Assembly (NCBI GenBank): GCA_038087875.1 | Contig: CM075990.1 | Span: forward strand, 10,046,001-10,106,000 | Source: Malacoraja senta | Lineage: Eukaryota | Length of the DNA stretch: 60,000 nucleotides | Direction: 5' to 3' | Part shown: piece by piece, positions 1 through 60,000 of the stretch | Layout of the letters: every line of letters starts with the position of its first letter | Numbering within the stretch: the stretch's first letter is position 1 | The notes under the pieces: model-generated | Database searches by the model: none | Seen by the model: only the letters and a program-made list of their open reading frames with translations | Told to the model about the DNA's origin: nothing | Position numbers and translations under genes: made by a program

Positions 1-1118
1 AAAAAAAAATCTTTATGTCTCCCAAAAAATTATTTATTACTGACAGGAATAAGATACCACAGGTTACATATGAGAAGGCTCGATTTTCAGAGAAATTATT
101 GTGCCTTTACTATCAAGCCTGCACTTTTGGAGAAATTGGAGCAGAAATATACCATTCAGCTCTTTAAGCCTTTCCACCATTCAGTGGTATAATGGATAAA
201 ACATTCATCAAGTTCCCTTAATCCTTGATTCCCTTGTTGAATAGAACTCTCAGCCTTAATATAAGGACTCCAGGGTGATGTAGAAACAATATGATTGTTG
301 GTTTACAATAGAAGACAGATAGTGGTGATGTAACTCAGCAGGTCAGGCAGCATCTCTGGAGAACGTGGATAGGTGATGTTTCGGGTCAGGACTCTTCTTC
401 AAACTTGTGTTTCAGGTTGAAATCCTTCTTCAGGCAGAGAGCTTGAGTCTGAAGAAGAGTCCCGACTCAAAACATCGCCTATCCATGTTCTCCTGAGACA
501 CTGTCTGAGCCACTGGATTACTCCTGCACTTTGTGACTTCAGGGCGACGTATAATTTATGCAAAGATTGCAATCATTCAGGAATAACCCTCAGTGCCTGA
601 AATTGCACAAATCTCAAGTGCGGGAGACTAGAGTTAGTGTTTCATGTTCTCTGATTTCTGACCTGTGCAGTTCCAGGGAATAATGAACTGTTGCACAGTA
701 ATTCCACGCCCTCTTTTTTAGATGATGTCATGTAATGAGTTTGATTGAAAGACTTGAGTGATAATTCTGTTACCATGGCTTCAGCACAAAGTGCCTCCTG
801 CCACTTACACTATCACTAAAATGTTGCGATAGCAACAGGTTTGCAATTTCTAAATGGACTAAATTTTTGGTCCAAATACAAAATAATCCAGCAGTATCAT
901 CGCTTCTACTTCCATAATTATCAAAGTCAGCACTGCATCAAACTGTAATTAAAGATTATTTTTTCTGTTTTGTCTATCTTGCTCTGTGACTCCTTTTTTT
1001 CTCTGTGGCATATGTAATACTTGTCATAAATAATATTCAAACTCGTCAGAATCATCTTCAATGTTGCCTTCTTTGTTATCATCAGGAGAAGAAGTATGGA
1101 GCAAGTCAAATATGATAT

Positions 1119-1617
1119 TGTAGCGACACCTGCTGGTGCCTGTGGGTAGTCGAACCCTGCGGTCGGGCTACCGCGGTCATGTAAGTGTGGGGAGGGGTTT
1201 TGTTTTCGCGCGTTTTCTGGGCTAGGCCCATTCATTACTTCAACCACCGTTGTGGTAGGATCGTTTTGTGTTAGCTGTCGTTTGATCTGCGTTGTTTTCA
1301 CTGCTTTGTCAATAAAGCTCGTTTGGGAAAACAACTACCGTCTCGACTCGCTAAATTGGTGACCCCGACGCGCCCAATTTGAAATTGAACGCCGGGATGC
1401 AGGACGAGTTAGCTCCCGTTGCCGTTCCCGACGCCCATCAGAGCGCCGTCAGCCTCAAGCTGCCGGTGTTTTGGCCTGAGCAGCCACAAGTGTGGTTTGC
1501 ACATGTGGAAGCGCAGTTCCACCTGCGCCGCATCGTTGCGGACGAGACGGAATATTTTCATGTGGTGGGAGCCCTGACGCAGGAGTCAGCCTCCCGTCTG
1601 CTTCTCGACTCGCTAAA
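1119..1617 (+). mobile_element. Internally deleted Gypsy-type LTR retrotransposon (5' LTR 1119-1355, PBS 1357-1370, gag start, last 15 bp of 3' LTR)
   Basis: TGTAGCGA...TCGCTAAA termini; AATAAA inside the LTR; PBS TGGTGACCCCGACG (tRNA-Trp complement); gag-like AVSLKLPVFWPEQPQVWFAHVEAQF; ATAT TSD at 1115-1118 and 1618-1621. Confidence 0.88.
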
Positions 1618-1698
1618 ATATGAATAAAAAGGCAAGCCAAGAAGTCCCGGCAAGCCACGGTGGCAAACGTCTCCCAGGAGGCCATAGAGAAGCCAGGC

Positions 1699-1824
1699 GG
1701 TGGAGCCTCGCTGGTCGGTGGAGCCTCGCTGGTCGGTGGAGCCTCGCTGGTCAGTGGAGCCTCGCTGGTCGGTGGAGCCTTGCTGGTCGGTGGAGCCTCG
1801 CTGGTCGGTGGAGCCTCGCTGGTC
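1699..1824. repeat. Minisatellite, 7 x 18 bp GGTGGAGCCTCGCTGGTC, inside a GC-rich repeat fragment
   Basis: Seven tandem units with two single-base variants; explains the repetitive ORFs at 1455-2013. Confidence 0.95.
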
Positions 1825-3550
1825 GGGCGCCGGCGGTTGAGGATGGCCACGTGGGAGCCGGTGGATGCGCCTATGGGAACAAAGGAGGACCAAGCGGGAG
1901 GGTGGATCCACCATAAGGGTGTTGGGGGTGGGGGATTGAGGGAACAAAGGAGGTACCGGCAATGGGCAAAGGCCAAGACAAGACTCTATAATTTTAGAAA
2001 CTTTGACACTTGAATGATACAGGCTGGTGCCTGAAACGTGTACTAGAACAACTTGGATATAGCTTCAGATGTTTCAACTGTAGAGAGCAAGTTCACAGAC
2101 ATTCTGTGCAGGACTAATGAAACCACAAGAAGTCTCAGGAGCAAATAAACTATATTGCAATGGAATACAGGAGAAATCACTAAAAATTGTCACTTTAAAT
2201 AGCATTTTGAGCAAAATGAATGAATAGCAATATCAAAACAATAGATCAATAATTCCATGTCCACGGGTAAATATTAATATGAACATAAGGTGCTGCATCT
2301 TCAGAGGGAAAGCTGGTAACCAAAGGTTTAGGAAGGTGTCCCTGTTTAGAAGAAGACTGAGATTGAGAATGTACTCTGGTGGGCTTGGGAATATCGGAAA
2401 AAATTCCACCTAGAGGTAAAAAGCTCCTGTATATATGAAATCTAATGCCCAACCACTGTGGGGCATTAGATTTCACATTAGAACCACAAATAAAACAAAA
2501 ATGTTGGAGATATTCAGCAGGACAAGCAGCATCTGTGGAGAGAGAAACAGAGTTAATGTTTCACACCAATGATGAAAGGTTAAGGGTTGGCCAATCTGAT
2601 GCTCTGGTGCGGCCCTGAGAGAGTCCGGCCTCGCTGGAGGTGCTGGTTTTCAAGGGGCACAATCTGCTGGCACATGGCAGTGAAAGATCCCATGGCATCT
2701 GTCCTGCATAGGAGCAGGGGAATATTCTCCAATGTTGCATTCCTATTACACAACTGAACTGATGCTGAGATAACTCAGTGGGACAGGCAGCATCTCTGGA
2801 GAGAAGGAATGGGTGACATTTCGGATGGAGATGGTCTCTCCTTCTCTCCAGAGATGCTGCCTGTCCTGCTGAGTTACTCCAGCATCTGAGGTTCCTTCCT
2901 ACACATGATTAGAACAGATTAATGATTTATCTTTTATGCCAATGTACAAAACATCTCATCGATTATAAAGTCTGTTGGGAACTCATGAAGTTCTGAAAAG
3001 TGCAAATTTTGTTTCATGTGCTATACTGAAGGCTGAGTGTCCTCTTGATCCTGATTTTGCTGAATAAGTAAGTGACATGAGCTACATATAATTAGTTGAT
3101 CAACACTCCTCCTGGTTACTGGATAACAACAGGCTTTGTATCTTTGTGCTGACTGTATGAGAATCAATCTTATACTCCTTTCATCCAGGTCATTGCTTAA
3201 TCCTCCGTAACCACAGTAACGTTGAAAAGCTGCCTCAGAAACACGAGAACAAGTAAAAACAAAGTATTGCCATCTGAAATGATGCAAGCAGATTAACTCA
3301 TAATGTTTGGGACAAAGACCCATCATTTATTTATTTGCCTCTGTACACCATAATTTTAGATTTGTAATAAAAAATGTCACGTGTAGTTAAAGTGCACATT
3401 GTCAGATTTTAATAAAGGCCATTTTTATACATTTTGGTTTCACCATGTAGAAATTACAGCAGTGTTTATACACAAGTCCCAAACATTATGGAGGGCACTG
3501 AAGGTCTAATGATTTCCATTGCCCAGTCCAGCAGGAGTGTCCCCTAGGAA

Positions 3551-3857
3551 CAGCATGGTGGTATAGCGGTAGAGCTACTGCCTTACAGCGCCAGAGACCC
3601 GGGTTTGATCCTGACTACAGGTGCTTGTCTGCACGGAGTTTGTACGTTCTCCCCGTGACCTACGTGGTTTTCTCCGAGATCTTCTGTTTCCTCCCCCACT
3701 CCAAAGATGTGCAGGTTTGTAGGTTAATTGGCTTGGTATAATTGTAAAAATGTCCTTAGTGTGTGTAGGGCAGCGTTAATGTGCGTGGATCGCTGGTGGG
3801 TGTGGACTCGGTGGGCTGAAGGGCCTGTATCCATTTTGTATCTCTAAACTAAACTAA
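3551..3857 (+). mobile_element. tRNA-derived SINE (HE1/V-SINE-like)
   Basis: tRNA-like head with A/B boxes, central GGAGTTTGTACGTTCTCCCCGTG domain, CR1-like tail GAAGGGCCTGT...(CTAAA)n. Confidence 0.88.
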
Positions 3858-5321
3858 TCTGCAAGCTTGGGACTTCTTAAGGACTGCGCCAGGGTTAGAT
3901 ACCAGCTTTAGACCAGACTGAAAGCTCGGCCAGTTGGCTCAGGCTGCAGAACGGTCAATTCGGTACACTGAGGATGGTGGCTCAGGTGGCCATCTACCAG
4001 GTCAAAGACCAGTTTGGAGATGTCAACCAGGCTGTCTGCCTGGGGTGGTTGACTATCAAGAGCATCTTGTAAGTCAGGCATTAGCTCCAGACTGCCTTCC
4101 CAGACTTGTAGGCTCATGCAGTAGATCCAGGTGGACCTATTGGTCCAGCCAGTGCTTCCAGTCTGGAAATGTCGGCTGTGGGCCCAAAGGTGATCACGAG
4201 CAATGGATCAGACTATCAACCCAGGCTGCAGACTCCGCCATAGACTAAGACAGTTGTCCCAGACTCTGGTTGTGGGTGTAAGGAGTAACCTCAGGCTATG
4301 GGTGCAGGCAGTATGACCAGGAATTAGTCCCAGACTCTGGGACTAAGTGGTTGTTCCAGGCTGTAGTGGTAGGTACCAGGTCCAGTAGTGACACTAGGCA
4401 TTTTTTTTCCATTCTGAATGACAAAGCTGTAGTCTCAAGCCATGGGTGTAGGAAATTTGCCCAAGTGCGAGGCATAAATTGCAATCCCAGGCTTCAGCAC
4501 TGGCTTTAAGCCCAGGCAGTAGCATAGGTTGAAGAAGATTAATGAACTGCAGATGCCAGAAATCTGAAATAAAAATAGAAAATGCTGGGAACAGAACAGG
4601 TCAGCCTGGGACAAAAAACCATGAGTTAATATTTCAGTTTGATGACACTCTGTCTGAAATTGGTTGTCCTGCATGGTGGGCCCAGGCAATAGAGTCGTGC
4701 TGTTTCCCCATGTCACTTGACAACTGTGTGCTCACCCACCAAGAAGACTCAGCCGTAAGTTTCAAGTCAAGAGAGTTTATTGTCATGTGTCCCAGATAGG
4801 ACAATGAAATTCTTGCTGTTTAAATGTGAAATGAATTATAACACATACAAAAAAAAATGAGGTCTGCAATTTGATCATCCTTTATTTGTTTCTGACCATA
4901 TTTTACATTTTTAATAGCATAATTCTAATCAAACTTCAATCAATAAATAAAATTAAATTATATATAAGACCTATGGTTTCTTTACGATTACTCAGCGCTT
5001 TTGGTATTTGACCCTTGGTGATATTCTTATTTCAAAGTCTAATAATCTACACTCTAATGAGATAATACAGCAATTTTTTTTAAAAGACACAAAGTGCTGG
5101 AGTAACTCAGCGGGTCAGGTAGCATCTCTGGAGAACATGGATAGGCGACATTCTGGGTCAGGATCCTTCTCTTGTTTCTCCAACAGACGAATCAAGACAG
5201 AATCCAAGGAGATAAACAATTATGAAGAGGAAATTTAATCTGCAACTACCTCCCTTGAAATCCGCAGTGGCTGGGGTCGACTGAAAATTTCAAACAGATA
5301 AATATTTTTTTGTTCGGCTAA

Positions 5322-5612
5322 GGTGGCACAGTGGTGCAGATGTAGAGTTGCTGCCTTGCAGCGCCAGAGTTCCGGGTTCGATCCCGACTATGGGTGCTGT
5401 CGGTACGGAGTTTGTACGTTCTCCCTGTGTTTTTGTGGTGCTCCGGTTTCCTGCCACACTAAAGATGTACAGGTTTGTAGGTTAATTGGCTTTGGTTAAA
5501 AAAAAAATTGTCCCTAATGTGTTGGATAGTGTTAGTGTGTAGGGTGATCGCTGGTCGGCATGGACTTGGTGGGTCGAAGGGCCTGTTTCTGCGCTCTATC
5601 TCTAAAATCTAA
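5322..5612 (+). mobile_element. tRNA-derived SINE (HE1/V-SINE-like)
   Basis: GGTTCGATCCC B box; same body and tail as the 3551 copy. Confidence 0.88.
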
Positions 5613-6327
5613 AGGATTAGGGATTATGAATCCCAGGCCGGTGGATGTTTAATTGAATGAAATAATTTGGCTTAGAGTGCTGAACATACTCCTCTTGTTC
5701 CTACGTTCCTATCCATTAAGGTCAAGTATTTTGTAAATTAGATAAACAGTGGATTTTATGGTCTTACAGATAATAAAACTCTCAGCATTCACCATCAGTA
5801 CACTTTGCAACCAACAACACCGTCAGGAACTTGGACGGTTAAACATGGTAATACAACAATTGTTGTGATGGATTTGGCTCCTCCACAGGGCGTTTTGCTG
5901 ACGTCCTCCCACATAAAAATATTTGAACTGACGACTTTTTAACCAATGACTTTCACTGCATATCCAAACCACAAAATCATGAAACAGGTTCTCCAATTTT
6001 AGGTAAATGATCCCTCTCCCTCCCTTTATCCCCTCCCTACCCTGTGGCCCACCTGGAATTTGTAATCACACCTATTTCACCCTTTCCCCATCCCACTGAT
6101 CTCTTCCACATGTGTTGCTCCTTCTGGCTTTACATTTCACTGCTCTTTTACTTTATCTCACACTATTTGACTTTTCATCTCTGGCCTTTATCCAACCATC
6201 TGCCTATCAACCCAACCCCCCCCCCCTCACCTGTATCCACCTATTACCTGCCAGTCTTTGTCCTGTGGTACACAAAAATGCTGGAGAAACTCAGCGGGTG
6301 CAGCAGCATCTATGGGGCAAAGGAAAT

Positions 6328-6360
6328 AGGCAACGTTTCGGGCCGAAACCCTTCTTCAGT
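6328..6360 (-). ncRNA. Minimal hammerhead ribozyme motif (second Penelope subfamily)
   Basis: CTGAAGA-A-GGGT-TTC-GGCCC-GAAA-CGTT; insert flanked by 15-bp repeat CAGTCTTTGTCCTGT (6252-6266, 6357-6371). Confidence 0.6.
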
Positions 6361-6711
6361 CTTTGTCCTGTCCCCACCTCGATCCCAACCCGAAACATCA
6401 CCCATCCATCTTCCCCAGAGAGGCTGCCTGACCTGGTGAGTTACTCTAGCACTTTGTGTTCCTTACGGTAAACCAACATCTCGAGTTCATTGTGTCAACA
6501 GCAGCATGTTATTCCTATGCCAGCTCTCAGAACAGAACCAACAATCCCATTCCCTCACTTATTTCTTTGCAACCTACTCTTTCCTACTTGCCCGCAATGT
6601 TGCTTAATTCTCCTGTCACTTACCTACATTATAGGTAATTTACAGGGGCCATTTAAACAACCAACACATTTTTGGGAGTATCCAGGACAAACTGACACAG
6701 TCACAGGGAGA

Positions 6712-6940
6712 TAGACACAAAATGCTGGAGTAACTCAGCAGGACAGGCAGCATCTCTGGAAAAAAGAAATGGGTGATATTTCAGGTCGAGACCCTTCTTC
6801 AGACTGACGAAGGTCTGAAGAAGGGTCTTGACCCGAAACATCACCCATTCCTTCAATCCAGAGATGCTGCCTGTCCCGCTGAGTTACTTCAGCATTTTGT
6901 GTCCATCTTCGGTGCAAACCAGCATCTGCAGTTACTTCCT
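6712..6940. mobile_element. Inverted-pair Penelope pseudo-LTR derivative with hammerhead-like motif on both strands
   Basis: Palindromic arms ATGCTGGAGTAACTCAGC...; CTGAAGAAGGGTCTTGACCCGAAAC; direct repeat ACACAGTCACAGGGAGA at 6695-6711 and 6941-6957. Confidence 0.8.
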
Positions 6941-7251
6941 ACACAGTCACAGGGAGAAGGTGCAAACTCAACAAATTCAGCCCGAGATCGGAATTGAACC
7001 AAGGATATTGAAACTGTGCGGTAATAACCCTGACAATCTGTCTCCTCTGCCTCCCAGACCTATTCAATTTTGAAAAGATCGATTGTCATTGATATTAAAT
7101 GTTATTAAATTAAAGCTTAATAAACCACAAATACTGTCGAACACACTCAGGCACTGGAAAACAAATTTGATCTGTGGAGTCTACACCCCTCAGAATAATC
7201 ACTTCTAGAAATTTCAGAATATTTATCGAAGCTGAAAGTATTTTTGTTACA

Positions 7252-7257
7252 TTTATT
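7252..7257 (-). terminator. Candidate poly(A) signal of the kinase gene
   Basis: AATAAA on the minus strand about 0.95 kb after the stop; another at 7679-7684. Confidence 0.35.
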
Positions 7258-8197
7258 TAAAATATTCCAGAATAAGTACACACTCCAAACTTTAATTCTT
7301 GCTCTGTAAAAGCTTAAAAAATGACATTAAGATGAGTACTCTTTCATTCCTTGCTTTCTCTCTGAGAGATATCTTCAGTTTAATTAGTAGTTCGACCAGC
7401 TTGAGGGAGTTGTACTGCAGGAAAACAGGTATTTCCTTGAACTGATGCCCAACAGCGATCAGTCAGAAAAAGAGAGGTTCTCATATGGAAAGAGGTACAT
7501 TTTCCTTTTTTTTTTTTTTAATTATTTTTTTTATTTTTTTAAAGAGGTACATTTTCCTGAAGAACTTTTGCCTCCATTGGCTTCACTGGTCATTGCTTCA
7601 TCATTTCTTTCATATTAATATTTCTCATCGTAATCCGTTGTAATTTCCATGATGGATTATGATTATGCCAGTGTTTTGTTTATTCTGTTCTTGTCTGCAA
7701 ATGTGAGCTCAGATCTTTTGACAAGGCAATACATTGTAGGCATTTTCTCTGGAGTTTAATTACTAGGCTGTTGGAGATTAGGCTTGCAAATACAATCAAA
7801 TTAACAATCACCTGCCCCATGACCATTGCTAGCTTTGCGTTTTCTTTTTACAGTTAATTCTCTCCAAAGGATCAGCTAAATGGCACTAGTGGCTTTCTTC
7901 AATTATTGGCAGAATGTGCACTGACTGAGAGTGTCTTAAATGTATCGCCGGAATTACATATGATTCCAACCTCCCATGGCCCCAAAACTCTTCACCACCT
8001 CTCTATCTCGCAGGATCAGCACAGTTACCATAGGCTTTCAAACATCAAGGCACATCCATTCTGAATATAGCAATTAGATTGGAAATGATATGGTTCTAAT
8101 TGTTTAAGAAAGCTTGTTGCGGAACAATGAACTTATTCCCACTTCTCCAAGATTCCTGAGGTTTTCAGTCTTCATCCTCAGATGTGGAAGCCAGTCC

Positions 8198-8293
8198 TCA
8201 AAAGCCCTCATCCCAGCCTGAGAACTCATCTGGAGGCGCTTCATTGTTACGGCAGAAGCTGTCAAAGTGGCTGTGGTCTGTTGGTCCTTGTAA
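8198..8293 (-). CDS. PRKG2-like: PRKG2-like last coding exon 18
   Basis: [31 protein letters not shown]; 96 nt ending TGA. Confidence 0.94.
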   Translation of the reverse strand, partial: LQGPTDHSHFDSFCRNNEAPPDEFSGWDEGF

Positions 8294-11200
8294 CTGATAG
8301 CAAGAAGGAAACATAGGATTAAAGAGAAATGGTGTAAGAAAGAGCTGCAGATGCTGGTTTACACCGAATGCTGGAGTAACTCATTCTTATGAACCTGAAT
8401 CAACAAATTTCCTGCTCCTCTGCAATAACCAGTCTTCTCCCAACAAGTTACAATTATAACTCATTTTTAACCAAATAAGGCTGGTTGACTTGCAAATTAC
8501 ACCTTTTGATATATTCTGAAGATAACACATCTGAATGCTGGTGAAATGAGTCTCTTAGGTCTGATGTTTGCGCTGAATAGAATCTCTTAGGTTTGATGTT
8601 CTCAAACAACTAGGGTTCAGACAAACAATCTCATTAAAGCCTAATACACTTAGACAGCTTGGTGGGATGGACATGGTGAGGCTTATTCCAGAGTCCACAC
8701 TCACATGGCTAAGTCTTAACATAAGTGATTGTCAATTTAGATCTGGAATGAGAAGAGATCTCACTCACCTTCTGAGTATGTTGAACTCTGAGATAGAGAG
8801 ATGTTTGGATATGAGGATACATAAACTACAGATTCCATATCAAAGTGGAGTTAAAGAATCAACCATGATCTTGTTGAATAATGGAGCAGGTTCAATACTT
8901 TTTAAATTTTCTAAACTACAGTCCTTTAATAGATACAAGGAACTGCAGATGCTGGTTTACAAAAAAAAGAAACAAAGTGTTAGAGTAACTCAGTGAGTCA
9001 GGCAGTATCTATGGAGAACCTGGCTAGGTTATGTTTTGGGTCAGGATGCTTCTTCAGATGAAGGAGAAATCTGTTTAGAGTCTGAAGAAAGTTCACCCGA
9101 AATGTCCCCTCTCCATGTTTTCCAGAGATGCTGCTTGACCCACTGAGTTACTCCAGCACTTTGTATATTTTTTTGCTTCCTTTAGTAGAACGGTCAATGG
9201 CTTTAAGTTACTTGGTGATAGAATCAGAATGATGTAGAGACTATGCATTTTCATTCAAAGACTGGTTGGAATCTGTATATTTACCTCTTGAAATCACAGA
9301 AGAAGCAATCCAGTAAGAAAGTATCTCAATTGAATTGCAACCTTCAAGGCTACAGTCTGAGATCAGGGATCAGCCTAAGCAACTTTTCTTTGGCTGGTGT
9401 GTGCTTGATGGGCTGAATGGTGCCCTTGTGTGCAGTAAGTCTATGATTCTACAATGATTCTCTCTGGAATAGCTTCCTATGATGTCTTGGTGTCCATGAA
9501 TTATTTTAGAAGCGTGTTAAACAATATTAACATTGTTACCTCCCTTTTAAGCAAGGATTTCATTTTCCGAGTCCGTAGACCCTCCCAGTCGAAGCCTTGA
9601 AACCACCTGAAAACAAAGTGATAGGACAAGGGATTTTTTATCATTAGAGAAGAGATGATTTATTCTCTTTGCAGTAACTATCAATTAAAGAGGGATAGCT
9701 GAAGGATCCCTGAGAGGTTTGTGCATATTAACAAGCATTGCAATGAAAGCTATAATGTTTTTATAAAGGAGAAAGTATGTAGTTTTCACATTGATCTTTC
9801 CTGCATATAATGTGCTAATGAGGCATCGCCGCTCCGGAAAGATCTCCGGGTGTTTTGTGCCGTGAAATATTTTGGACAGCACTAGTGATTGTTTTGTGTT
9901 CCCCGCTGGGAGATACGATACAACTTTGTGGGGGGGCGGGGGGTATGTGTGGGGGGGCGGGGGGTAGGGAAGGGGGAAACTTTAATAATATTTTCCCTGT
10001 ATGGAGGACCCGACCTTTCTCTGTCGGGTCTCCGTTGTCGTTGGGGCCTAGCACCGTGGAGCGGCCTCCAACCGGGACGACCTGGGGCTCCAGTCGCGGA
10101 GCCGGCGGACTTACTCACCATCGCGTAGCTGGCCGAGTTCGGAACGGGAGGAGCTGTGGTGGCGCGCTGCTGCTACCCGACCCCGGAGATTCGGAGGCTC
10201 CAGCCGCCGGCCCGGTGGACGGTGACATCGGGAGCTCGCGGGTCCCTGGTGGGAGACCGCTTTTCGGGGCTCCCGCAACGGCAACTTCTCCCGCCCGAGT
10301 TGCGGGGTTGAGGATGACCTGGAGCGGGGTCTGACATTGCCCGGCGCGGCTTTAAATGTCCGCGGGACTTGCTGGCGCTACTGGGGGCTCCAACATCAAG
10401 ACCTGGAGCATGGCCTTGCATCGCCCGGCGCGGCTTTAATGGCTGCGGGACATATCTACCATCGCCCGCCGGGGGCTTTGACTTTGACATTGGGAGGAGA
10501 ATGTGGAGTGCAGGGGAGAGACAAGACTTTGCCTTCCATCACAGTGAGGAGGAGATTCACTGTGATGGATGTTTGTGTAAATTGTGTTGTGTCTTGGTTC
10601 TTTTTACTTGTTTGTATGACTGCAGAAACTAAATTTCGTTTGAACTTAGGTTCAAATGACAACAAATAAATTGTATTGTATTGTATTGTATTGTAACTTT
10701 ATTCATCCCGGAGGAAAATTGGTCTGCCGACACTCACAACACACACGGTACACAGAAACTTGAAATTAAAAGTGAAAACGAAAAGAAAAAGACAGGTGAC
10801 TGTTGGCTGAGTACACAGGGCTATCACCGGAACAAATGAACAAACACAGACTTCTCCCCTGGGCAGAGGATTCTAAAACTAAAGTGCCCCCCCTCCCCCA
10901 CACCGGGTCCCACTTTGTTCTCCCACCCTCCCTCACAGCAGTCCCCCACACTGGGTCCCCATTGTCTTCCCCTCCCACCACAGCCGAGGCCCACGCTGCC
11001 ACCGTCGATCTGAATTACTTTCAAAAGGGCCACAGCAGAATGAAAGGGAGCTGAAGAGCAGCCATTCGCCCCCTCACCAACCTCCATGCTGGAAATCCAC
11101 AAATTACGTGGTGTGTGGCCTGACATTTGCCAGCCCTCTGCTGCTGAAGAGTCTTGTTTATTCTCACACCTTTCTATCTCACTCTTGGGGGCATTCTCAG

Positions 11201-14200
11201 CCAGGTATGATCTTACTGTAAGGGTTTTGTAGTTGGATTTGGGCTGGGATATGATTGCCATGATTTTGTCCTCCCAGGTTACAGGAGTGGTTGTGGAAGG
11301 ATGGAGACCTATTATCATTCTACCATTGTTTGAGAGGGTGAAAAGGGACAAACCAAGTAATTACACCCTCATCATACTTGGACGTTTACTTGAGGAGTTG
11401 TGACCTGCAGGGCTGTGAACCCCGTGATGATAAGTCTGATCATGATGGATAGCCTGTTATTGACTGGCATTAAATAAAATGGGCCAAGTAGCTGCACTCT
11501 TTTTCCACCATTCTACCTCAGGAAGAAGTTTCAGATAACCTTCTCTTATTGACTCCATGATAAAAGGCTTTGATCTAAATTGTCCAAGTTGGTACGTGCT
11601 CTAAATCTCTTGGATATTACTTATTTTCTCTTATTCCATCAATATGTCTTTTTCTCCATCTTCTATTCATCTACCTCTACCGTAATGTAACTATCTAATA
11701 CATTTCAGCCATTCCCTGTGGGAGCAAGTTTCACATTCGCAATGGAGGAGACTGAAGGGAGACTGAACTCCATCCGAGACCACAAGAAGTAGCAGAGAGT
11801 TGTAGGTGTAGCCCAGTCCGTCAGGCTAACCTTCCTTTCATTGACACTTCACGCTGCCTTGCCAAGGCCACCAGCATAATCAAGGACCAGCCTCACCCCG
11901 GTCACTCCCTCTTCTCCACTCTCCCATCAGGCAAGAGGTACAGAACTTTGAAAACGCATGCTTCCTGATATAGGGACGTTTAAGAAGGAACTGCAGATGC
12001 TGGAAAATCAAAGGTAGACAAAAATGCTGGAGAAACTCAGCGGGTGAGGCAGCATCTATGGAGCGAAGGAAATAGGCGATGTCGCCTATTTCTTTCGCTC
12101 CATAGATGCTGCCTCACCTGCTGAGTTTCTCCAGCATTTTTGTCTATCCTGATATAGGGACAGTTTCTTCCCAGTTGTTATCAGGCAACTGAATGATCCT
12201 CTCATCAGCTCGAGTATGGTTCTGACCTCCCATCTCCATCATTGGAGACCTTTGAACTGTCTTTAATCGGACGTTATCTTGCACTAAGTTATACCCTTTA
12301 TCCTTTATCTGTGCACTGTGGACGGCTTGATTATAATCATGAATAATCTTTTATTTGACTAGATAGTACCCAAACAAAAGCTTTTCACTGTAACTCAGTG
12401 CATGAAACTAAACAAAAACTAAACTAAACTGAAGTGTGGTAGAGGCAATACCCTCGTCACCCTTCAATGTATACGTGAGAGGTTATGATATGTAGTCTTT
12501 GTACATGTACCTTATGCTGACAGGCTTGGTTATTTATGGTGGTTAGCTTGTTGACTGGCGAGCACAGAATGGGCAAAATAGCTGAATTCTGTCATAAATT
12601 TTATGCATTTCCATAGTTGTACTTGAGGAAGAAGTTTCAGGTAACCTCCTCTTATTGGCTACAAGGTAACAGGTTGTATTCCAAATTGTCCACATTGGTA
12701 TTTGTGCTCTGCAACTCTTTTACAAGACTTCTTTTCTCCACACCCGCCAATATCCGTTTTATTCTTCCTCGTCTATTTCTCTGGTTCCCCCTTATCTATT
12801 CATTTCACCTGAATCACTTCCTCCCTGGTCAAAGATTTTCTGGAATACTCTACCAGAATATAATGACCTAGGTTATATTATTGACCACATCACAGGAGTC
12901 AATTTAATATAGCAGTGAATTTTCATGGTTGTCTTCAGCTGTTGCGGAGTGAAAGGTTTTGCTCCTATTTATTCTCTGGGCACATTGGAGGTATATAAAT
13001 TAGTCAATTAACCAAGTTTCTGTCTCCATCCTTGCTTATTAGCCACATATTGCCATTGAATGGGAAAACTGCTGGTTGTAGGAATTTGACAAGGATTGGT
13101 GAAGCTCTTATTAGATCCTGAGAGGAACCTTCTGATATGTCTCCTGCTGAAGCCAGGAATAAATTGACTGGGGTTGTGGCATGCACCCATCAAATTAATT
13201 CATTGGAACAGGAGAAGCTCACTTGGTCCTTTGAGCCTACTCCAACATTGACTGTATGGCAAATCAAATTCCTTGTATGTTTTTACATACTTGGCTAACA
13301 AATTAATTCCAATACAATACAAATTGAATTAGATATTGGCTGAGCTTCAAATTCACTGATGTTTAATGATTTACCCGACAAGCATTTTAATATAATTCAA
13401 TCAAAGCCTTAAGGGCCTGTTCCACGATGCGAGTTCACCCAAGAGCTCTCCCGAGTTTAAAAAAAAAAAAAATCTCGTGGTATTCTACGAACTCCTGCGA
13501 ACTTCCACGAGTATGTTCACGAGCTCCTACGAGCTCCTACGAGTAAAACGTTTTTAAAAATTCATCACGAGTATTTTTTTACTCGTGGACATTTTTTCAG
13601 TGTTGAAAAAACTTCACGAGTAAAAAAATACTTGTGATGAAAAAAATCGTTACTTTTTACTCGTAGGAGGAGCTCATGGAGCTCGTGAACATACTCGTGG
13701 ATGGTCATAGGAGTTCGTAGAATACCAAGAGTTTGATTTTTTTTTTAAACTCGGGATAGCTCTTGGGTAAACTTGCATCGTGGGACAGGCCCTTTAAACA
13801 ATATACTGAGGGAAGGAGGTCCAGAGTTGCACCATATAGTGTGTAAAGCCGCCAACTTGGAGGAACGGCTGCTAAACAGCAGCCGTCTGTCAAATTGACT
13901 CTTTCTTTAGTTTTAGTGTTTTTTATTTCTTTGTTTGTTTGGGGGGTTTTGACTTTTAATGTGGGGGGGTAAGGGGGAAACTATTTCTAGGTCCCTACCT
14001 GGTCGGTGAGGCAGCTTTTTCTCCAGGCTGCCTCGTCGACCCGTCCTCGTGGCCTACCAGCGGGCATGGAGCGCCGTTTCCTGACGGGGACCGCCCAGCA
14101 CCGTCAGCTTCGGTGGTGGCACAGCGCTGGAGCGCTATCGGAGAGCGTAGCGGGCGATGCCTTGCCTGGGTCGCCGCGCTGGATCGACACGCTGGAGCTC

Positions 14201-17200
14201 CGGTATGCGCTGACCGCCGACATCAATACCTCCGGGCTGCGGGACTGCGGAGCGACCAGCCGCGGGCGGCGGCGCCGACTCCAACATCGGGAGCCTCGTG
14301 GCTCCAAATCGGCGTGGCCCTGTCGGCTTCAGGTGCCATCGACTCCGCTGGGAAACCAGCCGTTCCAGCCGCTGCGAGGACTCTCCCGACGGCCAGGAAC
14401 ATTGGGCCTCCGTAGAGGCAACTGTGGTGGCCTCGATGGGCCTGACTCTGGGGAGAACTGGGTTGGGGACTGGACATTGTGCCTTCCCCCACAGTGGTGG
14501 TCATTGTGGGGGGATGATTTTGTGTGCTGTGCCTGTTAGTCCGTGTACACGATGGCGGTCGGAGGGGAGAGTGGACGCTGGCGCGAATTGGTCGCTGCTG
14601 CTCTCTCCTCAAATTGTGTTTCTTATTTTCTTTTGGTGCTCTTGAAATTGAATTCTGTCCTTGATTTGTGTACTGTGGTGTTTTTATATTTAATTTATTC
14701 CGATTATGTGTTTTGTATTTTTTTGTGATTCTATGCATTGTAAGGTGTCCTTGGGTTTTAGAAAGGCGGCAGTAAATAAAATGATTATTATTATTATTAT
14801 TATTATAAAGCTATGCTTTCAGACATCAATTCTTACACAGTATAGTCTAAATTCCCACGGTATGTCATAGATACATAGATACATAGAAAAAGTCAGTTGG
14901 TTTGCTCACTTACTTCTGTTTCCGAATATCAGTTATTCCATTCTTCTTATTTCCCAGCCTTTCTGTTGGATTAACTCTGCACAATTATTAAATAGCCAGG
15001 TTAAAATATGACCACAGTTAGTAAAAACTGTTTCGTGTTTTTCAATTCCTTCACCAAACACATTCATACTTGGCTATATTTAAATAGCAATAGTCTCCCT
15101 GATCAAAGATAATATGCTTTGTCCTGCCCGTCCTGTCTCCCCTCCCCCCATCACCACAATCAATCTAAAGAACAGTCCTGACCCAAAACATCACCTATTC
15201 ATATTCTCCAGAAAATCCACCAGATTTGTCAATCATTACTTCTCTTTCATATTTCATGTTGGCTCTGTCCAATCCAATTAGTATTATCCATGTACCCAGC
15301 TACCACTGCCTTGATAATAGATCCCATGATTTTGCCCATCTACTGTTATGTGCCTAGTTCATCTGTTCATTTCTCTCCCTCCTTCCTAAAATAGTGGTGT
15401 TATAGTTGTTACCTTCCTATTTACGTGAACCATTCTAGAATCCAAGGAACATTGGAAGATGACCACCATAGCATTCGTGATATCTACACACAACTCTTCT
15501 GAACCATGTGTAGGAAAGAACTGCAGATGCTGGTTTAAATCGAAGGTAGACACAAAATGCTGGAGTAACTCAGTGGGACAGGCAGCATCTCTGGAGAGAA
15601 GGAATTGGTGATGTTTTGGGTCCAGACCCTTCTTCAGACTCTTCTGAACCTTACTATGCAGTTCATCAGGTCCTGGAGATTTCTCATCTTTCATTCCCAT
15701 TAATTTCCTCAATGCTTTTTTATTGACTAAAGCTAATTTCTTTGAGCTCCTCATTCATGCCAGACCTGCTGTTCTCCATCATTACAGGTTTTCCATGCCC
15801 TCTTCTGTGGTGACTGATTAACAGAACAATCATTTGACTTAACGAGCTACCAGAGCTGGCATGACTTTGGTGCTTTGATCCTGTGCCAAGATATTATAAA
15901 TGGAAATCATGTTTCTTACTTGCACAGTCTCCTGATCAGATCTGCTGGACGATTAGGGATCCGTTTGGGAAAATCCACTTGTTCCATTCCCTTCAAAATC
16001 ATATTGTAAATTTCCATTGCATCAGGACCAGTAAATGGAGGACTGGGGAGACAGAAAATCACACAATCATAGGTTTGTTTAGTCCTGTTTTGTAAACAGT
16101 GATTTGGGACTTTCTTCAGATCATGCTGTGTAGAGTTTGGACATTCTTCCTGTGACCACAAGGGTGTCCAGTGGGTGCTCTGAAGATACGTAGCTTGATA
16201 GGTAAATTGGTCAATGAAAATTGCCCCTTTTCTGTAGATGAACGATAGTTGACAGGATCTGTATAGGACCAGAGCAAATGCGAGTTTGATGGTTGGAGTG
16301 GGCTCAGTGAGCTGACGGCTTCGTGTTGCACCACATGACTCCCTGACTCTTGCAGTTGAAATCCTGGAAATGGATTGTAAGTTGGTGAATGTCACAGTAC
16401 GGACATTTTCCTTCTTGCAACTTGTGGCTGATGCAGATGATATGCCCAGGCTTGGAGACTCAGAAGCATAATTTCCCAATTTTCTTTTACCCTTTTAGTA
16501 TTCATGAAAATCGCAGCATGCAGCATACAAAAAACATGTGATCTATCTTCTAAGCATCCAAGAATAATGTGGAGGGCTAAGTGGTAAGTATCAAGGAATG
16601 AGAAATAAGTGGATAGCTCCTTCAAACAATCCACAATGGGCTGAATGGTCTCCTGTCCCACCCAGCCAGGGTCTAGCTTGTGCTAAATCACTGTAAACGG
16701 TCACTTTATAAATTGTGCCTGTATGTGTGCCCTGTGTGAGTGCCTTTAGAGTGAGTGCACCTGATGTGAATTTGCCCTGTGTGATTTAAACTTACTGCTT
16801 CAATGCTTACTTTCCAGTCAGAAGCTCAAAGACCAGGATTCCCAGAGACCAATAGTCTGCACCAAAGTCATGGCCCTTGTTCATGATAATCTCTGGAGCA
16901 ACGTACTCAGGGGTTCCACAGAAGGTCCAGGTCTTCTTGCCCAGGCCAATCTGCTTAGCAAAACCAAAATCAGCCTGAAAGACAGGGGTTGGGGGAGTCA
17001 CATATGTAATGAGTTACTGATTGACGTATATGAAGCCACTTCCAATATACAATGGAGGAAACAAAGTGCTGGAGTAACTCAATGGGTAATGTGGCATCTC
17101 TGAAGAACACAGATATGTGATGTTTCAGGTCTGGACCCAGGAAGAAGGATCCTAACCAATAATGTCATCTATCCATTTTTTACAGAGATGCTGCTTGACC

Positions 17201-20200
17201 TGCTGAATTACTCCAGCACTTTGTGTCCTTTGTGTAAATCAACATCTGCAGTTCTTTGTTTCTCCAATCTACATTGGCTTGGTTTAGCTTGTGGTTCCTC
17301 AAAAGTGTTCTGAGACAGATATATCAGGGTTGACGGTGCACTCCAGGTCTTGTGTTTTCCTGCACAAACACCAGAGCATTTGTGGAAGCATATACAGGGC
17401 TTGGGTTGTTTAGAACGTTAAGCATCCTTTGGAGTTGGTTGACGAGTTGTTTTGGAAGCTTTGGTATGATAAACTATTTGGGCCTCTAATGTTTCTGAAC
17501 GTCATTTATAGCCAATCTTTAACTTAACTCCATCTACACTCCTTGATTCTTTAACCCTTTAAAGAATTTAAACCTTTAACCCCTGGCAGCCCTGTTCATT
17601 ATCTAGACATTCCAGCCCTCACCTGATCCCGCCTGCCTGTACACCACTTACCTCATGGTATCTTTCCCATGGTTCATCTTTCACATCTCCTTCACCTCCT
17701 GGTTTTATGTGCACAACATTCCTTCCTTATCTGATTCCATCTATCACCTGCCAGCCTCTGTCTTGACTTTCCCCTCATCCTCCCGATGTCATCTCATTAA
17801 GTAATGTATTTTTCTTAGGTTTCTACCTATCACTTACCCGGCTCTTGCCTCAGCACTCACCCCATTCCCTCACCCATATGCTCATCATCCATTCCCCTCA
17901 TCTGGCTTCTCAAATCACCTCCCAGCCTCTGCCTTACCCCTCCTGCCCATCTCTATCTGTAGCTTATTTCCCTCTCAGTCCTGATGCAGGTTCTTACCCC
18001 AATACATTAACCATTCCTTTGCTTCGAGAGATGCTGCCTGACTCTCTGAGTTTTTCCAGCAGTTTTATTGGCCTATCTCCATCTCTCCACCGTATTATAT
18101 CAAAATTATGTAGACTGGGACAAAGGACAAAGGACAAGGGACATTTATTATCACATACACCAATTGGTGTAGTGAAATTTGTACAGCACAGGTGGCCATT
18201 CATCCATTTATGCTGATGCTATCTCTTCAAAAGAGCTATCAAAATAATTGTACTGCAATCGTTTCCTACACGAGTGTTTATCCAATTCATCTTGAAAGGT
18301 CCTGTTGAGACAGTTGCCTCCTCATTCAGAGCATACTAATTTGTAATAACTTGCTGCATTTCAAAACTATGCTTCCTCCTCATCTCTATTCTTTTCACCA
18401 ATGATTTAAAATGCATGTCTCCTGATTGTGGACCGTTTTTCCACAGAAAACAGATTCGTTTTATCATGATTTTGAAACAAAAACTTATTGGAGATTAAAA
18501 AATAACTTTTGCACATTGCGCAGTTTTAAAACGCACTCGCTGCATTTTCTGGGTGAAGAAAGGTTCTGTGTTTCTCTTGCAGCGATGTTAAGGACTTTCA
18601 TTTAAAAAAATTCTCCAGTCAGCTCACTGCCCACACAGTTTTTGTCAGTGGAAAGCTTTGATTGACTATTCCTGAATTAATGCCTCTCCAAAGCATGGGG
18701 TGAATCCAGCATTTAAGTTTTATACTGATGCTGGGTGATAGAGCGTCAGTGAGACTAGGCAGCTAGGATGCAGGCATGCCCCCGGGGAGAGCAGAATGAG
18801 AGTTCTCAGATGGGATCCATCAGCTTAGTTTGACACCATTAAAAGCAGAACCCCACCAGGAGTCCGTTTAAGACACAAAGTGCTGGAACAATTCAATAGT
18901 TCAGGCAGCATCTCTGGAGAATATGGATGGGTGACATTTTGGGATGGGACCCTTCCCCGAATCATCACCTATACTTGTTCTCCAGAGATGCTGCCTGACC
19001 CGCTTAGTTACTCCAGCACGTTGTGTCCTTTTTTGGAACACAAGGTTCCGTAATTCCTTGTGTCTCCAGGGGTCAATTTATTCAAAGCAATGACAATTTC
19101 ATTTAAATAGCATCTTTCTCATCCCTTTATAATCAATTGACTGGTAGCTGATGTAATTGTAATTCAAGGCGATCATGGTTGCTCAGCAAGATCACGTACC
19201 CAACAGTTTGATGATAACCATTGAGTATAAGAGTCAGGTAGTCATTCATGGTGCATCTTTATAGGATTTTGGTATGGTTGCATTTGGAGTATTGCATGTA
19301 GTCCTGGTGACCCAACACAGGAAGGATGTGAAAGCTTTGGAAAGAATGCAGAGAAGGTTTATCAGAAAGATGCTTGAATTAAGGGGAATTATTCACAGGG
19401 GGAGGTTGAACAGACTTGGATTATTTCCTCTGGAACACTGGAGGTTGAGGAGAGGTCTGATAGAAGTATATAAAATTATGAGAGGCAAAGATAGCATAGA
19501 TGGTCAGTCATTTTTCCCAAGATGGAAATATCAAATGCTAGAGGGATGGCTTTAAGGTGAGAAGGGCAAAATGTAAAGGAGATGTGCGGGGCAATTTTTT
19601 TAACACACAGAGTGGTGAGTGCCTGGAACACGCTGCTTGGGGTGGTGTGGAGGCAGATATAATAGTGGCTTTTTAGAGATTTTTGGATCGGCACATGGAT
19701 ATGCAGGGAATGGAGAGATATGAATTATTTGCAGGCAGCGAGAGTTGGCCTTGACATCATGTTCAGCGCAGACATTGAGGGCCAATGGGCCTGTTCCAGT
19801 GCTGTACTGTTCTATGTTCTGTGTTCTAACCAGTTCATCTTTTTTTAGAAATTTGGTCGATTGTTAATATTGACCAGAACACGGTACATCTTCCAATCTC
19901 TTTTTCAAAATAGGACCATTTAGTCTTTTATCAATGCCTGACAAGGCAGATTGCTCATCTAATCTAAGAACCCAAGTAAATGGTGATACTTTGTACAGTC
20001 CAGCACTCTAATGCCATCCAGAAATGTTGTACCTGATATAAACCCATATATTTAAGGGGATGCAAAATAAATATACAGGGCAGAAAGGAGCAGAAGGATA
20101 TGTTGATTGAGTGAGATACACAAATATAACCGAGTGCAAGTTGGGATGACTGACTTGTTTCAATGTTATAACTATTCAGGCGGGGCCTGAATGCAATCAC

Positions 20201-23200
20201 CTCCTACAAGGCGAAATCAGGAGGCAGCTCGAATGTCGGCGAAGCATCACTCCCTGATGAGCTCAATGCGTTTTACGCACGCTTTGATGGAACACCGATG
20301 TGCCTTCCCGAGCTCCCATTCGCTGTGATGGTATTTCAGTCTCAGTCACAGAGGCCGACGTCAGGAAATCCTTCAGAGGGGTGAACCCTCGAAAAGCGCC
20401 TGGACCTGATGGTATACCTGGTCGTGTTCTAAAAACCTGTGCGGACCAACTGGCTGGAGTTTTTACGGACATTTTCAACCTCTCAGTTTTGAGGTCTGAG
20501 GTTCCCACCTGCTTCAAAAGTGCATCAATCATACCAGTGCCCAAGAAGAGCAAGGTGACGTGCCTCAATGACTATCGACCTGTGGCACTAACGCCTGTGG
20601 TGATGAAGTGCTTTGAGAGGTTGATCATGGTGTAAATCAACTCCTACCTCGACAAAAACCTGGACCCACTGCAGTTCGCTTACCGCCACAACAGATCAAT
20701 GGTGGATGCGATCTCGCTGGCCCTCCACTCCGCTCTGGACCACTTGGACAACAAAAACTCATATGTCAGGCTGTTATTCATCGATTACAGCTCGGCATTT
20801 AATACAATCATCCCCTCCAAGCTGGTTACCAAACTCGCAGAACTGGGTCTCTGCGCATCCCTCTGCAATTGTATCCTCGACTTCCTCACTCTCAGACCAC
20901 AGTCTGTTCGTATCGGTGGAAATGTGTCAGACTCGAAAAACAATCAGCACGGGCGCACCTCAAGGCTGCGTGCTCAGCCCCCTGCTGTACTCACTCTATA
21001 CTCATGACTGCGTAGCCGGTCATAGTGCGAACTCGATCATCAAGTTCGCTGACGACACCACTGTTGTGGGACGTATCACTGATGGGGATGAGTCAGAGTA
21101 CAGAAGAGAGATCGAGCAACTGTCCATATGGTGCCAGCACAATAACCTGGCCCTCAACACCAGCAAAACCAAGGAAATGATTGTGGACTTTGGAAGGAGT
21201 AGGATGGGGACCCACAGTCCCATTTATATCAATGGGTCGATGGTTGAAAGGGTTAAGAGCTTTAAATTCCTGGGCGTGCACATCTCTGAAGATCTTTCCT
21301 GGTCCGAGAACACTGATGCTACTATTAAGAAAGCACATCAGCGCCTCTACTTCCTGAGAAGATTACGGAGAGTCGGTTTGTCAAGGAGGACTCTCTCTAA
21401 CTTCTACAGGTGCACAGTAGAGAGCATGCTGACCGGTTGCATCGTGGCTTGGTTCGGCAACTTGAGCGCCCTGGAGAGGAAAAGACTACAAAGAGTAGTA
21501 AACACTCCCCAGTCCATCATCGGCTCTGACCTCCCTTCCATCGAGGGGATCTATCGCAGTCGCTGCCTCAAAAAGGCTGGCAGTATCATCAAGGACCCAC
21601 ACCATCCTGGCCACACACTCATCTCCCTGCTACCTTCAGATAGAAGGTACAGGAGCCTGAAGACTGCAGCGACCAGGTTCAGGAATAGCTACTTCCCCAC
21701 AGCCATCAGGCTAGTAAACTTGGCTCGGACAAAACTATGAACATTAATAGCCCATTATCTGTTATTTGCACTTCATCAGTTTATTTATTCATGTGTGTAT
21801 ATATTTATATAATGATATATGGACACACTGATCTGTTTTGTAGTCATTGCCTTCTATGTTCTGTTGTGCTGAAGCAAAGCAAGAATTTCGTTGTCCTATC
21901 AGGGACACATGACAATAAACTCACTTGAACCTGAACTTGAACTATGTTGCTAAGTCTTATATCAGTAATACTTATAGGATTGTCAAGCTTGAAATGGTTC
22001 AGAAAAGATTTACGAGGATGTTGACAGGACTAGATGGTGTGGGCGAAAGGGGGAGGTTGAGTAGGCTGGGTCTCTATTCCATGGAGCGCAGCAGGATGAG
22101 AGGTGATCTTATAGAGATACAAAATCATGAGAGGAATACATCGGGTAGATGCACACTCTTGCCCAGTGTAGGGGAATCGAGGACCATAATACATAGGTTC
22201 ATGGCGAAGGGGAAAAGATTAAATAGGAATCTGTGGGGTAACTTTTTCACACAAAGGGTGGTGGGTGTATGGAACAAGCTGCCAGAGGAGGTAGTTGAGG
22301 CTGGGACTATCCCATCGTTTAAGAAACAGTTAGACAGGTACATGGATAGGACAGGTTTGGAGGGTTATGAACCAATCGCAGGCAAGTGTGACTAGTGTAA
22401 CTGGGACATGTTGGCCGGTGTGGGCAAGTTGGGCTGAAGGGCCTGTTTCCACACTGTATCACACTGTCACTATTACTAGTTTCAAACAATTTACTTGCTG
22501 AAGTATTGTGTCAATGAGAGACCTGTCTAGACTGATGGAGGTTGAATCTGCCAGTGCACGATATGAGATGCTACTGGATAAGATTCTACTGGAGCAATAC
22601 GTACCATTTTCACATATCCATCAGAGTCCAGCAGCAAATTCTCAGGCTTGAGATCCCTGTAAATGATTCCTCTGTTGTGCAAGTAATCAAAAGCCTCCAC
22701 AACACATCCAACACAAAACCTGGCTGTCGGTTCCTCAAAGAAACACCTGTGAACGCAAACACAGATTCAGCTCCCTTAATGGACAGATCAGTTTTATTTT
22801 CTCGTACCATCTGATAGTGTCCGTATGAGGCATCTCGAGAGTCTGCATTGCGATGGAACTAGTTATTATTGCCATCTGTCCATATTGTGGACTTGGAAGA
22901 ATATATTACCCAGGATGGTTTGGTCAGATAGGTCAACAGAAAGAATCACATTTAAAACTAAACCTAAATTTGATTCACTTAAGATCAGTGACTTAAGGCC
23001 ACTTAAGGTCAATGGCTCTGACTCTGATTTCTCCGTGGATATTTGTTTTTATTTGTGCACAAGGGAGCACACAGCTGCATTCCCATTGATTGGAACTCAC
23101 CTGGCTGTGTGATTGGGATTTAATACTTTGTATCAGTTTCAATGAATCCCCTTCACCTTGGGATTCCCCTTTCACAGTCCAAAGAATGGTAAGGTACAGT

Positions 23201-26200
23201 TACCTCCATATCTACAGATATTTAAGGAAGTTTACCACTGTCCTTTCCGTGAGTTCACCTTTGAGTGACCTAGCTCTAATTTTCATGTTCTGGCTTCTTT
23301 CTCTACCTGAGTAGATCATTTGATATTTTTTAAGAGCAGACCTCAATCTTGAAGAAAGGAACTGTGAGAAAATCTGTCCCAAAGAAAACATTTTAAAGAC
23401 CATTTCCCTCTTTGGTGAATCTGTGCTGCAATTTTTCTAGACATTAGAGATCATCAACCTGAAGCAATAACACAATAACACTCTTTCTCTCTCCACATAT
23501 GCTGCCTGTCCTATTGAGTATTCCCAGCACTTTCCACCTATATTTTATCCAAGACCATTGGAATTGAGGTAAGGTTGTCAGATCCATAGATAGATGATGG
23601 CTGTGTACCACCTATCACCTTATATTCCACCTCCCTTGTAATCCTAACAGTGGCCATACACAGTAGTCTGCATTGGAATGGACATGGATTTGACAAAATA
23701 CATTCAAACATTGGAACGTAAAAATGACATACACTCACATGTCACGCAGGACGGTCCACAGCTCCCCGCCCAGACACACCTCCAGGAGCATATACACATA
23801 CTTGGAATCTCGAAAGGTCCGGTACAACCTATAAGCCATCAGATATTTCCCTTATTATATTTGAAAGAATCTCGCGACAGAACCTATTCTTTGCTCTGGC
23901 TAAAATGAGGGACAATATGTGGTTGAATGTTGGAAATGGCACTGGGTTCTACAAGATCGGGCAGCATCTCTGGCGAAAAGAAACAGGTGACATTTCGGGT
24001 CAGAACCATTCTTAAGACAATAGTGATCACTGGTCGGTGCAGACTCGGTGGGCTGAAGGGCCTATATCCATGCTATATCTCTAAACTAAACTAAACTAAA
24101 CTGTTCCTGAGCTCTGAAGCATTGATTTAATAATGTGAATACTATCCTGGACTAATAATGTGAATACTTTCCTCCCTATCTTTGTAAATTCATACAGACC
24201 CCAGTAATATCTGGGTTCCTCAAACACTAACCTCTCGTTCACTCTCTCCCTGCACCTCATCGCCGATTTGGAAACCCATTCTGGTTCTTTCATCCTTAGT
24301 GGGTCAAAATCCTGGAGCTCCCATTTGTGGCATTCCTTACTCAATCATCACCAGGGAAAGAAAACTTCTCAAGGGAAGCAGGAAAAGATACTAACACACC
24401 AGCATTCTAGCATCCCAGTAATGCTCACATCCTCAGGAAGAAACTTTTGAGGACATCATAAAGTGACTGGTGCTTTTATCCTAAAGGTTATTGCGAGGCA
24501 AGGCAGAATACTGGAGCTCGTAACAATTGAAAGGAACATACAAACAACTCGTTAAAAATTACACTGATTGGCCAGCATTTTGATGGCAATGGATTCTTTG
24601 AGTTAAAAGCAGTCCTATTGTAAATGTCACATGGTAGAAGCTTTTGACCTAAAACATTAAGCCATGCTTCTCTCTCCACAAATGCTGCCTGACCTGCTGA
24701 ACATTCCCACATAACAATCAAAGACATGGTGATGCAAAATTCCCGCTAGAACATGGTTAATCCACTTCCATCTTTTCATCTCTTGTGTTGAATGAGTGCC
24801 GGTGATTATTTTTCTGCTGATAAACGTCGCACTAATCATCCACCCTGTAGTTAGGCAACCTCGTGTCATCGTGGGGTGTTTGTTCTTGTTGAGGCACTTG
24901 TGTTGTGGTTGGTATGGAGTGAATTGAAGCATGGGCACTCTGAGAGTGCTGAGGGGGAAGCCATTCAGCGCAGAGAATCTAGGGATCAGAAACTACTATG
25001 CAACTGAGTTAGAGGTCACAGGATCACTTCTCTGATGTGAGCACAATAATCTCAACAGTTTTATCCTTCATGTGGGCTTAAATTGTCTGCCACTTTTCTT
25101 ACTCATTCAAAATAATACATTTATTGATTGCAGGATGCTTTGCGACACCTTGAAGCTACGACGGGTGCTTTGGAAATGCACAATCTTACTTCCTTTGATC
25201 TTATTTAGAAATCATTGATAAACACTTTTTCATACGATCTGCAGATTGGTAATACGCAAAGTAAAATAAATCAACACGAAGCAATCGCCTTTCCATAATA
25301 ATTGGTATGTATGACATGCTTTGTAGCATTATCTATTATTTTTAAATTATTCTAAAATATTCCTTGATAAAAGACTCCTGTGCACTCTTAGGCAGGCAGC
25401 TGGAGCAGAAGGTTTTATCATCTTTGTTGCACACCCCATTGTCATTCTCCAGCCTGACACACAATTCATTTCAAACATAAATTGAGCTGACATTTGAAAA
25501 TGACATGTGCTTCAGATTTGGTTGAAGCTATGACAGTCTGAAGGCACAAAACAACAGGTGGCTGGGTGTAAATGTGCCAGCAGCATAGCCTCACTCTCAT
25601 AAGGCAACTGACCATTTTCATCACTAAAAGTTTGTGCAGAGAAAGTTTGACAACGCCAAGGAGGGGGCTGAAACTACAAGGGTGTTTTGGAGTAGGGAGT
25701 AGGAAGCAGTCAGATATATTAAATTCAGTCCAGAGATGAGTGAATGTAATGAAACAAAATGCATCAGTGCTTACATAATCTGCCAATGTTGTTTCCTGGT
25801 CTAGTGAGTGAAACAGACAGGGGGGACACATTAATAAGTTCATAAATGATAGGAGCAGAATTAGGCCATCCGGCCCATCAAGTCTACTCCACCATTCAAT
25901 CATGGCTGATCTATCTTTCCCTCTCAACCCCATTCTCCTGCCTTCTCCCCGTAATCCCTGACATCCGGGGTGTCATCTTTGAGCATGAATGAGCAGGAAA
26001 TAAATTTCATGATGTACCTACGCTACCAAGTCATCAACGGAAGTGACTTAATCTCACACTTCTGATTAGCAAAGGTATAATGAGCTAAAATCTGAATGGA
26101 TCATAGTTGTTACACACAGTTGGAAGACTATAGGACATAGAAACTGATTTTCACACATTTTTACAGACATCTGCACTATATGTAACTGTAAACATAAACT

Positions 26201-26621
26201 GAAAACGTGCCCACATACATACAAATTACCAACATTTACAAAGATATAAAAATTACACATAGATCCACTGACATGGATATGTAACTTTGCACAGTTACAT
26301 ACACAGTGAAGCCCACATGCACATAGACTGGCAGAAATACACACTTATATAGTGGCTACACAAGATTATATACACACTTATACGCATTTAATGCACATCT
26401 ACAGTTATATGCCCTCATAACTAAATGTAAATTTACATACATACACTCAGGCTATCTCACACACACACACACATGCACACACATATATTTAAGAAGGATC
26501 CCGTCCCAAAACGTCACCCATCCTTTTTCTCCAGAGATGCTGCCTGACCCGCTGAGTTACTCCATCACCTTGTGTCTATCTTCGGTTAAAACCAGCATCT
26601 ACAGTTCCTTTCTACACTCAA

Positions 26622-26683
<62 letters not shown>

Positions 26684-29600
26684 TGATATATATATATTTA
26701 TATGTGTGTGTACGTGCACGTGTAGATCGATAGATAGTTACACACACATGTGCATCGGCATACAAATGTGCAAAGCCCATTCACTTGACTCAGGAAATGA
26801 CTGGAACGAGTGCACAGCTCGCTTCAAATCTTAATCATCTCTGGAAAATGAAGCTTGCCTCACCTCACAATAAACTGGCATTTGGTCTGAAGCAGAATGT
26901 TCTTTTCAGAGTAGACATGCTCTTGTTGCCGAGTATCCACAACATGCTTCTTTTTGATACATTTCAGGGCAAAGGTGATATCTTCATCCTTCAGTTTCAC
27001 CTGGAGAAGCACCGAATTGTACAAGACATTTCAGTTAACATAACAGACAGAAAAAGCAAGACTGGACTTGTCCTTTTATCTCAAAATGAGCATGATGCAC
27101 TATAGCATATCCATGATAGCTAATCATTTAAACTCCAGATCGAACGTTTACTATTTAAATTGATAAATAGCTAAGTGCACAGCAATGAGTTTGAAAAGGA
27201 GTGCCACATAAAGTGACCAATTAGCAGTAAAATGGCGACATTCGAGACTGCAGATGGCGGAATCTTGAGTAAAAAAACTGTCGGAGGAATTCGGCAGTTA
27301 AGACTGAAGAAGGGTCCCTATCCAAAACATTGTTGTCCATTTCCCTCCACAGATGCTGTCTGACCCACTGTGTTCCTCCAGCGCTTAGAGGTTGACCAAT
27401 CAGCACCAGTGCAAACACTGTGAACATTGTAGGTTTATGTGTGTATCATTTTGCGATACATTTATGAGTCACATCTCCACAGCTGAGGGTGGGTGATTAA
27501 TGCTCAAGAGTAAATTGCAAGGCCAAAGAGTTTTGCTTTGTTCAGAAGCTTCCACAAATGACTCTCCCATCATGCTGAGTAACTGTGCCACCTCCAAATT
27601 TTCATCAATCTAAAAAATAGCTGGCTCAGTTTAGTTCAGAGATACTGCGCGGAAACGGGCCCTTCGGCTCACCGTGTCCACGCCGGCCATCGATCCCCGC
27701 ACACTAAAGCTACCCTACACACACTAGGAACAATTTACATTTATAAGAAGCTAATTAACCTACAAACCTGTACGTCTTTGATGTGTGGAAGGAAACCGAA
27801 GATCTCGGAGAAAACCCACACAGGTCATGGGGAGAACATACAAACTCCATACTGACAGCACCCGGGATCGAACCCGGGCTCCTGCTGCTGTAAGACAGCA
27901 ACTTTACTGCTGTGCCACCATGACACCACCTTAACAAGATTGTTTTAATTTGTACCATTATCAACATTAGAGTCATAGAGTTACACCGCATAGAAACAGG
28001 CTTTGTCCACTTTGTCCATGTCGACATAGTTTTGACAATGATCCCTCTCGCCCCTACAACCATTCCCCATCACTTTTCTTCCAATCCCACTCACCAGGTC
28101 TACACGGCCAAAGCCCCCCATGCCCAGAGTGGTAATGATGTCAAAGTTTTTGGAAGGGGATGCATTTGTAAACTTGGCCACCTTTTCCCTCAGTCGCATC
28201 ACCTCGATGCACTCAGAGGAAAGTTGTTGCGCAGTTGTGAGTGGCCTTCGGAAATAAAAGGAATCAGATTTTAATTGGTAACAGTGAATGAGGGAAGAAA
28301 ACAACAGTACAGAAAGCATCAAGCAATCGGGTAGCCACAACATAAAGTACCTGGCAGCTTCTGCACAACCTGTTTCTACAAATTCCCAATCAAAGGCTTT
28401 GGAAACGTTTCATAGATTGGCATGTGAATTTTTATTTTCTTTCACCACTTTTTGTAAAAACAATACCTTTTCCCTTGCTTTGATTTAACTTGCACAGCTT
28501 TTGTAACAAATTTTGCTCGCCAAGTTAAAAAAAAAAAATTTAATTAAAAAAAAAAATAGGTGCAGGAGTAGGCCATTCGGCCCTTCGAGCCTGCACCGCC
28601 ATTCAATATGATCATGGCTGATCATCCAACTCAGTATCCTGTACCTGTTTTCTCTGCATACCCCCTGATCCCTTTAGCCACAAGGGCCACATCTAACTCC
28701 CTCTTAAATATAGCCAATGAACTGGCCTCAACTACATTCTGTGGCAGAGAATTCCAGAGATTCACCACTCTCTATGTAAAAAATGTGTTTCTCATCTCAG
28801 TCCTAAAAGATTTCCCCTTTATCCTTAAACTATGACCCTTGTTCTGGACTTCCCCAACATCGGGAACAATCTTCCTGCATCTAGCCTGTCCAACCCCTTA
28901 AGAATTTTGTAAGTTTCTATAAGATCCCCCTCAATCTTCTAAATTCTAGCGAGTACAAGCCGAGTCAATCCAGTCTTTCTTCATATGAAAGTCCTGACAT
29001 CCCAGGAATCAGTCTGGTGAACCTTCTCTGTACTCCCTCTATGGCAAGAATGTCCTTCCTCAGATTAGGAGACCAAAACTGTACGCAATACTCCAGGTGT
29101 GGTCTCACCAAGACCCTGTACAACTGCAGTAGAACCTCCCTGCTCCTATACTCAGTTTTGACATAACTACTCCTTGGTCCTGTCTACTCCTGCTCAAATG
29201 TTCTCGTGTTCTTATGCCCTACTCTTTTCATTAAGTTTATTATCGGTAAAAAATCTGCATTCTTCTCCATTCTCTCGCCTGTTTGGAAGTTTCAAAGACA
29301 GTGTGACATTGAAACTAGCACAATCTGGTGGTCAAGTAGATGTTTAAATCTACAAGATTTAAACATCTACTTTCCAATGATGGCACCAAACTTGAATTCG
29401 GGTCTAAATGAATGAGGTACGCAAAAATAATAAAATAAACTGTAAAGGAGGAGTGAAGTAACCTGCAGGAATATTCAGTATTTTCAAGTTGCAGTTTTGT
29501 TTTCCCATTGAACTCCTAACTTGATGTAAGAATGTTGAGGTACCTTGAAATGGGAATTTCTCAGCGTACCTGCCTTTGACAATACTTGCAAGTATGACAA

Positions 29601-32600
29601 TTGTGGAACATCAAAAGTCCAACATTTGGGACTGTATTCTATGAAAGCCTTGACCTTTTGCTGTAAATAAGGCCTATGTTCTCTCTCAGATTACACTACT
29701 TGCCTGCATGCAATTAATGTTACTGACTGAAGATAATTTAAAGGATGCATGGGAGAAGAGGAGGACAGTTACTTGCTCACAGTTTAGTCAGTGGCCACCA
29801 TTAAAACCAATCTGGGAATCCCAAGAGATCTAACAGATGGGAAGAAGCAGCAAACTGTCAGCATTTTCTGCTTGATCTCTGTTATTAATTACCTAAAACT
29901 AACAGATAGTTACCAGAGGAATGTTTTTAAAGACAGTGACCATAGAAGCTTCACTGAAATTCTGATTATGATTTCTCATTCAACTCAAACTGGAAAATGC
30001 CAAAGATGGAGAGAGTGAAGCTAAACAACTAAAAATTAATTCAGGATTGATAACAAAAAGCAAACATTAGAATCAGTTCAGGTCATTGACGAGGGGCTTG
30101 GAAATGTTATTCAGAATATGCATTGTGTTTCATTTAGATTCTATTATGGCGATGATTAATTATTCACACTCGTTCATGTCTGTATTCATAATGAAAAATA
30201 ACACAACAGAACAAAATTGATGCAGCTTACATGTAAATTCTTTCAAAGAAGGAAATCTACTCAGGAACAAAAATCGTGGTGAGGAAGAGAGAGATGAGGG
30301 AGACACAAGAGACTGCAGATGCTGGAATCTGAAGCAAAAAACAAACTGCTGGAAGTGACAAGTGTGACTTGACCCATCGGGCTTGCTTTTCCATAAACAC
30401 ATCACATGATGCTTGTGCGACAACTGAAAACACTTGCACTAAAGTGGGCATGAAAGACCATGCATGACTCGGAAGAAAGAGAGCACTTGAATGGAGACTG
30501 ATATAGAGCTTTAAGGGATGCAGTACAATGGGGCTATTGAGCTATGGGGCACATGTTGATGACAATTCTGTTTAACATCCCAGCCAAAGTATAACACATC
30601 CTATGGCACAGCACAATTTCCACCAGGTTACTAGAAAGGGAGCTAGCCGTGCCTTTTGACTCAGAGACAGGAGGAGGACAGTTACTTGCTCACAGTTGCT
30701 CTGCCAGTGTACATTCACAACAACTGCATATACAGTAGGAACACGTAACATCAACTAGTAGGATTTGCTCCAACCAAACTAATGATACAATGAGAAATGG
30801 AGGATACTGACATTGTATTTCTGTTTTCATCGCTGCGGGAGAGTTGTTCCACGTACTCCTTCAAGTAGGTCTGCAACTCCTCATATGTGCCAACCATTTG
30901 GTTAAAGACGCTGGGAACACATTTCAAAATGCATTTAGATGAATCCAATCACATAATTAAAAAACTTTTTAGTGGGCACATCAATTTGGTTAAAGAGGAG
31001 AGTTGGGGGTGGAGAGGGGGGTGGGGGGTGGGGGAGGGGGGTGCGGGATTGTGGAGGGGAAGGACCCTTGGAAGCTAGAGGAGTAGAGATGAGACAAGGG
31101 AGAGGAAGCAGATGAATGGGATAATCAGGATGTCAGGGGAAATGTCACACATCTTCAGCACTTTATATAACATATTTGAAGATAGATATATTTTATTTTG
31201 TTTAATTAAATTTGAATTAGATCATTTGAGGTTTTGCAAACCAAATTTGATTCCTTTTGAAATTGAAATAACACTCAATTAACCAGTGGATGAAAGTTCA
31301 CTCCACAGGAAGACGTACTCATAATCTACAACTAAGCAGCGGATATCATCATCCCCTGCAATTAAGTTTATCAGTGAAGAACTTCACTTGAAGGCCATAA
31401 TTTTTATGTCATTGAACAATTAGGGCAGACTTCATATTATTTATATCTATTATTTTCATTGGATTCTGCCACTCAAGGAGCTGAGATGAAAACCTACTTA
31501 ATTGGTATCCAAGCTTAATTCCAGTTGTTGAACAAGCCTGTTAGTTCTTAGACAGGGTATAAGATCATCAGAAGCATCTGCTGTTACCATGGAGAGGTCC
31601 AGAGGTCCAACTAGTCAGGCTGGTTGGCCAGAGTCACAGAACCAGGGGAGCACGGTAGCGCAGCGGTAGAGTTGCTGCCTTATGCCCCTATCCCACTTAG
31701 GAAACCTGAACAGAAACCTCTGGAGACTTTGCGCCTCACCCAAGGTTTCCGTGCGGTTCCCGGAGGTTTTTGTCAGTCTCCCTAATGTTCGAAAGTGGTT
31801 TCCGCTTCTTCTATGTTCCGGCGATTATTTCAAAAAATTCAAAACCGGCCGCAACTAAAAATAGGTTGCTGTATTAAAAATCGGTAATTTTTTAGTCAAA
31901 GCCGGTTGCGATGCTAGTTGAAGGTGGTTGCCGGAGGTTGCAGGTAGTGGAAGGTAAGACCTTTTTTTCACCCAGTTATAATCCACCAGGGAAGTCTTAC
32001 CTTCCACTACCTGCAACCTCCGGCAACCACCTTCAACTAGCATCGCAACCGGCTTTGAGTGAAAAATTAGCGATTTTTAAAACGGCAACCTATTTTTAGT
32101 CACGGCCGATTTTTAATTTTTTGAAATAATCGCCGGAACATAGAAGAAGCGGAAACCACTTTCGACCATTAGGGAGACTGACAAAAACCTCCGGGAACCG
32201 CACAGAAACCTTGGGTGGGGCGCAAAGTCTCCAGAGGTTTCCTAAGTGGGACAGGGGCATTACAGCGCCAGAGAACCAGGTTTGATCCTGACTACGGGTG
32301 CTGTCTGTACGGAGTTTGTACATTCTTCTCGTGACCATGCGGGTTTTCTCCGAGATCTTCGGTTTCCTCCCACACACCAAAGGCGTACAGGTCTGTAGGT
32401 TAATTGGCTTGTATACATTTTAAATTGTCCCCAGTTTGTGCAGGACAGTGTTAGAGGGATCGCTGATCGATGCAGACTCGGTGGGCCGAAAGGCCTGTTT
32501 CTTTGCTGTATCCCTAAACCAGAGGTACCCTGAGACCACATCTCCAAACTGCAAGTGTCGTTCCCTTTTGTAGTTGGCATCAATAGCTCTTGGCTATTCA

Positions 32601-35600
32601 TGGGGTTTTCATAAATGTGAATGTTGGATAATTAATACATTTACATTTAATCATTGTCATAGTTCCTATGAGACAGGACATTTTGAAATGAAGCTGGTAT
32701 TGTTTGCTGCAGAACAGAGGAGGTTCTGGGAAAGAAATCTTTTGAGCAGATAGCGAGGAATTGATTCCACTATCAGGGTGACTGTAATCAATGGACACAT
32801 GATTAAGATAATTGCTGAGGAACGAGAGCAGATGCAGAGATTTCTTTAATGCAAAATGTTTGTGCTGCCTGAAAGGGCAGAGGAAGCAGGTTGAATAGTA
32901 ATTATAAAAAGAGAACTGGATGTATATTGGAAGGGAAAATGTTGATACGGCATGGGGGGGGGGGGGGGGGGGGGGGGAGGATGCAGGACTATGGTGCTCT
33001 TTTGAAGGGTTTAGCACAGAACCATGCTAAGTTCCTGAGATAAAATGCATCCTATTGTTAATGAATAATACCATTGAAATTGCCTCTCATTTGAATTATT
33101 ATTTAAGTAGAATGTACCCCATTATGACATTGTATTTGATTAGCTGGAGTACAATTCAGTATTATGACTTTTGTAATATAAAAAATTGTTTCGAACAGTG
33201 ATATAGGTACCAGACAGGAAAGGGAAAGAAACCAAAGGACTACACAGACTAGTAGGTGATGGGCAGTGTGAACTGTTATGTTTGAATAAAGGCGACAATT
33301 AATTATGGCTTGTTAGGTTTCACAACCCTAAAATTAAAACTCTCTAGCTACAAGGATATTGTGGTCAGGGCAGAGTGCCCAAAGCAGCCAATGAAGGTTG
33401 TGCCTGATTTTGATCGTTGGTGGTTTAATACCTGGGTTAGTTGTGAGTACAAGCAGGGTTCACTTGCAGCAGAGAGAGTAAAGAAGCAAGAAATTGTATC
33501 CTGATATCAGGTGAATTACTGTAACCTCTCAATCTGAAATAATAATATTTCACCACTGAATAATGAATTCTTGCTTTTTGTCATTTACGAAAATCCCACT
33601 GCAGAGCTGATGGTAATTTGAGTATTTGTAAAACATGTTTTATTCCTGCCAAAGTTGAAATACCACTCAATGTTCCCCACTACCCACTGCATGAAAGTTC
33701 ACTCCATAGGAAGACTTACTCGCGATCTACAACCAAGCACTGGGTGTCATCATCATCTGCAATTATGTTTGCAGAACGAAGATCCTCGCTGTGTAAGGAG
33801 AGAAAAGAAAGATGTTGCGATCAGATTAGGGCTGATTTTCTGATCTGCCTTTTTTATTTGTGAAATCTCTTTCAGAATTAACTTTTCCATTAAAATGTCC
33901 TCAATGTACTTGTAATGTAATGTTAATAGAATATTTTGAATATCGTTTCAAATGTATACCATTAAAGCAGTTAAAGAATTGATAGTAATACGGTGTTGTC
34001 ACCCGATTCTACAAATGTGTTCTAGTTACATCCCAACTCTTTGCTTACCCCAATGATGTATAAAGCATTATCAGGATGAACATATAAACATATTATTTCA
34101 GAGCAGGAGTAGGCACATTATCTAAGCATTGAGAAACTAATATTTATGATTTGGTCTCAATTCTTCCACAGAGGACTTGTTACCTCATCCATTCAATTAG
34201 TTTTGACGTAAGATGTGGTCAATGCATTCTTTACATTCAAACACTTAGTCTTTATGTACTGAGCAATCAAGCAAGGCATCGCAAAAGAAAGAAGCAGAGA
34301 AAAGAGCTGGGGGTTGATTAAAGGGATTAGTTGGGGATGGAGTCAATAGACAGGTCAAATGAAGAAGTCAGATATGAGCGGTAGGAGTCTTGAGCCCTCA
34401 GAATGAAGGATAGATGGAGGCATAAACGCTCTCTATACATTGAGAGGTACTTAGGTGGACACTTATGCTGTAGACTATATGGCTACATCCTGAACAAAAC
34501 ACAAAGTGGCGGAGGAACTCAACGGGTCAAGCAGCATCTGTGGAGGGAATGGACAGGTGATTTTCAGGACTGGACTCATCCTCCAGCATCTGAAGTTCCT
34601 TGTTCAGGTTAGCATTGTATGAATGGGCTGAATGTACAATAAGGACAAAAGAGTCAGTAATATGTTCCACTTTCTGATGTGAATCAGAGCTCACAAAATA
34701 AAAGCAGCCCACAACTCTATCCGGATGCATTCGTTTAGTATCTCACGTGCTCTGGTTGTATGATGAATAAGAAAGCTGCCTTGTTCCACCAAGTGTCAAA
34801 CTGCCATTTATAAAGCAGCTAATTTACTAATTATTGTGTCTTTTTCTGTTATTTTCACTTTGTTCTACTCAGGCATTTTGTAGAACAGTATTTCTCTGTC
34901 ATAAGCTGAAATGAAAACTCTGTGATACCACAAAGACTTAAAACAATGACTAGCAATATGAAGAACATAATGTTTGTGAAGTATGATTGCTATTTTGCAC
35001 ATTCACAACTTTTCCTTGCAGAAGAGTGTGTGGAGAAAACAGCAGAAGTGTTTGTACTCGGATTAGCAGTGTGACAGAGGAGCCACAGCTGATGTGGTAT
35101 CATTGTTTGCTTCACTAGACTATAGTGCAAATGGGGGAAGGTTCCTAAGCTGATAATGATCTGCCAGGAGCCTAAGTCTATGTTTCTTTCACAGCACATA
35201 ACCATGGGTGCACCAACCCATAGGGTGGTTAGTCAGCTCCAAGAATGTATTGAGTGATGGCAAAACTTAGTTCTGTAAATCAAGACCTGCACTAATTAAA
35301 ACATCTTGTTTGTTGTTTCCTTTCCATTCAATCCCAATTTATGGGATTTCATGCACTGCATACTGCTGTACCTTATTAAAGCTTTTTCTCCAAAGTATTC
35401 CCCTGCCTTTAATTTCTTAATTTCTTGCGGTTCTTCATCTCCCTCTCTTGTCTGTGTCACCTGGACCTGTTCAGGATCAATAAAACAACAAGTGCCATCA
35501 CATCTTTCAATAGCAGATATATACAAATGCACATTAACAGAAACAGAAACTTCTATTTCAGAAGAACTTGTCACATTGCTAATTGATAGTCTGCCAACAT

Positions 35601-38600
35601 GGCAGTTATTGCATTTGTATCTTTCCTCTCTTATCATCATCATCATTGTTGAAAACACCAACGGGCATGGTGCCTTACAATGCAATGTACGACAGTGATT
35701 TCAACTTCGACTGAAGTGTGGATGGCCATTGGCTCGCTAGGAGCTCATCTGCCCTTTGACAGGTCTTGTTTTTGGTCCTGCTGGGGGTCCACAGCCCCCT
35801 CCTCACCTGGCAAACCAGGTTGGGAGACGGTTTCGTGGCCGACTATCCGACCATGGAGCAGGTAGCACGGGATTACATGGTACCCTTGGCGGTGGGAACT
35901 CCCCCCCCAACCTGACCTCTCTTAGATTGCAGTGAAAAATGATGCAAGACTTTGAAAATGACTTCAAATAGCACATTTTAAAATGAACCGTTGTGGCATT
36001 AGCACATAGGCATCTGCAGTACACTCAACAAACAAAGTCAGTCTGTTTATTTTGGTGGTTGGATAGTGGAGGAAATTTGACTAAGGCATGTCCTTGCACT
36101 TATTTATGGTTTTTTAGACACCTTATAAATTCACGCTGCAGATTGCACCACCAGAAATGCAAAAAATTGCACCCACTCTTACATCAATCAATCAGTCTAG
36201 ATTATACAATCAAGATTAGAATGCAAGTTGGTTCATTAATTTAATAATACAGACAACTGAGGCAAATGTAGTTATTACTAAAAAGCAGTGTACTAATTTA
36301 GTAAATCCTCCAATTCAAAAAAAGATCCAAGAATTATTGTCCTTAGCAGGATCACATCTCATAGCATTGGGACTCCACAGATAAATTCATGAATATACAT
36401 CATCTCCTACCTTTCCTTTTGCAATAATGAAGAAGGTGCTACCTTGCTCTCCTTGACGAATGATATAATCGCCCTTATCGTAGTAATCCTAGCAGAGATG
36501 GAGAGATTGAACATTACTACGGCATTGAAAGTCGATAGTAAAAAATGATGGATTAGTCATAGGAATAGATATTCTATTGGCATAATTTGCAAGCCTGTAG
36601 TGATCTAGGAAGATAAATATTTTGTTTATACTCCATAGTACTAGGCTCCTCATTGCTCCAAATTCCAACTCATTGACAAATGAGGGTATGGCCTTTTCTG
36701 ATCTATGTAACTCGAATGAAGAGCCTGTCCTGAAAAGCCCAGCTAGATTAGCTTAGTTTAGGTCATTATCATGTGCACCCAGATAGAGTAGAAAGCTTTT
36801 TTGTTGGAAAGACAATGCATGATTACAATCAAGCCAGCCACAGTGTACAGATACATGACAAAGGGAATAACGTTTAGTGCAAGCCTGTTATTCAGAGAGC
36901 TCAGGACTGTAGCTGCAGCCAAGCCCTGATTCCAAGCCCAGACAAATCTGATTATAACTTTTTATTAATTTTTCAAGGGATGTGGGCTTTGGAAGTTGAG
37001 GTAACATGGAACTACCCATTCCTGATTGCACTGATTTCTGTCAGGTGGGAATAGTGTAGCTGGGACATGTTGGGCAAGTTGGGCCAAAGGGCCTGTTTCC
37101 ACACTGTATCATTCTATGACTCTCTGACACTGGAGAAGGTGGTGGTTATTGAATATCTGCAGTCCTTGAGGTTTTGTAAGGGAGGATGTTCCAGGATTTT
37201 GACCCAGTGAGTGAAGAAATTGTGATTTATTTCCAAGTCAGGAAGGTATGAGACCTGAAGGGTGACTTCCAGTTTGTAGTGTTCCCATGTTTTTGCTCCC
37301 CTTGTTCTTCTACCTGGTAAAGATTGTAGGCTTGGAAGGTGCTCTCCAAGGAGTCTTGGTGAGTGGCTGCAATGCATCCCGTAGATGGTAGAAACTGCTG
37401 CTACTGTGCAGCGATGGTGAATTGAGTGATTAGTTGTGGATAGGCTGCCTATCAAGCAGGCTGCTACACCCTGGGTGGTGTTGAGGTTTTTGAGTGTTGT
37501 TGATGCTGCACACATCAAGACAAATGGAGAGTATTCCATCACACTCCTGATTTGAACCTTGTGGATAGTGGACAGGCTTAGTTGAGCTAGGAAGTGAGTA
37601 ACTCACTGCAGGAATCCTAGCTTCCGACCTATTTTTGCAGCCACATTGTGTATATATACATAATATAATATCCATATATGGACACTCCAGTTCAGTTTTT
37701 GTCAATGGTAGCCCCCAGGAAATTGATAGTGGGAGGTTCAATGATAATAGTCATGGTCAAATCCCATCCATCACTTTGCTGATGATCGGGAGATGGTGGC
37801 AGGCAGATCTGCTTCTTGTGGACAGGTCAGGCTGGGCAATGTTCCACAAGGTCAAGTAGGGTGACACACCAGTGCGGTGGTAGAGTTGCTACCTTAAACC
37901 CCTGTCCCACGGTACGAGTTCATTCCAAGAGTTCTCCTGAGTTTGCCCTGAAAAAGGATAGTTTTAGCTTATCTGGTGGTATGGGCGTTCAAGTTTTTGT
38001 ATCTTCTGCCCTATAGAAGAGTGAAGAACAGGGAACAACCGGGGTTTAAATGACCTTTGGTTACTTGGCTACTTTCCCAAGGCAGTGAAGTGCAGATGGA
38101 ATCGATGAGGGAAAGGCTGGTTTGTGTGATGGACTGGGCTACATCCAAAACTCTCTTGCGATCTTGGCCAGATCTGTTGCCAAACCAAGTTGTGATGTAT
38201 CCCAATAAGATGCTTTCTACTGTGAGGAGACCCCATCACACAGAGTGTCTTGCGAGTGTTCTTCCTAGTGGCCAAATAACAATCCATTCACTTGACATCT
38301 CAGAGGTTGGAGACGTTTAGCCAACAAGGAATTTGATATCTGACATTGTACTTTGTTCTTGAGGCAACTAAGGAGGAAGATGACTGAACGTTATTGCCTT
38401 CCATCACAGTGAGGACTGTGGTGGATGTTTATGTTAAACTTTATTTTATGTGCTGTGTATAATTTAGCTTTTTTACCTAGTATGGCTGCATGGTGGCTCA
38501 AATTCCACTGTACCTTAATTGGTACATGTGACAATTAAATTGAATCATGAATCTTGAATGCTTCTTTAAAAGCCCATGAATGTGCCAATTGGAATTCATG

Positions 38601-41600
38601 ATTGCGACATGACAATATTAGTACATCCTGAGTATAATCAAATATGTTCTTTGAAAAAACCTTCAAAACTAAAGAAAATGTACTCACAACTTCAAGACAA
38701 TCAACAATCTTGGACAACTTCTCTTCGGGCAAGCCTTTCAATATCGAAACACTGCATAATAAATATACAAATGTTTTTAAAAATTGCATTATGTCAATAG
38801 AAACTTATTCCACATCCAGCACTAACAATAAGCTCTGAATTTCTTCAGCTCTGTATATAAACATAACACAAGAAACATTATTTTCTCTACTCAGAGACCC
38901 TAGCTATCTGGGAAAGTACCTTGGATGGGTTTTGGGCAGATGGATGGGTTTGTCAAAACAAACAAATGGATGCAGCTTGCAGCAACACAGGGTGGAAAGA
39001 GCAGCAGTAGAGGAAACTGACATCATTGCCAGGTCAGTCAACCCCTGCAAATTCGACCCAGCGCTGCCACCAAGGCAGCAGGCCTTTAAAGTCAAGATAA
39101 AACTGCATTTTTTAGAACTTTGAAACTTGAAGGTACAAGATGGCGGCAGAAACATGGTAACTCTTGCGTGCTGCCTCAGTGAAATCTACTAATCTAACAG
39201 TGTACTTAGGTATGATTGCGTTTATGTACAGTAAGATTTTTTTGAATTGTATGCAAAAAAAAAACCTCTTGGGTGCATTTGACCATAATAATCCCATTAA
39301 ACCATTTTCATCAAGATTTAATTCTATGGAATGAAAAGAGACACAATGGAAAGTGATAGAAAACAGTAATAATAAATGCCATTTATTGGATGCAAAGAAG
39401 TGTACAGTGCTCCCTCCCCCCCCCCCCCCCCCCCTCAAATCTGGGATTGTAATCAGGATTGCTGCTTTGCTTACCACATATTAATGACATAGGCTTGGGT
39501 GTAGTGGGTACAATTTCCAAATATGTAGATGACAAATAAAACAGAAGCATGGTGAACTGCGGGGAGGATGGTAATGGACTTTAAGATAATAAGGACAAGC
39601 AGGTGGACACATAACAGGTGAAATTCGCACAGAAAAATTTTAAGTGTTACATTTCAGCATGAGGGAGGCAATGTAAGCTAAATGAGGCAATTTCAAAAGG
39701 GATAACACAGCAGAGGGATCCAAGAACATATACGTATGTGTACATCATTGAGCAAACCGAGGAAACAGCTAAAATGTGCACAGGATCATAAGGTCACAAG
39801 GTCATAAGTAATAGGAGCAGAATTAGGCCATTTGGCCAATCAAGTCTACTCTGCCATTCAATAATGGCTGATCTATCTTTCCCTCCTAACCTCTGGGCTT
39901 TATTTATAAATATAATACAAAAGGTATTATACATTGTCCTATCTGGGACACATGACAATAAAACTCTCTTGACTCTTGAAAGGTATAAATAAGGATTCAT
40001 GATGAACCGTTATAAAACACTGGCTCAGTTACATTTGGAGGGTCTAAGGAAGGATGTAGAGATGATTGTCTGAAGCAGCCAGGGGCTCCCAGCTCTCACC
40101 TGCTGAGGAAGTTGAAGTATTTCCTATTCCTCGCCTGTGCTGTTTCCATCATGATGCTTTGGAAAACCTGACGATCCAGAACCCAAATCCAAGACTCTGT
40201 CACAGCTGAAAAAGTTACGGGCGATAGATCAGTGAATAAATATTGGAAAGACCAAATCATAGTTATAGATTAATTTTAGAGAAGATTGATATCTCTGTAA
40301 TCTAACTATAAAAGGAATATTTCAAATTTTCCCTGATTAGCTCGCACCAACACCATGGAACCTCTTCACCTGTCTGAAGCATGTTAGAGTTGAAACCTTC
40401 CACCTGAGCTGGCCAGCTGGTTGTCCCTCTGAAGTGAGATCGTCTTTTAGATTCATAGAGCCATGCAGCATGGAAACGGACCCTTCGGCCCAACTTACCT
40501 ATGCCGACCAAGATGCCCCATCAACACTAGTCCCACCTCCCCATGTTTGGCCTATATCTCTCTAAATGTTTTCTATCCATGTTCCTGTCCAGATGTCTTA
40601 TAAATGTTGTTATAGTACCAGCCTTAACTACTTCTTTTGCCAGCTCATTCCATATACCCACTACCCTGTGTGAAAAAGTTGCTCCTCAGGTTCCTATTAA
40701 ATCTTTTCCCTCTCACCTTAACCCAATGTCCCTTATTCTGGATAAAATACTCTGTTCATTCACCCTGTCTATTCCCCTCATGATCTTATACATCTCTATA
40801 AGATTACCTCTCATCCTCCTGCGCTCTAAGGAATAAAGCCCAAGCTTGCCCAACCTCTCCCTGTAGCTTAGGCTCTCAAGTCCTGGCCACATCCTTTTAA
40901 ATCTTCTTTGCACTCTTTCTAGCTTAACAACATCCTCCATTAACTGTTCCTCATCCCACTTGCCTGGTTGATCACGGTCCTGCTGTATTTTTGATAACCA
41001 TCATCTCTATCTAAAATATCACCCACTTTAGTGTCATCTGTAAACTTACTATTTATGCCTTTTACATACTCACCCAAATCATTGATATAAACCACAAACA
41101 GCAGTGGGCCCAGCACTGATTCCTGAGCCACACTATTAGTTACAGGCCACCTCGAAACAACTTTTCATCATCATCCACTACTTCCTTCCACGAAGCCCAT
41201 TCTCTATCCAGTTGGCTCTCTCCCTGGATCCCATGCAATCTAACCTTCCAGAGTAGCCTCCCATGTGGAACCTTAGCAAATGCTTTTCTGGTCCATATAG
41301 ATGACGTCTACAGTTTTGCCCTCATCGACCTTTTTGATTACTTCAAAAAATTAAATCAGATTTGTAAGACACATTTTCCCATGTACAAAACCATGCTGAC
41401 TATCCCTAATCAGCCCTTCTATCCAAATGCATAAATATCTTATCCCTTAGAATCCTCTCTAGCAACAGGCCTATCACAGATGTTAGACTCACTGGTCTAT
41501 GTTTCCTTGTATTCTATATTCTTCCGCCATTCAATGCAGCGTCTAAGATTCTTCCCCAAAAGAAGGCACTTGTTTTTTTCAAGGTACTTGAAGGTACAAG

Positions 41601-44600
41601 GAACTGTCCTTGTAAAGTTCCCCAAAGCTGAGGTTAAAATCTGTCACCTTGGATGGGAGACTTCTATGAAAACTGTTGGGTAAATTAATTAATTCATGAG
41701 CTGACATAATATAATTATCAGTTGTTGTCAATGAAGAATTAAGATTGTAGTTATGTTGGGATATTTAAGCAGCCTACTTTTGTGTGCACCAATCAACACT
41801 TGAAATATAAAACCCAGTGTTATTCTGTGCCATTGTCTGCCTTTGTCATTAAGTCATCCATTCATGCTCACACCATCAGGATAGGCACTGAGTCCAGCAT
41901 TAGTTATAGATCCTCAGCTTGACACACATATTCAGTTCGTTGGTGCAGAATTTGACATTGACATTGATTGGATCAGAGCAGCTTCTCCACATCACTCCCA
42001 GTTTGCATGTCAGCTCTGCACTTACAGAGAGAGGAGAGGAGTGAGAGAAAGACCCACTCACAGAGATCAAGCTTTCATTACCTTTAACAGTAGCAGTCCT
42101 TTTGCAGTTGTAGAGAATTGCAAGCTCGCCAAACGCTGTCCCTGGATGCATCTGTCCCAACAGTTTGCCATTCTGCATAACTTCCAAAATCCCATCTGTA
42201 AAAGTATAGTTAAAATTTATTTGCAGTAACAATCAATGTTCAAAATTAAATTGTGCAGGAAGTGAACTGCAGATACTGGGTTATACCGAAGATAGACACA
42301 AAATGCTGGAGAAACTCAGCAGGTCAGAAGAAAAGGAATAGGCGACGTTTCAGTTCGAACCCTTTTTTCAGATTGAAAGTGGACACGGTGTTGCAGAATT
42401 CCCGTCAGAGAGAAGAGGAGAACTTCCTAAAATTAGGCATACCTTGAGGAGATATCGCAGTGGAGCAGACAAAACATGTAAGAAAGAACTGCAGATGCTG
42501 GTTTACTATCTAAATGGCATCAAGTTGGGATAAAGGGAAATACAACGGGATCTGGGGGGTCCTTGTTCATCAGTCTATGAAAGTAAGCATGCAGGTACAG
42601 CAGGCAGTGAAGAAAGCGAATGGCATGTTGGCCTTTATAACAAGAGGAATCGAATATAGGAGCAAAGAGGTCCTTCTGCAGTTGTACAGAGCCCTAGTGA
42701 GACCACCCTGGAGTATTGTGTGCAGCTTTGGTCCCCTAATTTGAGGAAGGACATTCTTGCTATTGAGGGAGTGCAGCGTAGGTTTACAAGGTTAATTCCC
42801 GGGATGGCGGGACTGTCATATGCTGAGAGAATGGAGCAGCTGGGCTTGTACACTCTGGAGTTTAGAAGTATGAGAGGGGATCTCATTGAAACGTATAAGA
42901 TTGTTAAGGGTTTGGACAAGCTAGAGGCAGGAAACATGTTCCTGATGTTGGGGGAGTCCAGAACCAGGGGCCACAGTTTAAGAATAAGGAATAAGCCATT
43001 TAGAACGGAGACGAGGAAACAACTTTTCTCACAGAGTGTTGTGAGTCTGTGGAATTCTCTGCCTCAGGTTCTCTGGAGGCAGGTTCTCTGGATACTTTCA
43101 AGAGAGAGCTAGATAGGGCTCTTAAAAATAGAGGAGTCGGGGATATGGGGAGAAGGCAGGAACGGGGTACTGATTGGGGATGATCAGCCATGATCACATT
43201 GAATGGCGGTGCTGGTTCGAAGGGCCGAATGGCCTACTCCTGCACCTATTGTCTATACCACAGATACCACAGGCTCTCAGTGTGAAGAAGGGTTCCATCC
43301 CGAAACATCACCTATTCCTTTTCTCCAGAGATGCTGCCTGACCCATGAATTACTCCAGCATTTTGCATCAATGTTCAAAGTTACCTCAATCAGAGACTGA
43401 CGTCAGGCTCAAATGGATCTCTAAATCTCATAACTGGTGCACTACTTTAAATTAGCTTTCATTATTGCACAGTCCACTATCCAATTTTATTTTAGCATTG
43501 TTCGGCTTCATTTTCAGCTTAATGATTGATTATACAATTAGCACCTTGCAATGAACACCACAGAATCAGCACCATATAGAAAACTATTCAGCCCAAACTG
43601 GGACGTGTTGGTGCTGCAGCCAACATCCTCCCACTTCCACCTTTTCAAATCAACAGATTGCTTCTCTGTCTCGAGTGTTTAGGCAGCTTATTTCTTTTAT
43701 CAACACAATCACCTCAACTATTCACCATTAGAATAGATTTCATATTCTCATCACTCTCTGGGTAAAGATTTTGCCTGCACACCCTTCTGGATGAACTGTG
43801 ATTGTTTCATGTTTTTTACCCTGAGTTCTGGACCCTCAGATAAGTGGATAAATCATTGCAATGTCTGTCCGATTAAGCCACTGCTTTGTTTCATAGATCT
43901 CCATCACATCCCTTCTCAATTATTCCTCTTTAAAAAAAACCCCGCAAAATGAAGATTCCAGTTTTATTTTATAACTTAAATATTCAGGAATTTCACGAAG
44001 GAGCCAAAGAGAAATGTATAAAATGATGAGAGGCAAAGATAGGATATAGTCAAGACCTTTTTCCCAGGATGGAAAAAACCAAATACTTGAGGGCATGGCT
44101 TTAACGTGAGAAGGTCAAAGTTTAAAAGAAATATACGGAGCAAGTGATTTTACACAGAGGGCCGTGGATGTATGGAACTCACTTCCGGGGTTGGTAGTGG
44201 AGGCCGATACAAAAGTGGCATTTACTCTAAGAGGCTTTTAGACAGGTACATGGATATGCTGGTAATAGAGGGATATATAATAATAATAATAATAATGAAT
44301 TTTATTTACGGGCACCTTATACCGAGGTCTCAAGGACACCTTACAGAGATTTATAGGAAACATATAATCAGAATTTAAAAAAATAAGTTATAAAGACCAA
44401 TACACAAATCAGGAACAGAATTCCTTCCAAAAAGACAAAAAAAGAAAATCAGAAGCACAATTTGAGGAGAGAGCAGCGGCAACGAAACCGCGCCAGCGTC
44501 CACTCTCCCCTCCGACCGCCAGATGAGATATAGTCAGATGAGATTAGTTTATCTAGGCATATTGGGCAGACACTGTGGGCCAAAGGCCTGTTCCTGTGCT

Positions 44601-47600
44601 GTACTGCTCTATGCTCTATATTCTATGTTCTAGATCATTACATTGTCATTTATCCAATCAACAAACAACAAGATCATTAAAACACATAACAAGAATATGG
44701 AACCAGGGAACATTATCCTAAAATCGAAACCAATGTTGTTTAGGAGTACTTAAAGATAGCGGAGTCATGGGATATGGCGAGAAAGCAGGAACGGGGTACT
44801 GATTGTGGATGAGCAGCCATGATCATCCACAATCAGCTGGCTCGAAGGGCCGAATGGCCTACTCCTGCACCTATTGTCTATTGTCACTTACACACTAATG
44901 GTGAAAACCTGGAATCTTCTCAGAACCCTGGAGCTGTGAAGCCTGGAGGATGGATATTAATAGATGTTATAAGGAGCAAAGAAAGGTTCATGAAGGTGAC
45001 AAGCAGATCGGCCTGAAGGACAGGCACCCTTTACATCAAGCATCAATACAATGAGATAGACACAAACTGCTGGAGTAACTCAGCGGGACAGGCAGCATCT
45101 CTGGAAAGAAGGAATGGGTGACGTTTCGGGACGAGACCCTTCTTCAGACTGAGAGTCAGGGGAGAGGGAGACTAAAGATATGGAAGGGTAAGATGTGAAA
45201 ACGACAGATTAAAGCAGACGACGATCAAGGAAGTTTAGAATGGTTCTAATGGTTCAATATGATGAGGCCCACCTGCCAGAACATAGAGGTGGTTTCCTTG
45301 CTCTCCCTCCTGGATGACGAGATCTGTTTCTCGGTAGCTCCTCTCGTACATGCATTCCACTATCTCCCTCACATGCTGCGGTTCCAGCTTCTTCAGGAAT
45401 TCGTTGTGCATTATCGCATCTGTTATCAGTTTCTTCAAGCTGCACAATATAATACTCAGGTTATCACAAACATCCCTGGTGGTAATCATCACAAAAACAT
45501 TCCACGTACATTACCCGTCCTGTGTTTAGCAATTTACACTGAGTGGAAGGGAAATGTTTGATATTTCATGTTGGATGCACGAGAGACTGCAAATGCTGGA
45601 ATCTGGAACAAAGTTCATAAATTAAAAATTTCATAAGTTATAGGAGCAGAATTAGATCATTCGATCCATCAAGTTTACTCTGCCAATCATTCATGGCTGA
45701 TCTATCTTTCCCTCTCAACCTCATTCTCCTGCCTTCTCCCCATAACGCCCGAGGGATGGCAAAGATCAAAGTGCCTGAGGAACTCAGGCAGCATCTATGG
45801 AGCAGGCAGCATCTATGAAGTGGACAGAGACATTGGAACCTTTCTTCAGATACTTATTTTTACTGTGCTGGAATCAAATTGAAGGATTGCCACCATTGAG
45901 ATAGGGACAGCCAACAACGAGGAGCACACTTGCTCTCTGAGAAAGTCGCAAAGTGCTGGAGTAACTCAGCAGGTTAGGCAGCATCCCTGGAGAAACGGGA
46001 TAGGTCCAGACCTTTCTTAGACTGGTCAGTTTGAGGAAGGGTCACAACCCAAAACTTCAACTATCCATTTTCTTCAATGATGCTGCCTGACCTGTTGAGT
46101 TATTCCAGCACTTTGTTTCTTTTTTTTTGCAAATCAGCATCTGAAGTTCATTGTTTCTATTTGCTGTTTGAGGGTTTTTTTTCGGTCTGTATCCAATTCA
46201 AACTCGTTATGAGAATCAAGATATGACCAGAACAAGTTCATATAGTCATATACAGTAGTCCACCCCTCCACAGCCATGAGCTTTTGTTAAGTAAACAAAC
46301 TCACAATTCTTTATGCATGGGCCTGAGGATTAAATAGAAGTCATTGGATAAATTATCAAACCCCATGGGGCAGCCCGAGGTAGTGTAAGAAAAATAGAAA
46401 TACATGTTCTTGCCTTACTCTTCAATGCAGGGACCTTCATGTTCCAAAGTATTTTACACACAATCTGGTACGTTTTGTAGGACAAACTATTATTTAAGGA
46501 CAACAGACAGCTGTCATATGATAAATGACATATAGTGAGGTTTAATACTATTATGGATTAATATTGACCAGGATACTAGGAAACATGGTCATCAATGTGC
46601 TGTTTAGGGACAATGCTGATTGAGTGGAAGAAGACAGCTCCTTTGTTCTTGTGTTTTTATACCAGAAAAGTAATCGTTTTTTTTTTATCTGGTCTGCAAG
46701 AAATCTCTAATCATTCCTACTGCAGAATGGGGAGAATCTTAGAGTTACAACCTCTTAGTAATTCAGCAAACAGAATGAACAGTATGGTTCATTTTCAACC
46801 ATTAAAATGCAGCCTTTAATTATTCTGGATTCAAAACATATATTGCTATCAATTTGAAAATGAGACTTCATTGTTCAGTATTTGCTCAGTTTTGGTTTTA
46901 TAATCTTCTGTAACAATGAAAGCTAATCCTTCTGCTGATGATTCTCAAACCAGATAATTAGTCATTCTGAGATTTTTACTGTGCTGTGGCCAACCTGCAG
47001 GTAATTAACTGGGAATTTCTAGGTTGCCTTAGAACTATACACATCCATGCAAACTGGAAGTATCTGGTACTACGAGCTTACACGATCCCCAGCCAAGTTT
47101 GAATTTGTGTTAAAATTGTTGCAATTAACCATGTTGCTTGAGGAGAAAGTATGGTGCATAAATAAGTACAGAAATTATCCAAGCTAATGATGTGATTGCC
47201 TTCTAAGGTTGTCCTTGGTATGAGGAGCATGTTTCGTTGAATGGGTTGTATATCGCCCACACTTTTGTGGGAATCTAGCTGCTCATTTGCTGGGCCAGGT
47301 GAGGTTCTTTGCTCTTACCTGGAATCCTTCCGTACTCGAAGCTGATCGATGGAGAACTTCTGCACACTGTGGCAATAATAATTCCGGGAGGTTGGCTCCG
47401 CTGACACTCCCTCTTTGGCCTTGAGGCGTCGGTGGATCTCAGTAGCCACCTGGGCAAAGCGTTTTGGCCCTTGGTTTATGATACTGACTAGCTTCTTGTG
47501 TTGGTTGTACCCAATGGCATCCTGAAGCTTGACGATTTGGGAAAGTTTCCCTTTAAGTTCTTTTTCCAGCGACTGTATTTTCTTCAACTTCTGCCTCAGT

Positions 47601-47743
47601 TGCTCATCCTTCATCCTCAATTCTTCTTCTAGAGTAACAATCTTCCTTCTGAGGTTGTCAAAGTTCTCCAAGGCGGTGTCTGTCTGGGTACGGGGGGAGT
47701 TAACCTGGTCAGGCCTTGATGCTCTCACAGAACCGTTTCCCAT
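8198..47743 (-). CDS. PRKG2-like: cGMP-dependent protein kinase, PRKG2 type (possibly the prkg3/prkg2-like paralogue); 18 coding exons, 2250 nt, 749 aa
   Basis: Exons joined by hand at GT-AG junctions with consistent phases. Starts MGNGS; pseudosubstrate [50 protein letters not shown]; kinase [36 protein letters not shown]; tail [12 protein letters not shown]. Confidence 0.96.
9540..9606 (-). CDS. PRKG2-like: PRKG2-like exon 17
   Basis: [23 protein letters not shown]; 67 nt. Confidence 0.94.
9820..10695 (+). mobile_element. GC/CpG-rich non-autonomous retroelement (SINE-like) with (TTGTA)n tail
   Basis: No credible ORF; AATAAA plus microsatellite tail; shares blocks with 13845-14805. Confidence 0.7.
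13412..13793. mobile_element. Palindromic PIF/Harbinger-type MITE
   Basis: TIR AGGGCCTGT(T/C)CCAC; TTA TSD at 13409-13411 and 13794-13796; long imperfect inverted arms. Confidence 0.88.
13845..14805 (+). mobile_element. GC/CpG-rich non-autonomous retroelement with L2-like (TTA)n tail
   Basis: GTAAGGTGTCCTTG...AAATAAAATGATTATTATT; a 5'-truncated copy lies at 44279-44520 on the minus strand. Confidence 0.72.
14914..14976 (-). CDS. PRKG2-like: PRKG2-like exon 16
   Basis: [21 protein letters not shown]; 63 nt; donor GTAAGT. Confidence 0.94.
15290..15800 (-). mobile_element. CR1-type LINE fragment interrupted by a Penelope-derived insert (15506-15637)
   Basis: KSPGPDELH...[11 protein letters not shown]; insert flanked by ACTCTTCTGAACC TSD. 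Confidence 0.8.
15920..16042 (-). CDS. PRKG2-like: PRKG2-like exon 15
   Basis: [41 protein letters not shown]; 123 nt. Confidence 0.95.
16811..16974 (-). CDS. PRKG2-like: PRKG2-like exon 14 (activation segment)
   Basis: [54 protein letters not shown]; 164 nt. Confidence 0.96.
19220..19825 (+). mobile_element. CR1-type LINE 3' fragment
   Basis: [17 protein letters not shown]...[15 protein letters not shown]; (TTCTATG)-like tail. Confidence 0.85.
20181..21942 (+). mobile_element. 5'-truncated Rex1/Babar-type LINE with disabled reverse transcriptase
   Basis: [14 protein letters not shown]..., [36 protein letters not shown]; premature TAA at 20633-20635 and a frameshift near 20940; AATAAA plus (CTTGAA)n tail. 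Confidence 0.92.
21975..22470 (+). mobile_element. CR1-type LINE 3' fragment
   Basis: [12 protein letters not shown]...RMRGDLIE...[14 protein letters not shown]...FKKQLDRYM. Confidence 0.88.
22605..22746 (-). CDS. PRKG2-like: PRKG2-like exon 13 (catalytic loop)
   Basis: [48 protein letters not shown]; 142 nt. Confidence 0.95.
23739..23828 (-). CDS. PRKG2-like: PRKG2-like exon 12
   Basis: [30 protein letters not shown]; 90 nt. Confidence 0.95.
26623..26710. repeat. Compound (TA)n(CA)n microsatellite
   Basis: Direct reading. Confidence 0.9.
26864..27000 (-). CDS. PRKG2-like: PRKG2-like exon 11
   Basis: [45 protein letters not shown]; 137 nt. Confidence 0.95.
27628..27930 (-). mobile_element. 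tRNA-derived SINE (HE1/V-SINE-like)
   Basis: Reverse complement of the same SINE family. Confidence 0.85.
28095..28245 (-). CDS. PRKG2-like: PRKG2-like exon 10 (kinase Gly-rich loop)
   Basis: [26 protein letters not shown]...[12 protein letters not shown]; 151 nt. Confidence 0.9.
28526..29152 (-). mobile_element. CR1-type LINE 3' fragment with T-rich tail
   Basis: Reverse complement of the CR1 end GGCCGAATGGCCTACTCCTGCACCTA followed by a T-rich tract. Confidence 0.88.
30812..30910 (-). CDS. PRKG2-like: PRKG2-like exon 9
   Basis: [33 protein letters not shown]; 99 nt; donor GTCAGT. Confidence 0.92.
31319..31386 (-). pseudogene. Decayed duplicate of exon 8 (pseudo-exon)
   Basis: 68 nt aligning to exon 8 ([16 protein letters not shown] vs [16 protein letters not shown]). 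A 1-nt deletion gives an early TGA; AAG acceptor and GTACGT donor are retained; downstream intron flank is also homologous. Confidence 0.85.
31648..32520 (+). mobile_element. tRNA-derived SINE split by a MITE
   Basis: Head ...GTTGCTGCCTTA ends at 31682 and resumes CAGCGCCAGAG at 32263. Confidence 0.88.
31683..32259. mobile_element. Palindromic PIF/Harbinger-type MITE (577 bp)
   Basis: TIR TGCCCCT(A/G)TCCCACTTAGG; TTA TSD at 31680-31682 and 32260-32262; arms inverted over about 270 bp. Confidence 0.9.
33720..33788 (-). CDS. PRKG2-like: PRKG2-like exon 8 (CNB-B cassette)
   Basis: [23 protein letters not shown]; 69 nt; CAG / GTAAGT. Confidence 0.94.
35372..35466 (-). CDS. PRKG2-like: PRKG2-like exon 7
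   Basis: [31 protein letters not shown]; 95 nt. Confidence 0.94.
36411..36488 (-). CDS. PRKG2-like: PRKG2-like exon 6
   Basis: [26 protein letters not shown]; 78 nt; TAG / GTAGG. Confidence 0.94.
37114..37760 (-). mobile_element. Old CR1-like LINE fragment
   Basis: MEYSP...[21 protein letters not shown]...HHRCTVAAV, a LINE ORF2 C-terminal region. Confidence 0.7.
37897..37950. mobile_element. Left-end fragment of a Harbinger-type MITE
   Basis: TTA|AACCCCTGTCCCACGGTACGAGTTCATTCCAAGAG resembles the 13412 MITE end. Confidence 0.7.
38688..38751 (-). CDS. PRKG2-like: PRKG2-like exon 5
   Basis: [22 protein letters not shown]; 64 nt; donor GTGAGT. Confidence 0.94.
40100..40205 (-). CDS. PRKG2-like: PRKG2-like exon 4
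   Basis: Read directly (not in ORF track): [35 protein letters not shown]; 106 nt; TTTTTCAG / GTGAGA. Confidence 0.93.
40450..41480 (-). mobile_element. CR1-type LINE fragment
   Basis: [35 protein letters not shown]. Confidence 0.88.
42082..42195 (-). CDS. PRKG2-like: PRKG2-like exon 3 (CNB-A phosphate-binding cassette)
   Basis: [38 protein letters not shown]; 114 nt. Confidence 0.95.
42515..43256 (+). mobile_element. CR1-type LINE 3' fragment
   Basis: [44 protein letters not shown]1 3' end. Confidence 0.9.
44279..44520 (-). mobile_element. 5'-truncated copy of the 13845 element, nested in a CR1 3' end
   Basis: CGCGCCAGCGTCCACTCTCCCCTCCGACCGCC is the reverse complement of sequence near 14554-14585. 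Confidence 0.8.
45115..45152 (-). ncRNA. Minimal type-I hammerhead ribozyme motif in a Penelope pLTR fragment
   Basis: Minus strand GT-CTGAAGA-A-GGG-TCTCGT-CCC-GAAA-CGTC-AC: CUGANGA and GAAA core, stem II, loop-less palindromic stem III, GUC cleavage triplet. Confidence 0.65.
45273..45439 (-). CDS. PRKG2-like: PRKG2-like exon 2
   Basis: [32 protein letters not shown]...NHLYVLA; 167 nt; AG/GT flanks. Confidence 0.95.
47319..47743 (-). CDS. PRKG2-like: PRKG2-like coding exon 1 (myristoylation motif, coiled coil, autoinhibitory region)
   Basis: MGNGSVRAS...[19 protein letters not shown]...[11 protein letters not shown]...VRKDS; donor AG|GTAAG; 425 nt, phase 2. An upstream acceptor TTTTGGCAG near 47797 implies a non-coding first exon. 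Confidence 0.95.
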
Positions 47744-48629
47744 TGCATGAATATAAATCATCCCAAAGATCTCTCAACAGATGCCAAGCTAGACTGCTGC
47801 CAAAATAAAGAAAACAGTCATACAGTAGAATATTGTTAAAACACAGGCAGCTGATATAGTGCTTCTTAAAACTCTTTAACAGATTGTTTCTGGTTCCATT
47901 AACAATCGCTTCCTCTTTGCAAATGATTCAGTAAACAATTAGACTTAAACATATGTGTAAAATTGTCATCAAACCTTAGCCCAAGATCCCAAGGGCATTA
48001 CTTAGTTGATTAATGGGGCGTGCAGTCTTCTCCAGGATTTCCATGTGCTAGGCTGCCAATTGTTCCTAATGTAGAAAACATGGTTGACACATTGCTTCGC
48101 AATAGCAGTGTGACAATGATAATTTGCTTTTGGTCCCTGGATGAAGGATGAATATTGGGAAGGCATTGGGGAAAAGGAGGTTTAATGGTCTAACAGTTTC
48201 AGACTTGCAATAACAGTTATTTTTCCCAATGGATTTTCCAAAATTAAAGGTCTTTTTAATAGTTAAAAGTTTATTTTTTATTGTCAGCTAAAAATTATTA
48301 AAGCCAATGGTTAGCAAATGGGGGGAGCTAGTCAATGGTTTCTCTATTATCATGTGTACCAAGGTACAGTGAGACACTTTTATGCATACAGTTCAGCTTT
48401 GACTATGACCACACATAAGCACAATCCCCAGTTAGTACAGAAGGTATAGAATAGCCCACTGAGTCTATATGCACGAGTCGCCATTTTACAGCCCCAGCTG
48501 GAGCTGGCCACAAAGGTTCATTGCAGCCGTCACCTCCATTCTGGTCGTCCCATGAACCATTGTCCCTCTCCTTGCACGGCCCTCTTCAGCCCTTGTTCTA
48601 CGGCTGTTTAATAGAATATCACGTGTATA

Positions 48630-48905
48630 GTTTTTAAGGTGAGAGTGGGAAAGTTTAAAGGAGATATGCGGGGTAAGTTTTTTTTCACGCAGAGAGTGGT
48701 AGGTACTTAGAATGTGTTGCGAGGGGAGGTGGTGGAAATGATAGGGGCATTTAAGAGTCATCTTTGGATAGGCACATGGAAATGGGAATGGAGGAATGTG
48801 GATCATGTATATCAGAGAATAGATTTTCCTTGGCATCATGTTTTGAACATTGTGGGTCTTTGGGCCAGTTCCTGTGCGGGACTGTTCTACGTTCCGTGTT
48901 CTATG
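48630..48905 (+). mobile_element. CR1-type LINE 3' fragment
   Basis: TTTAAGGTGAGAG...TTTTTTCACGCAGAGAGTGGT as in the 19220 copy. Confidence 0.75.
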
Positions 48906-50034
48906 AAGCAATGCATGTCATTTTCAATGACCTCTCGTGATGAAACTGATATCTCGTGATGAATGAAACTGTTAAGAAACACTGGTGTCTGATTACTTTG
49001 TGGAGTTTATATGAATTAAGCCATTTATAAAAAAAGAGAATGTGAAAATAAATATATGCAACATTTTAGTTAGATCAAAGGTCCTGAATACTTCTAGGTC
49101 AACCACTATGGAATAGATATAAAATGTGGAAAAAACATACTGTATAGTTACAGATTGCTTAACTTGGAACTTATAAAACAAATGTTCAGCTACTCAGTAA
49201 AAGGACAATCTGTGAAAGAATATATAATGAAAGGATCTATGATATCTGTAACAAGGTGGAATAACTTAGCATTGAAGATTGAAGTGGAGAGGTTTGAAGA
49301 ACGTATTTCAGACTAAGTGATATTAGAATTAGAATCCATTGGCCCATTTGCAATTGAGATTATACACTGTTCAAAGGGAAAGATGGATAAATATTAAAAG
49401 TGCAAACCAATCTGGAGAAACAATAGGAGAGTGAGATTAGTAAAAGGGAGTTGTATGGACCCGACATCATGAGATAAATTACTCAAACCTTTAAGACAAT
49501 AGAGAAACAACATCAAAACCCTTCAACTTGTCAAATGATGATGAAAGTGATCTTTAACCCTTCTCCCTCCAGGGGAATGGTTGTGAAGATACTTCTCCAC
49601 AAATCCAAAATAAAGTATCACTGCAGGAAGGGGAGGATGGAGGAATAGAAGATCATCAATCTTTGGAATTCTCTACTCCAGAAAGCTGTGCAGACTGAAC
49701 AATTGAATCTATTCAAGGCTGATACATAGTTTAGGATAACAGGAAGGTCAAACTTCACGAGGAAGATATGAGAAGGTGCTGGAGATTAGAGCAGATGTGG
49801 TCTTATTGGAGAGTAAGGAGTAGGCTTGGTCCCCTCCAGTTTCTTGCATTACTTTAGATAGGAGACTAAGGGGAAGATGATGTGGTTGCAGGGAAAGGAA
49901 CGGAGAATGCTCAGGGGGATACAGATGTGATGGGTTGTATATGTACAGAGACATAACATTCTGAATTTCCCTGAGGGGATCAATAAAGTATTTATTATTA
50001 TTATTATTTATTAGTGAGTAGTGAATCGAGATAT

Positions 50035-50280
50035 GGAGAAGGAGGGAGGATTAGAAGAAGGAAAAGCTAATTGAGAGACGTGAATTGAGAAATGGAGAGA
50101 GGAGAGGAGATTGGAGGGAGAAGGAAGGGGAATTGGAAAGATTGTGAATTGAGAGACGAGGAGCGGAGGGAGAGATTGGAGGGAGAAGAGGGTGAGTTTG
50201 AAGGAGGGGGAATGGTGCAGAGGAAGGCGGAGAACACATTGTAATACAAAGGGTGCAGGGGGTAGGGTGGAAGGGTTGAG
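50035..50280. repeat. Purine-rich (GA) low-complexity tract
   Basis: Strong purine bias with repeated GAGATTGGAGGGAGAAG and GTGAATTGAGA. Confidence 0.75.
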
Positions 50281-51654
50281 GCAGGACAGAGACCCCGAGA
50301 ATCACTGACCAGTATTGCCCTTGTGATGCAGAATTCAGAAAAACAGCTTGGATGCGGGAGAACTGGGTCGGCGGATGGGGGAAAGAACAATGAACTCAAA
50401 CGTAGATTGCACTGATTATTTTTGATCTAATCCTGTGACCGCCGCCCCGCGAAATAAACCAGTCCCTCGGGGTGGGAGGGAGAGAAAGGCGAATTCATCT
50501 GTTTTACGCCGCAAATCTATAGCGCTGTGACAAACATCAAGTTCAATATACACCCGCCCCATAGAGAGAACGGAATCTGAAAGGAAGCTAAACAACAGAA
50601 TCTTTCAAAACAGTATCTGACTATTGCACAGTTTAAAATCTCAAAGATAAGTTTTAGTAAAAGTTGTGGGTAGATGCATTTACACCAGCAGATTAAATAG
50701 GTGGATGTAAGGGAGGGAGGGAGATAGATTGGAGGGAGAAAGATGGGAGTGGTGCGTGCAGAGAGCGGTGGAGATATTGGAGCTAACATGGGGGTAGAGG
50801 GGAAGGCAGGGTCTGAGTCACCCTCCTCCCTTCCACCTTTCCCGCTGTTCCCATTATTTCTCCCCCACTCCAACCTTGCCCCATCTGCCCACTAACTCCC
50901 TCCTCACCTCACCAGGTTGCACCTAGCGCTCGCCAGCCCCTCTCAGCTCTTTAGACACAAAATGCTGGAGTAACTCAGCGGCTCAGAACGCATCTCTGGA
51001 GAAAAGGCATAGGTGACGTTTCGGGTTCTTCAGACTGACAGTCGGGGGAAAGGGAAACGAGAGATATAGACGGTGATGTGGAGGTATAAAACAAAGAGAT
51101 GCAAACCCGAAACGCCACCTATTCCTTCTCTCCAGAGATGCTGCCTGACCCGCTGAGTTACTCCAGCTTTTTGTGTCAATCTTCGGTTTAAACCAGCATC
51201 TGCAGTTCCTTCCTACACATACTCTCTTACCTCTTCAACAGGTTGTCTCCCCTCTCCGTCCCCCCACGCAGGGTCCAGACCCGAGCCACCCCTTCGCCTC
51301 CGCAGATGCTGCCTGACCTGATGAGTTAGTTCCTCCAGCGCTTTGTTTTATTTCCCTGTGAAGCCGCCGTTCTCTGCATCCGTAGTAAACACAGGCAGAT
51401 TGGGCTGATGCACGATCCCGCCGCCGTCTCCTCTTCTCTCCCTCCTGGCCTTTGCACCGTAGTGTCCTGGGCCGGGTTGGTCAGACCAAAGATCTTTGGG
51501 TCAGACTGCGGGGTTAGTGGGACGTGCCCAAAACCGACGGCCGATCCCACCTCCCAGCTCCCAGCTCCCACCACATCTGCGCTGATTCCCTTCGGCTCAG
51601 TCCCTCCCTCTGGCGGATGTAAACTGGGAGTACGAGCTCGTCAGAAAGTTCATC

Positions 51655-52115
51655 AGTTTATGTCCATACGTTTTAGGAGCAGAATTAGGCCATTCGGCTC
51701 ATCAAGTCTACTCCGTCATTCAATCATGGCTGATCTATCTTCCCCTCTTAACCCCATTATCCCGCCTTGTCCCCATAACCCCTGGCATCCTTACCTATCA
51801 AGAATCCGTCGAACTTCACCTTCAAAATATCCAGTGATTTTATCTCCACAGCCGAATATGGCAATGAATTCCACAGATTCACTACCCTCTGACTACAGAA
51901 ATGTCTCCTCATCTACATTCTAAAGGTATGTCCTTTTATTCTGCTTTTGGCTCTGGTCCGAGACTCCCCCATTAGTGGAAACATCCTCTCCACATCCACT
52001 CTATCCAGGCCTTTCACTATTCGGTAAGGTTCAATGAGGTCCACCTCATCCTTCTAAGGCCCAGGGCCATCAAACGCTCATCATATGTTACCCCAATCAT
52101 CCCTGCCATCATTCT
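51655..52115 (-). mobile_element. CR1-type LINE 3' fragment
   Basis: TAGGAGCAGAATTAGGCCATTCGG end; TYDERLMALGL. Confidence 0.8.
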
Positions 52116-54290
52116 CAAAAATACCTGTGGCAATAAACTTGGCCAAACCTGAATTCCAGGGTCAACTTCACAGTCAGCAAGGGAAAGGCTCCTGAGAGCA
52201 GGCACCTTTAGTGCTCAGCTTTTAACTGTGTTTAACACTGGGATCAATTGGTTTTGGAAACTGTTAATATATTGGTTTATTATTGTCACATGCACTGAGA
52301 TACAGTGAAAAACTTTGTTTAGCAATGCTCTCCAACCAAATCATACCATACAGGAATATAATCAAACCATGAACGAGTACCTGAGTCTGAAGAAGGGTCT
52401 CAATTCGAAACACCACCTATCCATTTTCTCCAGAGATGTTGCCTGACCCGCTGAGTTACTCCAGCATTTTGTGTCCATCTTTGGTATAATCAGCATCTGC
52501 GGTTCATTTTGAATACATACGTGAGTGCATCAAGGAGCACGGAAACAGATATGGATGGGGAAATAGTCAAGGTTAATGTACAAAAGTGGTGGAGTCGCCT
52601 AAAGGCCACACACTCTAGCTGTGGTCCAAATTCTTTGGTTCCGACGATAACTGCAATTGTGACCTTGAAGGAAATTATACTTTTAATACTATAGCTGCTC
52701 CAGGGTTCAACAAACATGTGCCCCATTTACCTTTCACAATTGCATTTCCAGTGAATGAGACTGAAAAATGGTCCCCATCCAAAATGTCGCCCATCCATTC
52801 CCTCCACAGATGCTGCCAGACCCGCCGAGCTACTCCAGCACATTATTTTTCCTCAGCATTCCAGCATCCACACTAATCCTGCACTGATTCCATTTTTAAT
52901 TCCCCAATTTGCTGTTAGTTACTCCAGATTTTTACCACTCAGCTATGCACTGGGGACAATTTACAATGAGCAATTGACCTGCCAGCAAATAGTCTTTCCC
53001 TAAGCCAGGTTGCTGTCCGATTCTTCTCCAATCCTATTGAAGACTTTGTCTATGGAACTGATGCGCTCTAATGCTGAGAACAGTATTCTGCACTTTGTGT
53101 CTTCCCCTTTGCTTTACCTATTTTACTTGAATTTAACTTGAATGTACATATGCATGGTATATCTGATCTGTTTGGGCAGCGTGTAAAACAAAGTTATTCA
53201 CTGTACCTTGGTACATGTGACAATGAATAACCTAAACCTAATCTTTGGTCTGGAGTGGCATCTGTTAACTTCAAACACGGCCGCTCAATGCTTCAACTAC
53301 AGGAAAGCGCATCTAGGGCTTTTCAATGTTCACCCTTTGAAGATGTAGGGGGAATCACAGCAGGGGATCTGCCTTCCAAAGACAAACTGCAGTCCACATT
53401 CTTCTGACTAAAGGAAAGGTGAAATATTGAGCATGGAGCTGATATGACAGCTCAGCTCACACTAAATTTCCATGATGAGTTCCGCATGTTCCATCCACTT
53501 TGAAGTCTGGGAGCACCAGCCCTCTATTTGCATTTATCTTAATTCTTTCTGAAAAGTCTACAGCTTCCTTCCTCCTATCGAGGCAAAGATTAAGGGATTA
53601 CGACGGATGATTTGTGAGTAGAGGTTGCATCTAACATTCGCTTGTGTGAATTATTTAGATTTACTGATAAGAGACACTCTGTGAGGTGATCGTGAAGTGG
53701 ACATCAGCAGCGGCCCATCCCATTCCCACATTGGAATTATTAGCAGGGTACGACATTTCACCAAAATAATTAAAACTGTTCTGAAGCAGGCATAATATCT
53801 GTAGAAACCTCTCGTCCAAATAACGTAACGCAAACTTCTGGAAGAACTCAGTGGATCAGGCTGCATCTGGGGAGGAAATGGTCAGGCAACATTTCAGGTC
53901 CAGACCCTTCTTCAGACTGAAAGGACAATGAGTCTGAAGAAGGATTTCAACCCCAATTGTTACCTGTCCGGCCCCTCCACAGATGGACAGGTACATGGAC
54001 AGGCCAGGTTTAGAGGATGTAGGCCAAATGCAGGCAGGTGGGATAGTGTAGATGGAACATGTTGGTCGGCGTGGGTAGGTTTGGTCGAAGAGCCTCCATC
54101 CACGATGTATAACTATGACTATGCAATGCTGAATTCCTGCAGCACTTTTGCTCGAGATTGCAGCAACTGCAATGGCTTGCAGTCCAAGTAACACTAGATT
54201 TTTCTGGCGATATTTTGTATTCCACCTAAAATTATATCACAAGTCCTCAATGACGAAAGTACAGTATAAATGACAGAATTAGGTGGAATT

Positions 54291-54848
54291 CAGTCTGTAG
54301 AAGGGTCTCAACCCAAAAGTCACCTATTCCTTCTCTCCAGAGATGCTGCCTGTCCCGCTGAGTTACTCCAGCATTTAGCGTCTCTCTTCAGTTTAAACGG
54401 TTCCTTCTTACACATTTTGTCTGCTCCACTGTGAAATCTCCTCAAGGTATTTCTTCTTTGAAGAAGTTCTTCTCTCTCCGACGAGAGTTCAGCTACATCC
54501 TCTCTCGCTGCTCCCCCTCTGTGATTCCTCTACGACCTACGGCCATGTATTAACCCAGACTCACTACCACAGCCATGTTTGTTTTCTCGGTGCTTGCCTG
54601 CGTCTCCATCTTCTAGCTCGGGGATTCCAACTCCGGTTCCAGACCTCGCAGTTCGGACCCAACTCGATTACTGGTACCGAGAGTCGATCTGCTTTTTGCA
54701 ATAGTTTTCCTTCCGTGCCCTGCGTTCCACACTTGCTGCGATGGATCAGTCTGAAGAAGGATCTCAACCTGAAACGTTACCCATTCCTTCTCTCCAGAGA
54801 TGCTGCCTGTCCCACTGAGTCACTCCAGCATTTTGTGTCTATCTTCAG
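54291..54848 (+). mobile_element. Penelope-like pLTR - internal segment - pLTR direct-repeat unit
   Basis: Two same-strand pLTR copies with hammerhead-like cores at 54295 and 54751; the start of the internal segment also appears inverted near 42400-42475. Confidence 0.65.
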
Positions 54849-55479
54849 AACAGGTGTTGTTTGCTGCGGATTTTAAATGCCAATGGCAGAGAGTAAATGT
54901 CAGCTTAGCTAACCTAGGTTTTAGATAACATAGCTTTTATGCCTTGCCCAAAAAGGCATAAGAAGAGGGGGCAGCAAATTGATCATTAAATCTTTTCCCC
55001 TTCACCTTAAACCTATGTCCTCTGGTCCTTGGTTCATCTTCTCTAGGCAAGAGACTGTGCATCTACCCGATCTATTCCTCTCATGATTTTATTCTCATGA
55101 TTATCATGATTCATGGGTGTCAAAAGTAATCAAAAACTGGGCTTAGAATACATTGCTTCTCAGTTAGTTGTCCATTGCAGTGGCATTGTAACTCAACCTT
55201 GTGTTTTATATGGAAGGTGGAGGTGTAGATATGATTTTTCCCAAGATTGGAGAAGGTTTTTAGGTCCTTTGTCATATTTCACTTAACATGTTCTTCCATT
55301 TGCAAAACACAAACTGCTCGAGGAACTCAGCGGGCCAGGCAGCATCTATGGACGAAATAGACAGATGACGTTTTGGGTAGGGTCCCTTCTTCAGACCCTG
55401 GGCATCAACAGAGTTCACCTGCTCTTTCTCTATTGACCATGATTAATAAAGAAACAATGGGGTGGAATTTCATTTTAAA

Positions 55480-57760
55480 AGTTTTATGTTCTGTACAGCA
55501 GATATAACAGACAAAAATGATAAGTCAAATGTTGTCAGAAACCACATATTATTCAAAACCCTTTACAATTGCACCGGGTATAATAAATGATATTTTCAGA
55601 GCAGAATCCCACATGCAGTGGTAAAGTTAACTGCACTAAAGGCACAGGTAAAGTACAATATCCATTTGATTTTTTTTTTGAAAAATATATTTCTTAAAAA
55701 GTAGATGTTTATACAATCAAAGTTTCTGCATGCAATTAGTAAGTGTGAACAGCCTGCAAATAGACTCTGTCAGTAAACAGATGTCTAGCGCTTCAAAAAA
55801 AACCTGGAAATTGGAGTCATATTTACTGATCTCCTTCAATGTACTTGATATAATAAACTCAAAAAATATAATACAAGTTAATTTACAAGTATTTTTTATA
55901 GTATCATACATCTTATGCTACAAAAACAAATCCTGATATAAAAAGTTTGTAAATAGTTTTCTGTGATTGCTAATGCATACACTTCAACAAGTTGATTCAA
56001 AAGCATCAAAATAACTTATGCAATATGAATGCAAAATTGAATGTTGCATTAAAACTGACCATTAAAAATGAATACAATAGTACATATCGCTTCTGTAGCT
56101 TTGTAATGACTGTAGCAAATAACTCCTGTAGCAAAGATACTTGGAGTAAAACAGAAGCTGACAAAAAAAAGTGACAAGATTGCAAGCTTTTTTCAGAATG
56201 CAAGGATAAGAAAATCTTGTGGATCAAAAAAAGTTACATTTTCAGAAGTCAGAACATATTTTTTGCTAAGATTCATTCATTAGAAAAACTTAAAAGTAAT
56301 TTTTACAACTCTTCAAAAGTTTTTTTATCCCCTCCTTAATTTGCATGTGCAGTAAGTTTATTTAACCAAGTGTAAATTTAACCAAGCAATTCGCTGGAAC
56401 CAAAGCAGTGGAAAAGTATGTTCAGACAATAGCACCAGTTGCGAAGGCATTGGTTTGATAGAAGCTAGACTGATTAGCTCTGCTAATGAGCTGGCACGTG
56501 CATTATCAGTTGAATGGCCTCCTCTGCATCAAGAATTACAGCAAAATGGAATCTCATTATCCTCAATAACACTATGGCTTACAAAAGCTAAAAGGATTGC
56601 TTGGATAGGAATGAATGGATGATTCATGTGGCCATATTAAAAAGGCCTGTGTCATATGGATCTCAATTGTTTAAAAGTAACAATGTTGTCAAGCATGCAT
56701 GTGGATTCAAAGTATGATTTTTATAGGCCGTAAAAATTGAAATTATTGCTATGCCGACCAATTGCACTTCACTTAAACCATTTACACTGATGGCTTCCAA
56801 CACTAGATCGGCATGAGAAGCATAATTAAAGCATCTTAAAGCCTAAACATAGGGATTTAGCCATTTGTTGCACTGGTCTAGTTTGTGTATGGTTGACAGA
56901 GCTCTTGATTTGCATGTAAAGTTAGAAAAAATACGTTTAAAAAATCTAAATGCAGTTGTCTGATAAACAGGTCATGGTTCCTCTGGGTGAATGGGAAGTA
57001 ACACCCTCCATAATTAAAAAAAATCATTCACAAATGCAGGAAAAGTAACAAAACAAGTTTTGATTCAAAGAAAGGAGATGATACCAATTACTTATTTAAA
57101 TGAACTATACTAAGTCATTGAAATATCACCATAAAAAAAGATGAAAACTGCCAGCAGTTCTGGTCAGTTCCCGAAAGCACATCTGTTTAAAGGAATCATT
57201 TTCATACTTGGCAGTGTCGTTTTCTCTTCCTTTTTCAGTAGAAAGAGAAAAAATAAATCCACAGTGACTGTGACCTTCTAGCTAAAGGTCTACCAAAAAT
57301 ATATATGTTTATCAAAAGAAACTGCTCAACAGACCATTCCTGTGCAAAAGATCTGGTTCCGTAAAACAGACCTTCTAGTCCCACAGTCAAAATGCACATG
57401 GATATTTTGTTGCTTTTTCACATCCCGCCTGATGTACAAGGAAGAACGTGGCTCAACCACAGATTTCAGCGACTACGGTACACAAATGGCCACTACGCAG
57501 CAGATGTCCCATTCTGTAACTTCCAGCATGTGTTCCTCCATTATTTTTGCGTCAAGCTGTTTTGTTTTCGACAAGGAGTCATGGAACGTCGCTCTGTAGC
57601 CCTTTTCAAATCATTCCAGCTTTGGCCAAATTCATTACTTTTTAACATTTAGCCACGGAGTTTGACCCTGGTAGTAGGTAAATACATCGTTCAGAATTTG
57701 TCACTTTGAGCACCAGTCACGAGCAAAATCCACTGATTCCTCATGTAGTTTCAGGAGTAG
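55480..57760 (-). other. Probable 3' UTR of an upstream minus-strand gene
   Basis: About 2.3 kb free of recognisable repeats; U-rich on minus; miRNA seed matches; CATAAA near 55485. Confidence 0.45.
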
Positions 57761-57934
57761 AAACATACATGTACCTCACTGTGCTCAGATTAGAGACTAG
57801 GGTTTTCTAATATGTAGCACAGGTTGAACACGTGTTTTAAAAAAAAGGTTTAACATTTCACCTGTCTGTTGACTGATTTGCTTGTCTGTGGGACATTAGT
57901 TAATAAACAAATTTATGGATCCTGGTGTTTACGT

Positions 57935-58270
57935 GCAGCTGATAGCGCTGCTGCCTCACAGTGAAGTGACAGAGATCTGGCTTCAATTCTGACCTTGGTT
58001 GTAGTCTGTGTGGAGTTTGAATGTTCTCCTTGTGCCAATTTGGGTTTCCTGCAAGGGTTCTAGTTTCCTCCCACATCTCAAAGATGTACACATTGGTAAG
58101 TTAATTGGCCACTAAAAATGTTCCTAGTGTGCAGGTGAGTGGCAAAATCTGGGAAAGCTGTTGAGGATGGTACAGAAAATGGGATTGATGTAGGTTTAGT
58201 GTAAATGGATGGTTAATGGTTGGCGTGGACATGATGGGCTGAAGAGCTTGTTTCTGTGCTTTACCTCTCT
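57935..58270 (+). mobile_element. Older tRNA-derived SINE copy
   Basis: Diverged central domain and CR1-like tail. Confidence 0.7.
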
Positions 58271-58369
58271 GTAGCATTAGTACTGCTACCTACAATCACA
58301 TCTTACCCCTTCATCTTAGGATCAGATGGCTTCCCTCCAGGGATTAAAGGAAGTGGGTGAGAACATTGA

Positions 58370-59860
58370 AGATACCCTGACAATAACTTTCCACAGTTCC
58401 CTCAATTCAACAAGCAATGTACTGCATGTCTCTCTTTGGAGATCTTTAGGTGGTCAGATACAGCCAGCATATGAAAGGTGAAGCATGCCTATTGAAAAAC
58501 TGCCATGCTTATGAACGTTATGGCAGTACCTTTTTGAACTGCTGCAATTTGCATGGTGAATGTGTTCTCACAGTTTTTAGGAAGTATGTTTCTGGATATT
58601 GATGAAGTGGCAGTGAAGGAGCAACAAAATTATTTCTACATCAGATAGGCCGTGATGGACGGATACTTGTTTTTTACAGACTGCTTGAAAAGATGAGGAA
58701 GTGTAGCCTTATGCTTGCTGTTCTTATCAATTTGGGTAGTAAAGGTTGTGGTTTGGAAGGTGTTCTTGACATTGTGGTGAGTTGTTACAGTATATCTTGA
58801 GTCAATAGTACGTAAATAATGGAGTAAGTGTTTGTGGTGGGGGATGGGGTGGCAAATAAATGGGCTGCTTTTTCTTGGATGGTGTTGCTGCTGAAATGTC
58901 ATTGTAGCTGCATTCAACGAGCAAACTGGAAAGCATTCTGAAAGATACTCAAAATGCTGGAGTAACTCAGTGGGACAGGCAGCATTTCTGGAGAGAAGTA
59001 ATGGGTGACGTTTCGGGACAAGACCCTTCTACAGACTGATGTCAGGTGAAGAAGGGACTCAACCCGAAACATTACTCCTGCATTTTATGTCTATCTTTGG
59101 TTTAAACCAGCATCTGCAGTTCCTTCATAAGCATTCTGAAAGGTTCTGGGAATTTGACCTCAGCCAGATTTTTCTAGCCACAGGATTTAGATGAGTGGTT
59201 GATTTAAGTTTCTGGTCAATGGTGGTTGACAATATTGTTGATGGGGACTAGCTATGCATAATACTAAGTGTCAAAGGGATGTCGTCAGAACCTCAGTTGG
59301 AGCTGGACATTGCCGGGCACATGTGGAGCAACCATTATTATTTATTACCACACTCCTGAATGCTGGTCAGGTTTTGCTGCACGTGGGTAGAGACTGTTTA
59401 TGAGAAGTAAGAAGCATAAATGAATGTTATGCAATCATCACTGAACAATCCCACTTCTGACTTTGTAAAGGACGGCGGGTGATAGAGCTGAACAATTTGG
59501 CCTGAGACAGTACCTTGAGGTGCTCCCACTATTATGTCTTGGTGCTGAGAGGATAGAATAACAACACCCACAAAACAATTGCTTTGAGGTAGGACAATAG
59601 GAAGGATTTTCCTTAAAGCCCATTAGCATTAATCTTGCCTGGTTCCTTGCTGTACAATTGGTCAATGGTTGCCTTGTTGCTAAGGTCTGGGGTTCATTAA
59701 CCTTGTCAAGACCCAAATTGAGCATCAGTGAGCAGCTTGAGTGAGCTTCCTCTTGCTGATGAGAGATAGCAGATTGATAGCATGGATTGGGTTTTATAGA
59801 ACAGACCTACCCATACAAAGTTGCACAATGTCAGGTGGATGCTGTACTGGAACAGCATAT
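58370..59860 (-). mobile_element. Old degenerate LINE related to the 37.1-37.8 kb fragment, with a nested Penelope insert
   Basis: Similar degenerate LINE sequence; nested insert 58945-59128 with 14-bp TSD. Confidence 0.55.
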
Positions 59861-59877
59861 CTGAAACAGACATAGAG

Positions 59878-60000
59878 GTGGCATGGCGGCGCAGTTACTG
59901 CCTTACAGCGGCAGAGACCTGGGTTCGATCCTGACTACGGGTGCTGACTGTACGGAGTTTGCACTTCTTCCCGTGACCTGCAAGGGTTTTCTCCAGTACC
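59878..60000 (+). mobile_element. tRNA-derived SINE, cut by the window edge
   Basis: GGCATGGCGGCGCAG...GGGTTCGATCCTGACTACGGGTGC. Confidence 0.8.

Follow-up and report, generated by a model that had tools for sequence, protein, structure and literature searches.

The window analysed here, a 60-kb stretch of DNA, contains a cGMP-dependent protein kinase 2-like (PRKG2-like) gene on the minus strand (8200..47743, coding span approximate), the best PDB match of which is cGMP-dependent protein kinase 2 (E 5.8e-18). It also contains a short repeat. A profile built from nine window copies gave 53 matches, of which 46 scored at least 20 bits, against a best score of 5.7 bits across three shuffled windows. 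Copies cover 4,421 bp (7.4% of the window) and, as the initial annotation had claimed, this is the window's commonest short repeat, its families being at the top of the repeat list. Twelve sense and twelve antisense copies fall within the kinase coding span, with no strand bias.

The repeat unit is 100-135 nt long and is made up of a hammerhead motif, about 90 nt of downstream sequence and an optional tail of about 35 nt on one arm only, with an inverted partner and a target-site duplication (TSD). It has a sharp 5′ boundary immediately ahead of the hammerhead core, and few copies extend upstream into a pyrimidine-rich region. Eleven divergent inverted pairs were found, the remaining copies being dispersed singles; no head-to-tail tandem array of the unit was found anywhere in the window. 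Several subfamilies could be distinguished, several of which include copies extending upstream. Decay of the copies is mainly at CpG sites, G12 and the palindrome of the hammerhead among them.

Inverted pairs, single copies and target-site duplications

All nine inverted pairs named in the initial annotation are present, and two further pairs absent from its list lie at 2761..2910 (cores absent) and 53828..53985. The pair at 6695..6957 has arms at 6712-6807 (minus) and 6812-6940 (plus), a tail on the right arm only and an exact 17-nt TSD. Tails are also found on the left arm at 8922..9189 (TSD 11/12) and on the right arm at 17041..17273 (TSD 10/11, truncated cores), 45930..46160 (both cores damaged) and 58931..59142, where the tailed arm has an internal deletion and the TSD is 14 nt. 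Cores are again truncated at 18870..19068, and the pair at 303..540 contains an additional hammerhead fragment (408-436) and no evident TSD. The pair at 11963..12161 (left-arm tail, 15-nt TSD) is joined exactly at the ACGT palindrome, and its junction (12071-12090) is a loopless 20-bp palindrome with one CpG change. The annotated hairpin at 11978-12146 is thus a genuine inverted pair, but the catalytic core is absent from both arms. Some other pair junctions contain filler. Overall, a tail is present on one arm in 7/11 pairs, on both arms in 0/11 and was undetected in 4/11. The two arms of a pair mostly share the same subfamily letters, the partner ranking 1, 1, 2, 3, 4, 7, 8, 19 and 26 of 35.

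Among the single copies, the long copy at 45049..45253 (minus, without a tail) comprises a pyrimidine-rich upstream stretch of about 100 nt, the hammerhead and the downstream module, and depth in public contigs is multi-copy up to approximately 45253. About 60 nt of this upstream sequence is shared with the left arm of the inverted pair at 50952..51220, in which stem II is lost (score 55 vs 26.7 ± 4.6, 0/300 shuffles). Across the upstream regions of the older long copies, 13/15 pairwise tests gave no significant likeness. One such older copy (5986..6493, plus) extends about 370 nt upstream into pyrimidine-rich sequence and has a decayed hammerhead and a tail; the end of a short reading frame at 5989-6006 may, we presume, mark where the ORF of the element stops. 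Nested within it is a single copy at 6252..6371 (minus) with an intact core and a 15-nt TSD. A further single copy, at 15493..15650 (minus), has a tail and has lost G12; its 13-nt TSD overlaps the 5′ end, with 4 nt of microhomology. The copy at 54746..54845 (plus), the third with an intact core and palindrome, lies outside the kinase coding span.

The five TSDs named in the initial annotation are exact (17, 15, 13, 15 and 14 nt), but two of them, 15493/15638 and 6252/6357, flank single copies and not hairpins. By chance, only 2/400 random position pairs reach 12 nt. Three further TSDs are imperfect (11/12, 10/11 and 8/9). A TSD is evident in 5/11 inverted pairs and not evident in the other 6/11. 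The TSDs fit the proposed TPRT-type insertion of non-coding units.

The hammerhead motif and its condition in the inserted copies

The motif CTGANGA-N(8-20)-GAAACGT occurs three times in the window (6333-6359, minus; 45121-45147, minus; 54751-54777, plus), against an expectation of 0.02 per window and 0/100 shuffles containing it. Intact motifs had been described at 45115-45152 and 6328-6360; both are borne out, but the third had been missed and most copies are not intact. CUGANGA, GAAA and UH are kept in 8/22 copies in which both boxes could be aligned, and the core together with the ACGU palindrome and stem II in only 3/22. The best-kept minimal core (45120..45147, minus; C3 at 45147, C17 at 45120) has an extra A after A9, a stem II of 3 bp plus U.U, the ACGU palindrome and a helix I of 2 bp. 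At 6328-6360 the core is likewise intact, but the copy starts at C3 and the preceding bases belong to the TSD, so the closing pair of helix I is missing.

The majority sequence (37 copies) and three single copies agree with the minimal-hammerhead consensus of Penelope-like elements (PLEs; PMC4209133 Fig. S3), sharing the extra base after A9, G10.1-C11.1, the palindromic 15.2-16.2, a U-rich upstream sequence and a short helix I. The assignment to a Penelope-type minimal hammerhead is therefore upheld. Helix I is 2 bp, with 79.5% of cells paired and changes that are one-sided only. Covariation in the stems did not emerge (80.3% paired vs 80.6% shuffled), a comparison with little power given decayed copies of a young family; double changes occur at two stem pairs, and 244/500 shuffles are equally high. 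The core had been expected to be more conserved than its flanks. At 0.94 it does exceed loop II (0.69) and columns 33-45 (0.76), but it is similar to the downstream block, columns 46-92 (0.90, p = 0.12).

That last similarity would suit a non-Penelope origin, for example a fold-back DNA element or a LINE-dependent SINE, with the hammerhead match a coincidence. Consistent with such an origin, no PLE ORF was found, and none of the 33 Rfam matches with E up to 1 was to a hammerhead family. However, Rfam models appear to require helix III, which the variant here lacks. Moreover, the motif has all features of the PLE hammerhead consensus, TSDs of variable length (11-17 nt), unequal arms and single copies are a poor match to a terminal-inverted-repeat element, and the unit has no visible tRNA head or LINE tail. 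A coincidental match is accordingly very improbable.

The initial annotation further proposed a retrozyme-like family, in which tandem transcripts cleave as dimers, circularise and are reverse-transcribed, and in which inserts can cut host pre-mRNA. The minimal hammerhead with its ACGU palindrome is in keeping with this, as is a small number of head-to-tail joints seen in public contigs (back-step 91-99 nt, depth in the hundreds vs tens of millions for the unit). Non-LTR retrozymes are themselves derived from pseudo-LTRs (pLTRs) and are present in the only chondrichthyan sampled (bioRxiv 2026.07.22.740005). However, the copies occur scattered, singly or as inverted pairs, and not in tandem arrays, 0/46 begin at the hammerhead cut site, few retain a complete motif and no covariation is seen. 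Folding predicts a stem II probability of 0.00-0.01 for the monomer, and a competing hairpin; in vitro, cleavage failed in 8/9 Xenopus dimers. Cleavage as dimers by the hairpins is also not upheld: transcription across an inverted pair would yield an RNA with a single sense motif, buried in a predicted hairpin of -172.6 kcal/mol. The retrozyme-like reading is thus very doubtful.

The same holds for the suggestion that copies place self-cleavage sites in kinase introns. Only one copy in sense orientation that has kept its core, at 45120-45147, is so placed; it belongs to the long copy 45049..45253, in the intron starting at 45272, with the cut site 152 nt into the intron and a monomer stem II probability of about 0. 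The motif at 6328-6360 lies outside the coding introns, about 1.85 kb beyond the kinase stop codon (~8200), and, as noted, copies within the gene have no strand bias. It is likely that the hammerheads of inserted copies are mostly broken, misfolded or buried, and that the motif is a passenger kept in the source element.

Ends of the copies and a proposed origin

The 5′ ends of short copies cluster 2, 3 or 5 nt before C3, at TCAGTCT, and the same clustering is seen in contigs of three public runs. Thirty-four of 46 starts are at model position 12 or lower, and depth in public contigs drops 7- to 9-fold at this boundary, the multi-copy depth then fading across about 100 nt upstream of the unit. 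In the long copy the sequence TCAGTCT lies at 45146..45152 (minus), with the 5′-end hotspot at 45149, 45150 and 45152; we take it to resemble the initiator consensus of a Pol II start. The literature searched contained no description of such a sharp 5′ edge directly ahead of the core, and plain random 5′ truncation does not explain it. A 3′ splice site (CAG before the core) was also considered as its cause and is disfavoured, since loose ends have no common exon (agreement 0.31-0.35). The 3′ ends are bimodal (n = 42), with 28 at model position 116 or lower, none at 117-127 and 14 at 128 or higher.

The repeats are most probably dead-on-arrival short cDNA insertions of the pLTR end module of an endonuclease-positive (EN+) PLE, reverse-transcribed from RNA that had escaped hammerhead cleavage. 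Inverted partners, a tail at one end and TSDs of variable length are all features of EN+ PLEs, and the lack of starts at the cut site agrees with uncut RNA serving as template in vitro. Judging from the TSDs, the PLE endonuclease would make a staggered cut with nicks 11-17 nt apart. Target DNA would then prime reverse transcription inside the RNA at either of two positions, which lie about 100 and 135 nt beyond the start of the hammerhead, and the choice between them would account for the optional tail; the ends are those observed here and the mechanism is that of PMC11167929. Priming from one target end would presumably leave a single copy, and priming from both would give two cDNAs, one of them tailed, whose ends meet head to head through microhomology or filler. 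Most cDNAs would end 2-5 nt before C3 and a minority continue into the pyrimidine-rich upstream region, both of which endpoints are observed, and neutral decay, seen mostly at CpG sites, would follow. The loopless junction at 12071-12090 fits the annealing of two cDNA ends; together with the filler-containing junctions, it makes it less likely that the pairs arose from a single cDNA folding back on itself.

Counting against this PLE end-piece reading are the sharp 5′ boundary, which exceeds what random truncation would give, the pairs with no evident TSD and the lack of an RT or GIY-YIG ORF tied to the repeat. The suggested RT/GIY-YIG partner was not found among 278 window ORFs (at least 62 aa), a result that is expected in 60 kb because the copies are 5′-truncated. 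DNA-pattern scans for the partner gave no hits in viral contigs, metagenomes or phages. A single match in a prokaryote genome (23-36 nt inside a bacterial gene) was taken as chance, and the 1 + 47 matches of a protein search were spurious read-throughs with no RT or nuclease domain; P0032 was unrelated. Membership of Penelope thus rests on structure.

The uniformity of both the 5′ and 3′ ends, the presence of several subfamilies and the downstream block conserved like the core could also point to a dedicated non-autonomous, SINE-like family, transcribed from its own first base by an internal Pol II promoter and reinserted in trans by PLE proteins. PLE promoters are internal (PMC2377424) and pLTRs suffice for mobilisation in trans (PMC3846280). 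However, several subfamilies extend upstream, as a longer source predicts, and transcripts of inverted pairs would self-anneal, so we regard such a family as unlikely.

Within the end-piece reading, the 5′ clustering may reflect run-off from a capped RNA 5′ end, marking the start of the template RNA. More tentatively, the short copies could be full-length run-off products, with reverse transcription reaching the capped 5′ end of a PLE transcript, and not truncated 3′ ends, in the manner of integrated strong-stop DNA. Transcription would start at the initiator 2-3 nt before the core, one or both target ends would prime reverse transcription inside the RNA, some 100 or 135 nt further downstream, and the cap would be copied as an extra base. 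Reverse transcriptases can copy a cap as an extra G. An extra G is found at the 5′ end in 8/12 window cases, a post hoc observation that is absent in a second sample; no paper on a cap-copied G was found in the literature search. The G might instead come from a sister subfamily with a templated TGAGT: a T is found at -5 in 4/6 window cases, but the second loose letter in the contigs does not fit. If the capped run-off reading is true, the hammerhead lies at the cap and has hardly any helix I, and the genome preserves a very extensive fossil record of where PLE transcription and reverse transcription begin and of two-ended priming. Internal initiation and run-off from a capped start would also explain the pLTR-sized pieces that flood some genomes.

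Comparison with known elements

Many animals carry minimal hammerheads in truncated Penelope-like copies, with thousands of such loci on record. The repeat family as such is ordinary and probably not a new ribozyme element, and such motifs in host introns should not be taken as active ribozymes. The PLE transposition cycle is poorly understood, in particular how the inverted ends and tail form and what the hammerhead does; an abundant, sharp-ended family is a natural data set for it.

Retrozymes form head-to-tail tandem arrays that are cut at the ribozyme and yield circular RNAs (PMC7229834; bioRxiv 2026.07.22.740005). Like the animal non-LTR retrozymes, the unit is pLTR-related and non-coding with a type I hammerhead; unlike them, it is scattered as single copies and inverted pairs, and these contain the junction in uncut form.

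Metazoan PLE hammerheads are mostly single motifs in truncated copies, with some close opposite-strand pairs in Schistosoma (PMC4209133, Cervera and de la Pena 2014). The motif here shares with them CUGANGA-H, G10.1-C11.1, GAAA-C-G-U-H with the palindrome and the U-rich upstream sequence. The helix I predicted here has just 2 bp, a length also seen for Drosophila virilis, Culex and Oikopleura in PMC4209133 Fig. S3. No cartilaginous fish was found in the supplement file searched from that study.

For Poseidon from Anolis (PAc), uncut RNA serves as the RT template (PMC11167929, Frangieh et al. 2024). As in PAc, two internal RT start sites bound the tail, at least about 110 nt past the hammerhead. 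However, the PAc ORF starts at stem II, whereas the unit here has no ATG at stem II and its sole ATG runs into a stop in the common subfamily of the window.

The EN+ PLE unit (Penelope/Poseidon, Neptune) consists of a pLTR, an adjacent inverted 5′-truncated copy, a 30-40 nt tail and a TSD (PMC8557442 Fig. 2; PMC3846280). The copies described here differ in that no ORF was seen, the units are only 100-135 nt and the 5′ boundary before the core is sharp. They resemble these units in the inverted partner on the 5′ side, the tail at one end, the TSD, the microhomology at junctions and the hammerhead in the terminal module. The hairpin arrangement is therefore an already described feature of Penelope-like insertions.

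Copies, inverted pairs and their ends

A profile built on nine window copies returned 53 matches in the window, 46 of them scoring at least 20 bits; the highest score over three shuffled windows was 5.7 bits. Copies occupy 7.4% of the window and the hammerhead core pattern occurs three times, against 0.02 occurrences expected. The initial annotation had described clean TSDs of 13-17 bp around inserted hairpins. All five that it named are exact (17, 15, 13, 15 and 14 nt), but two of the five flank single copies rather than hairpins. Three further TSDs are imperfect (11/12, 10/11 and 8/9), and a match length of 12 was attained by 2 of 400 random position pairs. Eleven divergent inverted pairs were found in the window, with a TSD evident in five. 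The repeat observation is real and of a known kind: the family is probably a mostly decayed, not previously known member of the repeats derived from the pseudo-LTR end module (pLTR) of Penelope-like elements (PLEs). Among 47 protein matches (P0001-P0047), 46 are read-throughs of the non-coding repeat, these predicted proteins in public collections being an annotation artefact.

The 3′ ends of the 42 matches extending beyond position 80 of the copy profile are bimodal, local alignment ends being approximate: 28 lie no further than model position 116 and 14 at position 128 or beyond, which leaves 117-127 empty. The long form carries a tail of about 35 nt, found on exactly one arm in 7/11 pairs, on both arms in 0/11 and undetected in 4/11. 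Both arms of a pair tend to belong to one subfamily. At 11963-12161 the arms meet at an ACGT palindrome with zero loop, a junction that fits two annealed cDNA ends. The available text of PMC11167929 attributes a PLE tail to a pair of internal sites where RT begins, and shows that both target strands are cut and extended. Two copies (2840-2910 and 8336-8383) have a deletion between two CCAGCAT repeats flanking the tail start. At 6252-6371, a copy of one subfamily has inserted, in opposite orientation, into an older member of the family; the insertion point lies in that member's upstream region, some 20 nt ahead of the older hammerhead.

Other repeats are also present. MITE-like inverted arms at 31713-32241 (248 nt, 95% complementary, 33 nt apart) are unrelated to the hammerhead family; a further MITE-like set at 13411-13794 (117 nt, 90% complementary) has a 10-nt internal repeat. 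The repeat listing places a second dispersed family (D18-D20) of about 300 nt, which looks like a tRNA-headed SINE, at 3573, 5346, 32250, 57951 and 59893. A DUF7041 domain followed by seven units of an 18-bp tandem repeat (1355-1842, +) is probably a retrotransposon gag-like remnant.

The hammerhead motif and its host gene

The majority sequence comprises CUGAAGA followed by an extra A, a stem II of 4 bp with G10.1-C11.1 as its closing pair, GAAA and C-G-U-C, with a pyrimidine-rich region upstream, and matches the PLE minimal-hammerhead consensus, as given in the available text of PMC4209133, in each of these features. Its helix I has 2 bp only. Both boxes aligned in 22 of the 37 copies aligned; of these, 8 keep the core and 3 keep core, palindrome and stem II together. 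Most individual copies are broken, largely because CpG sites at G12 and C15.2-G16.2 have decayed. The comparison of core and flanks that the initial annotation had proposed comes out half in favour: column conservation is higher in the core (0.94) than in loop II (0.69) and columns 33-45 (0.76), but not clearly higher than in columns 46-92 (0.90; p = 0.12). When columns 33-92 are taken as a whole, p is 0.037. The stem covariation that it had proposed as a check was absent from the 22 copies, a weak test since copies are decaying. An Rfam search of the window returned no hammerhead family match.

As monomers, the three best copies have predicted stem II probabilities of 0.00, 0.00 and 0.01, the 5′ strand of stem II being paired elsewhere in the predicted fold. 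For dimers, stems II and III alone give -11.5 and -13.3 kcal/mol, whereas the best co-fold reaches -23.1 and -25.0 kcal/mol, in a model without helix I and tertiary contacts. An inverted pair is predicted to fold as a single long hairpin, and a transcript across it holds only one sense motif; therefore the hairpins cannot be the dimers. Lunse et al. reportedly found in 2017 that dimers of small PLE hammerheads cleave. Low activity of PLE hammerheads, dimers included, is described in the available text of PMC4209133; that of PMC11167929 reports hammerhead cleavage only when protein is present, and insertion that does not require cleavage.

On the minus strand of the window lies a cGMP-dependent protein kinase 2-like gene (start near 47743, stop near 8200). 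The repeat landscape suggests that the host is a cartilaginous fish, probably a ray or skate. The window ORF domain search detected kinase and cNMP-binding domains in its ORFs, and the top PDB match for one exon was cGMP-dependent protein kinase 2. Self-cleavage sites had been proposed in the kinase introns from gene-oriented copies. This was not borne out: the coding span holds 12 sense and 12 antisense copies, 45120-45147 alone is sense, intronic and intact, and the best monomers have a stem II probability of at most 0.01. A broken LINE-type reverse transcriptase (RVT_1) lies in a kinase intron at 20288-21740 (+), antisense to the gene.

The sharp 5′ boundary

Starts fall within the first 12 model positions in 34 of 46 copies. 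From 36 matches reaching the start, 6 misanchored ones were removed. In the remaining 30, reading upstream from C3, agreement with TCAGT breaks off after 0 nt in 5 copies, 1 nt in 4, 2 nt in 3, 3 nt in 9, 4 nt in none and 5 nt in 9. None of the 46 begins at the cut site (GUC), the nearest starts being 3 nt before and 7 nt after it, and the template was therefore uncut RNA. In the long copy at 45049..45253 (-), summed contig depth from 45135 to 45153 drops 8.6-, 7.3- and 8.4-fold in three public runs (organisms A, B and D), depth not being copy number; part of this drop is due to subfamilies with different upstream sequence. Loose contig ends cluster at 45149, 45150 and 45152 (runs X1 and X3). 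About 60 nt of upstream sequence is common to the 45049 and 50952 copies (0/300 shuffles as high), and public-run contigs over 44990-45300 keep a depth above single-locus level as far as about 45253. Therefore a longer source element exists. Pairwise comparison of upstream regions gave no significance in 13/15 tests.

It is possible, if rather doubtful, that the short copies are run-off cDNA from a capped RNA 5′ end. The TCAGTCT stretch (45146..45152) agrees with the initiator consensus, with A+1 at 45150, but chance initiator matches are common and such a start leaves the 5-nt end class unaccounted for. In 8/12 window copies a G follows the 2- or 3-nt match (p ~0.009 against a background of at most 0.30), an observation made post hoc; two of the eight extra Gs fall inside the TSD. 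In runs X1 and X3 the loose-end consensus starts with the same base at each of the two sites. Copying of the RNA cap would leave such an extra G; the literature search found no paper on a cap-copied G. Against this, the codon at -3 to -1 in 35/46 read-through peptides, from other contigs, reads as Gly in 4 peptides, of which 2 are poorly anchored, and as Cys and Arg in 5 each, with no G excess at -3 in a readout that spans -3 to -1 and leaves -4 outside. The capped-start layout is plausible because the D. virilis PLE promoter is internal, with a start in the pLTR upstream of the hammerhead (PMC2377424, available text). No description of a 5′ boundary just before the hammerhead core was found in the literature searched.

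The source element and known systems

No Penelope ORF was found among the 278 window ORFs, whose domains are kinase, LINE-type RT and gag-like only, and searches of DNA and protein collections yielded nothing useful on a Penelope partner. A frame ending of the type F-S-N-F-R-stop occurs once in six frames (5989-6006, +), exactly at the start of the longest copy's pyrimidine-rich region. It may resemble the PLE ORF ends of cartilaginous fishes and could represent the final codons of the ORF of the source element, a reading given little weight.

The suggestion of a possibly retrozyme-like family is not supported, since the window holds no tandem array of the unit and no copy is bounded by the cut site, whereas non-LTR retrozymes have both features in the available text of PMC7229834 and bioRxiv 2026.07.22.740005. 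The window pairs show the same arrangement of tail and inverted copy as PLE insertions in the available portions of PMC8557442 and PMC3846280. In the structural tests the window unit conforms to the end module of endonuclease-positive (EN+) PLEs, and it probably works in the same way.
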